Assembly: GCA_964617955.1 (NCBI GenBank)
Contig: CAZTXB010000010.1
Span: 1,771 to 65,770 of the forward strand
Direction: 5' to 3'
DNA length: 64,000 nt
Source: an uncultured Chitinophaga sp.
Lineage (GTDB): Bacteria > Bacteroidota > Bacteroidia > NS11-12g > UBA9320
Shown: positions 1 through 64,000 of the stretch, piece after piece
Position numbering within the stretch: position 1 is the first letter of the stretch
Layout: each line of letters starts with the position of its first letter
Notes under the pieces: generated by a model
Told to the model about the DNA's origin: nothing
Databases searched by the model: none
Seen by the model: only the letters and a program-made list of their open reading frames with translations
Program-made: the position numbers and the translations under genes

Positions 1-1
1 T

Positions 2-334
2 CAGAATTTTACCTTTAATGCCTGTGGCATCAGTCCTTTAAAGAAAGTTTTCGACTGCCAGGATGTATATGGAACAAAAGCTTCGCTTACAGATCTGGTT
101 CAGAACCGGGCATTACTGTCTCCCAATCCATGCTCCGAGGTATTGAATATTGCTGGATTAGAAGAAATGGATAAAGCAGCGTACTGTGTCATAATAGATT
201 TTGCCGGCAGGGAAGTGACGACACAGCCTTTAGGTGCAGGCAGCTTGTCGGTTTCCCATCTTAATTCAGGCTTATACCTTTTACAAATATTTTCACGCGG
301 TCAAGTTTATCAGCAAAAATTTGTGAAGCAATAA
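2..334 (+). CDS. C-terminal fragment of a secreted protein carrying a T9SS type A C-terminal sorting domain; 5' end lies outside the window
   Basis: Frame 2 is open from position 2 to the TAA at 332-334. The tail SPNPCSEVLNIAGLEE..YCVIIDFAGREV..LSVSHLNSGLYLLQI...QKFVKQ matches the T9SS type A (Por secretion) CTD pattern. The listed 143..334 ORF is only the part after an internal Met. Confidence 0.55.
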   Translation, partial: QNFTFNACGISPLKKVFDCQDVYGTKASLTDLVQNRALLSPNPCSEVLNIAGLEEMDKAAYCVIIDFAGREVTTQPLGAGSLSVSHLNSGLYLLQIFSRGQVYQQKFVKQ

Positions 335-528
335 TGTACTGGGATCAGTTATAAAGAGGTCATGAAACAACATTCTTGCCAAGGCAACGACAACATAAAA
401 CCTCTAACAACCGGTTCAATACCAAACGCTCATAGTTTAGGACTTAAAAAAGAAGTTTAGGCCATAAAATTCCGGATGAAAACCTAATGGACTTCAAGAT
501 TTTTTGTTGAAAAAAGGAGAAGTATCCT

Positions 529-3500
529 TCAAGACCACCTCTCTGACAAAGGAAGGCTCACAAAAAATTCGCTCCCTTTCCCCTTGGCCGATTGAAACCA
601 AATTTTGCCCTTGCTGTTTTCTACAATTTTTTTGGCAATGGCTAAGCCAAGGCCCATTCCTGAATTTTTAGTACTAAAGCTAGGGATAAATATTTTCGCC
701 TTCAGTTCATCGCCTATTCCCATTCCATTGTCCTTAATACAAATCACAACTTCCTTTGATTTTAATTCATACTGAACTGTAATGATACCATCCCGCTCTG
801 AAGGAATGCTTTGAATCGCATTTTTAAAAATATTGGTAAATACTCTGCGTATCTGTTCAGGGTCGGTATAGATCATGGTTTCCGGTGGGTTCTTGTCGTA
901 CACAAAATCGATATTTTCAGATTGTTCGAAAAGATGAATCGTGGATAAAAGAATCTCGTCGATGCGACAATTGGCAAACTGATCAGTGGGCATTTTCGCA
1001 AAAGAGGAGAATTCGGTAGCCAGGCGGCTTAAACTGTCTATTTGCTCTATTAAAATTTCGGTTACCTTTTTAAAAGTCTGATCCAACTGCTCAGGGTTGT
1101 TTTTCCATGCCCTTTGTAAATGCTGAATATTCAATTTCATTGGGGTTAGAGGATTTTTAATTTCATGAGCCACTTGCCTGGCCATTTCCTTCCATGCCCC
1201 TTCCCTCTCCGATTCAGTTAATTTATGAGCGCTTTCTTCCAATTCGAGCACCATTTTATTGTACTGTTTTACGAGCTGTCCTATTTCATCATCACGCCGC
1301 CATTCGATGGTTTCATTTTTTGAAGAAATGGAGGTTTTTGACAACTTTTCACGAATGAGCTGCAGGGGAAGCGAAATTCTTTGGCCAATAAAATAGGCGA
1401 TGATAATGGCTATCAAAAGCAAAAGAAAGTAGATATTGATCAAAGAAACCAGGAAGGAAGAAATCTCTTTGTCTATCTCCGATTTTTCGGTAAAGTATGG
1501 CAGATTGAGATAGGCGATAATGCGTCCTTCGTCGTTAAACAGGGGCACATAGCCTGACAAATACTCAAAGTTGGTCACTTTTTCATTCTGTAGAAGTTGG
1601 GAGGCATTCTCGGCTCTCAGTCTGAAAATCGCATCGGGATGCATGAGTGGGGCCAATAAATACTGGGTGTAAATGGTTGGCTGCGTGGAGGCCAATAATA
1701 AACCCGAGGCATCGAAAATATTAAGATCTATTCTGTTGGCATCACTCAGTTGGTTGACCAATGCCCTCAACCGATCATTGTTTTTTAATTTTCTTGGCAG
1801 GTCAGGTTCATTTTCCAACTGGTTCAATATTTCCTTCAGGTTAAGAAAAAGCTGATCTTGCTGCCTTTCGTTGTAATTGTACCTCACATACTGGATGGTA
1901 AAAAAAACGGAAACTATCAAACCAAAAAATACCAAACCCACCATGCTCACCTGTATGCGAGAGCTCAAAAGGCGCTGTCTGGGACTTATCAAAGGAACGG
2001 TTCGGCTCAATAAATCGAGAATCGGGGTATTGCCCCGGTGCTTGCTTGTAAATTTTTGCCAACCAAATCGCGCGATGTATATGGTGGTCCACAGCAAGGC
2101 AAACACCACGCCCAGAATGGTAAAGAAAATAAACATGAAGGAAAACAGAGCAAATGATTTTACGAGGTAATCGTGCCTTTTGCTAATCATCACGGTGATA
2201 TCGGGCTGAGGCGAGTTAACAAAGTGGCTGTAACCTCCTGATGGGAAATAATCGCTCTCCCTGCCCTTAAACGGTATGGCTAAACGGTAAGGATAGTCGC
2301 CTTTTTGCCCAAGTAATTTCGAGCCTTGATAAATGGCATAGGAGTAATCTTTAAAATCGAAAACGCTCTGCTGTTTCTTATCGTCAAAAATATCGGGATA
2401 GCTGTGTGAGCTTTGTATGATTTTGGGCTGCAGCAGTAAAAAAACCGTTCCGTAATTGCCGGCGAGATTGCACGTTTCAAACTTGGCGATATACCCTCTT
2501 ACTCCGGCCTTATTTTTAATTTGATAGAAGTGGTTGCTGATGGTAGGAAACGAATGAAAAGCGTAAATTTTATCCAAAAACCGATAGCTGAATCTGGTGT
2601 CGAGATTAATGGATTTACCGGTGCTGTCAAAACTTAGAATTTTCAATTCGAACTTATCGAGGTAACCCGAGAAAAAGAGATTTTTAATGCGTTTCTCATA
2701 TTCTTCCTGGCGTCGGAAAAATTCCTGAAAATCCTGCGGGGTAATAAACTCCTTTACAAGTTCCTTTTCCATGGAAGCAAATTTGCTTTCGGCTTCGAGG
2801 TCTTGATTGGAAACTATTTTGTTGACAAACACATTGAGGTACTCCCTTTCATGCCTTTTGTTGTTGTAGTTAATAATAAAGGCCGAGTAACCTGAAATGA
2901 CCAGCAATACGAGAATGTTTAAATAAAAATCGCGAATGGAAGGCTTAAATACAAACCACATCACCACGGAGATACACAAACTCACAGTAGCTGTTATCGG
3001 AACCCAGTTTTGGTGCCCATCGAAAGTCTGAAACAGTGCAAAAAATATTAAGGATGCTGCCAAACTCCATGCTCTCACCTTTTTTGGGATATACCTAAAG
3101 CCTGTTTTGTCAAATAAAAAATTAAAAATATAAAACAAGCTGCCCATGAGCACTCCTATGATGGTCATTCCGATGAAGGAATAGATGTTTATTTTTTGGA
3201 GATCGGCAAAATGGAAGGAAATATTGGAATCCACCACCAGGCTTTTTATGATGGCAAAAACAAGGTCAGTTGAAAAGGCGAAGGCCAAGCAAAGCGCCGT
3301 TGATTTTAGAAATGCGAATCGGCTACCCGGGATGTGGAGATTGAGGTTTTTAATTTTTGAAAATCCATAAAATAACACCAGAAAGCTTAGGGAGTGGAGC
3401 ACCAAATCGCCTAGGGATGGCAACAAAAAAGAAGAGGCATAAATCTCAGGATTAAAAATTTCGGAATTGAGCAAAGAAGAGAGAAAAGTCCTTTTGTACA

Positions 3501-4245
3501 ATAGGGCTCGAAGTACAATTACCAAAGAAGCGTAAATTCCAAATCCCTGCCAAGAGAGCCCATTTTTGCCCGAAAGTTCCACATACTTGTAAATAAAGAA
3601 GGAAATAAAAACCAGCATGAACAATCCTGCCCACACCCAAAAATTATTGATCCTTTCAATATCCACTAAATTAAACGTGGCCATAAATTGCCCATTGGCC
3701 CACTGCATCTTGTAGCCGGGGGATACCTCTTCTATTTCGTAAATATACCCCTGTGATTCGTAAAAAGGGTGATCTCCCGGCAATTCTGAACTTTCGGTTT
3801 CACTTCCCGCATGATAGAGAAGCAGACATTTCAAGTCCCCAATCTGCCTACTGCATACGAGGTAAATATTTTTGCCAAGTTTAACTATGGCTGTTGTGTC
3901 CTGAATTTTTGTAATGCTTGAATCCAGTACAGCTTCATTGGTGTTCCAAAAATATAAGCTGTCTTTTTTGAAGCAGAGCAGGTAAAAATTTTGATCGGAA
4001 ACTCGCCTCAGTACAGCACTTTTTTGCTGATACTGAAGCAGGGCTTCCTCCAATCCATTTTGTTTAAAAATGGTTTCAGCCTGTGTTCTTTTATCAATAA
4101 GGTGCTTTTGAAGCATGCGTCCAAGTTTCTGCTCCTGTTTAATGAGTGAGTCTTTGTCGGTCTTCTGATCGACAAAAAACAAGGCCACAATAGCCAGCGA
4201 AGCTGCAATGAAGTAGAGTAAAGGGTTTTGTATTACCTTTTTCAA
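529..4245 (-). CDS. Large multi-pass membrane sensor histidine kinase (HisKA + HATPase_c at the C-terminus)
   Basis: 1238-aa ORF. The C-terminus carries an H-box (HEIKNPLTPMKLNIQHL) and N/G1/G2 boxes (DNGMGIGDEL, GMGLGLAIAKKIV). There are several hydrophobic TM blocks, and a coiled-coil/HAMP-like segment precedes the kinase core. The start is a predicted TTG, 3 nt after the hldD stop. Confidence 0.85.
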   Translation of the reverse strand: MKKVIQNPLLYFIAASLAIVALFFVDQKTDKDSLIKQEQKLGRMLQKHLIDKRTQAETIFKQNGLEEALLQYQQKSAVLRRVSDQNFYLLCFKKDSLYFWNTNEAVLDSSITKIQDTTAIVKLGKNIYLVCSRQIGDLKCLLLYHAGSETESSELPGDHPFYESQGYIYEIEEVSPGYKMQWANGQFMATFNLVDIERINNFWVWAGLFMLVFISFFIYKYVELSGKNGLSWQGFGIYASLVIVLRALLYKRTFLSSLLNSEIFNPEIYASSFLLPSLGDLVLHSLSFLVLFYGFSKIKNLNLHIPGSRFAFLKSTALCLAFAFSTDLVFAIIKSLVVDSNISFHFADLQKINIYSFIGMTIIGVLMGSLFYIFNFLFDKTGFRYIPKKVRAWSLAASLIFFALFQTFDGHQNWVPITATVSLCISVVMWFVFKPSIRDFYLNILVLLVISGYSAFIINYNNKRHEREYLNVFVNKIVSNQDLEAESKFASMEKELVKEFITPQDFQEFFRRQEEYEKRIKNLFFSGYLDKFELKILSFDSTGKSINLDTRFSYRFLDKIYAFHSFPTISNHFYQIKNKAGVRGYIAKFETCNLAGNYGTVFLLLQPKIIQSSHSYPDIFDDKKQQSVFDFKDYSYAIYQGSKLLGQKGDYPYRLAIPFKGRESDYFPSGGYSHFVNSPQPDITVMISKRHDYLVKSFALFSFMFIFFTILGVVFALLWTTIYIARFGWQKFTSKHRGNTPILDLLSRTVPLISPRQRLLSSRIQVSMVGLVFFGLIVSVFFTIQYVRYNYNERQQDQLFLNLKEILNQLENEPDLPRKLKNNDRLRALVNQLSDANRIDLNIFDASGLLLASTQPTIYTQYLLAPLMHPDAIFRLRAENASQLLQNEKVTNFEYLSGYVPLFNDEGRIIAYLNLPYFTEKSEIDKEISSFLVSLINIYFLLLLIAIIIAYFIGQRISLPLQLIREKLSKTSISSKNETIEWRRDDEIGQLVKQYNKMVLELEESAHKLTESEREGAWKEMARQVAHEIKNPLTPMKLNIQHLQRAWKNNPEQLDQTFKKVTEILIEQIDSLSRLATEFSSFAKMPTDQFANCRIDEILLSTIHLFEQSENIDFVYDKNPPETMIYTDPEQIRRVFTNIFKNAIQSIPSERDGIITVQYELKSKEVVICIKDNGMGIGDELKAKIFIPSFSTKNSGMGLGLAIAKKIVENSKGKIWFQSAKGKGSEFFVSLPLSERWS

Positions 4246-4248
4246 TTT

Positions 4249-5205
4249 CTAAAAGTTGGAATGGGTTAAAAGGTAATTTTTAACATAATCATCCACGGCC
4301 GATTCAAGCGAAGTAAATGGATTTACATAACCGGCCATCCTTAACTTTTGCATTCTGGCTTCGGTAAAATATTGGTACTTGTCGCGAATATCTTCTGGAA
4401 TATCAATGTACTCAATATTCACCTTTTTGTTTAGGGCATTAAATATGGCAGTGGCCAAGTCGTTCCAGGTTCTGGCCTCTCCGGTTCCTAAATTGTATAT
4501 GGCAGAAGGCGCTTTTTGGTCATAGAGAAACAGAATAACCTCCAAAACGTCTTTAACATAAATAAAATCCCTGAGTTGCTCACCATTTTTATATTCCGGT
4601 ACATGGCTTTTAAAAAGTTTAATTTTTCCATGTACGGATATTTGATTTGTGCCGTGCATAACTACCGAGGCCATCCTGTTTTTGTGGTATTCATTAGGGC
4701 CAAACACATTAAAAAATTTAAGACCGGCCCAAAAGGGTGGTGTGTGTTTTTGTTGCAGTACCCATTCATCGAAAATCTGTTTGCTTTGTCCATAGGCATT
4801 CAAAGGCAAAAGCCCCGGAATCAAGTCATGTCGGTCGTCGAAGCCATTTTCGCCGAACCCGTAGGTTGCAGCCGACGAGGCGTATATCATAGGGATAGCA
4901 TGGGTTGTGCAGTAATTCCATAAACTCATGCTGTAAGCTGTGTTGAGCTTGTGCAAGAGTTCCTTGTCGAACTCAGCGGTATCGGTACGCGCACCGATAT
5001 GAAATACAAATTGAATAGGCCCGAATTTGGCAGGGTTGGCAATGAATTCATCCCGGTTTGCCTTGGTGCAATGCTTAGCGGTATCCAGATAATGGTGATC
5101 GATTGTGAAGTCATCAACAGCGAGCAAAGGTCCTATTCCGATTCGGCTCAATTTTTGGATTAAGCAACTTCCTATAAACCCATTGGCACCTGTTACAACA
5201 ATCAT
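4249..5205 (-). CDS. hldD: ADP-L-glycero-D-manno-heptose 6-epimerase-like NAD-dependent epimerase (SDR family)
   Basis: The N-terminal MIVVTGANGFIGSCL Rossmann motif, YASSAATYG, FNVFGPNEYHKNRMASVV and a C-terminal GYVNPFTSLE track E. coli HldD/RfaD along its full length (MIIVTGGAGFIGSNIV..YASSAATYG..FNVYGPRE..). Confidence 0.65.
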   Translation of the reverse strand: MIVVTGANGFIGSCLIQKLSRIGIGPLLAVDDFTIDHHYLDTAKHCTKANRDEFIANPAKFGPIQFVFHIGARTDTAEFDKELLHKLNTAYSMSLWNYCTTHAIPMIYASSAATYGFGENGFDDRHDLIPGLLPLNAYGQSKQIFDEWVLQQKHTPPFWAGLKFFNVFGPNEYHKNRMASVVMHGTNQISVHGKIKLFKSHVPEYKNGEQLRDFIYVKDVLEVILFLYDQKAPSAIYNLGTGEARTWNDLATAIFNALNKKVNIEYIDIPEDIRDKYQYFTEARMQKLRMAGYVNPFTSLESAVDDYVKNYLLTHSNF

Positions 5206-5344
5206 TATGGTGCAAAGTAAATGTTTTTATTTTTAAGCCTAAATACAAACAGGCATTATATCACCTGTTCAAAATAAGATCTCGATTTTTTGTATCCTTT
5301 GCTGGACTTAAAATTGCTAAATCCATGCTATTTTTGCAGCTCAA

Positions 5345-5767
5345 ATGAATTTCCAGGCAGGCTTGGTTTACGTTACCCGAAAGATGCATTTTAATGCCGC
5401 CCACAAACTCTACAATCCAAATTGGAGTGATGAGAAGAATATAGCTGTGTTTGGAAAATGTGCCAACAGCAATTACCACGGACATAATTTCGATTTATAT
5501 GTGACGGTTAAAGGAGTGCCAAATCCGGATACAGGCTTTGTCATGGATTTAAAGGAGTTGAAAAACCTCCTGGAAGAGAAAATAATATCCAGATTAGACC
5601 ATAGAAATATTAATCTGGATGTGGATTTTATGCAAGGCAAACTGGCCTCTATTGAAAATTTGGCCAAGGCCATTTGGGATGAATTGTTACCACATTTAGG
5701 CGTTGAGCGGCTTCACAGCATTAAAATTTACGAAACCCCTCGACAATATGTAGAATTTTACGGCTAA
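5345..5767 (+). CDS. 6-pyruvoyl-tetrahydropterin synthase family protein (PTPS/QueD-like, Cys-x5-HGH type)
   Basis: 140 aa. The active-site motif CANSNYHGHNF (C-x5-HGH) plus conserved DHRNIN and FMQGK..E.LA segments are typical of the PTPS/QueD fold. Confidence 0.75.
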   Translation: MNFQAGLVYVTRKMHFNAAHKLYNPNWSDEKNIAVFGKCANSNYHGHNFDLYVTVKGVPNPDTGFVMDLKELKNLLEEKIISRLDHRNINLDVDFMQGKLASIENLAKAIWDELLPHLGVERLHSIKIYETPRQYVEFYG

Positions 5768-5795
5768 AAAAAAGCCATCTGCAAGGCAAATGGCT
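5766..5795 (-). terminator. Intrinsic terminator between convergent genes: hairpin AGCCATcTGCaagGCAaATGGCT followed on the minus strand by an 8-nt U tract
   Basis: Imperfect palindrome at 5773-5795. The A8 run at 5766-5773 reads as U8 after the hairpin on the minus strand, 23 nt past the stop of the 5818..6225 gene. It also lies right after the queD stop, but without a plus-strand U tract. Confidence 0.5.
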
Positions 5796-5817
5796 GTTAA
5801 TCCGTGCACTTTACTCC

Positions 5818-6225
5818 CTAATATTTCACTACGGGTTCGAGACTTTTGGCCTGTTCAACCCAATTTTCAACAGCACCAAGAGAAGGCATGGCTCTCACCA
5901 ATTTTTTCTCGTTGTTAATTTCCAGCATTTTGGCATGCAGATTAGCAGGAACCCTGTGTCCTAATTCCTTCACGGTGTCAACCCCTGAAATCTCAAGTAA
6001 TTGCGAATATTCTTCGCCGATGCCCTTAATTCTAAAAAGGTCAGCCATGTTAACCCATTTCAGAATACGGCTCTCATCAATGCCGGTGGCGGCAGCAAGG
6101 CTGCTCCTGCCATTTTTAGTGGCGCCTTTTTCTAATAAATGAGAAACTTGTGTAATGCCATTCTGAACCAACTTGTCGGAATAAGTAGGTCCGATGCCTT
6201 CGATGTCGTGTATTTGATTTGCCAT
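5818..6225 (-). CDS. Hypothetical small protein with tandem helix-hairpin-helix-like repeats (DUF4332-like)
   Basis: 135-aa ORF with an ATG start. Repeated G-I-G motifs (IEGIGPTYSDKL, IKGIGEEYSQLL) fit an HhH DNA/RNA-binding fold. No signal peptide. Confidence 0.5.
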   Translation of the reverse strand: MANQIHDIEGIGPTYSDKLVQNGITQVSHLLEKGATKNGRSSLAAATGIDESRILKWVNMADLFRIKGIGEEYSQLLEISGVDTVKELGHRVPANLHAKMLEINNEKKLVRAMPSLGAVENWVEQAKSLEPVVKY

Positions 6226-6423
6226 AATTATTTGTTTTCTAACTTTAGGGATTGGGAATTACAAATAGACTTTAACAAGCTGTCTCTATGGTTTTTAGTT
6301 CCAGAGTTTTAAGTTTTGATACCCTCTCTTACTAAACCAGTGAAAGCAAATTTTGTTTTTGCTCAGACCATAAATTTTTAAAAAAGAACCTTAAAATTTA
6401 TGGGGGTTGCTTAACTTTGCTCC

Positions 6424-6957
6424 ATGGAAATAGGCGAAAAACTCTTTGAATTCAGGCTTCCCGCTACCGACGGTAAAACTTACAGCAAATATTCTTTCGC
6501 CGACCGGTACGCCTTACTCATTATTGTTTCCTGCAACCATTGTGAATATGGTAAAAACTATTGGAGAAGGATTGTAAAACTATGGGAAAAATTTGAAGAA
6601 GACGATTTAGGAGTGATGATTATCAATGGCAATGATGCCCGGCAATGCGCTGAGGATTCATTTGAAAATATGAAATTAGTTGCCGATGAGTTATTTAAAG
6701 GCTATTTCCCCTATTTGCATGACGAGGACCAAGAGGTCATAAAAACTTTGGGTGCGAAAAAAACTCCGGAGGCCTTTCTTTTTAACTCCCGCAGAGAACT
6801 AGTTTATAAAGGAGCCATCGACGACAGTTGGGATAACGAGTTTGCCGTTACTATGGTTTACCTTGAAGATGCGATTGAAAACACCCTGGATGGCTTGGAT
6901 GTGGATTATCCCGAAATTCCTGCCATAGGTTGTGATATCATTTGGAAAGCGTCCTAA
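6424..6957 (+). CDS. Thioredoxin-fold (redoxin/AhpC-TSA-like) protein
   Basis: 177 aa. The Thr/Cys-containing motif LPATDGKTYS...LLIIVSCNHCEY fits a thioredoxin-like fold with a C-x2-C-like CNHC. ATG start at 6424. Confidence 0.55.
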   Translation: MEIGEKLFEFRLPATDGKTYSKYSFADRYALLIIVSCNHCEYGKNYWRRIVKLWEKFEEDDLGVMIINGNDARQCAEDSFENMKLVADELFKGYFPYLHDEDQEVIKTLGAKKTPEAFLFNSRRELVYKGAIDDSWDNEFAVTMVYLEDAIENTLDGLDVDYPEIPAIGCDIIWKAS

Positions 6958-7004
6958 ACATCTACCAAACCTTTTAAAAATTCATAGTTTAACGTTGATA
7001 TAAA

Positions 7005-8789
7005 TTGGACATAGAACACATTTTAAGAAATTTAATCAGGGAGAGTTTTGCCTCACTTTTTAATGAAGATATAGACTCAGAGAGCATAAAACTTGAAGTG
7101 ACCAATAAGGATCATCGGGGAGACTTGACCTTTGTGGTGTTTCCATTCTTGAAAATTTCAAAAACAAGTCCTGAGGTAACGGCCGAAAAAATCGGAAATT
7201 ATGTGGTAAATCATAGCACCGAAATTTCAGCTTTCAATGTCATCAAAGGTTTCTTAAACTTTGAATTCAATCCTACGCATTGGCTGTCATTTTTAAAAAG
7301 GGATGCCGGCAATGCAAACTACGGCAGAATTGATTTGGGCAAAGGGAAAAAAGTAATGGTTGAATACTCCTCTCCCAATACCAATAAACCCTTGCATCTC
7401 GGCCATGTGCGAAACAATCTGCTGGGGTTTTCGGTAAGTAAAATATTAGAGTTTGCGGGTTACTCTGTGGTAAAAGCCAATTTGATAAACGACCGAGGCA
7501 TCCATATTTGTAAAAGCATGCTGGCCTGGTCGAAGTTAAGAGCGCCCGGCACTGATGAATCACCGGAACAAAGCGGAATGAAGGGTGATCATTTGGTAGG
7601 TAAATACTACGTCGAATTTGATAGGCATTACAAAACACAAATTGAGGAACTCGTTGTGACTGGCATGCCGGAGGATCAGGCAAAAAAAGAAGCGCCACTG
7701 ATGAAAGAGGCTCAGAAAATGCTGCTCGATTGGGAAGCCAATGAGCCGGCAACCCTAGCCTTATGGAAGAAAATGAATGCCTGGGTGTACGATGGTTTTT
7801 CAAAAACCTACGATAGAATGGGGGTTCGATTTGATAAATATTATTATGAGAGCAATACCTATCTTTTGGGAAAGGACCTCATTTATGAGGGACTTCAAAA
7901 AGGGGTTTTTGAGAGAGAGCACGATGGGAGTGTATGGATTGACCTGACCTCAGATGGTCTGGACAGGAAAATAGTCTTGAGGGCCGATGGAACTTCCGTT
8001 TACATCACGCAGGATATCGGAACTGCCCAGCTTAAATACGACGATACCGGAATGGATCAATCGGTTTATGTGGTAGGCAATGAGCAAGATTATCATTTCA
8101 AAGTTTTAAAGCTCATACTGAAAAAATTGGGCAAACCCTATGCCGATGGCATTTATCACTTAAGTTATGGAATGGTAGACTTGCCCAGCGGCAAAATGAA
8201 AAGCAGGGAAGGGACCGTTGTAGATGCCGATGAACTGATGGAATCGATGCATGTAAGCGCGAAAAAAATCACAGAGGAGTTGGGCAAAACAGAAGGAATA
8301 GATGCTGAGAGTTTGGAGAATCTTTATGAAACCATAGCCATGGGGGCCTTGAAATACTTTTTATTAAAGGTTGATCCTGTAAAGCGAATGTTGTTTAACC
8401 CTGAAGAGTCGATTGATTTTCATGGCAATACAGGCCCTTTCATTCAATATACGTATGCCAGAATTTGTTCCATACTTAGAAGCGAAAAAGCAAGCACAGA
8501 AGTGGATTTAGAGGTTAATCTTCACGAAACAGAAAAGGAATTGCTGGAGGTCATATCATTTTTCCCCTCAAGAGTAAGTCAGGCAGCCCTTGACTATGAC
8601 CCATCTGTCATTGCCAACTACATGTTTGACGTGGCCAAATCCTTCAACCGCTTTTACCACGAGTGTTCAATACTGGGCGAGGAAAATCTAAAAATAAAAC
8701 AAAACCGACTGCATCTTTGCAAGCTCACTTCAAACACTTTGGTGAACGGCATGGGGCTGCTTGGCATTGCTCTACCCGAGCGCATGTAA
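7005..8789 (+). CDS. argS: Arginine--tRNA ligase
   Basis: 594 aa. Class I HIGH motif (SSPNTNKPLHLGHVRNNLLG), a KMSK-like GKMKSREG, and the C-terminal DALR anticodon-binding region. Full-length collinearity with ArgS. Confidence 0.95.
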   Translation: MDIEHILRNLIRESFASLFNEDIDSESIKLEVTNKDHRGDLTFVVFPFLKISKTSPEVTAEKIGNYVVNHSTEISAFNVIKGFLNFEFNPTHWLSFLKRDAGNANYGRIDLGKGKKVMVEYSSPNTNKPLHLGHVRNNLLGFSVSKILEFAGYSVVKANLINDRGIHICKSMLAWSKLRAPGTDESPEQSGMKGDHLVGKYYVEFDRHYKTQIEELVVTGMPEDQAKKEAPLMKEAQKMLLDWEANEPATLALWKKMNAWVYDGFSKTYDRMGVRFDKYYYESNTYLLGKDLIYEGLQKGVFEREHDGSVWIDLTSDGLDRKIVLRADGTSVYITQDIGTAQLKYDDTGMDQSVYVVGNEQDYHFKVLKLILKKLGKPYADGIYHLSYGMVDLPSGKMKSREGTVVDADELMESMHVSAKKITEELGKTEGIDAESLENLYETIAMGALKYFLLKVDPVKRMLFNPEESIDFHGNTGPFIQYTYARICSILRSEKASTEVDLEVNLHETEKELLEVISFFPSRVSQAALDYDPSVIANYMFDVAKSFNRFYHECSILGEENLKIKQNRLHLCKLTSNTLVNGMGLLGIALPERM

Positions 8790-8790
8790 T

Positions 8791-8946
8791 ATGTATACCT
8801 TGGAAGAAAAAAGCGATTTCTATTTTAATGAAAGAGGGCTAATGGTGTTTACCGAGGCCTATCATTTAAAAAGGGGCTTCTGTTGCGAGAGTGGATGCAA
8901 GCATTGCCCTTTCAATTTTAAGATTCAAAAAAACCAGGAGAGCTAG
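8791..8946 (+). CDS. Cysteine-rich micro-protein (DUF5522-like, CC-x-SGC-x-HCP motif)
   Basis: ATG at 8791 immediately follows the argS TAA (8787-8789). The 51-aa product MYTLEEKS...RGFCCESGCKHCPFNF has 5 Cys in a compact motif seen in small conserved Bacteroidota proteins. The ORF track starts it at an upstream TTG at 8761, inside argS. Confidence 0.45.
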   Translation: MYTLEEKSDFYFNERGLMVFTEAYHLKRGFCCESGCKHCPFNFKIQKNQES

Positions 8947-9317
8947 GATTGGGTCTTATTAAATGCCTTCCCATACCATGACCAAAGCTGAAATTGTTTT
9001 AAACCGGCTAAAAAAACATTAAATTAAGACCAACTTGCGCCAATTTGTTTAGCTACCAAAGACAGCTGCTTTGCAGCCTTCAAACATTCTGTCCTCTATG
9101 AACTTATTCGGGAGTTTAAACATTGCAAAACGATATGGTGGCCTATCATGTGCATGTGGTAAACACAAGCGATTTATGCTTTGATCAGCCAACTTAGCTT
9201 AAAGAAATAAATCCTAAGAATACTCGTGTCATAGCCTTTTAATAGTGATAGATTATTATCAGATAATTTATAGCTTTTGACTTTGAAAAATTCAAAATCT
9301 TAGCTTACTTTGTTGTA

Positions 9318-9524
9318 ATGATTCATAAAATAGAAATTGACGATAGCACTGAAACGGGCAAATTGGTTTTGGAATTCCTGAATGGTATTGGAATGGGAAG
9401 CGGCAAACTAAATCCTGGTATCAGAAATTTTTTATTAAACAGCCTTAAAGAGTCAGAACAAGGAAACCTTAAAACGAGCAATGAAGTGTTTACAGAAATT
9501 AAGCAATGGCTTCATTCAAAATAA
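9318..9524 (+). CDS. Putative antitoxin of a type II TA pair (small upstream partner of the ParE/RelE-like toxin)
   Basis: 68-aa ORF overlapping the downstream toxin gene by 19 nt. This is the typical antitoxin-toxin operon layout. No recognisable enzymatic motifs. Confidence 0.45.
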   Translation: MIHKIEIDDSTETGKLVLEFLNGIGMGSGKLNPGIRNFLLNSLKESEQGNLKTSNEVFTEIKQWLHSK

Positions 9525-9814
9525 AATGGACTACCAGAGCCCAAATAAGTTTAAATTTAATTCTTGAGTTTTATATCGATCAAAATGGCAATGCAAATTA
9601 TAGCCTCGCTTTGCTCAAAGAAATAGAAAACGGAATAAACATTTTGATCGATTTTCCCTTAAGCGGCAAATCCATTGGTTTTTTTGATATCCGAGAACTT
9701 GTTTTTGAAAGGAATTCTGTTTTTTATCACGTTCTGGATAATGAGGTGCATATTCTTCTGATTTGGGATAATCGTCAAAATCCGGATAGCTTGATTAAGC
9801 TATTGGCCAACTAA
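9506..9814 (+). CDS. Type II toxin-antitoxin system RelE/ParE family toxin
   Basis: 102 aa. N-terminal FKIKWTTRAQISLNLILEFY and C-terminal HILLIWDNRQNP segments are characteristic of ParE/RelE-fold toxins. Size and the overlapping upstream partner are consistent. Confidence 0.7.
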   Translation: MASFKIKWTTRAQISLNLILEFYIDQNGNANYSLALLKEIENGINILIDFPLSGKSIGFFDIRELVFERNSVFYHVLDNEVHILLIWDNRQNPDSLIKLLAN

Positions 9815-10139
9815 GGATTTGAAAAATTAATCTTAATTATAGAATTTACTTCTACCAAAAAACCTGGTGCTAACTCAGTACCGATTAGCTTTTGCTTGAG
9901 CTTGAACTGCTTTCAGTTTGATAAAATAAAGCCTTAAATTAGAATGATATAACTGGTATCGAAGCAGGGTTTATCCAAAATCAAATGTAAACTCTGGCAT
10001 GATATTGATAAGCCTGAGCACAATTCTTGCAAAATTGTGTGTATTTCCTTGTCTGGTATCACTGCGGTCAATTACATAAAAAATACTAACTCATGATTTT
10101 AATCACCATTCTCAATCTGCTAATAAATAAATTTGCAGT

Positions 10140-11219
10140 ATGCATAAGTCGCTCATCTATGTGTTTTTCATCCTGCTCATGGCATGTGGTTCGAAAACAC
10201 AAAAAATCAAACCCGATGTTGAATCCATCTCTGAGTCGGTTTACGCCTCAGGTTTGCTTAAGAGCAAAAACCAATACTCGGCCTTTGCCCAAGCCAATGG
10301 TATCATTCGGGAGGTATTTGTAACGGAAGGCGACTCGGTATCCATCGGAACCCCTTTGTTAGCAATTGCCAACCAATCCCAGAAATTAAACAAAGAAAAT
10401 GCCGAATTGGCTGCAGGCTATGCCGATTTTGTGGCCAATGAAGGTAAATTGAACGAGGCGAGGTCTTTAATTGAGGTGAATGCGAGCAAATTGAAGTTGG
10501 ATTCTGCCCTTTATTTCCGTCAAAAGTTACTTTGGAAACAGGGCATCGGTACTTTGGTAGAATTGGAACAACGGGAACTGGCCTATAAAAGTTCGAAAAG
10601 CGTATACCAATCGTCGCTCATAAAATACAACGACTTAAAACGACAGCTATCTTTTAATTCGGCACAAGCCAGAAAAAACCTCTCTATTGCGAGCAATTTG
10701 GAACAGGATTTTATTGTGAGAAGCGAGATCAATGGAAGGGTTTATTCTCTCAGCAAAGAAAAGGGTGAAATGGTAACGTCTCAAACACCCCTCGCCATTA
10801 TAGGAGATGGCAGCCACTTTATCCTCGAAATGAAAATTGATGAGTTCGACATCGTAAAAATTAAAAAAGGCTTAAAGGTTTTGGTAACGCTCGAAAGTTA
10901 CAAGGGCAGGGTATATGAAGCCAGGATTTCCAAAATTAACCCAATTTTGAACGAAAGGAGTAAAACGCTGGATGTAGAAGCGGAATTTATTACGGTACCA
11001 CCGGTTTTATATCCCAACATCAGCTTTGAGGCAAATATTATTATACAGGCAAAGGACAATGTGCTGCTCATCCCAAGGGAATATTTGGTGAATGACTCCT
11101 TCGTTATGAAAGCCGATGGCAAAAAAATACCCGTGATCACCGGACTAAAGGATTATCAGAAAATTGAAATTATTTCAGGATTGAATAAAGGCGATGAAAT
11201 CATCAAACCAAAGGAATGA
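10140..11219 (+). CDS. HlyD-family periplasmic adaptor (membrane fusion) subunit of an ABC-type efflux system
   Basis: 359 aa. Lipoprotein-like signal peptide (MHKSLIYVFFILLMACGS), a biotin-lipoyl-like hairpin, a coiled-coil region and a beta-barrel C-terminus. It overlaps the downstream permease gene by 4 nt. Confidence 0.85.
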   Translation: MHKSLIYVFFILLMACGSKTQKIKPDVESISESVYASGLLKSKNQYSAFAQANGIIREVFVTEGDSVSIGTPLLAIANQSQKLNKENAELAAGYADFVANEGKLNEARSLIEVNASKLKLDSALYFRQKLLWKQGIGTLVELEQRELAYKSSKSVYQSSLIKYNDLKRQLSFNSAQARKNLSIASNLEQDFIVRSEINGRVYSLSKEKGEMVTSQTPLAIIGDGSHFILEMKIDEFDIVKIKKGLKVLVTLESYKGRVYEARISKINPILNERSKTLDVEAEFITVPPVLYPNISFEANIIIQAKDNVLLIPREYLVNDSFVMKADGKKIPVITGLKDYQKIEIISGLNKGDEIIKPKE

Positions 11220-12475
11220 AATACAAGCTTCTGATTAACATTTCCAAGTTCTTACTTTTGGCACGTTTCAAACAAACCTTGGTCGCGGCCATTGGGGTAA
11301 CCTTTAGCATCACCATGTTTATAACCTTGTTGAGTTTTATGTCGGGATTAAATGATATGCTCGACAGTTTAATCATTAACAGAACTCCACACATACGTCT
11401 GTACAATGAGATAAAACCAAACAAGAGCCAACCCGTAAACGAAGCCCCGGAGTATAAAAGAGGTCATAATTTTATTCATTCGGTGAAGCCTAAGAACGAA
11501 AAAGCTGAAATTTATAACAATGCAGCCATTATTAAGGCTTTAAAACAAGACGAGAGGGTGCTGGGAATTGCTCCTAAAATTACTGCACAGGTTTTTTACA
11601 ATGTAGGCGCTACTGACATTACGGGTATAATTAATGGGATAGACGTTGAAGAAGAAAATCGGCTGTTTCTCTTTAAAGATTATGTTACTGAGGGTCAATT
11701 CATCGATTTGAAAAACACCCCCAACAGCATTGTTTTGGGTAAAGGTGCTGCCGAAAAAATGCTTTCCAATGTTGGCGACATCATACAGGTTACCACCTCT
11801 CAAGGAGAACGGCTTCAGCTTAAGGTGGTTGGGTTCTTTCAATCCGGTTTGCAGGATATTGATAAAGTGCATAGTTATGCCTCGATCCTTACCACACAAA
11901 AGTTGCTTGGGGAGTCAAACAGCTATGTTACCGATATTCAAGTGAAATTAAAAGATATTAAACTCGCTCCTGAGTTGGCGGCCTATTACGCTAAGCTCTT
12001 CGATGTGGATGCCATCGATATTCAAACCGCCAATTCGCAATTTGAAACAGGAAATTCGGTACGGACCCTCATTTCCTATGCCGTTGGCATTACCCTTCTC
12101 ATTGTCGCAGGCTTTGGCATCTATAATATTTTAAACATGATGATTTATGAAAAAATGGATTCCATCGCCATTCTGAAAGCCACGGGGTTTTCTGGGAAAG
12201 ATGTCAACCGCATTTTTATTTTTATTGCCTTGAGCATTGGCATATTTGGAGGGGTGTTTGGCTTGTTGTTTGGTTTTGGTCTTTCCAGCATTATCGATCA
12301 GATTCCCTTCAATACAGCCGCCTTGCCTACAATTAAAACATTTCCAATCCATTACAATCCCAAATTTTATTTAATTGGGGGTATTTTTTCACTCATCACC
12401 ACCTATTTTGCTGGATATTTTCCTTCAAGAAAGGCCAGTAAGATAGACCCGGTTATTATTATCAGAGGAAAATAA
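11216..12475 (+). CDS. ABC transporter permease, FtsX/MacB-like
   Basis: 419 aa. An N-terminal TM helix, a large periplasmic domain and a C-terminal FtsX-type 3-TM bundle (MIYEKMDSIAILKATGFSGKDV...). Lies between the adaptor and ATPase genes. Confidence 0.85.
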   Translation: MKYKLLINISKFLLLARFKQTLVAAIGVTFSITMFITLLSFMSGLNDMLDSLIINRTPHIRLYNEIKPNKSQPVNEAPEYKRGHNFIHSVKPKNEKAEIYNNAAIIKALKQDERVLGIAPKITAQVFYNVGATDITGIINGIDVEEENRLFLFKDYVTEGQFIDLKNTPNSIVLGKGAAEKMLSNVGDIIQVTTSQGERLQLKVVGFFQSGLQDIDKVHSYASILTTQKLLGESNSYVTDIQVKLKDIKLAPELAAYYAKLFDVDAIDIQTANSQFETGNSVRTLISYAVGITLLIVAGFGIYNILNMMIYEKMDSIAILKATGFSGKDVNRIFIFIALSIGIFGGVFGLLFGFGLSSIIDQIPFNTAALPTIKTFPIHYNPKFYLIGGIFSLITTYFAGYFPSRKASKIDPVIIIRGK

Positions 12476-12476
12476 T

Positions 12477-13157
12477 ATGTCGGAAATTATTCTTGAGGCC
12501 AACAGCATTTCAAAATCGTTTCACGACCCGGTTACCGTAAAGGTTTTGAAGGATATCACTTTTTCAATCCGCAGTGGCGAATTCGTTTCGGTAATTGGCA
12601 AATCCGGCTGCGGAAAATCTACTTTGCTTTATATTCTCTCCACCATGGATACTGACTATGAAGGCGAATTAACAATTTCCGGACAAAGGATGAGGGGTAA
12701 AAAGGAAGCGGAATTAGCAAGGGTGAGAAATGAAAAAATTGGTTTCGTATTCCAGTTTCACTACTTGCTTAATGAATTTTCGGTATTGAAAAACGTTATG
12801 CTTCCGGGACTAAAATTAGACCTCTTGAGTGCTTCCGAAATTGAGGACAGGGCCTATCATAAACTTAAAATATTAGGCATAGAAAGCGAGGCTCATAAAA
12901 TGCCCAATCAATTATCGGGTGGTCAAAAACAAAGGGTAGCTATAGCCAGAGCACTTATTAATGACCCCATCATTATTATGGGTGATGAGCCTACGGGGAA
13001 CCTCGATAAAAAAAACAGTGAAATTGTTTTTGATATTTTCAAGGAGCTCTCTGAGGTTTACAATCAATCCCTGCTTATTGTAACACACGACACAGAGTTT
13101 GCCGAAAGAACCAACCGCATTATAGAAATGGAAGATGGGAGAATCATTAAAATGTAG
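12477..13157 (+). CDS. ABC transporter ATP-binding protein (MacB/LolD-type)
   Basis: Walker A GKSGCGKST, ABC signature LSGGQKQRVAIARAL, Walker B IIIMDEPTGNLD and an H-loop THD. Confidence 0.9.
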   Translation: MSEIILEANSISKSFHDPVTVKVLKDITFSIRSGEFVSVIGKSGCGKSTLLYILSTMDTDYEGELTISGQRMRGKKEAELARVRNEKIGFVFQFHYLLNEFSVLKNVMLPGLKLDLLSASEIEDRAYHKLKILGIESEAHKMPNQLSGGQKQRVAIARALINDPIIIMGDEPTGNLDKKNSEIVFDIFKELSEVYNQSLLIVTHDTEFAERTNRIIEMEDGRIIKM

Positions 13158-13210
13158 CTTTGGACTTGGTTTAGATTATTTGAATCCAGGCTCACCTTAA
13201 CTCCTCAGGC

Positions 13211-14413
13211 TTATTCAATGCCCATTTTCTTTTTTAGCTCTTTAGAAATAGAGTCTTTATGAACCATTATGTCGGTAGTTTTATACCTTATATAAGCCTC
13301 TGAGGCAAATAAATAACCATCGCAATCGTTGCTTTTTGCTCCCCATGAGTTTTTTACCCTGTAGTAATTTTTGCCGTTCTGGTCAGTATAAATACCCACA
13401 ATATGCATTCCATGGTCATCGGTGGTTTGGTAATTATCAAACGCCAATTGCCGGCTTTGCTGGGTAATTACCCTCTCAAGACAAGGTGCATCGAAAGCCG
13501 TACCCGATTTATCAGCACCGGCATTGTTAAAATATTTACTGTCGCTGCCTTTCTTAATGATGGCCGTATCGTCCTCGGGCACTATAGCCAAACCATTTTT
13601 AAATGAAAAGCCTTTTTCAGAAACATCTGTAGCCCAGGCCACCGTGAAACCCTTTTTTAAAGAACTGTTTACAATGTCCATCATTTCATCCAATGGCACA
13701 TTATAAATCGATTGACTCGCCCAATTGTCCTCAACCTCCAACACAAATTTTTCATAAAACGGATGATGTGTAAAGGAGCCAAGGTATACATAATCTTCCA
13801 TTTTTAATCCCAGGGAAGTGGCGAATTCTTTGGGGGTATATTTTTTTCCCTGATAAGTAAAATTTTCAGGAACGGCGCCTAAGTAAGCATCAACCACAGA
13901 TGAAAAGGCTTTTTTCCAGCTGGGTGTGATGGTTTTTTGCGGATTCTCCGTCACTGTTTTTACCATGCCGGTGAGCATGGCCTCCAACTCACTGTGGTTG
14001 TGTTTTTCCGTGCCATAATTAAGTCCGGCATAAACCTCTTCGGGCATAATGCCATGTTTTTGAATAACATAGGGGATGTCATGAAAGGCTCCGCCCTGAC
14101 CAAAATTCGATTTTCCATGCATACGAACGTACTTTTCGGCCTTATCAATATAGGCATTTCTGACCACAAACATCTCACTGAGGTTGTGTTTGCCCTTGCC
14201 CATTCTTATGAGCTCTGATTCAAAGAATGAAAGCGCCGAAAAGCTCCAACAGGTGCCTGTGCTGCTCTGATCCTGAACAGGCGTAGCATCTAAATTTAAG
14301 ACTTTGGTAAACAGATATCCCCCTCCTTTTTTATTTCGAAGGGTATCCTGTGCTCTGATTTGAGAACATAAAGAGAAACAGATTAAGCCGGAGAGAACTA
14401 ATGATTTTCGCAT
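13211..14413 (-). CDS. Secreted papain-family (C1) cysteine peptidase, aminopeptidase C/bleomycin-hydrolase-like
   Basis: Catalytic Cys context QDQSSTGTCWSFSALSFFESE plus His/Asn-region motifs. Signal peptide MRKSLVLSGLICFSLCSQIRAQ; I placed the start at the internal Met (14413). The track start is 14434. Confidence 0.8.
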   Translation of the reverse strand: MRKSLVLSGLICFSLCSQIRAQDTLRNKKGGGYLFTKVLNLDATPVQDQSSTGTCWSFSALSFFESELIRMGKGKHNLSEMFVVRNAYIDKAEKYVRMHGKSNFGQGGAFHDIPYVIQKHGIMPEEVYAGLNYGTEKHNHSELEAMLTGMVKTVTENPQKTITPSWKKAFSSVVDAYLGAVPENFTYQGKKYTPKEFATSLGLKMEDYVYLGSFTHHPFYEKFVLEVEDNWASQSIYNVPLDEMMDIVNSSLKKGFTVAWATDVSEKGFSFKNGLAIVPEDDTAIIKKGSDSKYFNNAGADKSGTAFDAPCLERVITQQSRQLAFDNYQTTDDHGMHIVGIYTDQNGKNYYRVKNSWGAKSNDCDGYLFASEAYIRYKTTDIMVHKDSISKELKKKMGIE

Positions 14414-14536
14414 TTTTAAATTTTCGACAAACATAAAATAATTAGTTTTTCAAGAAAGAGAGTTTTAGACCAATAATGGATAGAAAAGGTTAAAGTGAAG
14501 CCATTGTTGTACCTTTGATTCTGAAATGGTCGAAGT

Positions 14537-15535
14537 TTGCTTTTAGAAAAAGAAAAAATTGAAGTACCACCTGATTTATTGACAGACACTTTCGGCCGGG
14601 TGCATGACTATTTGCGCATTTCACTAACCGATCGTTGCAATTTGCGGTGTACTTATTGCATGCCCAGCGAAAAGATGAATTTTGCCAAAAATTCATCCTT
14701 GATGAACACAGAGGAGATCATCACAATAGCTTCAGTTTTTGTTCATTTAGGCGTTAAAAAAATCAGACTTACCGGAGGAGAACCTTTAGTGAGAAAAGAC
14801 GCCGGGTCCATCATCGAAGGATTAAGTCGCTTGCCTGTGGAGCTCACCTTAACTACCAATGCTACCAAAACCCACAATTTTGTGGAAGTCTTCAAAAAGG
14901 CCGGCATCGCCTCCATCAATGTGAGTCTGGATACACTCAAGGAGGAAAAGTTTTTTAAAATTACCCGCCGTCCCGACTTTAACCTCGTGTGGAATAACAT
15001 CCTGGAATTGGTGCGGCAAGGTTTTCATATTAAACTGAATATGGTGGCTATGGAGGGGGTAAATGACGACGAGATTATTGATTTTGTATGCCTGACAAAG
15101 TTGCTCCCCATTCATATTCGCTTCATTGAATTTATGCCCTTTCCGGGCAATGATTGGAGAAGGGAAAGGGTTTTAACTTACATCGAAATGCTTGAAAAAC
15201 TCGAAGAGCGTTTTGACGTAGAAAAATTGCATGATGAAAAGCATTCCACAGCCAAAAAATACAAGGTACGTGGTTATGAAGGTACTTTTGCATTCATCAA
15301 TACGGTCACCCTTCCGTTCTGTGGCGATTGCAACCGGTTAAGATTGACGGCGGACGGCAAAATGAAGAATTGCCTGTTTTCAAAGGGTGAGTTTGATTTG
15401 TTAACACCCTTGCGTCAAGGTTTGGACATTGATCACTTGATTAAAGCGTGTTTAATGGAGAAAAAGGCTCAAACCGGAGGTCAGGATTTTTCAATACCAA
15501 CCCAAAACCGGAGTATGATTGCTATAGGAGGATAA
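14537..15535 (+). CDS. moaA: GTP 3',8-cyclase (molybdenum cofactor biosynthesis protein A)
   Basis: Radical-SAM CNLRCTYCMP cluster motif preceded by LLTDTFGRVHDYLRISLTDR, and a C-terminal MoaA twitch-domain cysteines (CGDCNRLRLTADGKMKNC). Predicted TTG start. Confidence 0.85.
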   Translation: MLLEKEKIEVPPDLLTDTFGRVHDYLRISLTDRCNLRCTYCMPSEKMNFAKNSSLMNTEEIITIASVFVHLGVKKIRLTGGEPLVRKDAGSIIEGLSRLPVELTLTTNATKTHNFVEVFKKAGIASINVSLDTLKEEKFFKITRRPDFNLVWNNILELVRQGFHIKLNMVAMEGVNDDEIIDFVCLTKLLPIHIRFIEFMPFPGNDWRRERVLTYIEMLEKLEERFDVEKLHDEKHSTAKKYKVRGYEGTFAFINTVTLPFCGDCNRLRLTADGKMKNCLFSKGEFDLLTPLRQGLDIDHLIKACLMEKKAQTGGQDFSIPTQNRSMIAIGG

Positions 15536-15544
15536 TATGGACTA

Positions 15545-16423
15545 TCAGCCGGTTTCCTGAATAAGAGAGATAAAATTTCCAATGAATTTACGCTCTCTTA
15601 AATTGTATTGATCCCCGTCGACCATTACATGTACCACTAAATTTTCGAGCGATATGGGACTGCCTTCCGGAATGTCGGCAATGTTTGAATGTCTGATTTT
15701 ATGCCCGTCGATAATAATGACGCAACCGCTGCCAATGGCTTCAAAATAATTTCCCTCTTTAATGATTAAGCCGGTATCCTCTCCTAAACCCAAACCAATA
15801 CACATGGGGTTGCAGCCTACTGCCTGGGCCAAACGGCCAAACCTACCCCTTTTTTCGAAATGGGAATCGATAATTACATTTTGAATAAAGGCCAAACCTG
15901 TTGTAATTTTTACTTCGCCTTTCAGGTGAGCCGTCGTACTGTTGCCTTGATATATCATGGTATTGCTCATTGCCATAGCTCCTGCACTTGTGCCGGCAAC
16001 TACAAACTCTTCGTGTTCGTAGCGCTCATGAATAATAGCCATCAATTCCGTTCCACCCAGCAAGGTGGTAAGTCGAAGCTGATTACCGCCAGAAAACATG
16101 ACCCCATCGCAGGCCCTAATCCGCTCCAAAAATTCAGGGGTATCGGCATCCTCTCTGCTTTTAATGTGAATAACGCCCACATTGTCGCAACCAATTTTTC
16201 CAAAAGCCTGTATATAATTGTCACCGACTTCTTCAGGAATAGAGGAGGCGGTAGTAATCACCTCGATATGAGAATGCGTGTCGCCAATTTCGCCAACAAT
16301 GCGTGTAAGAATACCCAACTCAAAAAAATTGGCGTTGTTTTTATGGATTAAATCAGGCAACTCTTCATTGCCTTTATCTTCCGCACCTCCAATTGAAATT
16401 AATTTTCCCTTCGGTATCATCAT
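15545..16423 (-). CDS. cphB: Cyanophycinase (peptidase S51)
   Basis: 292 aa. N-terminal KLISIGGAEDKG, Ser-nucleophile context VVAGTSAGAMAM and His/Glu region match CphB. It is arranged divergently from cphA. Confidence 0.85.
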   Translation of the reverse strand: MMIPKGKLISIGGAEDKGNEELPDLIHKNNANFFELGILTRIVGEIGDTHSHIEVITTASSIPEEVGDNYIQAFGKIGCDNVGVIHIKSREDADTPEFLERIRACDGVMFSGGNQLRLTTLLGGTELMAIIHERYEHEEFVVAGTSAGAMAMSNTMIYQGNSTTAHLKGEVKITTGLAFIQNVIIDSHFEKRGRFGRLAQAVGCNPMCIGLGLGEDTGLIIKEGNYFEAIGSGCVIIIDGHKIRHSNIADIPEGSPISLENLVVHVMVDGDQYNLRERKFIGNFISLIQETG

Positions 16424-16640
16424 TAAGTGGGTTCAAATATAAATATATTAATGTATTGTAAATTTTAAATTAGGTCAAGGTTATCATTCCAAATAAAGGG
16501 TTTGTATTTGCTATTCAAAGAGGAATGCGCCTATATGCGCTAAATAAAGCGAAAAGGTTTTTTTTTACCCCTGCCTCAGATTTCTCAAACATGTTAAATC
16601 TTAAAATTAAAAATATAACTTGCCCATCAGAAAAAACGGT

Positions 16641-19274
16641 ATGAAAATTATTGATATTAAAGTGATGAATGGTCCAAATTACTGGAATGTTTCAAGGCAT
16701 AAACTGATTGTGATGAGGTTGGACCTGGAAAATTTGGAAGAACGACCTACTAACAAAATAGAAGGATTTTCAGAACGCATCGAAAAAATGTTTCCGAGCA
16801 TGTATTCGCATCGCTGTTCGCCTGGAGTGCCAGGTGGTTTTTTTACCCGCGTAAAGGATGGCACCTGGATGGGTCACGTTATTGAGCACATTGCCCTTGA
16901 AATTCAAACCTTAGCCGGTATGGAATGTGGGTTTGGCCGAACCAGAGAAACTTCCACCAAAGGGGTTTACCATGTGGTGTTCAGTTATTACGAAAAAAAG
17001 GCAGGAATATTTGCTGCCAAAGCTTCGGTGGCCATTGCCGAGGCTTTAATATCAGGAGCTGATTACGACCTAGAGGCCGATATACAGGAGCTGCGCGAAA
17101 TACGCGAAAACGACCGATTGGGCCCGAGTACAGGGGCCATTGTAGACGAAGCGGTAAAGAGAAAAATACCCTTTATTCGATTGAATAACCGCTCCCTGGT
17201 TCAACTCGGTTATGGCGTTAATCAAAAAAGAATACAAGCCACCATTGCCAGCACCACAAGCAGCATTGCAGTTGAAATTGCATGCGACAAGGAAGACACC
17301 AAGAATTTATTAGAGAGTGCCGAAATCCCAGTACCAAGAGGTAAAATTTGTTATGATGTAGAGGATTTGCAGACGGCAGCCGAAAAATATGGCTACCCCT
17401 TGGTTACCAAGCCTGTGAATGGAAACCATGGCAAAGGAGCCACCACAAACCTCACCAATTGGGAAGATCTCCTCATAGGTTTTGAGGCGGCTCAAAAATA
17501 CGGAAGGGGAATTATCGTTGAAAGGTTCATAACCGGTTATGACCATCGCATCCTGGTAATCAATTATAAATTTATTTGTGCTGCCAAACGAACACCTGCA
17601 GCCGTAATTGGCGACGGAAAGCAAACCATTCAGCAGCTCATTGATGAGGTGAATTCCGATCCAAGACGAGGATACGGGCATGAAAAAGTATTGACAAGCA
17701 TCAAGGTAGATCATTTTACCCAAAACATTTTAACTGAAAAAAATCTAAGCCTCGAAAGTGTGTTGCCCAAAGGCGAAGAACTGTGGCTTAAACCAACGGC
17801 TAATTTAAGCACCGGCGGAACAGCAACTGACATCACGGATCATGTACATCCCAGCAACGTATTTATGTGCGAGCGCATAGCTCGAATTATAGGATTGGAT
17901 ATATGTGGCATTGATATCATGGCTCCTGACCTTAGCACCCCTCTTAGTGAAAACGGTGGGGCGGTGTTAGAAGTGAACGCCGCTCCGGGTTTCAGAATGC
18001 ATCTGGATCCAACCGATGGACTGGGTCGTAATGTGGCAGAACCGGTTATTGATATGTTGTATCCTCCGGGATCCACAGCCAGAATTCCTATTATCGCCGT
18101 TTCGGGTACCAATGGAAAAACTACGACTACAAGGCTGATGGCTCATATATGCAAGCAAATAGGATACAAGGTAGGCTTTACCACTACCGATGGGGTGTAT
18201 ATACAAAATGAATTGATGGTGAGAGGCGATTGCACGGGTCCGGTTTCAGCCGAGTTTGTGCTCAAGGACCCAACGGTAGATTTTGCGGTGTTGGAATGCG
18301 CCAGAGGAGGAATACTCCGGGCCGGACTTGGTTTCCACAATTGCGATATGGCGATTGTGACCAATATTGCTGCCGACCACCTGGGACTTCAAGGCATTGA
18401 CACCCTTGATCAATTGGCCAGGGTAAAGTCGGTGGTGCCCAGAACAGTTTTACCCGAGGGTTATGCCATATTAAATGCTGACGACGATTTGGTTTATGCC
18501 ATGCGAAAGGATGTGGAATGCAAAATTGCCCTCTTTAGTATGGATGAACATAACCCTAGAGTCCTTGAACATTGTAAGGAAGGCGGTTTAGCTGCAGTTT
18601 ATGAGAACGGTTTTGTAACCATTATCAAAGGCGACTGGAAAATCAGGGTTGAAAAGGTGACCAATATTCCCCTTACATTCGGCGGTAAAGCTGAATTTAA
18701 TATTGCCAATACCCTTCCGGTGGTGATGGCTTCCTATCTAAGAAACTTTAAACTGGAAGACATCCGCCTGGCTTTACAAACTTTTATTCCATCGCCGGCC
18801 CAAACTCCAGGAAGAATGAATATGTTCCATTTCAACAATTTTACAGTAATGGTTGATTATGCCCACAATACAGCCGGTCTTACCGCCCTTGGAAAATTTT
18901 TGAGCAAAATTGAGAGTCCGAGAAAGATTGGGGTGATTGCAGGGGTTGGCGACAGAAGAGACGAGGACACCATTTCACTTGGGGTTGAAGCCGCTCATTT
19001 ATTTGATGAGATTGTGATACGGCAGGATAAAAATTTACGGGGCAAAAGCGGGCAGGAAATCATCGACTTAATTACCAAAGGCATTCATTCGGTCGACCCG
19101 GATAAAATAGTGAAGGCCATACCCATTGAAAAAGAGGCCATTGATTATGTTATTGGCAGTGCCTCTAAAGATTGCTTTATTACCATTTGCAGCGATGTGG
19201 TTCCGCTGGCCCTGGATATGATTATAAGTTTAAAGGAAGCAGAAGATACTTTGGCGGTAAGGAAAGGGTATTGA
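16641..19274 (+). CDS. cphA: Cyanophycin synthetase
   Basis: The N-terminal MKIIDIKVMNGPNYWN is a CphA hallmark. Central ATP-grasp domain and C-terminal Mur-ligase domain with P-loop VSGTNGKTTTT. I took the ATG at 16641 as the start; the track lists an upstream TTG at 16620. Confidence 0.9.
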   Translation: MKIIDIKVMNGPNYWNVSRHKLIVMRLDLENLEERPTNKIEGFSERIEKMFPSMYSHRCSPGVPGGFFTRVKDGTWMGHVIEHIALEIQTLAGMECGFGRTRETSTKGVYHVVFSYYEKKAGIFAAKASVAIAEALISGADYDLEADIQELREIRENDRLGPSTGAIVDEAVKRKIPFIRLNNRSLVQLGYGVNQKRIQATIASTTSSIAVEIACDKEDTKNLLESAEIPVPRGKICYDVEDLQTAAEKYGYPLVTKPVNGNHGKGATTNLTNWEDLLIGFEAAQKYGRGIIVERFITGYDHRILVINYKFICAAKRTPAAVIGDGKQTIQQLIDEVNSDPRRGYGHEKVLTSIKVDHFTQNILTEKNLSLESVLPKGEELWLKPTANLSTGGTATDITDHVHPSNVFMCERIARIIGLDICGIDIMAPDLSTPLSENGGAVLEVNAAPGFRMHLDPTDGLGRNVAEPVIDMLYPPGSTARIPIIAVSGTNGKTTTTRLMAHICKQIGYKVGFTTTDGVYIQNELMVRGDCTGPVSAEFVLKDPTVDFAVLECARGGILRAGLGFHNCDMAIVTNIAADHLGLQGIDTLDQLARVKSVVPRTVLPEGYAILNADDDLVYAMRKDVECKIALFSMDEHNPRVLEHCKEGGLAAVYENGFVTIIKGDWKIRVEKVTNIPLTFGGKAEFNIANTLPVVMASYLRNFKLEDIRLALQTFIPSPAQTPGRMNMFHFNNFTVMVDYAHNTAGLTALGKFLSKIESPRKIGVIAGVGDRRDEDTISLGVEAAHLFDEIVIRQDKNLRGKSGQEIIDLITKGIHSVDPDKIVKAIPIEKEAIDYVIGSASKDCFITICSDVVPLALDMIISLKEAEDTLAVRKGY

Positions 19275-19381
19275 GAGCGAAGTTGTAAAGGCAGATAATA
19301 CTAGCTTATTTTACCGGCAAAACCATCAAAGATTTAACTTTTTAGACAGAAATTCTTAAATTTGAATCATAGAATAAGGCT

Positions 19382-19612
19382 ATGACAAAGCGAACCATAA
19401 TTGAAAAAACCGTAAAAATCATCCATCAACTGCCTAAAGAGAAAGCGGAAGAGATTTTCGATTTTGCTGACTTTCTTATTAAACGACATGAAGAGAAAGG
19501 TTTAATTAAAGACATTCAAAATGTTTTGGAGGAGAGTGAATCATTTGAGTTCTTAAATTATGAAGAAGACCTTTATTCTGTGAATGACCTAAAGGAAAAG
19601 TACAATGAATAA
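19382..19612 (+). CDS. Putative antitoxin (DUF2281-like) of a MazEF-type type II TA pair
   Basis: 76-aa acidic small protein overlapping the downstream MazF/PemK-like gene by 8 nt. Confidence 0.5.
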   Translation: MTKRTIIEKTVKIIHQLPKEKAEEIFDFADFLIKRHEEKGLIKDIQNVLEESESFEFLNYEEDLYSVNDLKEKYNE

Positions 19613-19925
19613 AGGGGATATCGTGCTGGTGACATTCCCGTTTACCAATCTCAGTGGTAGTAAACTTCGCCCGGCTGTGATACTTTTTCAAACAACACTT
19701 GATTTCACAGCTTGTTTTATTACAACACGAATGGAATGGAAAGAACCAACTGATGTTTTGCTTATTCCAAGTCAAACAAATGGACTAAGAAAAGAGTCCC
19801 TTATACGCAGCAGTAAAATAGCTACCCTCGAAAGACAATTAGCAAAAGGCCTGTTAGGCAAACTCAATGAAAATGAGATTAAGGATTTGGACGATAAACT
19901 CAAAACGCTCTTTCAATTGACATGA
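19605..19925 (+). CDS. Type II toxin-antitoxin system PemK/MazF family toxin (mRNA interferase)
   Basis: 106 aa. The N-terminal GDIVLVTFPFTNLSGSKLRPAVIL motif is the canonical MazF/PemK beta-barrel start. Confidence 0.75.
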   Translation: MNKGDIVLVTFPFTNLSGSKLRPAVILFQTTLDFTACFITTRMEWKEPTDVLLIPSQTNGLRKESLIRSSKIATLERQLAKGLLGKLNENEIKDLDDKLKTLFQLT

Positions 19926-19966
19926 CCTTATAGGACCATGCTGGAAAGGCAACAAAAGTCCTTGCT

Positions 19967-20653
19967 TTAAAAAAAATACTCCACCACATACATGGCCAAA
20001 AGCACGGTGATGGGTATCAAAAAATTATCCATTCCCTTTCTTCCGTAAAGTTCTGTCAGAGAGGCAGCTGTGGCTATGAAAGCTGAGACCCTGGTCACAT
20101 CTTTCATGGCAAAAACATGGGAGGTAAGCAAAATAAAGCAGGATAAGAGGAAGGTCCCAATCCAAAAGGCCAGGGTTCCTCCCACTGATTTGTTTAATTT
20201 CTCGAATTTATGGATGGGGTACCATTGCCCAATGAGAGTGGCTAAAGGATCGCATAAGGTCATGGCTAAAATGGGTAAATAAAAGTAAGCGTAAGAGTGT
20301 GTTACATTGTCCTGGCGGCTGCCTGAATAAAACCAGGCCAGGTATACTAAATAAACTACCATAGGGTAAACAATGCTGCCATAAGTTTTTCGCTTTACGG
20401 CATTAATACTTTTCAAAAAACCATATTGAATACTTAGTACCAGAACCAGCTGATATAAGGCGCAGCTCAACAAAACCCACCAGGGGTTTTTAAAAAAAAC
20501 CGGGAAGCAAAGGCTTAATAAACCAGCCCCAATATGGACTACTTTACGGGTAATTTCAACATGTACTTTTTTATAATGATAAAGCCATCCCGAAAATCCG
20601 AATAAGATAATTCCCAGCATCGATAACCATAAAAAATGGATTGCGTCTGACAT
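19967..20653 (-). CDS. Hypothetical polytopic inner-membrane protein (about 7 TM)
   Basis: 228 aa, almost entirely hydrophobic helices, with a conserved-looking RKVVHIGAG loop. I could not place it in a family with confidence. Confidence 0.5.
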   Translation of the reverse strand: MSDAIHFLWLSMLGIILFGFSGWLYHYKKVHVEITRKVVHIGAGLLSLCFPVFFKNPWWVLLSCALYQLVLVLSIQYGFLKSINAVKRKTYGSIVYPMVVYLVYLAWFYSGSRQDNVTHSYAYFYLPILAMTLCDPLATLIGQWYPIHKFEKLNKSVGGTLAFWIGTFLLSCFILLTSHVFAMKDVTRVSAFIATAASLTELYGRKGMDNFLIPITVLLAMYVVEYFF

Positions 20654-20793
20654 CGGTTAGCTTTAAGCAGCCATTACAAAAGTAACCTTTGAATTTTAAA
20701 TTTAGGTATGGTAGTGTCTCGGGCGTACTTTTAACAGGTCATTCGAATACATGATGGTCATGCGATTGACAAAAGAGATGGGAAGGGTTACTT

Positions 20794-21105
20794 TTAATAT
20801 CTTGAGAATTTGGGCTTTTTATCTTTAAATTCGATACGAATATTTCCCCATTTCGTGCCGGGAAATTCAATTTTCGAAATTCTGTCGAAAGCCATGTCGT
20901 GAAGACTTTCATTTTTAATATAAACGATGTAATATTCTTTCACTTCGAACAGTTCAATTCTGCTGTAGGTGGTTTGGTCAATTTCGAAAATTTTACCCTT
21001 GCCCAAAGCCTCCAGATCTGACTTTTGGTAAAGATCAGGCCAGGAGGTTTGTGTTTGGGCAGAGAGAAAAGCTGCGGCGACGAATATGATTAATAAAGTG
21101 CGCAT
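20794..21105 (-). CDS. Hypothetical small secreted protein
   Basis: 103 aa, signal peptide MRTLLIIFVAAAFLSAQTQ. Lies directly downstream of the CsgG-like outer-membrane protein gene on the same strand. Confidence 0.45.
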   Translation of the reverse strand: MRTLLIIFVAAAFLSAQTQTSWPDLYQKSDLEALGKGKIFEIDQTTYSRIELFEVKEYYIVYIKNESLHDMAFDRISKIEFPGTKWGNIRIEFKDKKPKFSRY

Positions 21106-21128
21106 TTTTCTATTTATTAAAGATTCAG

Positions 21129-22277
21129 TTAAAGACTTTTTGGCTTTTTGTATATGTTGAAACCGAACGAAAATCCGGTAACCCAGCCTTCTTTTTTTGG
21201 CAGAACATATACGTTCACAGGGATATTGAGATAGCCTGATTTAAAAGTGCGTCCTACACCGATAAACAGACTGGTAGAAAGGGTTGCAAAACCCCTATTG
21301 TCCAGGCGGTTTTGAATTTCGTATGGATTTTTTTCGGTCTTTGTCCAGTCTTCCTCCAAATGCCAGGCGTTCACTCCTTCTCCCAGTACATTGTCAGTAT
21401 CGAAAAAACCATCCGCCTTTCTTACGATTCTAAAACTGGGGCCGAAGGCAAATTCCCAACCGGCTTTCCCCATCCTAAACCCATTCAAAAAAGTTGCAGA
21501 GGGTATAAACTTACCGGACTCAAGTCCACCTATCATCGGAAAAAACTCAACCAGAGCTTGAAAATCTCCTGCACTGATGTATTGCTTCTCAAACTGCCAG
21601 CCAATTTGAAAATTGGTAGGGTACATATTAAAGCCACCTTCGCGGGTTGGAGCCTGCAGAACTTTGGCGGCATCGCCAAAGGCCATGGAGGCACCCATTC
21701 GGGGGCCACTGAGTTTCATTTGGGTTTGCGGACTGGCAATAGGTGCCTCATAGTTTACCAAAAGATTTACAATGTTTTGGTCGGGGGTAATGCCCACCAA
21801 TTTTTGCACCGAAATAGCAATCATACGTTGGAGTTCAGGCTGCAAATTCTGGTATTCGGTGGCATTCTGACTTTCAACGGTCTCCGATACGATGTCCAAA
21901 ACTTTGAGTGAAATCACAATTTTTTCTCCAAAGCGCTCTACGCTGCCTGTGATTACCTTGTCTACCCCAAGTGCTTTTCCCGCATTGAGAACACAAGATT
22001 TTCCAAAACATCCCTCCAATTGAATTTCATTTTTCTTTACCAACTCGGCCACATCGTACTTGTCCATCAAAACAAATTTGTTGGTTTTGTCTAACTCCAA
22101 ACCTACCATGTAGGCCACTGCCTTACTGTCATTGATAATCCCTTTGCTGTCAATACCTAAAACGGCCGCCAGGGGTTTGTCTTTGCTTTGTGCTTCTGAA
22201 ATCTTATGACCGAAAAGCAATAACGAACATAAAGCGATCTTAATAAATAAATTTTGAGTTTTCATTTTCTGTATCAA
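21129..22277 (-). CDS. Hypothetical secreted/outer-membrane protein with a CsgG-like N-terminal domain and a C-terminal beta-barrel-like region
   Basis: Signal peptide. N-terminal PLAAVLGIDSKGI..AVAYMVGLELDKTNKFVLMDKYDV..GKALGVDKVITGSV..VISLKVLDIVSETV resembles the CsgG/TolB-N-like fold. The C-terminal 230 aa are rich in alternating aromatic/Gly beta-strands ending ...GFSFGFNIYKKPKSL. Confidence 0.5.
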   Translation of the reverse strand: MIQKMKTQNLFIKIALCSLLLFGHKISEAQSKDKPLAAVLGIDSKGIINDSKAVAYMVGLELDKTNKFVLMDKYDVAELVKKNEIQLEGCFGKSCVLNAGKALGVDKVITGSVERFGEKIVISLKVLDIVSETVESQNATEYQNLQPELQRMIAISVQKLVGITPDQNIVNLLVNYEAPIASPQTQMKLSGPRMGASMAFGDAAKVLQAPTREGGFNMYPTNFQIGWQFEKQYISAGDFQALVEFFPMIGGLESGKFIPSATFLNGFRMGKAGWEFAFGPSFRIVRKADGFFDTDNVLGEGVNAWHLEEDWTKTEKNPYEIQNRLDNRGFATLSTSLFIGVGRTFKSGYLNIPVNVYVLPKKEGWVTGFSFGFNIYKKPKSL

Positions 22278-22628
22278 TTTTGTGATACAAAGGTGGGGCG
22301 ACCAATTGCCTTTGAGAAATGGCTAAACGCCCTTATATAGTCTTGAGTTGCATATTTTGCAAAAAGTAATGCGCTCTTTGCCTTCCAGGTTGCAAATTTT
22401 ATTTTGAGACTTAATCTTCTCCGATCACTATGGTTTGATTTGCAAATAATAATTGACCGAATTGAAAAAAGGGTCAATTATTTTTCTTTTGAATTGAATT
22501 CGGATGTATCGCCTTCTAAATTTGAACGATTTGAAAATTTATGAAGGTCAGCGGAAGCAGCAGTCAAGCAGCTTGCACTCATGTACTTTTATAATATAGG
22601 GGATTGGGGAAAGCGGGAGAAATGCCTC

Positions 22629-23192
22629 TTATAAAGACTCCGCTTCTACGGCTTCCACTTCGGGAACCATTCGCTTTAACAAATTTTCTATACCGGCTTT
22701 TAGAGTTAACGTTGAAGAAGGGCAACCGGAGCAAGAACCTTTCATGGTTACTGTAACCACCCCTTGCTCAAATTTTTTAAAATCTATTGCGCCTCCGTCC
22801 ATTTCAACAGCCGGTTTAACGTGATCTTCCAGTAATTTCTTGATTTTGGTGATGACTTCGTTCTCTTCCTCTGCACTGAGTTCGGTTCTTTTTTCCATAA
22901 TCACCTTACCGGATTCTATGTACTCTTTTAAAAACTTTCTCAATTCAGGTATAATGTCTATCCACTCATAGCCATCGGCTTTGGTGACAGTGATAAAATT
23001 ATTCATGATAAAAATACCATTCACAAAGGGATAGTCAAAGAGTACGGTGGCCAGAGGGCTGTTGGTAACATCTTCTTGTTTCCTGAAATCAACACTTTCA
23101 TTCGGAAAAATCATTCTGTTCACCACAAATTTCATGCTTCCGGGATTCGGAGTCGCTTCGGCATAAACATTCACTATATCGGTTGCGTTCAT
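22629..23192 (-). CDS. Fe-S cluster biogenesis protein, Nfu/NifU family
   Basis: An Nfu_N-like N-terminal domain plus a NifU C-terminal domain with CSGCPSS (C-x2-C). Confidence 0.85.
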   Translation of the reverse strand: MNATDIVNVYAEATPNPGSMKFVVNRMIFPNESVDFRKQEDVTNSPLATVLFDYPFVNGIFIMNNFITVTKADGYEWIDIIPELRKFLKEYIESGKVIMEKRTELSAEEENEVITKIKKLLEDHVKPAVEMDGGAIDFKKFEQGVVTVTMKGSCSGCPSSTLTLKAGIENLLKRMVPEVEAVEAESL

Positions 23193-23238
23193 CGTTATTT
23201 AGAATTATTCTACAAAGGTATTGTTTTATGTCAAAATT

Positions 23239-24372
23239 ATGCTCAAAATGCTTAAAGATTATTTCGGGATTTTAATATTTGGAATTGCAACCTATATAAT
23301 AATACTTTTGAAGGCCCTTTTACAGGGAAATACTTTGAAATCCATTCTTTACTTTTATCCAAACCCGGCCACCTTTGTCACCAAAGATTTATCCATTTTG
23401 GAATCGAAATATTCTGTTAAAAAATTCCTTTTTGCCCAAACCAAACCCTTGGAAACCATGACCTCATTTATTGAACAAGCTTTGTGTTTGTTATGGAATA
23501 TCAGGATAGGAACGGCGGTCATTCAATTTGGAGGTTACCACTCCTTTTTACCCTGCTTATGGGGTTTGTTGTTTAAAAAAAGGACGGTGTTAATATTGGC
23601 AGGTACCGATTGTGCCTCTTTCCCTGAAATTAATTATGGCAACTACCGAAAAAAATTATTGGGATGGATGACTAAAAAATCAATAGAATGGGCTGCAATC
23701 GTCGTTCCTGTACACAAGGCCCTTATCGACTACGAATACACTTATTACAATGCGGTGCATGCCCGCCAGGGTTTCAGGAACTACACAGGCAATTTGAGAG
23801 GAAAATTAGAAGTGGCCGAATATGGTTTTGAGATAAACCACGAGCCTACCTTTACAAACCGCAGCCTCGGGTTTGTAACCATTGCCGGCTTTAACCGAGA
23901 TAATATTTATTACTTAAAAGGCCTGGATCTGATGTGCAAAGTAGCTCCGCATTATCCCGATTTGCCCTTTTTCATTGTGGGGGCAAGTCCTAAATATTTA
24001 AATTATTCGGTTCCCTCTAACGTAAGCATAATGCCTTTTGTAAGTGAAGCCGAGAAGAATCGTATTTTAAGCTCCTATACTTTTTATTTACAATTGTCGC
24101 TGAGTGAAGGTTTTCCTAATGCCCTTTGCGAAGCCATGCAAAATGGAATGATTCCCATTGTCTCAAAGGTATCTTCCATGCCTGATTTGGTTAGCCCGGC
24201 AGGTTTTGTTTTAGATAAGAAGGATGAGGGTGCATTAAAAAATTTGATAGACGTTGTTTTGAAAATGGATTTGGAGGAACTTTCCAAAAAAAATGCCTCA
24301 AAAATAAATACCGCTTATACCCCCCAGCGCCGAAAGGAGCGCTTGCTTGAGATACTTGAAATGACCAATTAA
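23239..24372 (+). CDS. Glycosyltransferase family 4 (GT-B, group 1)
   Basis: C-terminal GT1 motif LSEGFPNALCEAMQNGMIPIV. The start is ambiguous: TTG at 23221, ATG at 23239 or ATG at 23248. Confidence 0.8.
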   Translation: MLKMLKDYFGILIFGIATYIIILLKALLQGNTLKSILYFYPNPATFVTKDLSILESKYSVKKFLFAQTKPLETMTSFIEQALCLLWNIRIGTAVIQFGGYHSFLPCLWGLLFKKRTVLILAGTDCASFPEINYGNYRKKLLGWMTKKSIEWAAIVVPVHKALIDYEYTYYNAVHARQGFRNYTGNLRGKLEVAEYGFEINHEPTFTNRSLGFVTIAGFNRDNIYYLKGLDLMCKVAPHYPDLPFFIVGASPKYLNYSVPSNVSIMPFVSEAEKNRILSSYTFYLQLSLSEGFPNALCEAMQNGMIPIVSKVSSMPDLVSPAGFVLDKKDEGALKNLIDVVLKMDLEELSKKNASKINTAYTPQRRKERLLEILEMTN

Positions 24373-24397
24373 GGACTAACTTTTAGAAAAAAAACTG

Positions 24398-25261
24398 CTA
24401 TTGCTCATCATACAATTTGGTCAGGCCATCCCTTAAACTTGTTTTGGGCGTCCATTTGAGCATGGTTTGTGCTTTGCTTATATCAGCCACCACATTCATA
24501 ATTTCGTTCTTCCTGTATTTTTCAAGTGAATTTATGGTTTTTTCTTTCCCTGAAATTTTAAAAATGGCTTCAATGATTTCTTTCACCGAAATCGACATAC
24601 CCGACCCAATGTTGAGAATCTCAAATTGGTGGGGAACCAAAAACGCCTGGCAAATGGCATCGCAGAAATCATCTATAAAAACGAAGTCTCTTTTTGTAAG
24701 CAAATTGTGCACAGATATTTCCTCGACGGAGTCGTCCTTAACCTGGGCAACAATTTTCGGAAGTAAAAAATAAGGGTCCTGGCCCGGTCCATAAATATTA
24801 AAAGGTCTGAGTACCATTACCTGCAGATTATAGTTATCCGAGTAAAACCTGCATAAGTTTTCGGACGAGTGTTTTCCATAGGAATAAGGACTCGTGAGTT
24901 CAATGGGTGTATCCTCTCCTATGGGCATTTTTTTAGCATTTCCATAGAGGTACGAGCTTATAAAAACGAGATGGGCCTTGTGGTTTTTACAAAACTCAAG
25001 GGTGTCAAGGGTCAATTCAGTGTTTTCTATTAAATAGGCATAGGGTTTTTCCCAACTCTCAATGACCTTGGTATGGCCTGCAAGATGTAAAACTTTTTCT
25101 ATTTTCAGTTCCGATCCGAATTGCTTTGCAAAATTTTCGATGGTGAGCTTACCATAACTTCTCAGCCAGGAATACGCCTTTAGCCGGGGATAATTTTTGC
25201 TCAAAAATTGATTAAAACTTTTGCCTATGAAACCGGTACTCCCGGTCACTAAAATGTTCAT
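24398..25261 (-). CDS. NAD-dependent epimerase/dehydratase (extended SDR) family protein
   Basis: The N-terminal ILVTGSTGFIGKSF Rossmann motif, an S/Y-x3-K catalytic region (SPYSYGKHSSE). Its start overlaps the upstream nucleotidyltransferase stop by 4 nt (ATGA). Confidence 0.8.
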   Translation of the reverse strand: MNILVTGSTGFIGKSFNQFLSKNYPRLKAYSWLRSYGKLTIENFAKQFGSELKIEKVLHLAGHTKVIESWEKPYAYLIENTELTLDTLEFCKNHKAHLVFISSYLYGNAKKMPIGEDTPIELTSPYSYGKHSSENLCRFYSDNYNLQVMVLRPFNIYGPGQDPYFLLPKIVAQVKDDSVEEISVHNLLTKRDFVFIDDFCDAICQAFLVPHQFEILNIGSGMSISVKEIIEAIFKISGKEKTINSLEKYRKNEIMNVVADISKAQTMLKWTPKTSLRDGLTKLYDEQ

Positions 25262-25968
25262 TGCTTAAACTTTTTGGGATTCTCTTCAAAGGTATCAATG
25301 GCCAGTTGATAATCAGAGGGTCGGCCGATGTCGAGCCAAACTCCACTGTGAGGTATAACCTTTACGGCTTGTTTTTCCTTTAAAAGCGTGTGCATTAAAT
25401 GGTCGAAGCCGAAGAAAGTGTTATCCGGAATGTAATCCAGCACTTTATTATTTACAGCATAAATACCCATGCTCACATGAAAAGAGTACTCAGGTTTTTC
25501 TTTAAATTCGGTCAATTCATGATTGGTATTGATATCAAGCACCCCATACTCACTTTTATCGGTTCTTACAAAGGATGAGATCGAAAACAGGCGATTTTCA
25601 TTCAGGTGATTGTCCATAAATTTTTGAAAATCCAAATCGGTCAATACATCCCCGTTCAACACCAAAAAATTATCGGGCAGATCTTTAATCAATTTTAGGG
25701 GCCCCATGGTGCTCAAAGGCTTGTCCTCTATCGAATAGTCGATTTTAAGTCCTAATTTCTTTCCATCCTGAAAGTAGGCCATGATAATTTCGGCTAAATG
25801 ATTTACAGCCACCGTAATATGCGTAAAACCCGCCAATTTAAGCTGATTGAGCAAAATTTCCATGATAGGCAAAGAACCTACCGGAACCAATGGTTTAGGC
25901 AGCGATATGGTGTAGGGTTTTAAACGGGTACCCTGTCCGCCGGCTAAAATGACTGCTCTTTTTTCCAT
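25258..25968 (-). CDS. Sugar-phosphate nucleotidyltransferase (NTP_transferase family)
   Basis: The N-terminal AVILAGGQGTRLKPYTISLPKPLVPV is the canonical sugar-1-P nucleotidyltransferase G-x-G-T-R-L motif. Translationally coupled to the SDR gene. Confidence 0.8.
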   Translation of the reverse strand: MEKRAVILAGGQGTRLKPYTISLPKPLVPVGSLPIMEILLNQLKLAGFTHITVAVNHLAEIIMAYFQDGKKLGLKIDYSIEDKPLSTMGPLKLIKDLPDNFLVLNGDVLTDLDFQKFMDNHLNENRLFSISSFVRTDKSEYGVLDINTNHELTEFKEKPEYSFHVSMGIYAVNNKVLDYIPDNTFFGFDHLMHTLLKEKQAVKVIPHSGVWLDIGRPSDYQLAIDTFEENPKKFKQ

Positions 25969-26152
25969 TTAAGATTCAATGTTTAGGGGTGCAATTTCTT
26001 TAAATATAGGCAAATAAGAAAATCTATTTTCCTGCCAACTCACTCTACGCTCTTTAATCATCCATCTCGTTCTCATTTCTCTCATCTCTGCTTTGCTCCT
26101 TTTCGCCTCCTGTTCTAATTTACATCTAAGCCTGTCCAGAGCAATTGGTTTA

Positions 26153-26190
26153 ATAAAAAAAACCACCGAATCGACGGTGGTTTTTAAAAA
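26153..26190 (-). terminator. Rho-independent terminator of the PPIase gene: perfect 10-bp stem AAAACCACCG/CGGTGGTTTT, A-run on plus = U-run on minus
   Basis: Read directly: stem 26159-26168 / 26175-26184, 6-nt loop. On the minus strand an 8-10 nt U tract follows the hairpin, 14 nt past the PPIase stop (26204). Confidence 0.65.
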
Positions 26191-26203
26191 TTGTTGAATC
26201 AAA

Positions 26204-27241
26204 TTATCGTGCCGAAATCAGTTCGGTTTCAAAGATGAGTGTGGTGTTAGGAGGAATTACTCCGCCTGCACCATGCTCACCATATCCTAATTTTGAAGGG
26301 ATGATAAGCTTATATTTTGCACCTGGGCTCATCAATGCGATGCCTTCGTCCCAACCCGGAATCACTTGTCCGATACCCAAGGTAAAACTCAAAGGTTCTC
26401 CTCTGCCGTATGACTCGTCGAAAATCCTTCCATCGGTAAACATTCCTTTGTAATGCACCTTTACCGAATCACCCGCCTTGGCTTTAGTACCGCTGCCTTC
26501 CTTTTCAACCACATAATACAATCCGCTGGCTGTTTTAAGCGCCTTTGGATAAGTGGCTTTAACCCAATCGGCAAAAATGGATTCGGCGTTGGCTTTTGCA
26601 TAAACTTCTTTATTAATAATATCTTGCTTTAGTTTGTCGAAAGCGGCCTGATCGGCTACATAATCTTTGGCATCTTTACCTACCCTTATAATTTCTACGC
26701 TTTGGAGTATATCACCGGTGCGCGAGGTGTTCACTATGTCTTGTCCTTCAACTACTTTACCAAAAATGGAGTGTTTGCCATCGAGCCAAGGTGTGGCCAC
26801 AATGGTAATAAAAAACTGGCTGCCATTGGTGGCAGGACCCGAATTGGCCATAGATAAATATCCGGGACCATCGTGCTTCAAGCCGGGGGCAAATTCATCG
26901 GCAAATGAATAACCCGGACCTCCGGTTCCATTTCCTTTGGGGTCGCCACCTTGCACCATAAAATCCTGGCCATCGCCATTGGCTTTGCTAATGACCCGGT
27001 GAAATTTAAGGTTATCATAGAAAGGCTCGCCCGAGGCTTTGGCGGTATTTTTAATTTTTCCTTCGGCCAATCCTACAAAATTGCAAACGGTAAGAGGGGC
27101 CTCCTTATAAAAAAGTTTGATTAAGATGGTGCCACGGTTGGTGGTCATTTTGGCATAAAGGCCGTTTTCTGTTTGGGCTGATAATTCCAATGTAAAAGCT
27201 ATTAAAAAAAGAGCTGCGAAAATAGGTTTTAAAATTCTCAT
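26204..27241 (-). CDS. Secreted dual-family peptidyl-prolyl cis-trans isomerase (N-terminal cyclophilin domain + C-terminal FKBP domain)
   Basis: Signal peptide. Cyclophilin motifs ([37 protein letters not shown]). FKBP motifs ([46 protein letters not shown]). Confidence 0.85.
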
Positions 27242-27344
27242 GTGTTACTGGTTGTATTTGAATTTTTGTTTTACAATTTTGGTTCCAAAAATAATGGAAT
27301 TTGCACAAAGCTGATTTTAGAAATTGTTCGCTGAGTGTAATTTA

Positions 27345-27472
27345 ATACCAATGTGATTTACAGCATAGACAAATATTATGTAAATCATACCGTGGTAAAT
27401 GCCTGTGGATACAAATGTTTAGCACAAATTGGGAAACAAAAATTTGGGCTCTGACATTTATCCCATTGGTAG
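27345..27472. repeat. Copy B1 of a roughly 125-bp intergenic repeat family (ATACCAATG-like motifs at both ends and internally)
   Basis: Aligns by eye to 48033-48158, 28890-29010 and the minus-strand 49086-49209 (core ...TTATGTAAATnATnCnnTGGTAAATGCCnnTGGATACnAATGTTTAGnACAAAT...AAAATTTGG...CCAAT.GGTA). Ends are AATACCAATGTG / CCCATTGGTAG, so inverted. Confidence 0.6.
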
Positions 27473-27508
27473 ATGTGAAAGAATGCAAGTTTTTCACGAC
27501 TATGCGTG

Positions 27509-28798
27509 TCAATCCAATAATTTTATGAGTTTTTCTGCGGCGGCCTTGCGACTGAAGGCGCTTACATCAAAAGTGCTTTTTGCAGGTATATTTTGCTGCC
27601 AATTTTGAAAACTTAACCCTAAAAATTGGGCGATGCCTTTCAGGTCTTCAATCGCAAAAAAGCCTGAAATGTTTTGTTGACTTACCAATGCAGCGGCATC
27701 GCTCAAGGGATCGCCAATGCCTAGAATAGGCGTTCCGGAAGCGAGGTATTCCATCGTTTTTGTGCTTACAATCAACCGCGTTTCTCCTTCCATAGGTGGG
27801 CACAAAAGCAACAGCGAGCTGCTAACCATGGATTCAACAGCCTCTCTGCGGGGCAGAAATTTTTGCTGAATCAGGTTTAGCTCAGGAAGACTTCCTTTTA
27901 GCAATTCCAAATGTCCACCATACACCGAGCCGGTTAAACGCAATTCGACTTTGCTCAGATCTATGCCCGATTGCTTTAACGCATGCATAAACACATCAAA
28001 CTTCTGGCTAGGTCCAAGTAAACCAAGATGGGTGATTACAAACTTATTTTTTTCAGTAGGGGTCTTAACTCCGTCAAACAAGGCCTGGTCATAACCATTA
28101 AAGATGACCTGAGGGCTTTTGTCCATGCCCATTTTACTCTTTAACAGCTCAGCCATCGATGGACCGACAGTCAAAACCAAATCGGCTGCGTTCAACACCT
28201 TTAATTCCAGAGCTTTATCTCGTTTTTTAGCCCAATTGAATCGGTACACATTTTGTAGAAAATAAATTTCAGACCAGGGGTCTCTGAAATCTGCCATCCA
28301 TTTAACACCAAACTTTTTGGCTAGATAAAGTGCCGCTAAATGGGTGGAGTGAGGGGGCCCTGTACTAATAATCCAGGTAAATTTTTCTTCATTGAGCGCT
28401 TTGACGGCTGCTTTTTTAAGATAGGGGTTCCATCCCTTTCTGGCATCAGGAATAAAAAAATTAGCCCTCACAAAAGCCATTATTTTTCCGAACCATCCGC
28501 CTGTATTGTTTCCAAGATCGCCATAGGGAATTTGCTTTTTTACGGTTCCCGACTTTAAGAACGAATACCATTTAAAAGGTTCCAGAGTGTCTGTATAAAG
28601 GGTATCGATGGCATCCACCATGTCCATTTGTGTTTCATCTATGAGAGGATAAGACGCCTTTTCCGGATTTACAGTAATGACCAGAGGATTGTAACCTGCG
28701 AGTTTGAGGTATTTGGCAAAATACATCCACCTCTGCACACCTCCCCCTCCGCTGGGCGGCCAGTAATAGGTGAGTATGAGTATGCGCCCTGAATTCAT
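27509..28798 (-). CDS. Glycosyltransferase (GT4-like, N-terminal YYWPP motif family)
   Basis: N-terminal RILILTYYWPPSGGGGVQRW, typical of a GT-B glycosyltransferase subgroup. I placed the start at the internal ATG (28798, MNSGRIL); the track start is 28843. Confidence 0.8.
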   Translation of the reverse strand: MNSGRILILTYYWPPSGGGGVQRWMYFAKYLKLAGYNPLVITVNPEKASYPLIDETQMDMVDAIDTLYTDTLEPFKWYSFLKSGTVKKQIPYGDLGNNTGGWFGKIMAFVRANFFIPDARKGWNPYLKKAAVKALNEEKFTWIISTGPPHSTHLAALYLAKKFGVKWMADFRDPWSEIYFLQNVYRFNWAKKRDKALELKVLNAADLVLTVGPSMAELLKSKMGMDKSPQVIFNGYDQALFDGVKTPTEKNKFVITHLGLLGPSQKFDVFMHALKQSGIDLSKVELRLTGSVYGGHLELLKGSLPELNLIQQKFLPRREAVESMVSSSLLLLCPPMEGETRLIVSTKTMEYLASGTPILGIGDPLSDAAALVSQQNISGFFAIEDLKGIAQFLGLSFQNWQQNIPAKSTFDVSAFSRKAAAEKLIKLLD

Positions 28799-28889
28799 AT
28801 TATGCCGACGCAAATTTAAGCCCCCTTTATCTAAATGTACCATACATCTGGCGAATTCTTAAAACAAAACCGTTTCGAATACTCATGAC

Positions 28890-29010
28890 CATGAGATTTA
28901 CATAATATTGCTATTTTGTAAATCTTACAGTGGTATATTCCCATAGCCATAAATGCTTAGGGCAAATTGAGGAAAGCACGTTTGAACCTATGCTTTTGTT
29001 CAATCGGTAT
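28890..29010. repeat. Copy B2 (more degenerate) of the roughly 125-bp repeat family
   Basis: ...TTTGTAAATCTTACAGTGGTATATTCCCATAGCCATAAATGCTTAGGGCAAATTGAGGAAAGCACGTTTGA...TTCAATCGGTAT aligns to the B1/B3 core. Left boundary unclear. Confidence 0.4.
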
Positions 29011-29113
29011 AAAATGAAGCACCACATTTCCTCACAACTGTTTATAACATTTTAATAAAGCCATATATGAATTACTAAACTTTGTGCGTTGATAATAAAA
29101 CTTCATAAATCCA

Positions 29114-29815
29114 ATGCTCTTATCTATTTTATTACAAGCCAACGTCGCTTCAACCGATTCAACAGCCAATAATGGCGCCGAGGCCGGGACCGGCCAGGGT
29201 CTCAATATTCTTGATATGCTTATAAAGGGTGGGCCTATCATGATCCCAATTGCCTTGTGCAGTATAATCGCTGTTTACATTATGGTTGAACGCTACTTTA
29301 ACATTAAGCAAAAGTTTAAAATCAATCAAAATTTCATGTCGTCTATCAAAGATAATGTGGTGAACGGCAATATCAGCTCTGCTCTGAACCTGTGCCGTAC
29401 CAACCCAACGCCGGTTTCGAGAATGGTTGAAAAAGGACTTTTGAGAATTGGCAAGCCTTTAAAAGACATTGAAACCAGTATGGAAAATGTGGGTAATTTA
29501 GAGATTTCTAAAGCGGAGAAAAATTTGGGAATTTTGGGAATTATCGCAGGTATTGCACCCATGCTTGGGTTCATAGGGACGATTTTAGGGGTTATAAAAA
29601 TATTTTACGACATCGCTCAAACCGATAACTTTAGCATCAGCACCATTGCCGGGGGCTTATATCAAAAAATGATTACAAGTCTGGCCGGATTGGTTGTGGG
29701 GGTATTTGCTTACTCCGGTTACCATTTGCTCATGCTCATGGTCGACCGACTGACTTTTAGAATAGAGGCAGCCGTTATTGAATTTGTAGATATCTTGCAG
29801 GAACCCACACGTTAA
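29114..29815 (+). CDS. exbB: MotA/TolQ/ExbB proton-channel family protein
   Basis: 233 aa with a 3-TM topology and the conserved C-terminal MotA_ExbB region (GIAPMLGFIGTILGVI...). Immediately followed by an ExbD/TolR gene. Confidence 0.8.
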   Translation: MLLSILLQANVASTDSTANNGAEAGTGQGLNILDMLIKGGPIMIPIALCSIIAVYIMVERYFNIKQKFKINQNFMSSIKDNVVNGNISSALNLCRTNPTPVSRMVEKGLLRIGKPLKDIETSMENVGNLEISKAEKNLGILGIIAGIAPMLGFIGTILGVIKIFYDIAQTDNFSISTIAGGLYQKMITSLAGLVVGVFAYSGYHLLMLMVDRLTFRIEAAVIEFVDILQEPTR

Positions 29816-29827
29816 TCCATAAACACT

Positions 29828-30220
29828 ATGCGATTAAGACATAAAAGAAGATTTCACGCTGAAGTTGGAACCGGTGCTCTCAACGACATCATGTTCTTTC
29901 TTTTGCTCTTCTTTCTCATTATCTCCACCTTGGCCAACCCAAGCGTAATCAAGGTGTTTCTTCCCAAAACCAAGGTGGAAGAAAGAGTCAGCGACCCACC
30001 GATCATCTTGGTAATGACAGCCGATAAGCACTACTATATCAACAATGTGGAGGTGCCATTTGGCGACATCGAGGGCATGCTCAAACAAAAAGCGCCTACC
30101 ATGAAGGAGCCTACCATCATTATTCGCCCTGATGCTTCGCTTACCGTACAGGACCTGGTTGATGTGATGACCATTGGGGTTAAAAACCATATCAAAATGG
30201 TGATTGCTACCCAAAAATAG
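29828..30220 (+). CDS. exbD: ExbD/TolR biopolymer transport protein
   Basis: 130 aa. N-terminal cytoplasmic basic stretch, a single TM (DIMFFLLLFFLIIS) and a periplasmic ExbD domain. Confidence 0.8.
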   Translation: MRLRHKRRFHAEVGTGALNDIMFFLLLFFLIISTLANPSVIKVFLPKTKVEERVSDPPIILVMTADKHYYINNVEVPFGDIEGMLKQKAPTMKEPTIIIRPDASLTVQDLVDVMTIGVKNHIKMVIATQK

Positions 30221-30228
30221 AAAAGGCT

Positions 30229-30792
30229 ATGCCTGAGCTTAACTTAAAATTTCAACCTTTTCCGGTTCTCGAAACAGAGCGTTTAATTTTAAGACACATT
30301 ACCAAAGCCGATTCCGATGTGATGCTAAAATTGCGTTCAGATGTAGCGGCTATGCGCTATCTCGACAGGCCTATAGCAGTATCTATTGACGACGTGCATG
30401 CCCTTCTGGGACGAATGGACGACGACATTGATAACAACGACGGGGTGTCATGGGGTTTGGAATTAAAGCAAAGCGGCCAATTAATAGGAACCCTGGGCTA
30501 TTACCGACTCAAAAAAGAACATTTCAGAGGGGAGATAGGCTACATGCTTTTTCCAAGCCATTGGAGAAAGGGTTTAATGAGCGAAGCCATGCACAGGGTC
30601 ATGGATTATGGCTTTAATACCCTGGGATTTCACAGCATAGAGGCCGATATTAACCCTGACAATGAAGCTTCAAAGGGCATACTGCTCAAAATGGGCTTTG
30701 TACAGGAGGCTCATTTTAAGGAAAATTGTTTTTATGAAGGAAAATTCCTGGACACCATGATCTTTTCCATGCTAAAAAAAGATTTTAAATAA
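30229..30792 (+). CDS. GNAT family N-acetyltransferase (RimJ/RimL-like)
   Basis: 187 aa. TERLILRHITKADSDVM at the N-terminus and acetyl-CoA binding motif (GYMLFPSHWRKGLMSEAM) typical of the Acetyltransf_3 family. Confidence 0.85.
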   Translation: MPELNLKFQPFPVLETERLILRHITKADSDVMLKLRSDVAAMRYLDRPIAVSIDDVHALLGRMDDDIDNNDGVSWGLELKQSGQLIGTLGYYRLKKEHFRGEIGYMLFPSHWRKGLMSEAMHRVMDYGFNTLGFHSIEADINPDNEASKGILLKMGFVQEAHFKENCFYEGKFLDTMIFSMLKKDFK

Positions 30793-30805
30793 ATTTTTAC
30801 TCAGA

Positions 30806-31180
30806 TTGCTTTCAAATAAGATTAAATATAGCGTTTTCCTCTTTTTGACCATCTTGACTTTTGCCTGTCGTTTTATCGAAAATAACGGCACCGATGGAGG
30901 TCCCTGCACATATGAAACCAAATATTTCCCTGCCGAAGTTTTCGAAATCATAGCTATAGACAGCCTTTATTCTGAGGTTTATTTTGTTGTAAAAGGTTGC
31001 AGCGACTGTGAACGCGATACCCTTGTGTATTCAGGAGAGTTTACCGGTTACCTCCCCAACGATTCAATAGAAGCAAATAGGATTGCTTTGGGAAGCCGAC
31101 TAAAATATAAAGTGATGGAAATTAAATCCGGGAGCTGCAGCCCCCATATTGAAGTGCTGTTAAACGAAAAATTCGAATAA
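30806..31180 (+). CDS. Hypothetical Cys-rich secreted/lipoprotein
   Basis: 124 aa, signal peptide with a Cys in lipobox-like context (LTILTFACRF), and 6 Cys in the mature part. Predicted TTG start. Confidence 0.4.
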   Translation: MLSNKIKYSVFLFLTILTFACRFIENNGTDGGPCTYETKYFPAEVFEIIAIDSLYSEVYFVVKGCSDCERDTLVYSGEFTGYLPNDSIEANRIALGSRLKYKVMEIKSGSCSPHIEVLLNEKFE

Positions 31181-31301
31181 AAGGACTGAATCATTGGAAT
31201 AGGTCGTACATTTATTTAAGCAATTATTGAACATCGGGTCTTTACAATTGAGATGATTCAACACCCTTTTTTAATCTACTTTTGCTTTTTAAATTTCTCC
31301 T

Positions 31302-32783
31302 TTGGGCAACATTAAAAAACTGGCATCGCAAACGTTGACTTATGGTATGAGTACCATTGTGGGAAGGTTTATCAACTTTTTATTGGTTCCCCTTTACACT
31401 GCGCTCTACAATCCCCATGAGTATGGAATTGTAACCGATGTTTACGCCATGGTGGCTTTTTTAAATGTGGTGCTGGTATATGGAATGGAAACGGCGTTTT
31501 TCAATTTTGCGCGCATGAAAGAAAATTCGGTAGCAAAAGTATATGCTACAGGGATGAATAACCTACTGATAAGCAGTACATTGTTTATCATCGCCGGCTC
31601 TCTGTTTCATGTTCCAATTGCCTCATGGCTTCACTATGAGCAACATCCCGAATATATTCTTTGGTTCGTATGGATTATAGGCGTGGATGCCATCAGCGCT
31701 TTGCCGTTTGCCCTTCTCAGGCAGATGCAGAAACCCATTAAGTTTTCAGTTCTCAAATTGGTTTGGGTTTTAGTAAATGTGTTACTCAATCTTTATTTTT
31801 TGCTCTGGGCACCAAAACTGGTTGCTCAAGGTGTTACGGCTCCGTTTTTCGATGCGGGAATAGGATTGGGCTACATTTTTATTTCCAATTTGGTAGCCAG
31901 TTTGTTTGTACTCGTCTTGCTTTTGCCGGAGTGCTTGAAATATGGATTTAAGGCCGATTCGGATTTGAGAATGGCCATGTTAAAGTACGCCTGGCCGTTA
32001 ATTTTTATTGGCCTGGCCGGTATTGCCAACGAAACCTTTAGTCGGGTCATACTAAAATATTTAACGCCTGAAAAAGACGGCTTTTACCAACTGGGGGTGT
32101 TCGGGGCCTTTTATAAACTGAGCATCATCATGACCCTTTTTGTTCAGGCTTTTAAATTCGCGGCTGAACCCTTTTTCTTTGATCAGCATAAAAATGAAAA
32201 TGCCCAATTGCTTTATGCGCGCATTATGGACTATTTTGTCATGGTGTGTTCAGCCATATTTTTGGGAACCATGCTCTTTGTTGAACAACTGTCGGGACTT
32301 CTTATCCGGCAAAAGGATTATTTCGAGCACCCCGACGGGATAAAAATTATCCCCATTTTGCTCATGGCCAACCTTTTTTTAGGAATGTTTTACAGCATCA
32401 GCGTTTGGTACCGACTTACCGATAACACTAGAAAAGGCTCTCGCTTATCCGTCATAGCAGCCATTATCACAGTGGTATTTAACGTGGCCCTCATCCCATT
32501 ATACGGGTTTTTGGCCTCTGCCTGGGTCACCTTGTTCGTTTACTTCTTTTTGGCAGTTTCAAATTATATCTGGGGGCAAAAGTATTACCCAGTGCCTTAT
32601 AATATTTTAAAGCTCTCCCTTATCATTATGCTTTCCATCGTTATTTATCTGCTGTCAAAAGCGCTTCACCCCCAAATTGAAATATCGGTATGGTTTATGA
32701 ATGCCCTTTGGATCTTAGTGTTTGGACTGGGTTTAATTTTTATTGAAAAACGTTTTAAAACCGGATATGAAAGTGCGCATTAA
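31302..32783 (+). CDS. Polysaccharide biosynthesis protein, Wzx-like flippase (MOP superfamily)
   Basis: 493 aa, about 12-14 TM helices. The N-terminal [27 protein letters not shown] is typical of Wzx/oligosaccharide flippases. Predicted TTG start. Confidence 0.75.
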
Positions 32784-33204
32784 TATCGTAAATAAAAGTC
32801 GCCACCCCTTGCCGAAATACCAATCCAAACAGGCTGCCGGTGTGGATGTGATGGCGAATATTTCTGAGCCTGTAACCCTGCTACCCCTTCAAAGGCATCT
32901 TGTTGGCACAGGACTAAATATTGAACTCCCCGAAGGGTATGAAGCCCAAATCAGACCGAGAAGCGGCCTGGCGGCGAAGCATGGCATTACCATAGTAAAC
33001 AGTCCGGGAACTATCGATTCCGATTACCGTGGCGAAATCAAAATATGTTTGGTCAATTTGTCGAACGAAGTATTTACCGTGAATGACGGAGACCGCATCG
33101 CCCAAATGGTGATTTCAAAGCATGAAACGGCCCTGTTTAATTTAGTGGAGGAACTCGCGCCTACCGACCGAGGCGAAGGGGGTCATGGAAGCACCGGAGT
33201 CTGA
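32767..33204 (+). CDS. dut: dUTP diphosphatase
   Basis: Motifs [31 protein letters not shown] and GDRIAQMVI, the dUTPase motifs. ATG at 32767 (MKVRINIV) overlaps the flippase 3' end. Confidence 0.9.
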
Positions 33205-33227
33205 ATCCGAAGTCATTTATTAAAAAT

Positions 33228-34511
33228 CTAAACTTCAAGGGAAGTTTCCGGGGCATTTGCTAGCGGGGATTTAGAATGTTTGTTGACGTAATTATTGAGA
33301 ATATACATCAGAAACAAGGCCACAAGCATGGATGAGATCACCACAAAACCAAGATCCTGATAGTGCTTCAAAGATCCATTCGCTCCTCTGACCACAATGA
33401 GGCCGGCAAAGTAGGCCGCAATGCCTCCTGAAATCTGTTGCACCGATGAATTGATACTCATAAAGGCTCCTCGGTCTTTGGCCTCAGGTATCGCTGTCAT
33501 GAGCGCCGACGCCGAAACCATCCTGGAGGTGATGCCTGCAAATAAAATGATGTTGATGATCATCACCAACCATAATGGTGTAAAGCCAAGGGACGTATAA
33601 GTCGCCACCATCGCTCCGCTGAGAAGGGTGCCTATCAAAAATATTTTGAATTTGCCGTAGGTATCACTCATTTTGCCTATGAGCGGCCCCAGCAGTATGC
33701 TAGAAAACCCCGTAATGCCATAGAGTTTCCATAAATCGACGCGACGAATCCCCAAATTGTTGACTGCAAAATCGCTGCCGAAAGGCATGAGCATGTAACC
33801 TCCGGTAGCCAATACCGTGGTGGCCAAAAAAGCCCTTACATAGGGTTTAAAAGTAAGGGTCTTAAAAAGATGCTTCATTGCGCTTCGGTCATTTTTAAGG
33901 GTTAAATGCCCGTCGATGGGCTTCATATAAATAACAATGGCGACACCGGCCAGAAGGCAAAGAGCCACAATCATACTGAATGGAGCATGCCATCCAAAGT
34001 GCGACGCCAGAAGCAGGCCAATAGGCAAGCCTAATATTTGACTGGCGGCAAACGACATTTGGATAAACCCCATGACCCTTCCACGCACTTCCAATTTAAA
34101 CAGGTCGGTAATGATGGCGAAACTCACCGAACTGATGATGCCTCCAAAAATTCCGGTTACGATTCGGGCCATTAATAAAAAATCGTAAGTGGGAGCGATG
34201 GAACATAAAAAGGTTCCAAACACAAATCCAACATAAAAAAACAGCAAGAAGCGTTTACGGTCGAATTTATCAGCAAATCCGGCGATGATTAGCCCTGCGA
34301 TTCCTGCAAATATGGCGTATGCCGATACCACTTTCGAAAATTGAGAAGGTGTAATTTTTAACTCATCCATGAGTTGCTCTCCCAGGGGTGAAAGCACCAT
34401 GAAGTCGAGCACCACGGTAAATTGAATGAAAGCCAGTATGGCTATCATAAATTTTTGATAAGCACTAAAAAGTGGTTTTTGTTTCTCAGGTACCGATTGG
34501 GGTGGTTTCAT
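33228..34511 (-). CDS. MFS transporter
   Basis: 427 aa, 12 predicted TM helices. An MFS loop 2-3 motif (GFADKFDRKR). Confidence 0.85.
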   Translation of the reverse strand: MKPPQSVPEKQKPLFSAYQKFMIAILAFIQFTVVLDFMVLSPLGEQLMDELKITPSQFSKVVSAYAIFAGIAGLIIAGFADKFDRKRFLLFFYVGFVFGTFLCSIAPTYDFLLMARIVTGIFGGIISSVSFAIITDLFKLEVRGRVMGFIQMSFAASQILGLPIGLLLASHFGWHAPFSMIVALCLLAGVAIVIYMKPIDGHLTLKNDRSAMKHLFKTLTFKPYVRAFLATTVLATGGYMLMPFGSDFAVNNLGIRRVDLWKLYGITGFSSILLGPLIGKMSDTYGKFKIFLIGTLLSGAMVATYTSLGFTPLWLVMIINIILFAGITSRMVSASALMTAIPEAKDRGAFMSINSSVQQISGGIAAYFAGLIVVRGANGSLKHYQDLGFVVISSMLVALFLMYILNNYVNKHSKSPLANAPETSLEV

Positions 34512-34574
34512 AGTTTAAAAAGGTACCTCCGGAGACAATAAAATTTGCGAACAATCAGAAGACAGACCTGTAAA

Positions 34575-35270
34575 TCAGATACTCACCTGGCTGTTGATGA
34601 TACTTTGAAAAATCTGAAAGCCATCTGAGTTAAACAAAGAATCGGTAGCACAGCGCTCGGGGTGTGGCATCATTCCAAACACGTTTTTGCCTCGGTTGCA
34701 AATTCCAGCAATATTGTGCAGTGATCCATTCACATTCGACTGTTCGCTTATTTCTCCATTAGCATCGCAGTAGAAAAAGAGCACCTGCTTGTTGTCCATG
34801 ATTTCCTTCAAAGTGTCATCATCCGCATAAAATCTTCCTTCGCCATGAGCAATAGGAATTTTTAAAACCTCCGAAGAGGAAATGCAGTTGGTAATAGGCA
34901 AGTTGATATTTCCTGGCTTGAGATACACATTGTCGCAAACAAATTGTAAATTTTTGTTTCGCAATAAGGCCCCCGGCAACAAACCGGCTTCGCATAATAT
35001 TTGAAAACCATTGCAAATACCCATTACATAGCCGCCTTTGTTTGCAAATTCAATGATGGATTGCATGATGGGGCTGTATCTTGCAATGGCCCCGCTTCTC
35101 AGGTAATCGCCGTAGGAAAACCCACCGGGTAAAAATATGAAGTCGCAATCTTGCAAATCGGTGTCTTTGTGCCAAAGCTCAACCACTTCCGAATCTTCGA
35201 GTTTTTCGAGAACATGAATCAAGTCGTGGTCGCAATTAGACCCGGGAAATATAACTACCCCAAATTTCAT
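34575..35270 (-). CDS. purQ: Phosphoribosylformylglycinamidine synthase subunit PurQ (glutaminase)
   Basis: N-terminal [16 protein letters not shown], catalytic Cys context GICNGFQIL and His/Glu (HPERC). Class I glutamine amidotransferase. Confidence 0.9.
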
Positions 35271-35406
35271 ATGTGCAAAGGTAAATCTATTTTGTGGAAT
35301 GAAAAGTTCAGGTGGAAATATAGCTTGAAAATGTGGGGATTAAATTTGTAATTTCAGGTTAGCACACTATAGAACGTCAACACATTCATGCCGGCTCAAA
35401 AAAAAA

Positions 35407-35760
35407 TTACGATTGTTCAAGTTCCTCCCAGTATTCAGCTGCCCTTCGTGTATGCGGAATAACAATGGTGCCACCGACAATATTGGCTACAGCAAAAGTT
35501 TCAAAAACTTCGGCCTTACTCACCCCATTTTCATGACATTTTCCCAAATGGTATTTGATGCAATCGTCGCAGCGCAAAACCATGCTAGCCACCAATCCCA
35601 GCAGTTCTTTGGTCTTTACTGGTAGGGCGCCATCGGCGTAGGTATTGGTATCCAGATTAAAGAGTCTTTTCAGTACCAAATTGTCGCCGTCCATAATGGC
35701 TTTGTTTCCCTTTTCTCTGCTCTCGTTAAACTCTGTAACCAACTTTGATTTATTTCTCAT
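35407..35760 (-). CDS. Carboxymuconolactone decarboxylase family protein (AhpD-like)
   Basis: 117 aa. The CDDCIKYH motif (C-x2-C-x3-H) is characteristic of the AhpD/CMD family. Confidence 0.8.
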   Translation of the reverse strand: MRNKSKLVTEFNESREKGNKAIMDGDNLVLKRLFNLDTNTYADGALPVKTKELLGLVASMVLRCDDCIKYHLGKCHENGVSKAEVFETFAVANIVGGTIVIPHTRRAAEYWEELEQS

Positions 35761-35786
35761 ATCCCAAATTAACTCATCTTAATTTA

Positions 35787-37082
35787 TCAATCTTCAGAGA
35801 AGTACTTCTTTCTGAACTTAATATTCAATTGTTTTTGGTGGTTGTCCAAATCCACAGGCCGGCCATCGATCCAGGCATGTGTTACCACTGAGGTTTTCAT
35901 GTCTAACACATTGCCCTCGCTCAAAAAGAGGGTGGCACTTTTTCCTGGTTCCAGGGTACCATAATCTTTGGCTATTCCCAATATTTCGGCTGTATTTTTG
36001 GTGATTGCCATTAAAGCTTGTTCGTCGGTGAGCCCATATGCCACTGCGCTTCCGGCTTGAAAGGGAAGGTTTCGTTGCTGCCAGGCACCTACATCGGCAA
36101 TACAATAAAGTACACCCGAATCCTGCAATAATTTCGGTAGTTTATAGGGCAAATCTATATCATCCTCAGGCATGGATGGCAAATTATGGGTGCGTAAAAG
36201 TATTACAGGAACCTTGTTTAGTTTGAGGTAGGCGCTGATTAAAAAACTTTCATTCGCGCCCACTATGGTTGGAGTTATTCCATATTTTTTAAAAAATTCA
36301 ATGGCACTCATCATTTCTTTGGCGCCATCGGCATGCACAAAAATTTTGGTGGCACCTGTAAATACTTTTTTAAAGGCTTCCAATTTCAGATTGAGTACCT
36401 CAGGTTGCGTTTCAGAATAGGATTTGGCTTTTGAAAAAATTTCTTCTAATGCGAAAAGCTCCTTGTCCACCTGCAATTTTTCTATCTCGCCGGGCTCGGC
36501 CCACCAACCTCTTTGTACCGACATCCTGGGCCAGTTAACGTGCAGGGCATCATCCATTTTAATTGCGGCATCTTCCCAATTCCAGGCATCGAGTTGTACA
36601 ATGCCTGAGGTCCCGGAAATAAGTCCCCCTTGTGGGGTGACTTGAGTGAGTAAAATGCCATTACTTCTCACCGTTGGAATCACTTTTGAGTCGGTATTGT
36701 AAGCGATGAGGCTTCTTACATTGGCGTTGTTGGTCCCTACCTCGTTAAAGTCTCTTGTTGATCGCACAGCGTCAATTTCATTCAATCCCGTGGTAGAATT
36801 CGGAGCGATGAGTCCCGGATACAAATGTTTGCCTTTAGCCTCTACAATGGTGTAGCCTTTAAAGTCGTTGAGTATAAGCAGCGAATCGGCCGAAACTATC
36901 CGACCATTTACAATCGCCAGACTTGCATCATTAACCACCTTGCCGTTTCCAATGTGTAAAGTCGCACCCATAATCAAAACCGGTTTGGCTCCTAATTTTC
37001 CGGGCGAAGGGACCTGCGCCCTCCCGTGAAAAATAGTAGCGGATATTACAATTAGCAATAGGTACCTCATCCTGTTCATCAT
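35787..37082 (-). CDS. Secreted amidohydrolase-superfamily protein (metal-dependent hydrolase)
   Basis: Signal peptide MMNRMRYLLLIVISATIFHGRAQ. Amidohydrolase motifs (NGRIVSADS N-terminal beta-sandwich, HAD..., HAWIDG). The start ATG at 37082 overlaps the upstream gene's TGA (ATGATG context). The track start is 37106. Confidence 0.8.
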   Translation of the reverse strand: MMNRMRYLLLIVISATIFHGRAQVPSPGKLGAKPVLIMGATLHIGNGKVVNDASLAIVNGRIVSADSLLILNDFKGYTIVEAKGKHLYPGLIAPNSTTGLNEIDAVRSTRDFNEVGTNNANVRSLIAYNTDSKVIPTVRSNGILLTQVTPQGGLISGTSGIVQLDAWNWEDAAIKMDDALHVNWPRMSVQRGWWAEPGEIEKLQVDKELFALEEIFSKAKSYSETQPEVLNLKLEAFKKVFTGATKIFVHADGAKEMMSAIEFFKKYGITPTIVGANESFLISAYLKLNKVPVILLRTHNLPSMPEDDIDLPYKLPKLLQDSGVLYCIADVGAWQQRNLPFQAGSAVAYGLTDEQALMAITKNTAEILGIAKDYGTLEPGKSATLFLSEGNVLDMKTSVVTHAWIDGRPVDLDNHQKQLNIKFRKKYFSED

Positions 37083-40033
37083 TCTATGTTTTCTTCTTCC
37101 TCGCAATGGTATATTTCCTCTTCAGTTTTAACTGCTTTTCGGGTCGAATGCCCCTCTTTTTTGGCCTTGACCATGGCGTCGATAAGCCTTTTGCGTTCGG
37201 AGGCAACGAATTTTCTTTTTTCCAAATCTAAGGTTCGGTCAAAATAAATTTGTCCGTCGATTATGGTCGTCACAGGTTTTGAAAAGTTGCTTAAGGGATT
37301 TCCATCCCACAACACCAAATCGGCATCCTTTCCAATTTCAATGCTACCCACCCGTTTCTCGATGTGAAGCATTTTAGCCGGGTTAATGGTCACCATGTTT
37401 AACGCCTCAACTTCCGAAACCCCGCTGTATTTAATGGTTTTAGCTGCTTCCTGTGTCAATCTCCGGCCCATCTCAGCGTCGTCGCTGTTGATGCCCGTGA
37501 TAACACCCACTTCATTTAAAATACCCGCGTTGTGGGGTATGGCGTCGATAACCTCATACTTATAGGCCCACCAATCGGCAAAGGTGCTGGCCGCCACGCC
37601 ATGCTTCTTCATCTTATCGGCCACTTTGTACCCCTCAAGTATATGGGTGAAGGTGTTTACTCTAAACCCAAAACTATCGGCAACATGCATGAGCATATTT
37701 ATTTCCGACTGTACATAGCTGTGACAGGTGATAAATCTTTTTCCGTTCAAAATTTCCAACAGGGCTTCCAACTCCAAATCGGTGCGGAATACACCGGTCT
37801 TTTTAGCCTGAGCATAAGCCATTGCTCTGGTGAAGCCATCATTAAATACCTGCTCTACGCCCATTCGGGTCTGTGGGTATCGGCTGGTTTGTCTGTCGCC
37901 CCAATTGCTTTGCTTAACATTTTCGCCAAGGGCAAATTTTATAAAGCGGTGATCGGTAGGGAATTTTAATTGCTCCGGACCTTCACCATATTTTAATTTA
38001 ATCAGCGCCGTTTGGCCTCCAATGGCATTGGCCGAACCGTGCAGAAGGTGGGAAGTGGTTACTCCTCCCGACAATTGTCGGTATATGTTCACGTCTTTGG
38101 CATTGATGACGTCTTCAATGCGCACTTCACTGGTAATAGACTGAGTGCCTTCGTTGACCCCTTTGGAGATCGCGATATGGCTGTGTTCGTCAATAATTCC
38201 CGGTGTAAGGTGCTTGCCCATCCCGTTGATTTCCACAGCATCAAAAGGTCTGTAATGCAGATCGGTGCTTATCGAAAGAATTTTACCATCTTTTACCAAT
38301 ACATTGGCAATTTTCGGTTGCGCTTTGTCGGCGCAGGTCCATACCGTGCAGTTGGTTATATAATACGCAGCTGCCTTTGGCGTATCATATTTCCATGGCC
38401 ATTTAAACATCGGTACCTTTAATTCGGGCTTCGCCTTAACCGAATCTTTACTTGCTTCTAATTCTCCTAAAAATTTGGATAAAATTTTAATGGCTTTGCC
38501 TGTGGAGTCCTGGTAGTTGATAAGCAAATCGCGCCCAACTTTATACGCCGTTCCAATGACAGGCCGCTCGTTTCTTTGATAAAAATGAAAGGACAAGAGT
38601 CCGTTTTTGACCATGATTTTGATTTCTGCAGCCGACTTTGATTTCATAACGGCTTTCTGATTCCAGGGTTTACCGCTGATGATGTATTGCAGAGTGCTGT
38701 CGCCAAATTTAACCGAATACTTTCCTCTGAAGTCCTCAGTGTTTCGGTCCACCAGAGGATAGGCCTGACCCAAAACCCAGTTCTCAACTATGGCTGAGCC
38801 CTGTTTAAAAATATTGCCATCGCAAACTAAAAAGTTAGCAAATTTCCCCTGTTCAAGCGTTCCACAGCGGCTCTCCACACCCAAATATTTTGAAGGAATG
38901 GCGGTGAGGGCTTTCAAGGCATATTCTTCAGGCAATCCGTTTTCAATGGCCCTTCGCAAATTGGGAAGGAAATTCTCCTTCTTTTTCATTCCGGCACTGG
39001 TCAGAGCAAAGTCGATACCTTGCGAATAAAGAACGTAGGGGTTAAAAGGGGCATTTTCCCAATGCTGAAGTTCGGTGAGGTTTATTAACCGTGCGTCGAG
39101 TGGATCTTCCACATCAAAAGCCTCAGGAAAATCGATGGGGATGATGAGAGGGGCCTTGGTTTCCCTCACTTCCTTGATAAATTGATACTCGTCGCCCTTT
39201 GATTTTATGATATACTGAATCCCAAATTCATCCCCTAGCTTATCGGCCCGCAAAATTTCCTGGGCATCGCCCACTTCAAAAAAATGAGAGAGATTTGAAT
39301 TCTTGTTATAGAGTTGCAGCGACCGGTTCACCTCCTCCTGTTTTGCGCCTTTATACCATTTGGCGTCATAATAAAATTGTCTCAGCAAAGCGATGCTTCC
39401 CATTAAACTCGAGGGGTAATCCTGAGTGGAATTGCCCTTGTTGAAAGAGAAAAATTGTCCTGCCTCCGACTCTATGATTTGCCGGGTTTCAGGTTTTTCG
39501 CCCAGGTGGGTTACCAATCCAAGGCCTCTTGCAATGCCATTTTGCGAATGCGAAGCTACCACACCGAAGCCCAAATCGCGGTAGGTTTTTGCTTCTTCTT
39601 TTTGAATCGAAAATACAGCCGAGGCTTCCATTTCAGGATGAATGGCTTCATTCCAATACCAGGGTCCATGCTTAGAACTCAAAAATTGTGGTCCGGGTTT
39701 ATCGGCCTTTTGGCCTGCTTTTTCGATTCCGTATTCAGTCCAGGGGTCGATGAAAGAAGGGTAAATCCAATAGCCTTTGAGATCGACGATTCTGGAGCCG
39801 GCCGGAATTTTTATATCCTTGCCTATGGCTTGAATCAGGCCTTTTGAAACAATCAAAACTCCGTTTTCAATTTTAGTTTGGGCATCCTTAATCAGGGTGG
39901 CGTTGATAAAGGCATACACTTCATTGTAGGTGTCGTCAACCCCATTAATGGGGACTCCATTCTGAGCTTTGACTTTAGGCAGGCTAAAAATCAAACAAAC
40001 CGAAAGGCAAATGATGGCACTTATCCTGGGCAT
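37079..40033 (-). CDS. Secreted large amidohydrolase-superfamily protein with two amidohydrolase-like modules
   Basis: 984 aa, signal peptide. Two separate metal-ligand regions (e.g. GIIDEHSHIA, and a second HSYVQ...H). A commonly conserved gene pair with the downstream 430-aa amidohydrolase in Bacteroidota. Confidence 0.8.
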   Translation of the reverse strand: MPRISAIICLSVCLIFSLPKVKAQNGVPINGVDDTYNEVYAFINATLIKDAQTKIENGVLIVSKGLIQAIGKDIKIPAGSRIVDLKGYWIYPSFIDPWTEYGIEKAGQKADKPGPQFLSSKHGPWYWNEAIHPEMEASAVFSIQKEEAKTYRDLGFGVVASHSQNGIARGLGLVTHLGEKPETRQIIESEAGQFFSFNKGNSTQDYPSSLMGSIALLRQFYYDAKWYKGAKQEEVNRSLQLYNKNSNLSHFFEVGDAQEILRADKLGDEFGIQYIIKSKGDEYQFIKEVRETKAPLIIPIDFPEAFDVEDPLDARLINLTELQHWENAPFNPYVLYSQGIDFALTSAGMKKKENFLPNLRRAIENGLPEEYALKALTAIPSKYLGVESRCGTLEQGKFANFLVCDGNIFKQGSAIVENWVLGQAYPLVDRNTEDFRGKYSVKFGDSTLQYIISGKPWNQKAVMKSKSAAEIKIMVKNGLLSFHFYQRNERPVIGTAYKVGRDLLINYQDSTGKAIKILSKFLGELEASKDSVKAKPELKVPMFKWPWKYDTPKAAAYYITNCTVWTCADKAQPKIANVLVKDGKILSISTDLHYRPFDAVEINGMGKHLTPGIIDEHSHIAISKGVNEGTQSITSEVRIEDVINAKDVNIYRQLSGGVTTSHLLHGSANAIGGQTALIKLKYGEGPEQLKFPTDHRFIKFALGENVKQSNWGDRQTSRYPQTRMGVEQVFNDGFTRAMAYAQAKKTGVFRTDLELEALLEILNGKRFITCHSYVQSEINMLMHVADSFGFRVNTFTHILEGYKVADKMKKHGVAASTFADWWAYKYEVIDAIPHNAGILNEVGVITGINSDDAEMGRRLTQEAAKTIKYSGVSEVEALNMVTINPAKMLHIEKRVGSIEIGKDADLVLWDGNPLSNFSKPVTTIIDGQIYFDRTLDLEKRKFVASERKRLIDAMVKAKKEGHSTRKAVKTEEEIYHCEEEENIE

Positions 40034-40087
40034 TTTATCTGGTGCTATAATGGGGGATGATTATTAAACGGAAGAAAAGAACATCTT

Positions 40088-41545
40088 TTAATTGCTTTTT
40101 TTACTAAAATCAATGCCTTGTAATTTAAGGATGGACGTGACTTTGATGGCATAGTAGGCCAGGAAAATAAAGCAAGCCACCCCAACGAGGTAACTCCAGC
40201 TTATACCCAAAAGCCAGTCGGCCGAAAGGTATCCTTGCAGCAGACTGATAAAGCCGCCGCCCATAATCATCATAATTAAAAAACTCGAGCCCTGGTTGGT
40301 GTGCTTGCCAAGACCGGCAATAGCCAAAGTAAAAATACAGGGCCAAAGGGTGCTGCAAAAAAGTCCAACACTCACAAAGGCGTAAACACTTACCATTCCC
40401 GACGACAACATGCCAACGAAGAGGGCAAGAATGCCCATAATGGAAAAAATCAGCAATTGCAGAGCGGGATTGCCTTTGCTCGCTATGTCAGCCCCTATGA
40501 GGGTAAGGATTACAAATGCATAAACATAAAATATCGATAAGTCGAGTTCGGGATTGGCGAGGTGGTTTGCAAATAGAAAAACCCCAAAAGCCACATAGGG
40601 CATCAAAAAATTGAGAAGGGATTTAAGTCCCCCTTTAATGTTAAAAGCCCCAACAGAGGAAGTCCAGCGGCCAATCATCAAACTTGCCCAAAACAATGAA
40701 ATATAGGGTGCCGCTTTATCGGTTTCAATGTTGGCCTTTTGGCGCATCAGTTCGGCCAAATTGCCGGCAGTAGATACCTCTACTCCCACATACACAAAGA
40801 TGGCTATCATGCCCAAAACCAATTGAGGATAACTCAGGGCACTTTTTCTATGCAGACTTTCAGTGGCCTCCTCTGCATCTGATTTTGCCTGAGGTGCCTC
40901 CTCAATTTTATCGGGAATGCGCGAAAAAAGAAAGATAAGGGCAAAAACAAAGAAGGCTGCGCCCAAAATTAAATAAGGTGTTTTGATGTTGTCGATGCTG
41001 GCGAGAGAGGTACTTCCGGGTTTTACAGAGCCAAAAATGGCAAAGCTCACCAAGAGAGGACCAATGGTGGTTCCCACGTTATTTACCCCTCCTGCCAAAC
41101 TCAGGCGCTGCGAACCCTTAGTGGGGTCGCCCATGACAATGGTTAAGGGGTTGGCGGCAGTTTGTTGCAGCGAAAATCCCAGGCCAACAATGAACAATCC
41201 GGTAATCATAATAGGGAATGAAGCCGATTCAGCCGCCGGGTAAAACAAGAGAGTGCCTAGGGCCGAAATCATCAATCCGAGGGCAATCCCTTTTTTATAT
41301 CCCACCTTGTTGAGAATATCTCCGCCGGTGGCCCTAGAGATGGCGTAGTAAATAACGGAGCCTACTGTATATGCCACATAAAAAGCAAAGGAAATCATTT
41401 GCGATTGCCATTGGGCCAGATTCAGTTTTTCCTTAAAAACCGGAATTAAAATGTCGTTGCTGGCGGCTACAAATCCCCAGAAAAAGAAGACCGAGATGAT
41501 GGTGAGCAGCGCAGTGGTATTGCCTTTGGCTGTGGACGTGTTCAT
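40088..41545 (-). CDS. Sugar MFS transporter (FucP/GluP glucose-galactose-fucose:H+ symporter family)
   Basis: The N-terminal LLTIISVFFFWGFVAASNDILIPVFKEKL is typical of the FucP/GluP subfamily; 12 TM. I placed the start at the internal ATG (41545, MNTSTAKG); the track start is 41623. Confidence 0.8.
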   Translation of the reverse strand: MNTSTAKGNTTALLTIISVFFFWGFVAASNDILIPVFKEKLNLAQWQSQMISFAFYVAYTVGSVIYYAISRATGGDILNKVGYKKGIALGLMISALGTLLFYPAAESASFPIMITGLFIVGLGFSLQQTAANPLTIVMGDPTKGSQRLSLAGGVNNVGTTIGPLLVSFAIFGSVKPGSTSLASIDNIKTPYLILGAAFFVFALIFLFSRIPDKIEEAPQAKSDAEEATESLHRKSALSYPQLVLGMIAIFVYVGVEVSTAGNLAELMRQKANIETDKAAPYISLFWASLMIGRWTSSVGAFNIKGGLKSLLNFLMPYVAFGVFLFANHLANPELDLSIFYVYAFVILTLIGADIASKGNPALQLLIFSIMGILALFVGMLSSGMVSVYAFVSVGLFCSTLWPCIFTLAIAGLGKHTNQGSSFLIMMIMGGGFISLLQGYLSADWLLGISWSYLVGVACFIFLAYYAIKVTSILKLQGIDFSKKSN

Positions 41546-41723
41546 GGTGTGTTCCCTTTTTGAGGGCTGACAAAGATATTTAAATAGCTGAAATCTTAAG
41601 AAGGGATTTTTTTGCCAACACATTAAAACATGTAAAACTAAAGAAAATGCTGTTCATTTTATTTTCTAGTCTTAGTTCTTTACCCCCATCCCCATTTTTT
41701 TTTCCCTTATTTTTTTTGATTCT

Positions 41724-42932
41724 TTGCAAATGGCTTCCCATAAATCCCTGTCTTCAAAAATCGCCTTCTTTGCTTTACCCCTGTTGGTGTTTTTGATGGT
41801 ACTTGCCATTACCCGATTTATCGCGCATCAAGGCAATTGTCACGAATGGGGCGAGCTGTGTTGGTCAAGACAAGATTCTGGTCTTTACATTCAGATAGCC
41901 GGCATCGGGCATACTTTATTTCATTGCGGACCGGAATTCGGGTATCCCGAAAATTCGGAGGTATGGTGCGGCAATGCCGGTTGGGCGCCGTTTTATCCCA
42001 TGCTCATGTTCATGTTGAGCAAAGCCTGTGGATTGGATTTACCCAATGCGGGCATCGTGCTTTCGTTGTGCTTCATGATTGGGTTTTTGTATATAGCCGC
42101 TCTGTTCATAGAGGTTAAATCCTTTGCCCTTTCCAATTGGCTAACCCTCTTAATTTGTGCCATATGTCCGGGAGGTATTTATTACTTTGCCATTTTTCCC
42201 ATGTCGCTTATGATTTTTCTTCTGGCCATGGTATTTTATGGCCTCAAGTCCAACCGCTTTATTTTGACGACCATCGGGTCCTTTCTCTTACCCCTCACTT
42301 ATAGCTCGGCTATTGTTATATTGTTTGCCTTTGGCCTTTACCTCGCCTTGTTATGGTTTAAAAGTGCCCCCTTTGCGTCTCTGAATGTTAAGGAATTGGT
42401 GCAAAACAGTTTCAACATGCTGCGGGAACACATCATTTTTAAAACCTTACTGCTCAGGGTATTGCTTCCCGGGATTTTGGGACTGCTTGGTCTTTATATT
42501 TACGATTATTGGGCCACAGGTCACTGGAACGCCATGTTTTTGATTCAGAAAAAATATGGACATGGACTTTACAGCCCTTTCAAACACCTGAAAGGCCATT
42601 GGCATACCTTTCAAAACCTCCTTTATACCAAAGAAGCCTGGGTTAGCTTTCACAATGTGTTTTTCTTTTTTGCCTTACCGTTCTTGTGCCTGCTCATTTA
42701 CAGAACCAAGGCAGCCCTTAGCGCGCTGGTAATTGTGTTTAGTCTGTGCATCTGGTACTTCCCCTTTAGCATAGGCATGCATGTGTCGCTTTACCGAGGC
42801 ATAGGTCTCCTTGCGCCGGCTCTGATTTTTCTGCATCCCGTAAGCCACCTTAAAAAAATAATCCTAGCCCTGGTATTTGGGGTTTTTTACTATTTCATGG
42901 GGGTGCTTTTCATTTACGATATCCTGAAATAA
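41724..42932 (+). CDS. Hypothetical polytopic membrane protein (possibly GT-C-like/DUF2029-like)
   Basis: 402 aa with about 10 hydrophobic helices. No soluble-domain motifs recognised. Confidence 0.5.
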   Translation: MQMASHKSLSSKIAFFALPLLVFLMVLAITRFIAHQGNCHEWGELCWSRQDSGLYIQIAGIGHTLFHCGPEFGYPENSEVWCGNAGWAPFYPMLMFMLSKACGLDLPNAGIVLSLCFMIGFLYIAALFIEVKSFALSNWLTLLICAICPGGIYYFAIFPMSLMIFLLAMVFYGLKSNRFILTTIGSFLLPLTYSSAIVILFAFGLYLALLWFKSAPFASLNVKELVQNSFNMLREHIIFKTLLLRVLLPGILGLLGLYIYDYWATGHWNAMFLIQKKYGHGLYSPFKHLKGHWHTFQNLLYTKEAWVSFHNVFFFFALPFLCLLIYRTKAALSALVIVFSLCIWYFPFSIGMHVSLYRGIGLLAPALIFLHPVSHLKKIILALVFGVFYYFMGVLFIYDILK

Positions 42933-42959
42933 ACGCTCTGAATTATTCAAAATTTTTGC

Positions 42960-42990
42960 TTTGCACTTCTGCATAAAAATCTTATTTTTG
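42960..42990 (+). promoter_or_regulatory. Bacteroidota sigma-A-type promoter (TTTG -33 element, 19-nt spacer, TAtTTTTG -7 element) for the yceD-rpmF-plsX operon
   Basis: TTTG at 42960-42963, a 19-nt spacer, and TATTTTTG at 42983-42990, which matches the TTTG-N19-TAnnTTTG consensus exactly. It lies about 18 nt upstream of the GTG start at 43009. Confidence 0.45.
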
Positions 42991-43008
42991 CAGCCCTTTT
43001 GAAAAAGT

Positions 43009-43539
43009 GTGGATGCTTTAAAAAATTACAATATTGATTTTGTAAAGCTAAAACTAGGAGAGCATGCATTTGACTTTGAAATTGATGACTCCTTTTTTAG
43101 CCTTAAAGAAAACTCACTTATTGATGAGGGAAAACTTAACGTTCATTTACATCTGGACAAGAAAGAAAGGTTAATGAATCTTCATTTTTCAATAAATGGG
43201 ATGGTATTAACCAACTGCGACATTTGCCTTGATGCGTTCGAATTGCCCGTTGACGGACAGGACGATCTGGTGGTGAAAATTGTTGAGGAACCAAAGGAAA
43301 GCGACAGCGAAATCGTGTACCTCAGTCCTCAAGAGATAGCGCTCAACGTATATGATTTTATTTATGAAATCATATGTACCCAAATTCCTCTGAGTAAGAG
43401 TTGTGCCTTAAGTCACCCAAAACCAAAACCCTGCAATCCGCAAATGCTGCAATTTCTGTCAGATAATAATGTTACATCAAGTAGCGAATTACAAACGGAT
43501 CCCAGATGGGATAAGTTAAAAAATATAAAAGATTTATAA
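43009..43539 (+). CDS. YceD-like/DUF177 protein (large ribosomal subunit accumulation protein) upstream of rpmF
   Basis: 176 aa, conserved position immediately upstream of rpmF-plsX. A cysteine pair motif (CDICLD) and a C-terminal Cys are typical of DUF177. Predicted GTG start. Confidence 0.7.
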   Translation: MDALKNYNIDFVKLKLGEHAFDFEIDDSFFSLKENSLIDEGKLNVHLHLDKKERLMNLHFSINGMVLTNCDICLDAFELPVDGQDDLVVKIVEEPKESDSEIVYLSPQEIALNVYDFIYEIICTQIPLSKSCALSHPKPKPCNPQMLQFLSDNNVTSSSELQTDPRWDKLKNIKDL

Positions 43540-43542
43540 AAA

Positions 43543-43725
43543 ATGGCACATCCCAAACGAAAAATCTCCAGAACCAGAAGGGACAAAAGAAGAACCCACG
43601 ACAAATTAGGTTTTAAGCAGGTTTTTACCGATCCCAAGTCAGGTGATAGCTCCTTGTTCCACAGAGTAAACATGGAAACAGGGGTATATCGCGGTGTTCA
43701 GGTTATCGAAGTTAAAAACGCTTAA
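43543..43725 (+). CDS. rpmF: 50S ribosomal protein L32
   Basis: N-terminal MAHPKRKISRTRRDKRRTHDKL is the L32 signature. 60 aa. Confidence 0.9.
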   Translation: MAHPKRKISRTRRDKRRTHDKLGFKQVFTDPKSGDSSLFHRVNMETGVYRGVQVIEVKNA

Positions 43726-43746
43726 TATTCCCCTTCCCAAAAATTA

Positions 43747-44691
43747 ATGACGCGTATCCGCATAGGATTAGATGCCATGGGCGGGGATTATGCCCCGGCT
43801 GAAGCGCTGAAAGGTGCTTCTAAAGCTCTTGCCTCCAGCGATTTCGCCAATGTCGATATCGTATTGGTTGGCGAAAAGCAAAAAATAGAAGAGGGATTGG
43901 CCGAAGCAGGCATTTCCCATCCTTTCGAAATTATTGATGCCCCCGATACCATCAGCATGGGCGAGCATCCTACCAAAGCCGTTTCTGCCAAACGCAATTC
44001 GAGCATTATGGTTGGACTCAAAATGCTTATGGAAGGAAAATTGGACGGATTTACAAGTGCCGGAAATACCGGTGCCATGATGGTTGGCTCCCTCTATACC
44101 GTAAAAACAATTGATGGCATTTTCAGGCCTGCAATTTCTACTATACTACCCCGCCCTTCGGGCAAACATGGCCTCATGCTTGATGTGGGTGCCAATGCCG
44201 ATGTAAAACCGGATGTTTTGGTTCAGTTTGCTAATATCGGAGCCATTTATGCCAAATCCATTATGGGCATAGAAAGCCCTAAAGTGGGCCTGCTGAGCAT
44301 TGGTGAAGAAAAAGAAAAAGGCAATATTTTAACCCAGGCTACTTATCCGCTGCTCGAAGCCGACCGCTTTATTAATTTTATAGGCAATGTGGAGGGGCGC
44401 GACCTCTTTACCGACAAGGCCGATGTGATTGTGTGCGATGGCTATACCGGAAATGTGGTACTCAAGGCATGTGAAGGCATGTTTTACCATTTGATGAAGC
44501 GCGGTGTGAAAGACGATTACCTCAACATGTTTAACTTTGAAAACTATGGAGGTTCCCCCATTTTAGGTGTGAACAAACCCGTGATAATAGGCCATGGTAT
44601 TTCAAAGGCAAAAACCATTGTGAATATGCTCAAGCTCACCAACGATGTAGTGGTTTCAAACCTCATCGACAGCATCAAAGCCCAGCTTTAA
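43747..44691 (+). CDS. plsX: Phosphate acyltransferase PlsX
   Basis: N-terminal IGLDAMGGDYAP, then GNVVLK and a C-terminal region are collinear with PlsX. Classic rpmF-plsX linkage. Confidence 0.9.
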   Translation: MTRIRIGLDAMGGDYAPAEALKGASKALASSDFANVDIVLVGEKQKIEEGLAEAGISHPFEIIDAPDTISMGEHPTKAVSAKRNSSIMVGLKMLMEGKLDGFTSAGNTGAMMVGSLYTVKTIDGIFRPAISTILPRPSGKHGLMLDVGANADVKPDVLVQFANIGAIYAKSIMGIESPKVGLLSIGEEKEKGNILTQATYPLLEADRFINFIGNVEGRDLFTDKADVIVCDGYTGNVVLKACEGMFYHLMKRGVKDDYLNMFNFENYGGSPILGVNKPVIIGHGISKAKTIVNMLKLTNDVVVSNLIDSIKAQL

Positions 44692-44932
44692 CTTTTCCGG
44701 ATAATTTCTATTAAGAAAGTCCACTATCTTTTTCAACTTTTCAGAGAAAAGCATTTACAAAATAGCGGAATCCTTTAATTCAAGATTTTTTTGGTGGCAT
44801 GCAGGCTAATAAATTAAAATTTATTCAGCCGACAACCTTTTAACTTTAAGAATCATCTCAATTTTATCGGAGTGCTTTTAAAACAACATTTTAAACAAAA
44901 AACTTACTTATTTTCGCTACCTTAAATTTTTT

Positions 44933-47900
44933 ATGAAGAGATTTGGATTAATCAATAACGTTTTTGGATGGCTGTCGTTTTTGATAGCTTTAGTGGTTTA
45001 TGGTTTAACTGTAGAACCATCGGTGAGTTTGTGGGATTGCGGTGAATTTATTTCAGCCTCATACCGCATGCAGGTAGTGCACCCGCCGGGAGCTCCCCTC
45101 TTTCTGATGCTTGGACGACTTTTTTCGCTTTTTGCAGGAGGCGATGTAACGCAGGTCGCCCCTTGGGTCAATAGCTTGAGCGTGTTTGTGAGCGCCTTAA
45201 CGGTATTATTTACCTTCTGGATTATCACACACTTTGCAAAAAAACTGCTCAATATTGCCCTTGATGCCGAAGAAATTTCAATGCCCGATGCGCTTGCCAT
45301 TTTGGGAAGCGGCTTGGTTGGTGCCTTGAGCCTCACTTTTATGGATTCGTTCTGGTTTAGCGCTGTTGAGGCTGAAGTTTACGCCTCATCCTCTCTCTTT
45401 ACAGCCTTGTCGTTTTGGTGTATTTTGAAATGGGAACGTGTAAAAGATGAACATGGCGCCGACCGATGGATTATACTCATAGCCTATATGCTTGGGTTGG
45501 CGGTGGGATTGCACTTACTTAACTTACTGGTAATACCTGCAGTGGTTTACTATTATTATTTCCACAGATACCAATACAGCCGCAAAGGATTCTATATTTC
45601 TACGGCCATTGGTTTGGGCGCTTTGGGAATCATACAGGCTGTTATTTTGCCTGGCTTGCCAAAGGTTGCTGCCATATTCGACAGACTGTTTGTCAATTCC
45701 TTAAATCTGCCCTTTAACAGCGGCGTGCTGTTTTTTGTGGTGCTGTTTTTGGGTGGGATAGGCTATGGCATTTATTATTCTTTTAAAACCAACCGAACCA
45801 TTTTAAACCTGATACTCAACTGCCTTTTGTTAATATTTTTGGGTTATTCGTCTTACGCCATGGTGGTGATTCGCTCACTCGCCGATCCCGCCATAGACAT
45901 GAACAACCCTGAAGACGCCTATACCTTAACCAGCTATATCAATCGCGAGCAATATGGAAGCAGGCCTGTGGTTTATGGACCCTACTACAATGCGCAGTAT
46001 ATTGGCACTGAAGAAGGCGCCATGCAATACCGGAAAGGTGCCGACTCCTATGAAGAAATAGGCAACAAAATAGAACCCATTTGGGATCCTAAATTTTGCA
46101 CGGTGTTTCCACGTATGGGCGACATGCAAAAAGAAGGAGGGCCTCAGGGCTATCAACTCTGGAGTGGGGCCAAAGAAGGACAAAAGCCAACATTCGGACA
46201 AAATCTGACTTTCTTTTTTAAATATCAGGTGGGCTACATGTACATGCGTTATTTCCTTTGGAATTTTGTGGGGAGGCAAAATGACAATCAGGGGATGACC
46301 GGAGACCCATGGGACGGCAATTGGCTAAGTGGCATTAACTTTATCGACAACATGATTTTGGGGCCTCAAAGCAATTTGCCCGATACCTTTAAAGTTAACA
46401 AGGGACGAAATACCTTCTTCTTCTTACCGCTCATTCTGGGTATTTTGGGCATGGTAATACAGTTTAAGAGACGTCGCTTCGATGCCAATGTTATTTTAAC
46501 CTTGTTCTTGTTTACAGGGTTGCTCATCATTGTATACCTCAACCAACCCCCCTATGAGCCGAGAGAACGCGATTACTCCATGGTGGGCTCCTTCCAGACC
46601 TTCTGCATTTGGATTGGCTTAGGCGTACTCTTCTTGTACGATTACCTTGGTAGAAAATTAAAAATGAGTAAAACAGGGGTGGCGGCCATTGTAATAGTGG
46701 TTTCCTTATTGGCCAGTCCTTATTTGATGGCCAAGTACAATTGGGATGATCACGACAGATCCGACCGTTATTTGGGAATATCCTTCGCCAAAAATTATTT
46801 GAACAGCTGCGAAAAAAACGCCATTCTCTTTACCAATGGAGATAACGATACCTACCCTCTTTGGTATGCGCAAAATGTAGAAGGTGTACGGACCGACATT
46901 CGCATTATCAACTTAAGTCTTTTAGGCACCGATTGGTATATCAATGCCCTTCGGAGAAAGGTTTATGATTCCGAACCTTTGCCACTTTCCATTCCGCCTG
47001 AAAAACTGGCCGAAGGACTGCGCGAAGCCACCTACTTTTTCGACAACGGCCAATTCGACCAAACCAAAGTATTTCCGTTGGATGAAGTGGTTAAATTCAT
47101 GACCAGCGACAATGAAGCTGACATGACAGCTAACAGCGGAGGACGACCTATGAACTTTATGCCGGTTAAAAAATTCATTATGCCTGTAAATAAAGAGGAA
47201 TGCATAAAAAACGGTGTGGTAAAAAGCAGCGACCCCATTGTTGACAATATCACCTTTGACATAGGCGCCAGCACCGTATACAAAGGCACCCTGGTAGTAC
47301 TGGATATCTTAGCACAGAACGCCAAGCAAGGATGGAAGCGCCCTATCTATTTCACCACCACCACCGGCTCTTCTGCCTACCTGAACCTCGACGAGTATTT
47401 CCGACTCGAAGGATTGACCTATCGCCTTGTGCCAATTAAGAGTGATAAAAATGCCATGGGGTTAATCGACGCCGATTTACTTTACAATAAGCTCACCAAA
47501 ACTTTTGATTGGGGCAAAATGGATAAAAATCTTACGATGAACATGGACGAAAAGGCCACTTTGGTTCCAAAGAACTTAAGGGTGTTGTTTGTTCAACTCG
47601 CACGGACCTATGCGCTTGAAAAAGCGGATAAGAAAAAGGCAGTTTACTTGTTGGATTATAGCCAGAAGGTGATTCCAGAAGCCATTATGCCAATGGATCT
47701 GAGATTGAGATATTATTACATCGATACCTATTACATGGCAGGAGAGAATAAGAAGGCCGAGCAGCTGCTGGAAATCATGGTAAAAGATTGTGAACAACAA
47801 GCGCGATTTTACAAGCAGTACACCGGCTCGAAAGCCAAATATGTAACAGAAAAATTGCAGGAATCAGTGGGCTACATCAACGAATGTGCAAAAAAGGCCA

Positions 47901-47965
47901 CCGAACAAGGCAACAAAAAATTAGGAGACAAGTATTCTGCCTTGTTCAATCAATTGAGCAGATAA
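44933..47965 (+). CDS. DUF2723-type giant membrane protein (putative GT-C-fold glycosyltransferase, PMT_2-like N-terminus)
   Basis: 1010 aa. N-terminal about 11 TM helices with SLWDCGEF and a DxD-like loop typical of GT-C/PMT-like proteins, then a large soluble C-terminal domain with TPR-like helices. Confidence 0.7.
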   Translation: MKRFGLINNVFGWLSFLIALVVYGLTVEPSVSLWDCGEFISASYRMQVVHPPGAPLFLMLGRLFSLFAGGDVTQVAPWVNSLSVFVSALTVLFTFWIITHFAKKLLNIALDAEEISMPDALAILGSGLVGALSLTFMDSFWFSAVEAEVYASSSLFTALSFWCILKWERVKDEHGADRWIILIAYMLGLAVGLHLLNLLVIPAVVYYYYFHRYQYSRKGFYISTAIGLGALGIIQAVILPGLPKVAAIFDRLFVNSLNLPFNSGVLFFVVLFLGGIGYGIYYSFKTNRTILNLILNCLLLIFLGYSSYAMVVIRSLADPAIDMNNPEDAYTLTSYINREQYGSRPVVYGPYYNAQYIGTEEGAMQYRKGADSYEEIGNKIEPIWDPKFCTVFPRMGDMQKEGGPQGYQLWSGAKEGQKPTFGQNLTFFFKYQVGYMYMRYFLWNFVGRQNDNQGMTGDPWDGNWLSGINFIDNMILGPQSNLPDTFKVNKGRNTFFFLPLILGILGMVIQFKRRRFDANVILTLFLFTGLLIIVYLNQPPYEPRERDYSMVGSFQTFCIWIGLGVLFLYDYLGRKLKMSKTGVAAIVIVVSLLASPYLMAKYNWDDHDRSDRYLGISFAKNYLNSCEKNAILFTNGDNDTYPLWYAQNVEGVRTDIRIINLSLLGTDWYINALRRKVYDSEPLPLSIPPEKLAEGLREATYFFDNGQFDQTKVFPLDEVVKFMTSDNEADMTANSGGRPMNFMPVKKFIMPVNKEECIKNGVVKSSDPIVDNITFDIGASTVYKGTLVVLDILAQNAKQGWKRPIYFTTTTGSSAYLNLDEYFRLEGLTYRLVPIKSDKNAMGLIDADLLYNKLTKTFDWGKMDKNLTMNMDEKATLVPKNLRVLFVQLARTYALEKADKKKAVYLLDYSQKVIPEAIMPMDLRLRYYYIDTYYMAGENKKAEQLLEIMVKDCEQQARFYKQYTGSKAKYVTEKLQESVGYINECAKKATEQGNKKLGDKYSALFNQLSR

Positions 47966-47985
47966 GCTAAGATAATGCGAATGAT

Positions 47986-48020
47986 AAACCCACTCTGACA
48001 CACGGGGTGGGTTTTTCTTT
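47986..48020 (+). terminator. Intrinsic terminator after the DUF2723 gene: stem AAACCCAC/GTGGGTTT followed by TTTTTCTTT
   Basis: Stem 47986-47993 / 48007-48014 with a 13-nt loop and a downstream T-rich tract. 21 nt past the TAA (47963-47965). Confidence 0.55.
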
Positions 48021-48032
48021 AACCTGTAGGTT

Positions 48033-48158
48033 ATACCAATGGGGTTAATAAAAAATAGACATTATGTAAATTATGCATTGGTAAATGCCGATGGATACCA
48101 ATGTTTAGGACAAATAGAGGAACGAAAATTTGGACGATTACATTTGACCAATCGGTAT
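48033..48158. repeat. Copy B3 of the roughly 125-bp repeat family
   Basis: Ends ATACCAATGG (48033-48042) and ACCAATCGGTAT (48147-48158; reverse-complement ATACCGATTGGT). Internal inverted motif CATTGGTA...TACCAATG. It aligns to B1 and is the reverse complement of 49086-49209. Confidence 0.65.
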
Positions 48159-48187
48159 TATTCAAATAGAACTTAAAAAATAAAAAA

Positions 48188-48934
48188 TTGGAAGCGCCCA
48201 TACAAAATAACATCGTTTTTGGCATAAGAGCCATCAGTGAAGCCATCCTTGCAGGTAAAAATTTTGATAAAATATTCATTAAGCAAGGTGGCAAAAGCCC
48301 TCTGGTTACCGAATTGTTGCAAATGGCCAGGGAGAAGGAAATCACACTCAAAATGGTACCTCAGGAAAAACTCGATGGCATTACCCGCAAAAACCATCAA
48401 GGGGCCATTGGCTTCATTGCTCCGGTGGTCTATCAAAATTATGAGGAAATTATCACCGGATGTTTCGAAAACGGTGTCGATCCTCTGATTCTGGTTTTGG
48501 ATGAAATAACGGATGTAAGGAATTTTGGCGCCATAGCCAGAACAGCATTGTGTATGGGTGTGCATGCCATTTTAATACCTTCCAATGGGTCGGTAACGGT
48601 AACTCCGGACGCCATAAAAACTAGCGCTGGTGCTTTGATGAGTTTACCCGTTTGTAAGGAGAAATCTCTGCCCATAGCCATTGAAAAAATGAAGGAATAC
48701 GGGCTCAAAGTCATAGGCTGTACAGAAAAGGGAAATGATGTGGTGGGTCAGCTCGACCTGTCAGGGCCTTTGGCCTTGGTGATGGGATCGGAAGAAAAAG
48801 GCCTTTCGCCTTTGATGCTGCGCTTGTCGGATAAGCTGGCCATGATTCCCATTTCAGGTCCCGTAAAGTCGCTTAACGTTTCGGTAGCTGCCGGTATGGT
48901 GCTTTATGAAATAGGGAAACAACGTATAGTTTAA
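48188..48934 (+). CDS. rlmB: TrmH-family (SpoU) RNA 2'-O-methyltransferase, RlmB-like (23S rRNA Gm2251)
   Basis: The N-terminal substrate-binding domain (IVFGIRAISEAILAG), SPOUT motifs (LVLDEITDVRNFGAIARTA, LVMGSEEKGLS, IPISGPVKSLNVSVAAG). Predicted TTG start; there is no in-frame ATG upstream. Confidence 0.8.
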   Translation: MEAPIQNNIVFGIRAISEAILAGKNFDKIFIKQGGKSPLVTELLQMAREKEITLKMVPQEKLDGITRKNHQGAIGFIAPVVYQNYEEIITGCFENGVDPLILVLDEITDVRNFGAIARTALCMGVHAILIPSNGSVTVTPDAIKTSAGALMSLPVCKEKSLPIAIEKMKEYGLKVIGCTEKGNDVVGQLDLSGPLALVMGSEEKGLSPLMLRLSDKLAMIPISGPVKSLNVSVAAGMVLYEIGKQRIV

Positions 48935-48938
48935 GTTA

Positions 48939-49302
48939 GGGCCTGCTTAAAAACACTTAAAGGCTTGATATGATTAGGTTCTCATTAGCTTTTATTTCTT
49001 TTAATGCACGATAAAATTGGTTAAGTATGAAAATGTTGTACTTCAAATGCCTTTATGAGGATGTTAGTTCATTGCACATGCATCACGCCGATTGGACAAA
49101 TGTAATAGTCCAAATTTCGTACCTCAATTTGCCCTAAACATTTGCATCCATCGGCATTTACCACTGTATGCTTTAAATAATATGGGTGTATCATGTAAAG
49201 CACATTGGTTTAACTTCGGCGGCTGCAGACTGAATTACGTCAAAGTACATCTGCGCTTTGCCGCCTCGTCCTGCATGCACACTGAACTTTTTCAGCAGGC
49301 CC
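48939..49302. mobile_element. Copy A1 of a MITE-like element: 15-bp terminal inverted repeats GGGCCTGCTtAAAAA ... TTTTTCAGCAGGCCC, TA on both flanks, 364 bp, with copy B4 nested inside
   Basis: Read directly. The left end and a 95-bp right arm are shared with 49827-50076 and 54613-54848. Flanking TA at 48937-48938 and 49303-49304. It begins 5 nt after the rlmB stop. Confidence 0.65.
49086..49209. repeat. Copy B4 of the roughly 125-bp repeat family, in inverted orientation, nested within MITE-like copy A1
   Basis: 49088-49209 is the reverse complement of the B3 core (GCCGATTGG ACAAATGTAAT.GTCCAAATTT...GCATTTACC...CACATTGGT). Copies A2 and A3 lack this segment at the corresponding point. Confidence 0.6.
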
Positions 49303-49313
49303 TAAATTACCAA

Positions 49314-49538
49314 CTACCCGTTTTCATTTTCTTCATCTTGTTCTTGTGGCTCCTCTTGTTGGCTGTTCCTCTCTCTTAATTTTTGTTTTACAACTTTGAT
49401 CACGTACCCCCCGCCAATGAGAACCAGCAGTACAAAAACAACGATGCCATAAACGACCCCTGTATCGTTCACGGAGGCTGTCCCTGCCAATGCGATGCTG
49501 CATAGAAAGAACAATGCCAACAATAATCCGGATTTCAT
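49314..49538 (-). CDS. Hypothetical small membrane protein (74 aa: signal/TM, second TM, acidic tail)
   Basis: MKSGLLLALFFLCSIALAG...VVYGIVVFVLLVLIGGGYVI...EEPQEQDEENENG. It sits in the repeat-rich island directly abutting A1. It could be a spurious ORF. Confidence 0.3.
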   Translation of the reverse strand: MKSGLLLALFFLCSIALAGTASVNDTGVVYGIVVFVLLVLIGGGYVIKVVKQKLRERNSQQEEPQEQDEENENG

Positions 49539-49826
49539 TTTTTTTAGCTTTAGTGCTAAACAAATGTAAACAACCCTTTTTAAAAATCAGCATTTATCTT
49601 TTCCCGTTTTAATCTCGTAGGTATTCCGCGGGGCCAACATTACCATCATAAGTTAGCGGGTCTCAGCAGCGAGCGAATGGTCAGCATTGTCGATTGATAC
49701 TCATCGAAAATTGCCAGACCATTGAGCAAAAGAAATAAAGAGTAACCCAAAAGTTATAGACTCTCTTTTTTTCGAATAATCATAAGCTGATTTTTTGTCC
49801 AAGTCGGGATGCATATCCCTAAATTA

Positions 49827-50076
49827 GGGCCTGCTGAAAAACACGCAAAAGCTTATGGTTATTATAGTTTGATACCATTATTATATAGGAGTGCAAAGCA
49901 TTACACCAAATAATACAAAATCCCTTGGATCTAAAGTTTCAAATCCAGCGTTAGTTCATTGCACGTCCCTTATACCGATTGGTAATACTTCGTCGGCTTC
50001 GGCTTGAGGTACGGCAAAGTACATCTTCGCCTTGCCTCCTTGTAATGAACGCACACTGAACTTTTTCAACAGGCCC
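49827..50076. mobile_element. Copy A2 of the MITE-like element (250 bp), TA-flanked
   Basis: Left GGGCCTGCTGAAAAACAC..., right ...GCACACTGAACTTTTTCAaCAGGCCC. TA at 49825-49826 and 50077-50078. It shares a right arm of about 95 bp with A1 and A3. 31 nt upstream of radA. Confidence 0.65.
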
Positions 50077-50107
50077 TAAAATAAATCACCTAATTTTGAT
50101 TCCGTAA

Positions 50108-51481
50108 ATGTCAAAATCCAAATCAAGTTTCTTCTGTCAAAACTGTGGAGCCTCTGCCGCAAAGTGGATTGGTAAATGCCCTGCCTGCGGGCAATGGAAT
50201 ACCTACCTTGAAGAGGTTATCATTAAAGACGATAAGACACCGGCCTGGAATATTGATTCAGAGGGCCATAAGCTCAAGCCATCCAAAAACAAACCAAAAA
50301 CTTTTGCCCAAATCGATGCCGTGAGCGAACTGAGATTCTCAGCACTTGACGGTGAGTTGAACCGAGTGCTTGGGGGAGGTATAGTGTCTGGAAGTTTGGT
50401 ATTGCTAGGAGGTGAACCGGGCATTGGCAAAAGTACCTTGCTGCTTCAGATGGCCGTAAAAAGCAAGCAGAAAGTTTTGTACTTATCGGGAGAAGAGAGT
50501 GAATCACAAATAAAAATGCGTGCTGAGCGCATAGGCATTCAAAATCAGGAGTGCTATATTTTATCGGCCACCAACATTCAATCTATTTTTCAGGTCATTA
50601 AAGAGCTGCAGCCGCAAATTGTAATCATTGATTCCATTCAAACCCTTTACACCAACTACATTGACTCTGCACCGGGAAGCATTTCCCAAATCAGAGAATG
50701 TGCTGCCGAATTTTTACGATTTGCCAAGGAAAGCAACACGCCTGTTTTTTTAATTGGCCATATCACCAAGGACGGGGTTATAGCTGGACCAAAGGTTTTG
50801 GAACACATGGTGGATACGGTTATACAGTTCGAAGGCGACCGTCACCATACCTACCGCATACTCCGATGCATCAAAAATCGTTTTGGCTCTTCTTCCGAAA
50901 TGGGCATTTATGAAATGCTCCCGAATGGTTTGAGGGAGGTTTCCAACCCAAGCGAAATTCTCATTACCCAACGCGATCAACCCCTTTCGGGTATCTCGAT
51001 TACCGCGGCCATTGAAGGCTTAAGACCCTTATTGGTAGAAACGCAGGCCTTAGTGAGCAGTGCAGTTTATGGTACGCCACAGCGAAATGCGAATGGTTTT
51101 GACCTAAAGCGCTTAAACATGTTACTGGCCGTACTCGAAAAGCGCTGCGGCTTTTTTTTGGGCACTCAGGATGTGTTTGTCAATATTGCCGGAGGTTTAA
51201 AACTCGAAGACCCTGCCTTGGATTTAGGCATCTCGCTAGCCATACTCTCCTCTTTCCACAATCATGTGGTAAACCCCGGAATTGCCTTTGCTGGTGAGAT
51301 TGGTTTGAGTGGTGAAATCAGGGCTGTTGGGAAAATTGACCAGCGCATTGGAGAAGCCGAAAAGCTGGGCTTTAAATCAATTGTTATTTCAAAGTTTAAT
51401 CAAAAGGGTTTAGGTAAATCGAAAATTGAGGTCATACCGGTGGCTAAGGTTGAAGATTGCCTTGATTTTATTTGGCTTTAA
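50108..51481 (+). CDS. radA: DNA repair protein RadA (Sms)
   Basis: N-terminal C4 zinc finger (FCQNCGASAAKWIGKCPACGQWNT), RecA-like Walker A GGEPGIGKSTLLLQ, KNRFG motif, and a C-terminal Lon-like domain. Confidence 0.95.
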   Translation: MSKSKSSFFCQNCGASAAKWIGKCPACGQWNTYLEEVIIKDDKTPAWNIDSEGHKLKPSKNKPKTFAQIDAVSELRFSALDGELNRVLGGGIVSGSLVLLGGEPGIGKSTLLLQMAVKSKQKVLYLSGEESESQIKMRAERIGIQNQECYILSATNIQSIFQVIKELQPQIVIIDSIQTLYTNYIDSAPGSISQIRECAAEFLRFAKESNTPVFLIGHITKDGVIAGPKVLEHMVDTVIQFEGDRHHTYRILRCIKNRFGSSSEMGIYEMLPNGLREVSNPSEILITQRDQPLSGISITAAIEGLRPLLVETQALVSSAVYGTPQRNANGFDLKRLNMLLAVLEKRCGFFLGTQDVFVNIAGGLKLEDPALDLGISLAILSSFHNHVVNPGIAFAGEIGLSGEIRAVGKIDQRIGEAEKLGFKSIVISKFNQKGLGKSKIEVIPVAKVEDCLDFIWL

Positions 51482-51487
51482 ATTCTT

Positions 51488-54400
51488 TTACTTTCTAATT
51501 AAAGTGACCGTTCCAGAAAACAGGGGCTTTATTTTTTTTGAAAGGCCCTTGTATTCGGCAATATAAAAATAGGTTCCTTCAGGGCATTCTTTCACTCCGT
51601 TGTTAACTTTACCATTCCAACATTCACTCATGTCTCTGGTCTCAAACATTTTTTGACCCCAGCGGTTATAGATGCTTATTTTAATTTTTGAACATTCGTT
51701 TAAGCCCCCGTCAAATTGAAAACAATCGTTGATGCCATCTCCATCGGGTGTGAAAACATTGCTGGGCACCAACTGATCAACTGGAATTCCCTTGATCTCG
51801 ATAGGATAAATGACCGTATCGGGGCATTGCTTCAGCCGATCGGTAATGAGGCGAACATAATAGATGCCCGCCTTTGTAAATTCATGAGGATCGGGATCAA
51901 TGGATTCGGTAAAGGTGCTGTCTCCAAAATTCCATAAGACGGTTTCAAAATGCCCACTTTTGTTTTTAAAGCTCACAGCATTCGAACATTCTTCTTTCAC
52001 CATTTCGAAATCGGCTTCGCTTCTTTGTAATACATTGACAATACCGCTACTCGAGTCGCTCACATTACAGGTACTCGAATCGGTGGAGATAAGAGAAATT
52101 TTATACTGACCGACTTTTGGAAAACTGTGTTTGGGGTGTTTTTCGATAGAGCTGTTGCCATCTCCAAAATCCCAGTATGAATTGATTTTCCCCTGGCTCA
52201 AATTGGTAAACTGAACATCTGTTGGCCCGCAGGCCACCGCATCGGGTATAAACCTGGCCTCTACCAGATGGTTAATTTGAAAATCGATTTTAAACGCTGC
52301 ATTGCTGCACCGCCAACTCACATTTTTTGGAAAAGCAGCGTTGGAGGAAGTGGGAAAGTCGTTCAATGTATTGCCAGGGGTGTTTGGGCAGCTAGAACAA
52401 ACCGACTGATAGATAATTCCTCGCTTGTCGAATCGGCTGGTGCCCCCATCCACATGGTCTTCAGACTGATTGCCTCCATAATAGGTGGCGTAAAGCAAGC
52501 CATATAAATTTTTGCTGAATACGGCCAAATAAAAGTCGTTTCCATCTGTACTTGCCTGCAAGGCATTAGAAGTGATTGGTAAACCGTTGGTGGTTCCCGG
52601 CCTTCCGAGGTTAGACCCCCATCCCGACAGGTAAATATTTCCGCACGAATCTACCAAAAACGCTGATGGCGAGAGTTCCGGCACATGTGGTCTTGCGCCG
52701 AATACGGTTTGTCTTTTCACCTGACTCAGAGAGTTGTCGGCGATAAAAATAAATTGGCCGGTTTTTGCTTTGTTGCTGTAGGCTCCATTAGAGGCTACAA
52801 TTTCGCCAGTGGTTTGCCCCGTTCCATAAACATTACCCAATTTATCGATTTCTAAAAAATAAATCTGATCGTATGTTGATGTTCCGTAGTAAGTGGCCCT
52901 GGTAAGCGCAAACGTTTGTTGGTCGAAAGAAGCCATAAAACCATCGGTCCCTCCGTTTCTGTTTTTGTTAATCGCCGAGGTATGGGTAGGTAAATTATCG
53001 CTTTGTGTTCCTCCGGCTACAAAAATATTTTCATCCTTATCGAACTCCAAGCTGTAAATCCCATCGCTGGCATTGCCTCCAAAATAGGTGGCCCATAGCA
53101 ATTGATCTAAATTTTTTGAAAACTTCAGACAGAGACCGTCGGCCGTTCCGCCAAGTGTTGATTGAAAGGCGTTTTTTAAAGGAATGTCCTTTGAGTTGGT
53201 AGTGCTTACCACATAAATATTGTCGCCTTTGTCGGTAAGCACCTCTCCTCTGAAATCATCGGCGTAGTTGTATTTTAGGTCCTTATCGGTAAGACCATCA
53301 TGGCTGCTTCCGCCAAAAAAGGTGGAGGCCAAAAGTTGGTCGCCCCATTTCGATAATTTAAACACCACGATATCGGTCAATGTATCGCTGCTGGAATAGC
53401 TGTTGTGGGTGGTGTCAAAGGCATTTGGGGTGACCGGAAAATTCTTCGAATAGGAAGTGCCGAAAACCACCAGCTCCGAATCTCTGTTCACCACCATGCT
53501 GTGGGGGTAATCATCGTCGGCTCCTCCAACATAGGTGGCATAGATTAAATTTTTACCTGACGAATCGTACTTGGATATAGTAATGTCAGATGGCAGGTTT
53601 ACCGGATCTCTGCCTAAACCCCCGGCCCAGTTTATTTGAAACGCACCGGTACTTACTGGATACTCGCCTTGGGAGTTATCTGTTGCCCCACCGGCATATA
53701 AATTTCCTCTGGAATCGTAAGTGGCTGTAAAACCAAAATTATCCCCTCTCGATCCTGAATAGGTTGAGAAAACGAGAATGGGGTCGATCACCAGTTCATA
53801 TTCGGGGTTGTAACCATTGTGAAATTGGTAGGATATGATATTTCCATCTAGACGGTAAACACAAGAGATTCCTTTAGGATGCAATTCTTTGCGATCGTTG
53901 CTGTTTTGCCACACCAGTAAATTCTGATCCGAGACAATGCCGATGGCTGTTTTGAGCAAAAGCGAATTATTTTTCACTTCTATGGAATCCAGCCCTTGAA
54001 GCTTTATGCGAATTAAGTCCGGATTCGCCCCAGGACTCACAAGCCACTCGTACTTTATTTGTCCAAATTTAGAAAATACCCTGAGTTTAATGCCCGGGTA
54101 GATGTTTTCATACACCACTTCTGAAAATAAATTCACATTGGAGGCCCACTTCGATCGGTCGTTACCAAGAAAATAATTGTGTTTTTGAAAAAAGGGTTTA
54201 ACACCAATGACCGCCGGATTGGCTTCTCCATTCAGAAAGACATATCTGAAGCTATGTCCATGAACCACTGGGTTTGTGGGTAAATTCTCTTTATGCAGAT
54301 GTTGGTGCGAAGCCTGGTACTCCGATTCTTTAAAAAGCTTAAAGGTTATGGCATTTTTTTCTAAGAAAACATAACCGCAATTTACCTGTACCCTGTACAG

Positions 54401-54520
54401 TACCTGTTTCTCAAATTGCCCCTTGTTTTCTACAAACTGTAAATCATCCTCCGTTTGGGCCATGCACAGCATGGGGCTGATGAAAAAAATGAAAACACAA
54501 TATTTGAAAAAATTCCTCAA
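51488..54520 (-). CDS. Large secreted protein with an N-terminal SBBP/beta-propeller region, PKD-like domains and a T9SS type B (gliding-motility-associated) C-terminal sorting domain
   Basis: 1010 aa, signal peptide. N-terminal FVENKGQF...VFL.K motif, repeated YATYFGG/ATYVGG beta-propeller repeats, WDFGDG PKD motifs. The C-terminus ...PNVFTPDGDGINDCF...YNRWGQKMFE...GTVTLIRK matches the type B CTD. Confidence 0.85.
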   Translation of the reverse strand: MRNFFKYCVFIFFISPMLCMAQTEDDLQFVENKGQFEKQVLYRVQVNCGYVFLEKNAITFKLFKESEYQASHQHLHKENLPTNPVVHGHSFRYVFLNGEANPAVIGVKPFFQKHNYFLGNDRSKWASNVNLFSEVVYENIYPGIKLRVFSKFGQIKYEWLVSPGANPDLIRIKLQGLDSIEVKNNSLLLKTAIGIVSDQNLLVWQNSNDRKELHPKGISCVYRLDGNIISYQFHNGYNPEYELVIDPILVFSTYSGSRGDNFGFTATYDSRGNLYAGGATDNSQGEYPVSTGAFQINWAGGLGRDPVNLPSDITISKYDSSGKNLIYATYVGGADDDYPHSMVVNRDSELVVFGTSYSKNFPVTPNAFDTTHNSYSSSDTLTDIVVFKLSKWGDQLLASTFFGGSSHDGLTDKDLKYNYADDFRGEVLTDKGDNIYVVSTTNSKDIPLKNAFQSTLGGTADGLCLKFSKNLDQLLWATYFGGNASDGIYSLEFDKDENIFVAGGTQSDNLPTHTSAINKNRNGGTDGFMASFDQQTFALTRATYYGTSTYDQIYFLEIDKLGNVYGTGQTTGEIVASNGAYSNKAKTGQFIFIADNSLSQVKRQTVFGARPHVPELSPSAFLVDSCGNIYLSGWGSNLGRPGTTNGLPITSNALQASTDGNDFYLAVFSKNLYGLLYATYYGGNQSEDHVDGGTSRFDKRGIIYQSVCSSCPNTPGNTLNDFPTSSNAAFPKNVSWRCSNAAFKIDFQINHLVEARFIPDAVACGPTDVQFTNLSQGKINSYWDFGDGNSSIEKHPKHSFPKVGQYKISLISTDSSTCNVSDSSSGIVNVLQRSEADFEMVKEECSNAVSFKNKSGHFETVLWNFGDSTFTESIDPDPHEFTKAGIYYVRLITDRLKQCPDTVIYPIEIKGIPVDQLVPSNVFTPDGDGINDCFQFDGGLNECSKIKISIYNRWGQKMFETRDMSECWNGKVNNGVKECPEGTYFYIAEYKGLSKKIKPLFSGTVTLIRK

Positions 54521-54612
54521 CAGCGATTTAATATCAAAGTTACGACAATACCCTTGAATTAGACAAGATGGCTACCAAAAGTGTTGCATTGAAAGGAGAT
54601 AAACCGTACCTA

Positions 54613-54848
54613 GGGCCTGCTGAAAAACACTTAAAGGCTTGATATGATGAGGTTCATTAAAAATTTTATTGCTTTTAATGCACGATAAAATTAGTGAACC
54701 ATGAAAATATCGTGCATCGAATGCCTTCAGAAAGACGTTAGTTCATTGCACGTCCCTTACTTCGTCGGCTTCGGCTCGAGGTACGGCAAAGTACATCTTC
54801 GCCTTGCCTCCTTGTAATGAACGCACACTGAACTTTTTCAGCAAGCCC
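54613..54848. mobile_element. Copy A3 of the MITE-like element (236 bp), TA-flanked
   Basis: Left GGGCCTGCTGAAAAACACTTAAAGGCTTGATATGAT (identical to A1 over about 38 bp), right ...CTTTTTCAGCAaGCCC. TA at 54611-54612 and 54849-54850. Lies between the T9SS-substrate gene and the cco operon tail. Confidence 0.65.
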
Positions 54849-54948
54849 TACCTACCAAAAAACCACAAAAGGAGGGTTATTTGCAGATTCAAAAAGCGCT
54901 TCTATGACGTGAAGTAGAGCCTGTTAACAATGCGTTGTTTAGCACACC

Positions 54949-55665
54949 TTATTTTTCACAACATTTTACATGCCCCTGATCATGACTTGGCGACAGGTAA
55001 GGAATGCCGAGATTAAGCCCTCTTAAAATGAGCAAAAGCGAAACGCCCAACACGAGGAAAGGGGTGACTTGGTTAAACCTTTGTCTGACATTAAATGAAA
55101 TAAATTTACCAAAAACCATGGTACCTGCCATGGCGGGAAGCGTTCCCAAACCAAAGGCGAACATGAGAAGGGCGCCTTGCCATACACCTCCGGTGGCAAA
55201 GGAGGCAGCAATGGCCACATACACCAGTCCGCAGGGCAACAATCCATTTAAGAGACCGATATAAAAATAACTTCCTGTTTTTTTTTCCGACCGTAAGTAA
55301 GTAGATAGCTTGTCCTTTAGTTTGTTGGCAAAGCCCGACCATGGTTTTGACAAATGGTTGCTGTATTTACTTCCAAATAAAACGAGAAGGATGAGGACCC
55401 CGGACAAAATTGATAGCCACTGCTGAAGCTTGAACAAAGCGAAACTTTTCCCCAGCAAACCAAAAATTACGCCCAAAACGGTATAGGTTAAGGCCCGACC
55501 TAAGTTGTAAAGAAGTATTGCATTCCCTCTGTTAAAGCCTGTAAGATTGTGGATGGGCAAAGAGAGTGCAAGAGGACCACACATACCCACACAATGAAAA
55601 CCCCCAATGATACCAATGGAAAGCCCAGAAATAACCAGCACTAAAAATTCACTCAACGAACCCAT
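54949..55665 (-). CDS. TauE/SafE-like (DsbD_2-like) membrane protein at the distal end of the cco operon
   Basis: 238 aa, about 6-7 TM. N-terminal GGFHCVGMCGPLA motif typical of the TauE/SafE/DsbD_2 family members associated with cbb3 oxidase clusters. It overlaps the fixH stop. Confidence 0.65.
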   Translation of the reverse strand: MGSLSEFLVLVISGLSIGIIGGFHCVGMCGPLALSLPIHNLTGFNRGNAILLYNLGRALTYTVLGVIFGLLGKSFALFKLQQWLSILSGVLILLVLFGSKYSNHLSKPWSGFANKLKDKLSTYLRSEKKTGSYFYIGLLNGLLPCGLVYVAIAASFATGGVWQGALLMFAFGLGTLPAMAGTMVFGKFISFNVRQRFNQVTPFLVLGVSLLLILRGLNLGIPYLSPSHDQGHVKCCEK

Positions 55666-56090
55666 AGCTTTTGTTCCCTGTAATAGGCTTTATTTTGGCT
55701 CTTCCACCACACTCTCGCCAAATACAATCCGGTTGAAACTGTTGAATTTTCAATTTTAAAGTTCCCGTCTTGAGCGGGAGTAAACATCAGGGTGGTGTCC
55801 TGTTTTTGATTTTCAATTTTTAAAAACTCAAGGCGCCCCTCCTCAAAATTTTCAATCAGGGAAAGGGGTATGCTCAGAACCAAACCTTCGTCAGTTTGTT
55901 TGATCAAGGCCGCTTTCTCGACCGAATTTAGGTTATGCGATGCATCAATCAATGACTGATATTTTAATTCTTTATCGTAATAATTGCTGTCAATCAACTC
56001 ATTGCTTTGGTTTAGCGCAACGGCAACCATGCCCAGCATCATGATGATAAAGGCTGTAATGACGAAAGTTATTTTGTGTCCCCAGTTCAT
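55653..56090 (-). CDS. ccoH: FixH/CcoH family protein
   Basis: 145 aa, single N-terminal TM (ITFVITAFIIMMLGMVAVAL), then a NYYDKELKYQ motif typical of FixH. Immediately downstream of ccoG. Confidence 0.75.
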   Translation of the reverse strand: MNWGHKITFVITAFIIMMLGMVAVALNQSNELIDSNYYDKELKYQSLIDASHNLNSVEKAALIKQTDEGLVLSIPLSLIENFEEGRLEFLKIENQKQDTTLMFTPAQDGNFKIENSTVSTGLYLARVWWKSQNKAYYREQKLWVR

Positions 56091-56095
56091 GCGTT

Positions 56096-57508
56096 CTAAC
56101 TCTTTTGAATAAAAGGCCCTAAAAATTTGGTGTTCACTGTTTGTATTTTATGTCCGCTTTTGTAAATGCCAATTTTAATTTTTGTACTGCGTTTAGGTAT
56201 TTTATCTTTGGGTATTTCAAGAAAAAAAGCAAATTCATTAATTGCTTCCTTTTTGAGTTTAAATTGTGTTACCCCAACAGGTTTAATTTGGCCTTTTATA
56301 TCCTCCAATTTGAGGGTAACTGTGAATTCATCATGGGTTTTATTGAGTATTTTGGCTTCAAATAAGTTACTTATTCCACCTCCGGGCACTTCCTGATAGA
56401 GTTGGCCCTTTATGCGTGAAATATAGGTGTCCACCGATTTGCGACTCGCAATGAGAATTCCCATGAAGCCAATCAATAGGATGAGGAGCGCCGTGTAGGC
56501 TTTCATTCGGCCATTGAAATGGAATTTTTTGCCGGTACTGATTTCATTTTCCGAAGCATAACGAATCAAGCCGGTATCAAAATTTATAGATTTCATTACG
56601 GCGTTACAGGCATCGATGCAGGCAGCACAACTAATACATTCCATTTGCAGGCCATTTCTAATATCAATTCCTGTGGGACAAACCAGCACACACTTATTAC
56701 AGCCAATGCAATCACCCTCTACCCTTTCAGCGTTCTTTTTCAATTTACCCCTTGGCTCTCCCCTTGTATAGTCATAGGCAATTTGCATGGTATCCTTGTC
56801 AAACATCACGCCTTGCAGGCGACCATATGGGCATATTGTAGTGCAAACTATTTCTCTTACAAAGGCAAAAACCCCATAAAACAAGAAGGTGAAAACCAGG
56901 AGCCCACTGAGCAATCCTAAATGCTCGGTTATGGGTTCATGAATGATTTTTCCAATCCGATCCACTCCAAGTATATAGGATAAAAAGGTAATGGCAATGG
57001 CAAAAGAAAAGATCAGGAATAAACTGTGTTTTGCAGTTTTTTTCAGAATCTTTTCTGTTATGTCACCAGATTCATTCAACTTTTTCTGTTGACCGGGGCT
57101 TCCTTCAATCATCCATTCTATGGCCCTGAAAACAAATTCCATAAAAACGGTTTGAGGACAGACCCAACCACAAAAGAGGCGACCAAAAACCACGGTGAAC
57201 AAAACGATGAACACAATAAAAGAAACCATACCAATGGCAAAAATGAAAAAGTCCTGAGGCCAAAAGATTTTAGAGAACAGAATGAACTTACTCTCCATGA
57301 CATTGATCATTAAAAACGGGAGTCCATTGACTTTAATAAAGGGCATAATGAAAAATATGGCCAGGTAAAACCAGGCCACATATTTTCGGTAATTGTACCA
57401 TTTACCCTCCGGTTTCAGTGCGTACACCCAGTTTCGTTTTCCTGAAACGTTTACCGTACTCACCCTGTCCCGAAAGGTTTCGGCGTGTAATAGATCTTCT
57501 TCCAGCAC
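56096..57508 (-). CDS. ccoG: Cytochrome c oxidase accessory protein CcoG/FixG (4Fe-4S ferredoxin-type)
   Basis: Two ferredoxin motifs CIGCNKCVLVCP and CISCAACIDAC. An N-terminal 5-TM region and a C-terminal FixG_C-like domain. Confidence 0.9.
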   Translation of the reverse strand: MLEEDLLHAETFRDRVSTVNVSGKRNWVYALKPEGKWYNYRKYVAWFYLAIFFIMPFIKVNGLPFLMINVMESKFILFSKIFWPQDFFIFAIGMVSFIVFIVLFTVVFGRLFCGWVCPQTVFMEFVFRAIEWMIEGSPGQQKKLNESGDITEKILKKTAKHSLFLIFSFAIAITFLSYILGVDRIGKIIHEPITEHLGLLSGLLVFTFLFYGVFAFVREIVCTTICPYGRLQGVMFDKDTMQIAYDYTRGEPRGKLKKNAERVEGDCIGCNKCVLVCPTGIDIRNGLQMECISCAACIDACNAVMKSINFDTGLIRYASENEISTGKKFHFNGRMKAYTALLILLIGFMGILIASRKSVDTYISRIKGQLYQEVPGGGISNLFEAKILNKTHDEFTVTLKLEDIKGQIKPVGVTQFKLKKEAINEFAFFLEIPKDKIPKRSTKIKIGIYKSGHKIQTVNTKFLGPFIQKS

Positions 57509-57509
57509 T

Positions 57510-58625
57510 CTATTGGCTTGTATTTGTGTTGTTTGTCACAGGACTTTCCTCCTTGTACACTTCTCCCTGCGGTTCCTTAGCTCCGGGTGGTCGGCTTCCC
57601 TGGATTGATTTTATAAAACTTGTAATTTGGGCAATTTGCTTCGGCGAAAAATTATTTTGCCAGGCAATCATCCCCTTCTCGGGCCAACCGTATTTGATGG
57701 ATTTAAAAATATCTTGTAGCGAGCCCCCATGTACCCAATACTCGTCGGTTAAGTTTGGACCTACCCCTCCAGGCATGCTGCCCCCGCTGGCGCCGTGACA
57801 TGCCGCGCAACTGTTTGAAAACAATTTTTTACCTGCTTCAATATCAGCGGCTGTGAGCATGGTTACATTATTTTCGTCAATACTTTCAGGTTTGTCGGCC
57901 AATTGCCTGCTTTTGGCTTTTTCGGCCTGAGCCATTTCTATAGTGTATTCCTCTATTTGGAGCAGGGCAGTTTTGCCGATGTGATAGCGGTAAAAATATA
58001 CGATAGCAAATAAGATGGTTAATACAAACCCGGTGATAAACCAAGGGGGAGTGATGTTGTCGAGCTCTCTGATTCCATCGTAGTCATGGCCGGTATCCAT
58101 GTTAGACTCTTCGGAAAGGGGTTTAAAATTATTTATTTTATCCCACCACCTCGCAAACCAATTTTTAGAAATATCGGGTGATTTATCAGGTAATACCTCT
58201 TCCTGAGCCTCCGGTTTTAACAATTGCAGGGTTATCACCGAAAAAAGCACGATTAAGAAAGTTTCCAAACCAATCACTCCAAAAATAATCCATGAAAGCA
58301 CTTCGCTCGAAATGTCTACAGCATTGAGGGTTTTAGCCTGCGACAAATGGCCGGTAATGAGAAAGACCAAAAGTACCCCTGCTTTTTTACCCAAATTGCC
58401 TTTTTCTCCCTTGTTCTTGAAATGTTGTTTTAAAGCGAATAATAAAGCCTTGCCTGAGATATAGATTGGTATCAGTAATCCGAAAGCAATAATTAATAAT
58501 ATCCAATTCAAATTTATGCTAAACAGTTTTGAATTGGCGCTTCCCGCATCCTGCGCCAAGGTGAGTATGGGCGAAAGGCCTGCGAGGCTAAACAAAATAA
58601 ATTTTGAAATAATGTACTTTTTCAT
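57510..58625 (-). CDS. ccoP: cbb3-type cytochrome c oxidase subunit III-like c-type cytochrome (CcoP)
   Basis: Signal peptide, TM segments and a CcoP N-terminal domain. One clear heme c site, CAACHG, and a downstream Met (GMIAW) as the likely axial ligand. Confidence 0.75.
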   Translation of the reverse strand: MKKYIISKFILFSLAGLSPILTLAQDAGSANSKLFSINLNWILLIIAFGLLIPIYISGKALLFALKQHFKNKGEKGNLGKKAGVLLVFLITGHLSQAKTLNAVDISSEVLSWIIFGVIGLETFLIVLFSVITLQLLKPEAQEEVLPDKSPDISKNWFARWWDKINNFKPLSEESNMDTGHDYDGIRELDNITPPWFITGFVLTILFAIVYFYRYHIGKTALLQIEEYTIEMAQAEKAKSRQLADKPESIDENNVTMLTAADIEAGKKLFSNSCAACHGASGGSMPGGVGPNLTDEYWVHGGSLQDIFKSIKYGWPEKGMIAWQNNFSPKQIAQITSFIKSIQGSRPPGAKEPQGEVYKEESPVTNNTNTSQ

Positions 58626-58636
58626 TGCTAAAAATA

Positions 58637-58798
58637 TTATTGGTCCAAAGGCAGTTTTTCAATCCTTTCGATGTCTTGTTTTTTGAGACTAAAAATCCAA
58701 AAAGTGACCAGGGCAAAAAAGGTTACGAATAATATCAGAGAAATGACCGGATATATGCTCACCCCTATTATTTTTTCTAAATATGTCGAGAATTTCAT
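58637..58798 (-). CDS. ccoQ: CcoQ/FixQ-like single-TM micro-protein of the cbb3 oxidase. It is 53 aa and is not in the ORF track.
   Basis: My manual translation of the minus strand gives MKFSTYLEKIIGVSIYPVISLILFVTFFALVTFWIFSLKKQDIERIEKLPLDQ. ATG at 58798, TAA at 58637-58639. It sits between ccoNO and ccoP, where CcoQ is expected. Confidence 0.6.
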   Translation of the reverse strand: MKFSTYLEKIIGVSIYPVISLILFVTFFALVTFWIFSLKKQDIERIEKLPLDQ

Positions 58799-58810
58799 CT
58801 TAATATGGTT

Positions 58811-60934
58811 TTAATTTTTTGGTTCAAGTTTTATGTCCTTTCCAAGCCGTTGCAGATAAGCAATCACAGCTATGATTTCCTTGTCGCTGCTAATTTCCAA
58901 TTTATTAGCCTTTAACCCCTGGGCTATCATAAGTGCCTGAGCTTCCAATTCTTTGTTTGCCTTGGCTTCATAATTGTCGGGGTAGGGTACCCCCATTTTT
59001 CGCATTGCATAGATTTTGGAATTGGTGCTTGCCTTGTCAATTTCTTTTTCAAACAAGAAAGGATAGGAAGGCATAATGGAGCCGGGAGCCATGGAGCCCG
59101 GATCGAGCATGTGGTTAAAATGCCATGCATCGCCATACTTTCCTCCGATTCGGGCCAAATCAGGACCGGTTCGCTTGCTTCCCCATTGGAAGGGATGGTC
59201 GTAAACAAATTCGCCCGCCTTGGAGTATTCGCCATATCGGGTTACTTCATATCGAAATGGCCTGATCATTTGAGAATGGCAATTGTAGCAACCTTCTCTG
59301 ATATAAATGTCGCGACCTTGCAATTCCAAAGGCGTATAAGGTTTTACAGAGGCGATGCTTGGAATATTTTCTTTTACCAAAAACGTGGGTATCAATTCGA
59401 TGAGGCCGCCAATCCCCACAACAATTAAACTCAACACCAACAACAAGATGGGCTTGCGCTCAATAAAGCTATGCCAAATTGAATTGGCCGGCGCAGTATA
59501 CGCTTTGATAAGTGGGGCTGCTTCTGCCTCCTCTTTCGCCAGGAATTTACCCATTTTGGCTGTTTTGACTAAATTGTAAATCATGATAATAACCCCGGTG
59601 AGAAAGATCGTTCCCCCTACTGCACGCATGGTATAAAACGGAATGATGGTTTGCACCACATCAATAAACTGGTATTGCAATTGTCCTTCGGGAGTGAAAG
59701 ACTTCATCATAAAGTAGGACCTGAATGCACTCCAATACATTGGAATGGCATAGAGTAAAATACCCAAAGTGCCAATCCAGAAATGAGTGGATGCTAATTT
59801 TTGTGAATAGAGTTTGGTGCTAAATAGTTTTGGAATGAGCCAATACATCATTCCGAAGGTTAAAAAACCATTCCATCCTAAAGCGCCAATATGAACGTGT
59901 GCTACGGTCCAATCGCTGTAGTGTGATATGGCGTTAACGCTTTTTAATGAAAGCATGGGTCCTTCGAAGGTGCTCATACCATAACACGTAACGGCAACTA
60001 CAAAAAATTTCAAAACAGGGTCTTCCCTTACCTTATCCCAGGCTCCGCGAAGCGTAAATAGCCCGTTAAGCATACCTCCCCAACTTGGCAGTATGAGCAT
60101 AATTGAAAACGCTGTACCAAGCGACTGGGCCCAATCGGGCAAAGCAGTATACAGCAGGTGGTGCGGACCTGCCCAGATGTAAAGGAATATTAAACTCCAA
60201 AAGTGAACAATGCTCAAGCGATAGGAGTATACCGGTCGGTTGGCTGCCTTTGGCAAAAAATAATACATCAGTCCCAGGTAAGGGGTCGTTAAAAAGAAGG
60301 CGACGGCATTATGGCCATACCACCATTGTACCAAGGCATCCTGAACCCCGGCATACCAGGAGTAACTTTTCATATACGAAACCGGCAGCTCAAACGAATT
60401 GACCAAATGCAGCATGGCAACGGTTACCCAGGAGGCGATAAAGAACCACACCGCCACGTAGAGATGCCTTTCTCTTCGGGTTAAAATGGTACCAAACATA
60501 TTGATTCCAAAAATCACCCATATGATGGTGATTAATATATCAATTGGCCATTCCAACTCCGCATACTCCTTGCCGGTGGTAAAACCCATGAGCAGGGATA
60601 CGGCGGCACAGACGATAATAAATTGCCAGCCCCAAAAATGAATCGATCCCAGCATTTTGCTCCACATCGGCGTTTTTAACAAGCGTGGAACGGCATAGTA
60701 AATGCCTGTAAAAATACCATTGCCTACAAATGCAAAAATCACCGCATTGGTGTGAACCGGGCGAAGTCTTCCAAACGATAAATGAGGAAAATACTCGCTA
60801 AAATTAAGAACAGGAAACGACAACTGGAAGGCTGCAATAACCCCCAGAAGCATTCCTACGGCTCCCCAAAAAATACACGCTATGGCGAAATACTTCGGGA
60901 GCTTGTTGTCGTAGTAAAACTTTTCTAAACCCAT
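58811..60934 (-). CDS. ccoNO: cbb3-type cytochrome c oxidase, fused subunits I and II (CcoN-CcoO)
   Basis: 707 aa. A 12-TM heme-copper oxidase core with conserved His ligands, fused to a C-terminal mono-heme cytochrome c domain (CYNCHSQMIRP). The fusion is typical of Bacteroidota. Confidence 0.95.
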   Translation of the reverse strand: MGLEKFYYDNKLPKYFAIACIFWGAVGMLLGVIAAFQLSFPVLNFSEYFPHLSFGRLRPVHTNAVIFAFVGNGIFTGIYYAVPRLLKTPMWSKMLGSIHFWGWQFIIVCAAVSLLMGFTTGKEYAELEWPIDILITIIWVIFGINMFGTILTRRERHLYVAVWFFIASWVTVAMLHLVNSFELPVSYMKSYSWYAGVQDALVQWWYGHNAVAFFLTTPYLGLMYYFLPKAANRPVYSYRLSIVHFWSLIFLYIWAGPHHLLYTALPDWAQSLGTAFSIMLILPSWGGMLNGLFTLRGAWDKVREDPVLKFFVVAVTCYGMSTFEGPMLSLKSVNAISHYSDWTVAHVHIGALGWNGFLTFGMMYWLIPKLFSTKLYSQKLASTHFWIGTLGILLYAIPMYWSAFRSYFMMKSFTPEGQLQYQFIDVVQTIIPFYTMRAVGGTIFLTGVIIMIYNLVKTAKMGKFLAKEEAEAAPLIKAYTAPANSIWHSFIERKPILLLVLSLIVVGIGGLIELIPTFLVKENIPSIASVKPYTPLELQGRDIYIREGCYNCHSQMIRPFRYEVTRYGEYSKAGEFVYDHPFQWGSKRTGPDLARIGGKYGDAWHFNHMLDPGSMAPGSIMPSYPFLFEKEIDKASTNSKIYAMRKMGVPYPDNYEAKANKELEAQALMIAQGLKANKLEISSDKEIIAVIAYLQRLGKDIKLEPKN

Positions 60935-60940
60935 TTTTTA

Positions 60941-61093
60941 TTACTTTTTTAAATTTTTGTTTTCGAATAATATTCTCGTGGCAGGACTTTCATCATCGTC
61001 GAACTGACCATTTTTAACACTCCATATAAAGGCCAACAGAAACGCCGTCGCCACGCCCAGGCTAACCAAAAGAAGAATAATAATTACGCTCAT
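60941..61093 (-). CDS. ccoS: cbb3-type cytochrome oxidase assembly protein CcoS/FixS. It is 50 aa and is not in the ORF track.
   Basis: My manual translation gives MSVIIILLLVSLGVATAFLLAFIWSVKNGQFDDDESPATRILFENKNLKK. It matches the CcoS pattern (hydrophobic helix + WAVKSGQFDD). The ATG at 61093 overlaps the ccoI TGA in a TGAcATGA context. TAA at 60941-60943. Confidence 0.7.
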   Translation of the reverse strand: MSVIIILLLVSLGVATAFLLAFIWSVKNGQFDDDESPATRILFENKNLKK

Positions 61094-61094
61094 G

Positions 61095-63509
61095 TCATTC
61101 TTTATTTTTTATTTTTAAACCCAGTTTATTGGAAACCCATTCCGTTAAACCAAAGGTTAACAACAGAATAGTTATAGAACTTGCAGGCATGAGCACGGCT
61201 GCAATAACAGGTTTCAAAATTCCCTGTATGGCGAAGTACAAACCCATGAAATTGTAAACCGCAGAAATGGCAAAGCTCAGAACAATTATTTGTTCCCCTT
61301 TCCTTACAAAGCGGATAAAATCGTTCAGCTTATACAGTTGAGTCCCATCAATAACCCCATCGGATGAAGGGGTAAAGTTGTTTGTTGTGTCGGCTACTGC
61401 AATACCCACATTACTTTGTTTCAAGGCCCCTGCATCGTTGAGTCCATCCCCAATCATCATAACCTTGTTCTTATTATCTTCCTGTAGATGCTTTATGTAA
61501 TCTAGTTTCTGTTGAGGGCTTTGGTTAAAATAAATCTCACTCTCTTTTCCCAATAAGTGTTCTATATTTTGATGCTCGGCAGCATTGTCGCCTGAAAGCA
61601 GCGAAAGTTTGAATTTGTTTCTCAGCGATCCTATCAGTTTACTCATACCAAACCGATAAGGGTTGGATATGACAAATTCACCCAGAATGTGATAATCGAC
61701 AAAAACAACCACTTTGGTTCCTTGCTTTAGCTTTAAATACTCACCTCCTACATAGGTCGGAGAACCCAATTTAATGTAATGGTTATTCACCCATCCTGAG
61801 ATGCCTTGCCCTTGAGTTTCCTTATAGTTTTCAACCGCTAATTCATTCCGCCCGCCTAAGAAATCATAGACCAGCTTACTTGCCGGGTGAGACGATTGAT
61901 GCAATAAAGCGGTAATCGACGTTTTCAATTCCTCATCAAGTACGGCCCCCGAATACCTTACCTTGGCTCCTGTGCTTTGGGTGATGGTTCCGGTTTTGTC
62001 AAAAACAATATGATTTATTTTAGAAATTTCTTCAATCACGTGGGGTGATCTGAGGTAAAACTTGTTGAGGCCAAGGATGCGAAGGACGTTGCCATGGGTG
62101 TAATTTTGCGAAAGCAGCAAAGCGCAGGGGCATGCCACAATAAGCACGGTCGTGATAGCATTCCACATGAGTTCAATCTCGTTTTGTAAATACCAGTAGA
62201 AACCTGAGGCAAATCCAAGGAGCAACACCATATAGGTGAAATATTTGCCTATGGCGTCGTAAGTGCTTACAGATACAGAATTCTTTTTATTAAAAACCGG
62301 ATTATTCCATAAACTGGTGAGGTAACTTTGAGAAAACTCTTTTGTAACCAAAAGCTCAAGGGTTGAATCCAGTGATTTTCCACCGGCATATACCAGGTCG
62401 CCAATTTTTACAGAAACGGGAAGACTTTCCCCGCTTACAAAGCTGTAGTCGATTTTTGCCTTGCCTTTTGAAAGAATGGAATCGACAGGAATTATTTCTT
62501 TGGCATAAATTTGAATAACCTCATTTGCCTTGACCTTAGAAATTTCTTTCGGAGTGGTGATGCCTTCTTTTACTACGTGAACAGAAATAGGGAAAAATGA
62601 TTTATAATCTCTGTCGAATGAAATGGTTTGGTAGGTTCTGCTTTGCAGCCAGCGGCCAATCAGCATAAAGAACACAATCCCGGCCATACTGTCGAGATAC
62701 CCGCTCCCAAGTCCAAAACCTATTTCATATAAGCTTCGTGTAAAAGTGATAATTAAGGCGAGAGCAACCGGTAGATCAATATTAAGATATTTGTTTTTCA
62801 AGCCATTCCAGGCCGAAACAAAAAATTCGGACGCGGAGTAAAACAGAACCGGAAGAGACAAAATAAGCGTTAACGTTTGAAAGAACACTTTCAATTTTGG
62901 CTCGATAGCACCGGAAGCGAAATACTCCGCCAGGCTCATCATCATGATATTGCCAAAACAAAAACCGGCGACCCCTATTTTGTACCACAGAGCTCTGTTT
63001 GTTTTCGTTTTTGTGCCCCCCGACAATTCATTGAAACTCAAATAAGGTTCGTAACCCAAACTGTCGAGCGTTTCAACCACTTTGCGCAAAGTAGTTTTTG
63101 AATGGTCAAAAACTATAAAGACCTCCTTTTTGCTGAAATTTACGTTTGAAGTCAGTATTCCAGGGTTCACCTTGTCCACATTCTCCAATAACCAAAGGCA
63201 ACTGCTGCAATGAATTTGAGGAAGATAGAGCGTAAGATGGCTTGTTTTTTTATTTGAATATTGAATGAGCTTTTGTTGAATTTCACCATCCTCCAAAAAC
63301 GCATATTTATCCCTTCGTCTCCTACCTCTTTGAATATGACCCGGCCTTGAATTGAGATCATAGTAGGTGCACAGTTCATATTCATTCAAAATTTCATAAA
63401 CCATTTTGCATCCCTCACAACAAAATTGTTTTTCCTCAATGCTGAATAACTTATCGGAGACAGGGCTGCCGCAGTGAAAGCAATGCAATATGGATTTTGA
63501 CTGAATCAA
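61095..63509 (-). CDS. ccoI: Heavy-metal (copper) translocating P-type ATPase CcoI/FixI
   Basis: N-terminal rubredoxin-like Cys pairs (CFHCG...FCCEGC), an HMA-like region, CPC motif (ACPCALLLS), DKTGT phosphorylation site and a GDGLND hinge. Predicted TTG start. Confidence 0.9.
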   Translation of the reverse strand: MIQSKSILHCFHCGSPVSDKLFSIEEKQFCCEGCKMVYEILNEYELCTYYDLNSRPGHIQRGRRRRDKYAFLEDGEIQQKLIQYSNKKTSHLTLYLPQIHCSSCLWLLENVDKVNPGILTSNVNFSKKEVFIVFDHSKTTLRKVVETLDSLGYEPYLSFNELSGGTKTKTNRALWYKIGVAGFCFGNIMMMSLAEYFASGAIEPKLKVFFQTLTLILSLPVLFYSASEFFVSAWNGLKNKYLNIDLPVALALIITFTRSLYEIGFGLGSGYLDSMAGIVFFMLIGRWLQSRTYQTISFDRDYKSFFPISVHVVKEGITTPKEISKVKANEVIQIYAKEIIPVDSILSKGKAKIDYSFVSGESLPVSVKIGDLVYAGGKSLDSTLELLVTKEFSQSYLTSLWNNPVFNKKNSVSVSTYDAIGKYFTYMVLLLGFASGFYWYLQNEIELMWNAITTVLIVACPCALLLSQNYTHGNVLRILGLNKFYLRSPHVIEEISKINHIVFDKTGTITQSTGAKVRYSGAVLDEELKTSITALLHQSSHPASKLVYDFLGGRNELAVENYKETQGQGISGWVNNHYIKLGSPTYVGGEYLKLKQGTKVVVFVDYHILGEFVISNPYRFGMSKLIGSLRNKFKLSLLSGDNAAEHQNIEHLLGKESEIYFNQSPQQKLDYIKHLQEDNKNKVMMIGDGLNDAGALKQSNVGIAVADTTNNFTPSSDGVIDGTQLYKLNDFIRFVRKGEQIIVLSFAISAVYNFMGLYFAIQGILKPVIAAVLMPASSITILLLTFGLTEWVSNKLGLKIKNKE

Positions 63510-63703
63510 TCTATGAGAACAGCTTGGTTTTGGTCAGCATTCACATTATTCATAAGAGCCTTTGTATTTGTGCAAGAATCTTTTCCCTTACAATCGCCAC
63601 AACAGGTATCTTTTTCGTCGTGTTGGTGATGAGTATGGGTGCTTGCCAATCCGATATGCAGCTTTGGTTTATCTGCTTTGATGACGGTCTTTTTATTTTT
63701 CAT
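63506..63703 (-). CDS. Hypothetical Cys/His-rich small protein translationally coupled to ccoI (possible metal-binding protein)
   Basis: 65 aa, ATG at 63703, overlaps the ccoI start by 4 nt. HTHHQHDEKDTCCGDCKGKDSC gives 5 His and 5 Cys within about 25 residues. No homology call possible by eye. Confidence 0.4.
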   Translation of the reverse strand: MKNKKTVIKADKPKLHIGLASTHTHHQHDEKDTCCGDCKGKDSCTNTKALMNNVNADQNQAVLID

Positions 63704-64000
63704 GCGTTATTTATCTTCTTGTGAAGCGTTTTGCAAAACTGCCTTAATGCATGAATGAAAAACATGACCACAAATAGGTCGGATTATGAGATAAATCATT
63801 TTTTGAAGGTTTTAGGATGTTGACGCCTTACACGAGGCTACCAGAGTTCGTAAAAAATTCTACTCCATACCCTTCATTGGCATGGGCATAAAATTAAAAA
63901 TAGGGTTAAAGACGATTCAATTTTTAATCCGTTTTTCTAAAATCAAAGCATCGAGATGGGCTTGGAAAAACTGTCCGGAATAAGCAAATTTATGGACTTC

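Follow-up and report, generated by a model that had tools for sequence, protein, structure and literature searches.

A predicted cyanophycin locus with divergently oriented cphB and cphA genes in a Bacteroidota bacterium

In cyanobacteria, cphB and cphA are, as far as is known, co-directional and form cphB-cphA operons. The cyanobacterial synthetase compared here, CphA1 of Synechocystis sp. UTEX2470 (SuCphA1; structures 7lg5, 7txu, and 7txv), is composed of three domains, an architecture also found in the CphA described below. For cyanophycinase, the structures nearest to the protein studied here are 7uqv and CphB of Synechocystis PCC 6803 (3en0), which belong to the S51 fold family and have a Ser-His-Glu triad. 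A non-cyanobacterial synthetase along with an intracellular cyanophycinase also occurs in the cphA-cphB-cphZ cluster of Acinetobacter baylyi (CphA1 structure 7lgm), whose CphZ is a dedicated dipeptidase of the M14/AstE family and mainly proteobacterial (PMC9974463). The pair and its divergent layout are likewise already known, being common and catalogued in Bacteroidota: CphA1 is encoded in 86 complete Bacteroidota genomes as compared to 79 cyanobacterial ones (PMC10206079, Table 2). A cyanophycinase occurs in all 86 of these Bacteroidota genomes, and cphA1 clusters with a cyanophycinase gene in 81% of the genomes having both (PMC10206079).

The stretch of DNA analyzed here (64 kb, called the window) carries cphB and cphA intact and back to back, according to its ORF list (Table 1). 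Unlike the cyanobacterial operons, the two genes are divergent, a layout that recurs in 43 of the 80 best related loci. These 80 are the best of at least 595 relatives among species-representative genomes. Both genes are real rather than chance ORFs, as indicated by their matches to curated models (E = 0 for CphA, E = 1.8e-69 for CphB). The coordinates and strands of both ORFs and the length of the gap reported in the first-pass annotation all match the window sequence, and the peptide strings it quoted were found at CphA residues 1–16 (MKIIDIKVMNGPNYWN), CphA residues 489–495 (GTNGKTT, the P-loop of the M domain), and CphB residues 144–149 (GTSAGA). Its figure of 884 amino acids for CphA is the length of the ORF from the TTG at 16620, while the start it gave, at 16641, yields 877. 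The ATG at 16641 is the likely start, rather than the TTG; the public cphA gene call starts at TTG, so that the 877-aa protein is not itself on record. The CphB sequence also occurs on a 50.8-kb Logan metagenome contig whose genes are in the order seen here. On the cphB side lies moaA (TIGR02666, 337.9 bits, cut-off 284), with a C1-family peptidase gene (13211–14434) two genes from cphB, and downstream of cphA is a PemK/MazF toxin gene with a small antitoxin gene (19382–19925). The moaA gene and toxin-antitoxin module are thus present as had been described, although the term "housekeeping" does not fit the latter.

Table 1. Positions of the cphB-cphA pair and of features within it, in window coordinates.
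Feature	Position	Strand	Details
cphB, intracellular cyanophycinase (predicted), peptidase family S51	15545..16423	-	292 aa, ATG start
GTSAGA codons of cphB, residues 144–149, predicted nucleophile Ser146	15977..15994	-	aligns to Ser132 of Synechocystis CphB
Divergent intergenic region common to cphB and cphA	16424..16640	.	217 bp
Candidate Bacteroidota-type −7 box for cphB, TATATTTG, fits TAnnTTTG	16434..16441	-	10 nt upstream of cphB ATG
Candidate relaxed −7 box for cphA, TAACTTG, fits TAnnTTG	16616..16622	+	18 nt upstream of ATG 16641
cphA, cyanophycin synthetase 1 (CphA1, predicted)	16641..19274	+	877 aa from ATG 16641
N domain of CphA, PF18921 Cyanophycin_syn, residues 25–137	16713..17051	+	151.6 bits
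Cx19HxxEH motif (C59...H79-x-x-E82-H83), predicted cryptic zinc endopeptidase site cutting polymer into primers	16815..16889	+	
G domain of CphA, ATP-grasp, predicted Asp addition to backbone, residues about 158–475	17112..18065	+	
M domain of CphA, Mur-ligase-like, predicted Arg addition onto Asp side chain, residues 487–849	18099..19187	+	

By sequence, the pair encodes a CphA1 and a CphB, both scoring far above the cut-off of the respective cyanophycin equivalog model. CphA matches TIGR02068 with 1249.9 bits (cut-off 850; profile positions 1–859 of 862) and NF010623 over its full length with 1154.4 bits (cut-off 877). Residues 1–861 align with residues 1–866 of Synechocystis CphA1 7lg5 (E 9.5e-295; blastp identity, 50.6%), and the Synechocystis enzyme is a closer match (983 bits) than that of A. 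baylyi (623 bits). Within the G domain, RimK, CPSase, and ATP-grasp Pfam models match residues 215–318, and a GshAB ATP-grasp model matches residues 158–475. The M domain is matched by PF08245 (Mur_ligase_M, residues 487–695, 74.1 bits) and PF02875 (Mur_ligase_C, residues 724–849, 49.1 bits).

All 15 of the CphA1 residues checked are kept in the window protein (N site, G-domain H267, M-domain D585 and H586, and W672 in SuCphA1; definitions from PMC9262961). The N-site residues (H57, C59, F67, R70, H79, E82, H83, and E87) are complete here, as they are in 79 of the 80 homologues from Bacteroidota. The Cx19HxxEH motif, described along with its mutagenesis in PMC9262961, occurs in 83% of nr70 CphA1 sequences and marks a primer-independent subclass rather than the whole CphA1 family. 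His263 aligns with SuCphA1 H267 in the G domain, and D579 and H580 align with D585 and H586 in the M domain; these SuCphA1 residues are essential, as judged from inactivating mutations (PMC9262961), and their equivalents are invariant in 80 of 80 relatives. W666 aligns with W672 at the SuCphA1 tetramer interface. The N-site motif, G-domain His, M-domain Asp-His, and interface Trp are therefore identical between the two proteins, but about half of all residues differ, among them E90 on the polymer-binding surface of SuCphA1, which is Thr here in the 7lg5 alignment. Because the N-domain site is intact, and architecture and residues are shared with SuCphA1, the window CphA1 is predicted to be a primer-independent tetramer.

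CphB matches TIGR02069 over the entire profile (234 bits, cut-off 126.6; positions 1–250 of 250) and PF03575 with 70.8 bits. Its alignment to solved structures, the nearest being 7uqv (E 7e-54) and 3en0, spans residues 5–281 of 292. The identity to 3en0 is about 32%, and in comparison to 7uqv there are about 15 additional residues near the N-terminus (residues about 18–42). Ser146, His188, and Glu215 align with Ser132, His174, and Glu201 of Synechocystis CphB, the triad reported by Law et al. 2009, and all three are unchanged in each of the 44 homologues from Bacteroidota. The N-terminus (MMIPKGKLISIGGAEDKG) has by inspection no hydrophobic signal-peptide leader, pointing to an intracellular form, unlike the secreted CphE. 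Five of the six residues checked in the pocket that recognizes β-Asp-Arg are kept: Q101, D172, R178, R180, and R183 of Synechocystis, common to 3en0 and 7uqv, correspond to Q115, D186, R192, R194, and R197. The position of Synechocystis Gln173 is instead occupied by Ser187, and Ser is likewise found there in all 44 of the Bacteroidota homologues. Law et al. 2009 reportedly found this Gln to be functionally critical in the Synechocystis enzyme, and the clade-wide change to Ser might accompany a slightly different product or hand-over.

We consider it about 90% probable that the two genes form a working cyanophycin locus, belonging to a member of the Bacteroidota and passed down within that phylum. 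CphA1 would use ATP in making multi-L-arginyl-poly-L-aspartate, the ATP-grasp G domain lengthening the Asp backbone and the Mur-ligase-like M domain putting Arg on each Asp side chain, with the N-domain zinc site (Cx19HxxEH) cutting polymer to provide primers. CphB would act as a cytoplasmic Ser-His-Glu exopeptidase, freeing β-Asp-Arg dipeptides when the reserve is mobilized. Since transcription of the two genes diverges from the 217-bp region, synthesis and breakdown could be controlled separately. No biochemically characterized CphA1 or CphB of Bacteroidota was found in the literature, so that the activity of both proteins, and the Arg versus Lys content of the polymer, are extrapolated from enzymes sharing 51% identity with CphA and about 32% with CphB. 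This uncultured bacterium can probably store nitrogen and carbon as cyanophycin with a synthetase of the primer-independent type, which aids the reading of metabolism from its MAG; beyond correct annotation, the import is small.

Cyanophycinase takes degradation only as far as β-Asp-Arg dipeptides, whose cleavage requires a separate isoaspartyl dipeptidase (PMC10206079). The pair had been described in the first-pass annotation as a complete synthesis and degradation module, a description that is too broad, as no IaaA, IadA, or CphZ is recognizable in the pair or in the 64-kb window. No isoaspartyl dipeptidase gene occurs within 5 kb of the pair, where the neighbors are moaA, the C1 peptidase gene, and the toxin-antitoxin pair. 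For IaaA, a tblastn search of the window with one IaaA-type representative gave a best E of 0.49, and no Asparaginase_2 domain occurs among the ORFs scanned across the window. Two amidohydrolase ORFs (35787–37106 and 37079–40033) were considered as IadA, but scored at most 40.9 bits against TIGR01975 (cut-off 331) and reached no equivalog. The M14/AstE domain of CphZ is absent from the ORFs scanned across the window, unlike in the A. baylyi cluster. The C1-family peptidase was rejected as the missing dipeptidase, since its N-terminus resembles a signal peptide and none of the 80 related neighborhoods contains it.

With β-Asp-Arg splitting not encoded in the window, the last step, to Asp and Arg, would have to be carried out by an unlinked enzyme. 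This could be an ordinary IaaA or IadA encoded outside the 64 kb, making the organism fully conventional. An IaaA/Asparaginase_2-type gene adjoins cphB in 19 of the 44 related loci that have cphB, the position beyond cphB being taken by moaA in the window, and 43% of all bacterial genomes encode an isoaspartyl dipeptidase, mostly unclustered with cphA1 (PMC10206079). However, among complete Bacteroidota genomes that encode CphA1, a recognizable IadA or IaaA occurs in only 22% (PMC10206079), and the window has neither, and we put an ordinary gene elsewhere at somewhat below even odds. Tentatively, and with a chance likewise short of one half, the organism may instead belong to the majority of CphA1- and CphB-encoding Bacteroidota whose genomes have no IaaA, IadA, or CphZ at all, and may use an undiscovered β-Asp-Arg dipeptidase; according to Sharon et al., this enzyme is still missing for Bacteroidota and Firmicutes (PMC10206079). 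Among the 25 related loci without IaaA, in about 6 of which the contig ends <450 bp from cphB and the neighbor is hence not assessable, the best other recurrent neighbor is an AsnB-like gene (4 loci, in a glycosyltransferase context), and no hydrolase candidate emerged. Because the locus, like most Bacteroidota with these genes, is without a recognizable β-Asp-Arg dipeptidase, such genomes are suited to a hunt by phylogenetic profiling. The C1 peptidase (13211–14434) and amidohydrolase pair (35787–40033) are either unconserved beside cph genes or distant, leaving no linked dipeptidase candidate in the window.

In the first-pass annotation, the trait had been described as sporadic in bacteria other than cyanobacteria, and as frequently gained by horizontal transfer. 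Neither statement is supported by the distribution and context of the pair. The best 80 of the CphA relatives are nearly all labeled Bacteroidota and are 66–77% identical to the window protein, versus 51% for Synechocystis; the genome counts for the two phyla given above (86 and 79) also do not describe a sporadic trait. In related Bacteroidota loci (for example L003 and L006, labeled as Flavipsychrobacter/Bacteroidetes MAGs, L016, and L020), CphB is about 56–69% identical to that of the window, Ser is present at the Gln173 position, and the −7 motifs are similar. Pairwise identities of CphA and CphB co-vary over 45 loci (Mantel r 0.86; 0 of 999 permutations reached this r). The GC content is flat, being 0.41–0.43 at the pair and 0.37–0.45 over the window; the window has no tRNA, and none of its ORFs that were scanned contains a domain of an integrase, transposase, or recombinase. 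The earlier remark that there is no obvious island context therefore holds. These observations, along with candidate promoter motifs of Bacteroidota type, make it improbable that the pair arrived recently on a horizontally transferred island, even though the best CphA match in species-representative genomes reaches only 77% identity, the flanking genes are kept in 0 of 80 related loci, and two toxin-antitoxin pairs are close (MazF/PemK at 19382–19925 and a ParE-like one at about 9318–9814, the latter from the L081 annotation). As the other neighbors in the window are kept in no related locus, the cphB-cphA pair may have been relocated in the past.

A role of the locus in scavenging cyanophycin from the environment, rather than in internal storage, is very unlikely. 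Cyanophycin-utilization loci do occur in some Bacteroidota and other bacteria, but in these cphA1 is lacking, and the cyanophycinase gene is accompanied by those of a dipeptidase and a transporter (PMC10206079). The window locus encodes a full CphA1 and a CphB that by inspection lacks a signal peptide, and neither a dipeptidase nor an amino-acid transporter is adjacent. That the proteins are instead a generic MurE/FolC-type ligase and a PepE-type S51 dipeptidase with no role in cyanophycin is scarcely credible: the M domain does match models of MurE, MurF, and FolC, and there is a weak match of CphB to PepE, but all of these matches are partial, and their scores are far under the cut-offs (MurE NF001126, 133 bits versus 373, and TIGR01085, 117.9 versus 257.3; FolC, 51.6 versus 162.65; PepE NF003642, 21.9 versus 156), the MurE and FolC matches span only the C-terminal half of CphA while the cyanophycin models match the full length above cut-off, MurE and FolC have neither the N domain PF18921 nor the ATP-grasp domain, and CphB has the arginine-rich pocket typical of cyanophycinases.

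The intergenic region of the window is one of 38 with the same layout, in which the gap varies from 77 to 411 bp. A scan of the 217-bp region for σ70-type promoters and intrinsic terminators gave chance-level results, and Rfam gave nothing at E≤1 in this region and nothing at the gathering threshold across the window. We infer promoter positions from a canonical −7 box for cphB and from only a relaxed one for cphA. The motif TAnnTTTG is present on the cphB strand in 32 of the 38 regions, usually starting 24–44 nt from the start codon. On the cphA side, TAnnTTG ends 10–50 nt upstream of the ATG in 27 of 75 non-redundant loci, versus a mean of 6.2 in shuffled sequences (sd 2.4, maximum 13), with the sense-strand peak lying 20–29 nt from the ATG. 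The TTG at 16620, the alternative start codon, overlaps with the candidate −7 box of cphA.

The window carries a divergent cphB–cphA pair, as the first-pass annotation had claimed, and the ORF list and the intergenic sequence agree on its coordinates, its strands, and a 217-bp gap between the cphB ATG and the cphA ATG at 16641. All strings quoted in that annotation were found, namely MKIIDIKVMNGPNYWN and the P-loop GTNGKTT (residues 489–495) in CphA, and GTSAGA (residues 144–149) in CphB. Profile and Pfam scans also bore out the flanking genes, moaA on one side and a toxin–antitoxin (TA) pair downstream. The coordinates it gave for cphA correspond to 877 amino acids; its size of 884 amino acids belongs to the TTG start at 16620.

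Coordinates of the cphB–cphA pair, its flanking genes, and candidate −7 boxes in the window
Feature	Position	Strand	Remarks
moaA	14537-15535	+	TIGR02666, 337.9 bits (cut-off 284)
cphB ORF	15545-16423	−	292 aa; ORF list
Candidate −7 box of cphB, TATATTTG	16441-16434	−	10 nt from cphB ATG; TAnnTTTG match
Candidate relaxed −7 box of cphA, TAACTTG	16616-16622	+	TAnnTTG match
cphA ORF from TTG 16620	16620-19274	+	884 aa; ORF list
cphA from first ATG 16641	16641-19274	+	877 aa
Small antitoxin, 5' of PemK/MazF toxin	19382-19612	+	Weak VapB-like match
PemK/MazF toxin, downstream of cphA	19605-19925	+	Domain scan

CphA was matched over the full model by both TIGR02068 (equivalog, 1249.9 bits; cut-off 850) and NF010623 (1154.4 bits; cut-off 877), and its Pfam domains follow the diagnostic order of Cyanophycin_syn N domain, ATP-grasp, Mur_ligase_M, and Mur_ligase_C. 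Models of MurE, MurF, and FolC matched only the C-terminal half, with scores far under their cut-offs, and a MurE/FolC-type ligase is thereby dismissed. CphB reached 234 bits on the TIGR02069 equivalog (cut-off 126.6) versus 21.9 bits on PepE (cut-off 156), which disposes of a generic S51 dipeptidase E; its closest solved structures are the cyanophycinases 7uqv and 3en0 (CphB of Synechocystis PCC 6803). Since both alternatives fail, the two proteins are identified from their sequences as cyanophycin synthetase 1 (CphA1) and cyanophycinase (CphB).

Residues 1–861 of CphA align to residues 1–866 of Synechocystis sp. UTEX2470 CphA1 (SuCphA1, PDB 7lg5; E 9.5e-295), the identity by blastp being 50.6%, and the gammaproteobacterial structures 7lgm and 7lgn match less well (623 and 600 bits). 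Mutagenesis of SuCphA1 has revealed three active sites: the G-domain site has H267, the M-domain site has D585 and H586, and the N domain holds a cryptic zinc endopeptidase, Cx19HxxEH (C59, H79, E82, and H83, aided by H57, F67, R70, and E87), which cleaves polymer to primers and makes the enzyme primer independent; the tetramer requires W672 (Sharon et al. 2022, PMC9262961). When the window protein is aligned with SuCphA1 and 80 Bacteroidota homologues, all of these residues are identical in the window CphA (H263, D579, H580, and W666 in its numbering) and in 79–80 of the 80 relatives. Because every active-site and tetramer residue is conserved, the window CphA is predicted to be a primer-independent tetramer.

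For Synechocystis CphB, Law et al. 2009 reportedly describe the catalytic triad S132/H174/E201 and six pocket positions including Gln173. The window has S146/H188/E215 at the triad positions. Five of the six pocket positions are kept (Q115, D186, R192, R194, and R197), and the sixth, that of Gln173, is Ser187 (codon 15863–15865, minus strand) and is serine in all 44 Bacteroidota homologues as well. On inspection, the N-terminus of CphB has no signal peptide, and the protein is therefore of the intracellular type and not the secreted CphE. Unlike 7uqv, CphB has an insertion of ~15 residues near its N-terminus, which appears to be common to a Bacteroidota relative (locus L034).

Relatives were searched in one genome per species, and at least 595 stretches encode them. 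Almost all of the best 80 carry Bacteroidota labels (Chitinophagaceae, Taibaiella, Flavipsychrobacter, Flavobacteriales, and Bacteroidia MAGs), and their CphA proteins are 66–77% identical to that of the window (65.6–76.7%). Identity to Synechocystis CphA is 50.9% for the window protein and 49–54% for the 80 relatives. Three MAG contigs are labelled Comamonadaceae (L012), Vulcanococcus limneticus, a cyanobacterium (L028), and Bifidobacterium (L066); they carry a Bacteroidota-type cphA, 70–74% identical to that of the window, and the region upstream of cphA in L012 is nearly identical to that of a Flavobacteriales contig (L013). These labels are probably binning or labelling errors.

Of the 80 loci, each fetched with at most 8 kb of flanking sequence per side, 44 include cphB, and 43 share the window's arrangement, in which cphB is upstream of cphA and divergent from it. 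Across 45 loci, the pairwise identities of CphA co-vary with those of CphB (Mantel r 0.86, a value attained by 0 of 999 permutations). This co-variation, along with the pattern of CphA identities, marks cphA–cphB as a coherent, deep Bacteroidota lineage that is passed on as a unit. None of the window's other neighbouring genes recurs in the 80 loci, and thus the surrounding gene context is variable, which is compatible with an old relocation but no proof of one.

The pair was first annotated as lacking an obvious island context, and this stands: GC is flat (0.41–0.43 at the pair versus 0.37–0.45 across the window), the 64 kb are devoid of tRNA genes, and no integrase or transposase domain occurs among the ORFs scanned. 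Other window genes suit the phylum, for instance those of a fused CcoN–CcoO oxidase (58811–60934) and of a protein whose CHU_C domain belongs to type IX secretion (51488–54520). Among 1,614 complete genomes with cphA1, 86 are from Bacteroidota and 79 cyanobacterial; all 86 of the former have cyanophycinase, and the two genes are clustered in 81% of genomes having both (Sharon et al. 2023, PMC10206079). Given these counts, the survey of relatives, the co-variation, and the GC content, the further description of the trait as sporadic outside cyanobacteria and often horizontally acquired finds no support in the present case. The pair, which bears no sign of recent transfer, is a standard, already catalogued Bacteroidota feature in its usual layout.

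The module had also been called complete, which it is not. Cyanophycinase produces β-Asp-Arg dipeptides (PMC10206079), and another enzyme, an isoaspartyl dipeptidase such as IaaA, IadA, or CphZ, has to free Asp and Arg from these (PMC10206079; PMC9974463). When all neighbouring ORFs of the 80 loci were clustered de novo, one additional family emerged as recurrent, an Asparaginase_2 protein of IaaA type with 312 aa (PF01112, 379.7 bits; 381 bits on the β-aspartyl-peptidase model NF007589, under the cut-off of 567). In 19 of the 44 cphB-bearing loci its gene is the next one past cphB, whereas the window has moaA at this place. When the entire window was searched with this protein by tblastn, nothing was found (best E 0.49), and neither an Asparaginase_2 nor an M14/AstE (CphZ) domain turned up in the 47 window ORFs scanned with Pfam. 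Two amidohydrolase-superfamily ORFs 16–20 kb off (35787–37106 and 37079–40033) were rejected as IadA, scoring at most 40.9 bits against a cut-off of 331. Also set aside was a C1-family peptidase two genes away (13211–14434), which has a signal-peptide-like N-terminus and is near cph genes in no related locus. With these searches empty, the window contains steps 1 and 2 of the cyanophycin pathway only. This is typical of Bacteroidota, where just 22% of the genomes that encode CphA1 carry a recognisable IadA or IaaA, and the dipeptidase of the phylum "remains undiscovered" according to the same authors (PMC10206079). The lack of a linked dipeptidase connects the locus to this known open question, for which we offer no candidate.

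In the 25 cphB–cphA loci without IaaA, no other gene occurs in more than four loci; about six end too near cphB to judge. A 609-aa gene resembling glutamine-hydrolysing asparagine synthetase, as judged by its MCGI... N-terminus, is within 3 kb of the pair in four loci (L040, 2151–3983; L041, 3287–5116; L042, 5028–6854; and L069, 3636–5468). It immediately adjoins cphB in L069 and L042, and apparent glycosyltransferase genes are close by. The two amidohydrolase ORFs of the window, both on the minus strand, overlap and adjoin a GluP/NagP-like MFS sugar transporter (40088–41623, minus). Neither reached an equivalog; the best partial matches were to Caulobacter-type Xaa-Pro dipeptidase for the smaller and to NagA/HutI for the larger, whose 984 amino acids apparently comprise two amidohydrolase halves (N-terminal-type matches at residues 48–107 and 556–626).

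The 217-bp intergenic region matched no Rfam family, and nowhere in the 64 kb did a family reach its gathering threshold; σ70 promoter and terminator scans of the intergenic region were at chance level. The Bacteroidota −7 consensus, TAnnTTTG, was reportedly described by Bayley et al. 2000 and in subsequent studies of Flavobacterium. We counted this motif in 38 divergent intergenic regions, and a relaxed form of it in 75 non-redundant cphA upstream regions, drawn from the 80 loci and the window. Of the 38 regions, 32 have TAnnTTTG on the cphB strand, mostly beginning 24–44 nt from the start codon, and one has it on the cphA strand. The one-base-shorter TAnnTTG ends 10–50 nt 5' of the cphA ATG in 27 of the 75 loci (shuffles, 6.2 ± 2.4; maximum 13), peaking 20–29 nt before the ATG on the sense strand only. 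These boxes would act as promoters, and their unequal quality suggests that synthesis and breakdown may be controlled separately. The TTG inside TAACTTG is the codon taken by ORF callers as the 884-aa start, and Met1 encoded by ATG 16641 coincides in the alignments with Met1 of SuCphA1 and with the first position of both HMMs; the overlap and the alignment favour ATG 16641 as the cphA start. This start correction, the motif asymmetry, the clade-wide Gln173-to-Ser change in CphB, and the lack of a linked dipeptidase are worth recording.

Several sizeable ORFs elsewhere in the window have no Pfam match, and the three also scanned against NCBIfam have none there. They are a 228-aa multi-pass membrane protein directly after the TA pair (19967–20653, minus), a protein of 382 aa whose N-terminus resembles a signal peptide and whose gene lies beside that of a 103-aa partner (20794–22277, minus), and a 402-aa protein (41724–42932, plus). 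TA pairs lie on both sides of the region, at 9318–9814 (plus; a ParE-family toxin and small antitoxin, mapped from the annotation of L081, a Logan metagenome contig matching the window) and 19382–19925 (plus); besides these, there are no mobility genes nearby. For moaA, a TTG start at 14537 (332 aa) is needed to keep the radical-SAM cluster motif CNLRCTYC (residues 34–41), and only this form aligns from position 1 of TIGR02666; the public call on L081 (10889–11722) is 277 aa, begins at Met56, and would lose the Fe-S motif.

Follow-up and report, generated by a model that had tools for sequence, protein, structure and literature searches.

Tourist-like MITEs, among them mPing and mPIF, are mobilised by PIF/Harbinger transposases, which are eukaryotic relatives of bacterial IS5, and are small, AT-rich, and non-coding, as is the repeat described here (repeat B). 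In common with B they have short terminal inverted repeats (10-17 bp), favour non-coding AT-rich DNA, and carry as a feature a 3-bp TWA (TTA/TAA) duplication (PMC5172404, PMC4122938). Unlike B they are eukaryotic, their repeats begin with GG or GGCC and bear no sequence similarity to it, and the four end-like sites and two conserved hairpins belong to B and not to them. From the same phylum as B come the IS5-derived MITEs of Porphyromonas gingivalis (BrickBuilt, MITE239/293/464/700), which resemble it in being non-autonomous and intergenic, at ~10-20 copies per genome, and resident IS elements are presumed to mobilise them in trans (PMC4596501). Their terminal repeats (GAGACCTTTGCA) correspond to those of known ISPg elements, whereas the ends of B are TACCAATG / CCAATCGGTA; their duplications vary from 2-9 bp or are missing, while that of B is fixed at 3 bp; and B is both shorter and a double foldback.

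The Neisseria Correia (NEMIS) elements and the RUP elements of Streptococcus pneumoniae are ~100-150 bp long, bounded by inverted repeats with a short AT target duplication, and can fold as long hairpins, with dozens to hundreds of intergenic copies that are sometimes nested in other repeats. B resembles both in size, inverted-repeat ends, AT duplication, hairpin folding, intergenic copies, and nesting, but their duplication is TA (2 bp), their terminal repeats are ~26 bp, they belong to other phyla, and their sequences showed no similarity to B. REP/BIME/REPIN sequences, which RAYT (Y1 HUH) enzymes mobilise, share with B imperfect palindromes in alternating orientation, hairpins kept by compensatory change, and an intergenic location often near gene 3′ ends. 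REPs have a conserved 5′ GTAG and are not known to make a target-site duplication; in contrast, B has TWA duplications and lacks GTAG, and the DNA examined showed no RAYT gene. Finally, the ERIC/IRU sequences of enterobacteria are ~127-bp imperfect palindromes, intergenic, with variants through internal insertions and deletions. They are like B in palindromic form, length, and intergenic location, and unlike it in phylum and sequence, and ERIC has neither a clear target-site duplication nor a four-site architecture.

The window, the whole 64-kb stretch of DNA analysed here, contains exactly four copies of B, 124-126 bp each. The first-pass annotation had proposed a family of four ~125-bp repeats by eye, and these are real: they align over their full length with a mean column identity of 84% (pairwise identity 64-78%), and HMM and covariance-model scans with filters off recover only these four. 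In the window, an nhmmer model built from the copies finds its own four at E values of 1e-32 to 1e-35 and no fifth, the next match having E>0.01, while the covariance model scores the four at 82-119 bits and finds nothing beyond them (runner-up 15 bits, E=1). B1 (27346..27471, + strand) is a full-length copy of 126 bp (111.9 bits, covariance model) between a PPIase gene (26204-27241, −) and the GT4 gene (27509-28843, −), with mismatched flanks (TAA / GAT). B2 (28886..29009, +, 82.1 bits), between the GT4 gene and a MotA/ExbB gene (29114-29815, +), is the most diverged window copy, with a degenerate 5′ end (TGACCATGAG) and flanks TCA / TAA. A composite transposon formed by B1 and B2 around GT4 was considered and rejected; the two are independent insertions. 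B3 (48034..48157, +, 99.3 bits), also full-length, lies between the terminator of a DUF2723/TMEM260 gene and the start of rlmB, and is the only window copy (1/4) with a perfect duplication, TTA at 48031..48033 on its left and TTA at 48158..48160 on its right, both read on the + strand. B4 (49086..49210, −, 119.3 bits), likewise full-length, is flanked on the + strand by TCA (49083-49085) and TAA (49211-49213). Two artefactual ORFs do have the peptides NIGIHRHLP / NICIHRHLP in common, as had been noted.

The B unit is ~126 bp and non-coding. Its terminal inverted repeats (5′ TACCAATGTGA, 3′ TCCAATCGGTA) are short and imperfect, agreeing at ~8/11 positions, rather than the inverted 9-mers first described, and the TWA target duplication lies outside the repeat and is no part of it. 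The end-like motif occurs twice more mid-element, back to back (...CAGTGGTA AA TGCCGATGG...), giving four TACCRAT-like sites per B in alternating orientation. These delimit two foldback hairpins, a shorter H1 (~50 nt) and a longer H2 (~72 nt); in B3, hairpin 1 (48034..48083, +) spans sites 1 (TACCAATGG) and 2 (CATTGGTA), and hairpin 2 (48086..48157, +) spans sites 3 (TGCCGATGG) and 4 (CCAATCGGTA). The internal motifs originally reported in B3 are present, with their positions shifted by 2-3 nt (CATTGGTA at 48076-48083, ATACCAATG at 48095-48103); ATACCAATG has five occurrences across the window where 0.88 would be expected, and B1 and B3 account for three of them. At the tip of hairpin 2 in B3 is a GAA loop (48120-48122) closed by G48119 and C48123. 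Across the family this loop is invariant while its closing pair covaries (G-C, C-G or T-A), and the Flavobacteriales subfamily has GCGAAGC at the tip; as DNA, d(GCGAAGC) forms a mini-hairpin of exceptional stability. Among seven subfamily consensus sequences, conservation is 0.93 and ~0.85 at the termini and 0.91-0.94 at the internal junction and H2 5′ arm, with interiors at 0.6-0.7. The two-hairpin structure pairs 85.7% of cells, versus 31-44% with partners slid; 19 hairpin pairs have changed on both sides, and DNA folding z-scores for most copies are -3.3 to -6.1. This hairpin conservation, with its invariant loop, exceeds what a simple terminal-repeat model needs.

The flanks record how B arrives. 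Identical 3-nt direct flanks (TTA, TAA or TCA) border 27 of 39 copies, where shuffling flanks within genomes yields a mean of 18.3 matches (P ~1e-5), and an inverted reading fits only 1/39. TTA/TTA, TAA/TAA, and TCA/TCA pairs coexist in one genome. The sister copies L042 and L051 carry a common derived internal replacement but differ in their flanks (TAA/TAA vs TTA/TTA), so the flanks were made at insertion. In L008, which interrupts a rhuM-like ORF, removal of B plus 3 nt brings the ORF back in frame, with a residue spacing that we take to be that of RhuM proteins. The remaining 12 of 39 copies have mismatched flanks, with the mismatches tending toward the 3′ side, and in a Chitinophagaceae MAG none of the five copies with a 5′ TTA has a 3′ TTA. 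The TWA is more uniform in the 5′ flank, a pattern that suits a hairpin-dependent single-strand DNA element (REPIN- or PATE-like) whose mobility depends on a Y1/HUH enzyme, for example RAYT or IS200/IS605 TnpA. On that model the target would be the left TWA, and the right TWA would belong to the element as its cleavage site. We regard such an element as unlikely, as within a genome the triplets on the 5′ and 3′ sides co-vary (P ~1e-5) and the differing triplets of L042 and L051, despite their common derived change, indicate that the 3′ triplet is not inherited. Conservation of two hairpins through compensatory changes would suit a Y1/HUH enzyme, as would the GAA loop with its varying closing pair and the GCGAAGC tip, yet transposition does not need an intact H1, as the L042/L051 lineage moved with a replaced 3′ arm in H1. 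Similarly, top-strand G-T wobbles outnumber A-C mismatches 90 to 16 over all cells, in keeping with single-strand movement, but only 12 to 3 in the subfamily consensuses, where one position gives most of the excess. B also has no GTAG-type 5′ tetranucleotide and no Rfam match to IS605/HEARO-type RNAs.

Insertion is also seen at B4, a true nested insertion within A1 (48937..49304, +), a copy of a ~240-bp A repeat that is unrelated to B and has TAGGGCCTGCTGAAAAA as its terminal inverted repeat. At the same point the A3 paralogue has nothing but a single TTA (54757..54759, +), a paralogous empty site from which each B4 flank is one mismatch away, and A2 has 15 additional bases. The nesting proposed in the first-pass annotation is thereby borne out, although its equation of A1 with A2 plus B has to be replaced by an A3-like copy plus B, because in its left interior A2 is unrelated to A1 and A3. 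Its description of TACCGATTGGTA in A2 (49973..49984, +, between TTA at 49970-49972 and ATA at 49985-49987) as an end-to-end junction of B termini fits: this sequence, with a single match in the window against 0.01 expected, is the collapsed remnant of a B in minus orientation, like B4, its termini joined at their shared ATTGG.

Beyond the window, the B family is known from several uncultured freshwater Bacteroidota, being present in at least six other bins or metagenome populations (~40 unique copies), with host MAGs labelled Flavobacteriales, Chitinophagaceae, and Bacteroidia, plus further metagenome contigs. Across genomes the ends are identical and sharp (TACC...GGTA) and the flanking DNA is unrelated. 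Copies are 93-94% identical within one genome versus 51-73% between genomes, which fits separate amplification bursts. Rfam holds no family matching B, and plasmid and phage collections gave no match to it. Neither an autonomous element with B ends nor a transposase partner was found in ~620 kb of DNA or in the plasmid, phage, and IMG/VR collections.

With the exception of L008, B copies are essentially all intergenic, and they show no strand bias. The gap between DUF2723 and rlmB is 63-150 bp and without B in relatives with 75-80% identical RlmB, B3 is missing at the orthologous site in relatives L027 and L030-32, and B is likewise missing from the surroundings of the GT4 gene in relatives whose GT4 is 63% identical. 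B element sides adjoin gene 3′ ends more often than 5′ ends (41 vs 26), which, with the covarying two-hairpin fold and low folding z-scores, could point to a structured ncRNA or cis-acting RNA family (sRNA genes, transcript stabilisers, or terminators) kept in many copies because it is useful. We consider this improbable, however: in tandem gaps 6 copies are co-oriented and 11 anti-oriented relative to neighbouring genes, giving no orientation bias, no T-run follows the hairpins, and Rfam has no counterpart; moreover, target-site duplications, copies inside another repeat and an ORF, orthologous sites without B, and homogeneity within but divergence between genomes all speak against it. Slightly less probable still is that B serves a host regulator or nucleoid protein as an array of operator half-sites, under selection at particular promoters. 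The alternating half-sites noted at the outset hold up as the best-conserved parts of B, but the adjoining genes are unrelated (GT4, PPIase, MotA/ExbB, rlmB, hemF, rhuM, and others), copies are scarce in the promoter-bearing gaps between divergent genes (2/29), and duplications, nesting, and orthologous absence point to insertion and not to conserved regulatory regions. The TACCRAT-like sites are best read as element ends plus an internal junction.

We therefore favour, at a probability of roughly 0.7, a new non-autonomous MITE family moved in trans by a DDE transposase with 3-bp staggered cuts; the small MITE first suspected agrees with the sharp ends in unrelated flanks, the 3-bp duplication, the empty orthologous sites, and the nesting. 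A transposase supplied in trans would bind the four end-like sites, B would insert at TWA triplets of AT-rich intergenic DNA, and repair of cuts staggered by 3 bp would leave the TTA/TAA duplication, with the family amplifying separately in several Bacteroidota genomes. An IS5-like partner is our best guess, because IS5 and PIF/Harbinger transposases are reported to give a 3-bp duplication, with an AT-rich target preference (PMC4122938), and Bacteroidota commonly carry IS5-family elements (PMC3196728, PMC4596501). Counting against a MITE are the missing autonomous partner, the short and imperfect terminal repeat, the single perfect duplication among the four window copies, the mismatched flanks (12/39), the strong hairpin conservation, and ends (TACC...) unlike the IS5-type ends of Bacteroidota MITEs such as GAGACCTTTGCA (PMC4596501). 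As a MITE family B is previously undescribed, yet as a genomic parasite it is of an ordinary kind. Its copies in the window are old relics, probably without a dedicated function apart from incidental effects on adjoining genes.

The repeat B is a MITE family that had not been described before, unusual in combining four sites with a double hairpin, and it makes a TWA (TTA or TAA) target duplication. The four segments of about 125 bp that the first-pass annotation had aligned by eye form a genuine repeat family, on which alignment, a profile HMM and a covariance model all agree, with copies at 27346-27471 (B1, plus strand), 28886-29009 (B2, plus strand, degenerate at its 5′ end), 48034-48157 (B3, plus strand) and 49086-49210 (B4, minus strand, inside A1, a copy of the unrelated A repeat). 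Aligned end to end, B1-B4 have a mean column identity of 84%. The profile HMM, built from these same four segments, finds them in the 64 kb at E-values of 1e-32 to 1e-35 and no other match below 0.01, while in the covariance model, for which 32 members of the family were used and filters were switched off, they reach 82-119 bits and the runner-up 15 bits. ATACCAATG is enriched in the window (5 matches, 0.88 expected). The internal motifs reported for B3 are present, although the positions assigned to them were wrong by 2-3 nt, and two artefactual ORFs do carry the common peptides NIGIHRHLP and NICIHRHLP, because each ORF reads the minus strand of B.

Scanning beyond the window brings up further copies, about 40 unique ones once duplicate loci are removed, from at least six genomes or populations. 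A scan for the B core in one genome per species gives 24 loci in three MAGs (Flavobacteriales bacterium GFS_3499, Chitinophagaceae bacterium ME2001 bin94 and Bacteroidia bacterium B_bin_24), and a metagenome scan returns the same Chitinophagaceae population, whose home is Lake Mendota, together with the Ga0209512 genome (contigs of 0.3-0.85 Mb) and two other sources; plasmids, phages and IMG/VR hold no match to B. Because the element is common to MAGs assigned to different Bacteroidota orders, horizontal spread of B and its transposase is suggested. The RlmB protein of the window is 100% identical to one on contigs of up to 118 kb; further relatives stand at 80% and then about 75%, and the best named match is a Flavobacteriales MAG at 74%. 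A search with the minus-strand peptide finds seven spurious ORFs, one of which lies on an NCBI contig of 239 kb and belongs to the same subfamily as the window copies; entries P0241-P0247 of public protein collections (52-69 aa, core LNxCIHRHLP) are translated from the minus strand of B and are gene-calling artefacts.

In every genome, similarity among copies runs from TACC to GGTA over 124-127 bp, with unrelated DNA on either side. GC content is 0.33-0.38, and coding capacity is confined to short artefact ORFs reading across the repeat. The termini, TACCAATGTGA and, as reverse complement, TACCGATTGGA, match at about 8 of 11 positions (9 of 12 in the Chitinophagaceae subfamily), forming a short, imperfect inverted repeat. 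The same direct triplet, either TTA or TAA and once TCA, stands on both sides in 27 of 39 copies; shuffling the 3′ flanks within genomes yields a mean of 18.3 matches and gets to at least 27 in roughly one trial per 100,000 (P ~1e-5), and an inverted reading of the flanks fits a single copy. One genome can hold both TTA/TTA and TAA/TAA copies. In Ga0209512, the copies at L042 and L051 have a common derived replacement in the 3′ arm of the first hairpin and are thus sisters, yet one is flanked by TAA/TAA and the other by TTA/TTA, so the triplets were created at insertion as target-site duplications and are not part of the element. Where flanks are mismatched, the 5′ side is mostly canonical and the 3′ side odd (TGA, TTG), and in the Chitinophagaceae MAG five copies have TTA at 5′, none of them with TTA at 3′.

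Placement is essentially all intergenic. The exception is a Chitinophagaceae copy at 6618-6743 of locus L008, which splits a rhuM-like ORF: B plus its duplication amounts to 129 bp, or 43 codons, with stops in all frames through B, and removing B and three bases in silico restores an open frame, whose residue spacing we take to fit that of RhuM proteins. By crude ORF-based gene calls, 29 sites could be classified as convergent (10), divergent (2) or tandem (17), and at the tandem sites the element is co-oriented with the genes in 6 cases and anti-oriented in 11, giving no orientation bias. The few ORFs checked beside B copies encode housekeeping or hypothetical proteins. The two functional readings that had been raised for these segments, a family of structured RNAs and an array of operators, both conflict with the evidence for insertion, with the unrelatedness of the genes beside the copies and with this lack of orientation bias. 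A known RNA family was considered and rejected in the same connection: Rfam gives 0 matches on the whole window at gathering thresholds, and at E-values relaxed to 1 to 10 no match falls on the B copies.

Orthologous sites vary in the presence of B among relatives, as the first-pass annotation had thought worth checking. At L027 (RlmB 80% identical) and L030-32 (75%), the terminator hairpin of the DUF2723/TMEM260 gene is kept and rlmB follows 63-150 bp on, without B; in the window, B3 is inserted 14 nt downstream of this hairpin and 30 nt upstream of rlmB. The terminator-like hairpin itself, AAACCCACTCTGACACACGGGGTGGGTTT, lies 3′ of DUF2723/TMEM260 at about 47990-48020 in the window, 9960-9990 in L027 and 9880-9910 in L030. 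Around the GT4 gene, relatives have the order MotA / E1_dh-GT4-GT1-PPIase and no B, while a 98%-identical strain carries both B1 and B2. The outer flanks of B1-GT4-B2 are both TAA and the inner ones mismatched (B1 TAA/GAT, B2 TCA/TAA), which prompted a reading as a composite transposon; this was rejected, since GT4 belongs to the ancestral neighbourhood and relatives lack B, so that B1 and B2 are separate insertions. Their sites (27242-27508 and 28844-29113) are where relatives carry the GT1 and E1 dehydrogenase genes, and recombination between B copies could have deleted these two genes.

The nesting in A1 (48937-49304) supplies another empty site. B4 does lie within A1, although A1 is not A2 plus B, as had been supposed, but an A3-like copy plus B: A3 (54611-54850) has nothing at the insertion point, only a single TTA at 54757-54759, where A1 reads TCA-B4-TAA and A2 (49826-50078) has 15 extra bases and reads TTA-TACCGATTGGTA-ATA. 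The 12-mer TACCGATTGGTA occurs once in the window (0.01 expected) and is what a minus-oriented B, the orientation of B4, yields after deletion between two ATTGG near its ends. We infer that it is a collapsed B remnant in A2; a search of all loci for further remnants of this kind gave none that was convincing.

The A copies form a family of their own, MITE-like and about 240 bp long, with the terminal inverted repeat TAGGGCCTGCTGAAAAACAC and always flanked by TA; the family is mosaic, since the left interior of A2 is unrelated to A1 and A3. The rlmB-radA gap (48935-50107) measures 1173 bp in the window and 2-53 bp in relatives; the difference is made up by A1 (with B4), an ORF for a putative small membrane protein of 74 aa (49314-49538, minus strand) and A2, which together may be a composite unit in which two A copies carry a small gene. 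In Ga0209512, parts of B have given way to a GC-rich palindrome of 16-17 nt, TCCCGAAGCCTCGGGA(T), at three different positions (L042 2199, L047 3320, L034 1716 and L051 ~2420), one case being self-nested. An exact-pattern scan of about 44 kb of this genome places it inside B copies only, the L051 case being a variant seen by eye; this palindrome may itself be a very small mobile element with B as its target. An element of 185 bp at L039 6318-6502 resembles B at its ends (TACCTATGTGATTT...TTTCAATCGGTA) but has a different interior, with TTA/TAA flanks, and may belong to a sister family with the same ends. At L017 637-656, a 20-nt tandem duplicate of the B 3′ end directly follows a complete copy, with a second full copy 45 bp beyond.

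We class B as a MITE because of its sharp ends, short terminal inverted repeats, 3-bp duplication, lack of coding sequence, intergenic dispersal, empty sites and nesting. An AT-rich, non-coding length of 124-127 bp falls within the ~50-1000 bp of such elements; terminal inverted repeats are present, though short and imperfect; the target duplication has a fixed length (3-bp TWA); and the dispersed copies have unrelated flanks and empty homologous sites. Among described Bacteroidota MITEs, a literature search for ones with the ends of B turned up only P. gingivalis families. A 3-bp duplication in AT-rich DNA is reported for IS5 and PIF/Harbinger transposases (PMC4122938), and a TWA duplication is the signature of Tourist-like MITEs (PMC5172404); B duplicates 3 bp at TWA/TNA in AT-rich DNA, and as a bacterial MITE has this TWA duplication in common with the eukaryotic Tourist elements, of which it is characteristic. 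IS5-family elements are also frequent in Bacteroidota, where the known Porphyromonas MITEs are presumed to derive from them (PMC3196728, PMC4596501). Because of the 3-bp AT-rich duplication, its TWA sequence and the commonness of IS5 in Bacteroidota, we propose that a DDE transposase of the IS5/PIF-Harbinger kind would mobilise B in trans. The ends of IS5-family elements are usually GG or GA. Those of B, TACC...GGTA, have no resemblance to GAGACCTTTGCA, the IS5-type terminal repeat given for Bacteroidota MITEs (PMC4596501). No autonomous IS with B ends was found in the 620 kb examined, nor in plasmids, phages or IMG/VR, and no transposase was seen in the window or the retrieved loci. Pairs of end motifs 0.03-4 kb apart in all retrieved loci enclose ordinary genes or nothing, a 1.5-kb contig bounded by B copies in inverted orientation holds an ordinary enzyme gene reading as hemF and no transposase, and all-against-all blastn within each genome set shows no further IS-sized repeat.

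Internally, B is built from four related TACCRAT-like sites of alternating orientation: site 1 at the left end (TACCAATGTGA), site 2 internal (the reverse complement of CAGTGGTA), site 3 two bases past site 2 (TGCCGATGGA) and site 4 at the right end (the reverse complement of CCAATCGGTA). Sites 1 and 2 close one hairpin (H1), and sites 3 and 4 close the other (H2). Folded singly as DNA, most copies take on this form of two hairpins (z-scores -3.3 to -6.1), while B3 folds poorly (-1.0). RNAalifold on the 32 sequences returns almost no structure because H1 of the Chitinophagaceae subfamily cannot be aligned, and the structure was therefore projected from one sequence and its pairs counted. In this projection, 85.7% of cells are paired, as against 31-44% with the partners slid, 19 pairs are changed on both sides, and the covariation score is 0.20 as against at most 0.08 in the slid controls, figures that are somewhat favoured by drawing the structure from one member of the 32. 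The tip of H2 is an invariant GAA with a covarying closing pair: three subfamilies have G-C there, the Flavobacteriales MAG has C-G, and three others, like one Flavobacteriales copy, have T-A. Across seven subfamily consensuses, conservation is 0.93 at the left end, 0.91-0.94 over the junction and the H2 5′ arm, about 0.85 at the right end and lowest, 0.6-0.7, in the hairpin interiors. H1 stands alone at two loci (L017 2750-2801 and L062 2599-2650, the latter also represented by L063 and L064), with ends TACC...GGTA as in B and TWA-like but mismatched flanks, and H1 and H2 may thus be separable modules; a lineage with a replaced H1 arm still transposed, so an intact H1 is not essential. The internal site pair may serve as accessory binding sites, or may be the scar of two fused foldback units. 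No T-run follows the B hairpins. An outward Bacteroidetes-type promoter was also considered, TACATTTG near the B 3′ end fitting the TAnnTTTG -7 box, and is not claimed because a properly spaced -33 TTG is absent and the Flavobacteriales subfamily does not preserve the box.

These conserved hairpins and the conserved GAA loop would suit HUH, hairpin-dependent mobility of the REPIN or PATE kind, as would the excess of G-T over A-C on the top strand, which is strong per cell (90 to 16) and weak per subfamily consensus (12 to 3). We nevertheless regard it as unlikely, since the 5′ and 3′ triplets co-vary and differ between sister copies and there is no GTAG. REP/REPIN sequences, mobilised by RAYT, have a conserved 5′ GTAG by an imperfect palindrome and no target duplication, whereas B ends in TACC/GGTA and duplicates TWA; PATEs, derived from IS200/IS605, have subterminal hairpins as B does, but a conserved target at 5′ only and no duplication, unlike the co-varying 3′ triplet of B. 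A further reading, also improbable, is that the mobilising enzyme recognises the hairpins and not the short terminal repeats, so that B would move as folded single-stranded DNA or a cruciform with a 3-bp duplication, or else that the H1/H2 junction is a retained site of abutted ends, resembling a circle junction, which makes the element hyper-reactive. The invariant GAA loop with its covarying closing pair, the internal rather than terminal position of the most conserved block and the asymmetry of flank mismatches between 5′ and 3′ led us to consider this; we know of no description of hairpin-recognised single-strand or cruciform mobility with a 3-bp duplication for DDE or HUH transposons. The reading of B as a MITE with a TWA duplication is the one we retain.

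Within this MITE family, the window copies are old: their pairwise identity is 64-78%, which sets them about as far from one another as from other subfamilies, while in the Flavobacteriales and Chitinophagaceae MAGs the copies share 93-94% identity. This age explains why, among the four, a perfect duplication is left at B3 only.

The family has consequences for how these genomes are read. In Logan assemblies of this species, contigs are interrupted within B3 and immediately ahead of A1 (the end of L025 and the start of L026), so both repeat families fragment short-read assemblies; B breaks metagenome assemblies and has seeded spurious protein entries in public databases, seven of which were found. 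It also marks strain- and lineage-specific insertions, and, Lake Mendota being the source of the Chitinophagaceae population rich in B, these insertions could be followed in time-series metagenomes.

Follow-up and report, generated by a model that had tools for sequence, protein, structure and literature searches.

Three non-coding elements, all in one common orientation and bounded by terminal inverted repeats (TIRs), occur in the 64-kb stretch of DNA analysed here (the window), and in our view they are very probably MITEs, non-autonomous derivatives of ISMae6-type insertion sequences (IS) of the IS5 family, from which their mobility would also derive. Their shared right arm is a self-contained rod-like hairpin of about 96 nt adjoining one end, and comparison of many homologous sequences shows long-standing selection for the single-stranded folding of just one of its strands.

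The three window copies and a second repeat family

The earlier note had described three TIR-bounded copies, and these are real: the 17-mer TAGGGCCTGCTGAAAAA has six matches at no more than one mismatch in the window, forming three inverted pairs, against 0.47 expected, and none of 100 shuffles gets to six. The coordinates of the copies below include the terminal TA.

48937..49304, minus strand: copy A1, 368 bp, a MITE with a nested B element
49825..50078, minus strand: copy A2, 254 bp
54611..54850, minus strand: copy A3, 240 bp, the cleanest of the three
48937..48953, plus strand: A1 TIR at the end equivalent to the transposase-5' end (IRL), TAGGGCCTGCTTAAAAA, 1 mismatch
49288..49304, minus strand: A1 TIR at the hairpin-side (IRR-like) end, 0 mismatches
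54611..54627, plus strand: A3 TIR at the IRL-like end, 0 mismatches
54834..54850, minus strand: A3 TIR on the hairpin side, 1 mismatch
49888..49899, plus strand: A2 subterminal box GGAGTGCAAAGC, 64-75 nt from the IRL-like end, counterpart of the IS box AAGTGCAAGG
54677..54718, minus strand: A3 second hairpin, GATGCACGATA...TATCGTGCATT, its 3' arm being the diverged subterminal box
49086..49211, minus strand: B copy nested inside the A1 rod, at the TA of GAAGTA/AGGG
48040..48157, plus strand: stand-alone copy B3, between a terminator and rlmB, related to the A1 insert
27345-27471: stand-alone copy B1
28895-29009: stand-alone copy B2

A left arm of 35 nt and a right arm of 93 nt are common to the copies at 81-97% identity, in agreement with what had been noted, and A1 resembles A3 from end to end (150 nt, 81%) apart from a 126-nt insert. 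The earlier picture of conserved ends around a diverged interior does not do justice to the right arm, a structured and strongly covarying module; the central segment is distinct in A2 only. A1 is longer than the other copies because a copy of family B is nested inside it, with the B forward strand on the window minus strand, while the interruption of the A2 rod (49971-49985) is a 15-nt remnant, TTACCAATCGGTATA, in which both B termini are collapsed onto a repeated CCAAT.

No transposase-sized ORF is found inside A1, A2 or A3, just as had been stated. The identities of the neighbouring genes, RlmB (48188-48934) and RadA (50108-51481), were confirmed together with the placement claimed for the elements: A1 follows the rlmB stop codon at a distance of 2 nt, and the radA ATG lies 29 nt downstream of the hairpin-side end of A2.

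Partner insertion sequence and target site

The same 17-mer also ends an IS5-family IS of about 1.65 kb in other Bacteroidota genomes, where full-length elements with these TIRs measure 1.64-1.69 kb. One such IS (locus L055, 1482-3129) carries an intact 524-aa transposase between the same TIRs, which reaches 376 bits against NCBIfam NF033578 (IS5 family, cut-off 275), has the Pfam domains DUF772 and DDE_Tnp_1_2, and is about 46% identical to the transposases of ISMae6 and ISAcma17, its closest named relatives. The ends of ISMae6, TA-AT-TAGGGTTTGCTGAA...CAGCAAACCCTA-AT-TA, show the architecture of the window elements. A search for a full-length IS with matching TIRs, as proposed earlier, has thus yielded an intact partner, but one of the IS5 and not of the IS630 family. 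In IS copies the AAGTGCAAGG box stands 4-5 nt ahead of the transposase ATG, and the distal ~75 nt of the MITEs is collinear with this transposase-proximal end, sharing its TIR and its box; the distance from box to tip is 64-69 nt in IS and MITEs, and 76 nt in two of six IS copies. The box is diverged in A1 and A3.

At least 95 stretches, nearly all in Bacteroidota genomes and with 3-9 loci in several of them, terminate in the 17-mer, and many lie at contig ends, the assemblies breaking at the elements. The same ends with the same internal module recur at unrelated loci of many Bacteroidota genomes and metagenomes, and the family spans several orders; Marinilabilia rubra WTE16 and M. salmonicolor JCM 21150 are cultured carriers. 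These recurrences, the target duplications described below and the IS with an intact transposase bear out the earlier reading of the copies as non-autonomous intergenic MITEs.

To judge by the flanks, the target is TA-NN-TA, and the duplication consists not of the terminal TA but of the 2 (sometimes 3) bases next to it on the outside. The context of A3 is perfect, TA-CC-element-CC-TA, with CC at 54609-54610 and 54851-54852 and the outer TA at 54607-54608 and 54853-54854. A1 (TA-AGT-element-AAT-TA, one mismatch, its outer left TA at 48932-48933 being part of the rlmB stop codon) and A2 (TA-AAT-element-AAA-TA) have imperfect 3-nt duplications. Two sets show identical 2-nt flanks in 25 of 42 elements and 55 of 77, respectively, and the combined set of 101 elements has 2-nt duplications in 66 and 3-nt ones in 10, against a permutation mean of 13 and maximum of 22; T/A occupies flank positions -4/-3 and +3/+4 in 81-90% of elements. 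No empty site was recovered for A1, A2 or A3, and the A3 empty site, searched for in its predicted form, had no match.

An origin from IS630/Tc1-mariner-type elements, with TA itself as the target-site duplication, had been the earlier proposal. TA does bracket each copy, and TA duplication is a hallmark of that superfamily. The attribution nevertheless fails because the TIR-matching transposase, with no other seen between these TIRs, is an IS5-family enzyme, and the curated IS5-family ISMae6 has the same TA-AT-TAGGG end context. The identical bases outside TA stand against it as well, and several elements hold a 2-nt duplication though the outer TA is missing on one side. In locus L033, when the IS is excised together with one AT, a 265-aa alpha/beta-hydrolase ORF is recovered, with domain matches that cross the junction, whereas the TA-only model leaves the gene frameshifted, so that only the 2-nt model restores the frame. 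We regard the mariner-type origin as scarcely credible.

From this anatomy and from knowledge of the family, we suggest that a ~1.65-kb IS in the same genome would supply the DDE transposase, which would bind the MITE TIRs in trans and insert the element at TA-NN-TA, duplicating the central 2 (sometimes 3) bp. Since no autonomous IS was seen within the 64-kb window, we infer such trans-mobilisation for the source organism.

The rod hairpin and its possible role

Read on the minus strand, an element consists in order of a 17-nt TIR, the ~96-nt rod, a short linker, a second hairpin with a 3' arm complementary to the AAGTGCAAGG box, about 50 nt of AT-rich sequence and the other TIR. The rods of the window copies are located as follows.

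54740..54834, minus strand: A3 rod, the conserved ~96-nt module, 126 bits to model R1; the minus strand folds
49212..49288, minus strand: A1 rod, 5' part, ending where B is inserted
49066..49085, minus strand: A1 rod, 3' portion
49953..50062, minus strand: A2 rod, 97% identical to the A3 right arm

The folding check proposed earlier gave a rod hairpin for A3, and the folding energy of the A3 copy is -86.8 kcal/mol for its minus strand versus -75.5 for the plus strand. The rod begins at the last base of the TIR and was found in more than 130 elements of many Bacteroidota. An alignment of 11 sequences (MAFFT, RNAalifold) has 34 pairs with compensatory changes in 14 of them. In the genome set 91.7% of cells are paired, double changes occur in 28 of 31 pairs and the covariation score is 0.33, against 0.03-0.07 in slid controls; the independent metagenome set, gathered with a rod-only pattern, gives 95.4%, 22 of 31 pairs and 0.41, against at most 0.08. 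These large alignments were fitted to the model, yet most matches are ungapped, of 125 nt, and the slid controls are low. G-U pairs far outnumber A-C (95:4 and 283:18), and therefore it is the window minus strand that is selected as a single-stranded fold. The internal loops (GA/GA, AA/GAA, GAA/GA) are purine-rich and conserved, the purines also in a set not chosen by rod sequence.

In 96 of 110 rod matches the rod core is preceded by the TIR at a distance of exactly 55 nt, and in 5 more at 56-68 nt. Model R1 has no matches in the IS copies, whose transposase stop codon is 18 nt from the IS end, and rare rod-less MITEs of 137-138 bp have an exact GAAAA/CTAAC junction; rod-bearing elements are far commoner than these in the TIR-anchored sample. 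By this comparison the rod is shown to be extra sequence relative to the IS and the rod-less MITEs. Two rod homologues, L163 and L140, have no TIRs, and an intrinsic terminator of the same polarity follows the former. The rod matches no described RNA family: no Rfam 15 family reached its gathering score in the window, and at E<=10 there was no meaningful match for the elements, a typical rod (L063) or the TIR-less L163.

The outward promoters or terminators envisaged earlier did not emerge, sigma-70-type promoters and terminators in the elements being not above chance. A Bacteroidota-type -7 box is not conserved at any position of the element, and the rod has no conserved ORF and is not followed by a U tract. 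Relative to neighbouring genes, the rod strand takes either orientation about equally often (tandem contexts 10 vs 11, coding bases 314 kb vs 306 kb). Divergent, promoter-containing spacers hold only 2 of 39 elements, a depletion expected for tolerated insertions.

One could take the elements for immobile, ancestral structured ncRNA genes or regulatory spacers with fortuitous inverted-repeat flanks. The covarying, strand-specific rod, its TIR-less homologues, one with a terminator, and the lack of a recovered empty site for A1-A3 would fit this. It is made very improbable by the TIR at fixed distance in 101 of 110 rod matches, by unrelated gene neighbours across many taxa, each element with its own 2-3-nt duplication, and by the assembly breaks; the autonomous IS has the same TIR and subterminal box, a conserved promoter is absent, and divergent spacers are nearly empty of elements.

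As for the rod itself, we favour, with low certainty, action as RNA rather than as single-stranded DNA; G-T wobble is tolerated in ssDNA hairpins too, and the pairing therefore does not prove an RNA role. The missing -7 box and U tract, promoters and terminators at chance level and the random orientation to genes all weigh against RNA. It would be logical to suggest a cis-acting structure in transcripts reading in from the hairpin-side end, where the rod might process or insulate read-in transcription and so let rod-bearing lineages persist and out-proliferate rod-less ones; this is possible but tentative, and some other role, or none, is at least as conceivable. An ssDNA hairpin, for instance on a replication or repair intermediate, aiding transposase recruitment or processing of the element, we hold to be unlikely. 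Its fixed position abutting the TIR, the lack of a promoter, the random orientation relative to transcription, the strand-specific folding requirement and the prevalence of rod-bearing elements speak for it; yet the autonomous IS transposes without a rod, DDE transposases of the IS5-type superfamily work on double-stranded ends, the conserved tandem U-G/G-U pairs and purine-rich loops are RNA-typical, no bias by gene strand (a proxy for replication direction) is seen, and L163 is followed by a terminator of its own polarity. A trans-acting or antisense RNA is more doubtful in general. In its specific form the rod would provide a stable scaffold on the 5' side, with CCUUGCACUU after it, complementary to AAGUGCAAGG directly upstream of the start codon of the parent IS transposase, and MITE copies would modulate transposase translation. 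Conservation of the box in MITEs, its position ahead of the ATG and a rod polarity, from the G-U evidence, opposite to the transposase agree with this. However, the collinear homology of MITE and IS ends accounts fully for the complementarity, the second-hairpin stem sequesters the box, no promoter lies upstream of the rod and the A1 and A3 boxes are diverged, which leaves this form decidedly improbable.

Relation to known systems

The cyanobacterial IS5-family elements ISMae6 and ISAcma17 have nearly the same TIR (ISMae6 TAGGGTTTGCTGAA versus TAGGGCCTGCTGAA here), and they and their ~1.65-kb Bacteroidota relatives, such as L055, have the TA-NN-TA insertion context found here; the Bacteroidota IS also have the position of the AAGTGCAAGG box in common with the window elements. 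Unlike ISMae6-type IS, the window elements are 240-368 bp long, have no transposase and carry a 96-nt hairpin absent from the IS.

BrickBuilt and MITEPgRS/MITE464 of Porphyromonas gingivalis and the ATR element of Neisseria are IS5-related MITEs (PMC4596501). Like them, the window family is non-autonomous and intergenic, with TIRs matching IS5-family elements (a resident IS in the case of BrickBuilt, MITEPgRS and ATR), and its interior is unrelated to the transposase gene, as in the "type II"-like class (PMC10969869). Those elements differ in their TIRs (GAGACC...), in interiors made of tandem direct repeats instead of a covarying hairpin, and in being confined to one species or genus, whereas the window family occurs in several orders.

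ERIC reportedly shows compensatory evolution (Wilson and Sharp, 2006). ERIC and Correia elements are, like the window family, small TIR-bounded spacer repeats. They are MITE-like and co-transcribed with neighbour genes, RNase E or RNase III cuts their folded transcripts, and their secondary structure is important in the RNA (PMC10969869). In ERIC and Correia the fold comprises the whole element with its two arms paired, TA is duplicated and a partner transposase is not known, whereas the window family has a local folded module next to one end, an identified partner IS family and a duplication of the 2-3 nt outside TA. In its rod-like hairpin with conserved purine-rich internal loops, the family resembles many structured ncRNAs.

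Three short elements beside rlmB and radA

The three copies bounded by terminal inverted repeats (TIRs) that the earlier note had described, here called A1, A2 and A3, are real, and both genes it had named as their neighbours, rlmB and radA, are confirmed. Two of the copies stand directly against these genes:

48188-48934, RlmB, flanking gene; A1 begins 2 nt past the rlmB stop
48937-49304, minus strand, A1 including the terminal TA, 17-nt TIR pair
49825-50078, minus strand, A2 including the terminal TA, 17-nt TIR pair
50108-51481, RadA, flanking gene; A2 lies 29 nt upstream of radA
54611-54850, minus strand, A3 including the terminal TA, 17-nt TIR pair

The TIR, TAGGGCCTGCTGAAAAA, has 17 nt and 0-1 mismatch per copy; with at most one mismatch it is matched six times in the 64 kb, as three inverted pairs, against an expectation of 0.47 from shuffles, and six matches were reached in none of 100 shuffles. 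All three copies, found within 6 kb, are in identical orientation and measure 240-368 bp, inside the MITE range of about 50-1000 bp; they have in common arms of 35 nt at one end and 93 nt at the other, with 81-97% identity. It is borne out that they encode no transposase, as a transposase-sized ORF is absent from A1, A2 and A3, the sole ORFs within them (44-95 aa) being unconserved among the copies.

A1 and A3 are similar end to end (150 nt at 81%), A1 being longer because of a 126-nt insert at 49086-49211. The right arm of A2 is 97% identical to that of A3 with a central segment of ~95 nt that is unrelated (49888-49970 versus 54640-54735), while A1 is centrally like A3 (81%) and yet has the most diverged right arm of the copies (81%). 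The copies are therefore mosaics, and the comparison suggests that recombination or gene conversion between subfamilies within one genome may have produced them. An independent short-read assembly of this locus, a Logan contig of SRR7369912 (4598 bp) corresponding to window positions ~50039-54636, begins within A2 and stops within A3, so breaking exactly at these two copies, as would fit a genome that has more of them; such repeats visibly break short-read assemblies. The gene following radA (51488-54520, minus strand) encodes a 1010-aa protein with a T9SS sorting domain, which assigns the organism to Bacteroidota, and contains direct repeats, CCTCCAnAATAGGTGGC..., at 52469-52513, 53072-53116 and 53523-53542, with spacing of 603 and 447 nt, which are probably repeated protein domains.

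The insert in A1 is a member of another repeat family, B, whose copies measure about 120-130 bp. B has the termini TACCAATG...CAATCGGTA and two internal hairpins, and its forward strand folds better than the reverse. The insert interrupts the "rod", our name for the ~96-nt hairpin module that forms the right arm and adjoins one TIR:

27345-27471, plus strand, stand-alone copy of B
28895-29009, plus strand, stand-alone copy of B
48040-48157, plus strand, stand-alone copy of B
49086-49211, minus strand, copy of B nested in the A1 rod
49971-49985, 15-nt remnant of B, TTACCAATCGGTATA, in the A2 rod, at the same insertion point as in A1

The insertion point in both rods is the TA of GAAGTA|AGGG, where A3 is uninterrupted, and the remnant in A2 looks like both B termini collapsed onto their common CCAAT. 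This comparison of filled sites with an empty one suggests that B may itself be mobile and TA-targeting. Weak B-like matches were also seen at the loci L028 and L074.

The partner insertion sequence and its target site

The elements had been attributed to the IS630/Tc1-mariner type, and a full-length insertion sequence (IS) of that family with the same TIRs was to be sought. A TIR scan over one genome per species gave at least 95 stretches, nearly all from Bacteroidota and many at contig ends; the taxa among the matches listed are Bacteroidales, Marinilabiliales, Cytophagales, Flavobacteriales, Sphingobacteriia and the Saprospiria-like Aureispira, and several genomes have at least 3-9 TIR loci each. 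When the TIRs were paired, the matches listed yielded short elements, about 35 in number (137-490 bp), and five long ones (1.64-1.69 kb). The long ones are insertion sequences, and one of them (L055, 1482-3129) encodes an intact 524-aa protein matching NCBIfam NF033578 (IS5 family) at 376 bits, where the cut-off is 275, together with Pfam DUF772 and DDE_Tnp_1_2. Its closest named relatives in plasmid records, at about 46% identity, are the transposases of ISMae6 and ISAcma17; a copy of the IS5-family ISMae6 ends in TTAAT-TAGGGTTTGCTGAATAA...TTTTTCAGCAAACCCTA-ATTAA and is like the window elements in TIR type and in flanking sequence context. No IS630 model was among the profile matches of the transposase between these TIRs. 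The expected full-length partner thus exists, seen in other Bacteroidota genomes, as a member of IS5 instead of IS630, and the IS630/Tc1-mariner attribution fails.

The reading as non-autonomous MITEs stands on size, the lack of a transposase ORF, the TIRs, a 2-3-nt duplication and an IS partner with the same TIRs, and the window elements are by definition prokaryotic MITEs; their TIR is homologous to that of IS5-family elements with a DDE transposase of the DUF772 plus DDE_Tnp_1 type. From what is known of the family, a resident IS of this type would supply the transposase in trans, and this enzyme would recognise the TIRs common to IS and MITEs.

Exact TIR matches also occurred in MAGs labelled Acidaminococcaceae, Rhodobacterales, Heimdallarchaeota, Oscillospiraceae and Trichodesmium (L017, L018, L023, L069, L086), mostly on short contigs, and may reflect either binning contamination or true spread past Bacteroidota; L086 also carries a TIR-bounded element of 1105 bp whose interior is of another type. 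Among 2.9 million viral contigs there was one match, a 270-bp TIR-bounded element without the rod (L218, 7270-7539, IMG/VR), and phage carriage was rejected; this sole viral match has a different internal type.

As for the target site, the earlier note took the bracketing TA to be duplicated on insertion. The flank consensus across elements is TA-NN-[TAGGG...CCCTA]-NN-TA, and among the matches listed 25 of 42 genome elements and 55 of 77 elements of an independent metagenome sample have the same two bases beyond the terminal TA at either end. In a non-redundant set of 101 elements, again among the matches listed, there is a 2-nt duplication in 66 (60 of them in full TA-NN-TA) and a 3-nt duplication in 10, together 76, where flank permutation averaged 13 and never exceeded 22. 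The 2-nt duplication is retained by some elements that lack the outer TA on one side, which favours TA as part of the element and TA-NN-TA as a preference. A decayed IS copy that interrupts an alpha/beta-hydrolase gene in a Prolixibacteraceae MAG (L033, 4525-6183) bears on the same point: its removal in silico with one AT restores a 265-aa ORF with Pfam matches across the junction, whereas removal of the core and one TA, as the TA-duplication model has it, leaves a frameshift. TA as the duplicated target is thereby contradicted, and the flanks favour a 2-3-nt duplication with the TA belonging to the element and TA-NN-TA as a target preference. In the window, A3 has perfect flanks (TA-CC-...-CC-TA), while A1 (AGT/AAT) and A2 (AAT/AAA) are of the 3-nt class with one mismatch each. 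Neither GATAAACCGTACCTACCAAAAAACC, the predicted A3 empty site with a single TA-CC-TA, nor GTACCTACCTACC, that predicted by the TA-only model, was found as an exact pattern in the metagenome contigs. The observations that speak, indirectly, for mobility are the IS interrupting the hydrolase gene and the differing flanks, each with its own duplication.

BLAST of MITE against IS matches the TIR alone, and homology of the element interior to the IS was rejected, what is common being the TIR and a subterminal box. MITE and IS are collinear over one end, which in the MITE is the one away from the right arm and in the IS the transposase-proximal one: most MITEs and four of six IS copies have the box, A(A/G)GTGCAAGG, at 64-69 nt from the tip (76 nt in the other two IS copies), and in the IS it stands 4-5 nt ahead of the transposase ATG. 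Sharing TIR and box with the IS, with the rod and the remainder unrelated to it, the elements fall between type I and type II MITEs as these terms are defined in PMC10969869. In a Cyclobacteriaceae/Algoriphagus subgroup (L034, L052, L072, L073, L011, L022) the box stands deeper inside by about 21 nt, at 88-90 nt from the end (distal third), and an internal TIR-like CTTGCTGAAAAA adjoins the AAGTGCAAGG box, which may be a second transposase-binding site. Further non-autonomous derivatives with the same TIRs include L068, a 489-bp internal-deletion form in which the transposase N-terminus is still present, others in which different palindromes are nested, and minimal elements of 137-138 bp with the subterminal box and without the rod (L004, 2799-2935; L092, 1152-1289). 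The junction of the minimal elements is GAAAA|CTAAC, exactly where rod-bearing ones read GAAAA-[rod]-CTAAC; the rod is thus a gain onto, or a loss from, a simpler element, and the minimal elements either represent the ancestral state or arose by precise deletion of the hairpin.

The rod as a conserved structure

Read on the window minus strand, the element has a TIR and directly after it the long imperfect hairpin. The right arm is matched by eight elements of other families and orders at 70-81% identity, with compensatory changes visible by eye. For a structure-independent MAFFT alignment of 11 sequences, the B insert was taken out of A1 and A2 by hand; RNAalifold gave 34 pairs over the whole alignment, 31 of them in the rod (columns 17-112), and 14 of the 34 had changes on both sides. 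A covariance model derived from this alignment and run on the genome loci returned, among the matches listed, about 31 strong and about 25 weaker ones, and in the resulting alignment, which is fitted to the model, pairing extends to 91.7% of cells, double changes are seen in 28 of 31 pairs, and the covariation score is 0.33, against 0.03-0.07 with partners slid by 1-3 columns.

An independent sample came from metagenome contigs scanned with a pattern of the rod core only, from which the TIR was excluded. A TIR is found at a fixed upstream distance in 101 of the 110 judgeable listed matches, in 96 at exactly 55 nt, and the model matched 100 of 100 loci searched, mainly in ungapped 125-nt alignments. 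Here, with the alignment fitted to the model and one helix fixed by the search pattern, paired cells make up 95.4%, double changes occur in 22 of 31 pairs, and the covariation score is 0.41 against at most 0.08 in slid controls. There are 95 G-U for 4 A-C in the genome set, and 283 for 18 in the metagenome set, so that pairing would be poorer by about 10 points on the complement strand. For A3 the folding energy of the minus strand is -86.8 kcal/mol and that of the plus strand -75.5 kcal/mol, each of them far below shuffles. The internal loops are purine-rich (GA/GA, AA/GAA twice, GAA/GA), and are conserved in a sample not selected on rod sequence. At the level of sequence comparison, a selected strand-specific fold is shown.

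A 17-codon ORF in the right arm (AAGGAGG, then ATG, minus strand) was rejected as a candidate, since several homologues have CTG in place of the ATG, the peptides are unconserved and the stems covary. An SRP/4.5S-like origin, to which a by-eye resemblance of the rod 3' strand to ...GCAGCCAAGGCAGAUG... had pointed, was set aside as no SRP model matched. Rfam 15 gave nothing meaningful in a gathering scan of the whole window or in permissive scans of the elements, of a typical rod (L063) and of the TIR-less homologue L163.

The covariance model found no rod in any IS copy, where the transposase stop lies 18 nt from the IS end. The rod therefore cannot be required for transposase action, and selection acts on something besides transposase recognition. 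In the IS variants L077 and L096 a terminator-like hairpin occupies the corresponding position with the same polarity. Two rod homologues stand without a TIR:

L163, 7227-7325, plus strand, rod homologue without TIR, 61.9 bits with the covariance model
L140, ~250-374, minus strand, rod homologue without TIR, 40.5 bits with the covariance model

They have a common frame, CACGAA-rod-TTCGYCCCTTGCGG. The L163 homologue has an Mrp-like ATPase gene on one side and trpA on the other, and after it comes an intrinsic terminator with the polarity of the rod. The two could be decayed elements, or else an RNA gene that is related to the module and stands on its own.

Proposed role and relation to known repeats

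Outward promoters or terminators, which the earlier note had suggested for the elements, did not emerge: the Bacteroidota-type -7 box (TAnnTTTG, strict or with one mismatch) has no positional enrichment on either strand, and a scan of the elements for sigma-70 promoters and intrinsic terminators stayed at chance level. Relative to replication or to neighbouring genes, neither orientation of the rod strand is preferred (tandem 10 versus 11; 314 kb of coding bases on the same strand versus 306 kb on the opposite one), gene orientation being judged from long ORFs only. Of 39 elements, 2 lie in divergent spacers, which is a strong depletion, and 16 in convergent ones, which is an enrichment, the pattern expected of surviving insertions.

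The evidence supports a rod that benefits the non-autonomous lineage rather than transposase recognition, that acts as a single strand of fixed polarity, and that is independent of a particular host-gene context. Such polarity could also belong to a strand-specific function of single-stranded DNA, which we think unlikely; the comparisons favour a rod that would work as RNA, because tandem U-G/G-U pairs are conserved in many sequences, because loops are conserved while stems covary, and because the TIR-less L163 homologue has an intrinsic terminator of the same polarity. Our best guess is that the rod would be a cis-acting structure in transcripts entering the element from its hairpin-side end, although the lack of any promoter found and of an orientation bias are real weaknesses of such a cis-acting RNA. 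RNA of the rod elements might instead act in trans as antisense against the transposase start region; this we hold to be quite improbable, and a point against it is that the complementarity comes simply by inheritance from the IS end.

Returning to RNA in the wider sense, we tentatively propose, as a possibility short of an expectation, that the rod is a functional RNA module borne by a MITE across Bacteroidota and acting for the element or the host, with L163 and L140 as its free-standing gene form. If this is true, it would be a bacterial counterpart of RNA-bearing SINEs, serving the element in control of read-in transcription or of the parent transposase, or the host, many of whose loci would have been seeded with a regulatory or protein-binding RNA. 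Since cultured carriers of rod elements exist (Marinilabilia rubra WTE16, M. salmonicolor JCM 21150, Anaerophaga thermohalophila, Anditalea andensis LY1), the benefit of a folded module to a non-autonomous element is directly testable, and the TIR, the TA-NN-TA rule and the covariance model permit annotation of these repeats.

MITEs derived from IS5-family elements are well known, and the elements themselves are of an ordinary class. Out of the ordinary are the unusually well-supported structured module, absent from the transposase-encoding parent and matching no Rfam 15 family, and its wide spread, a ~96-nt hairpin being kept by compensatory change and strand-specific G-U tolerance over several Bacteroidota orders. 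In our literature search the TIR string occurred in no paper found, and the Bacteroidota MITEs described there, from P. gingivalis and Cardinium, have different TIRs. The IS5-related BrickBuilt and MITEPgRS of P. gingivalis (PMC4596501) differ from the window elements also in their tandem-repeat interiors and narrow host range (PMC4596501). Precedents for MITE-like repeats with folded and processed transcripts are ERIC and Correia (PMC10969869); in these the whole element folds and no partner transposase is known, whereas here the fold is a local rod and an IS partner exists.
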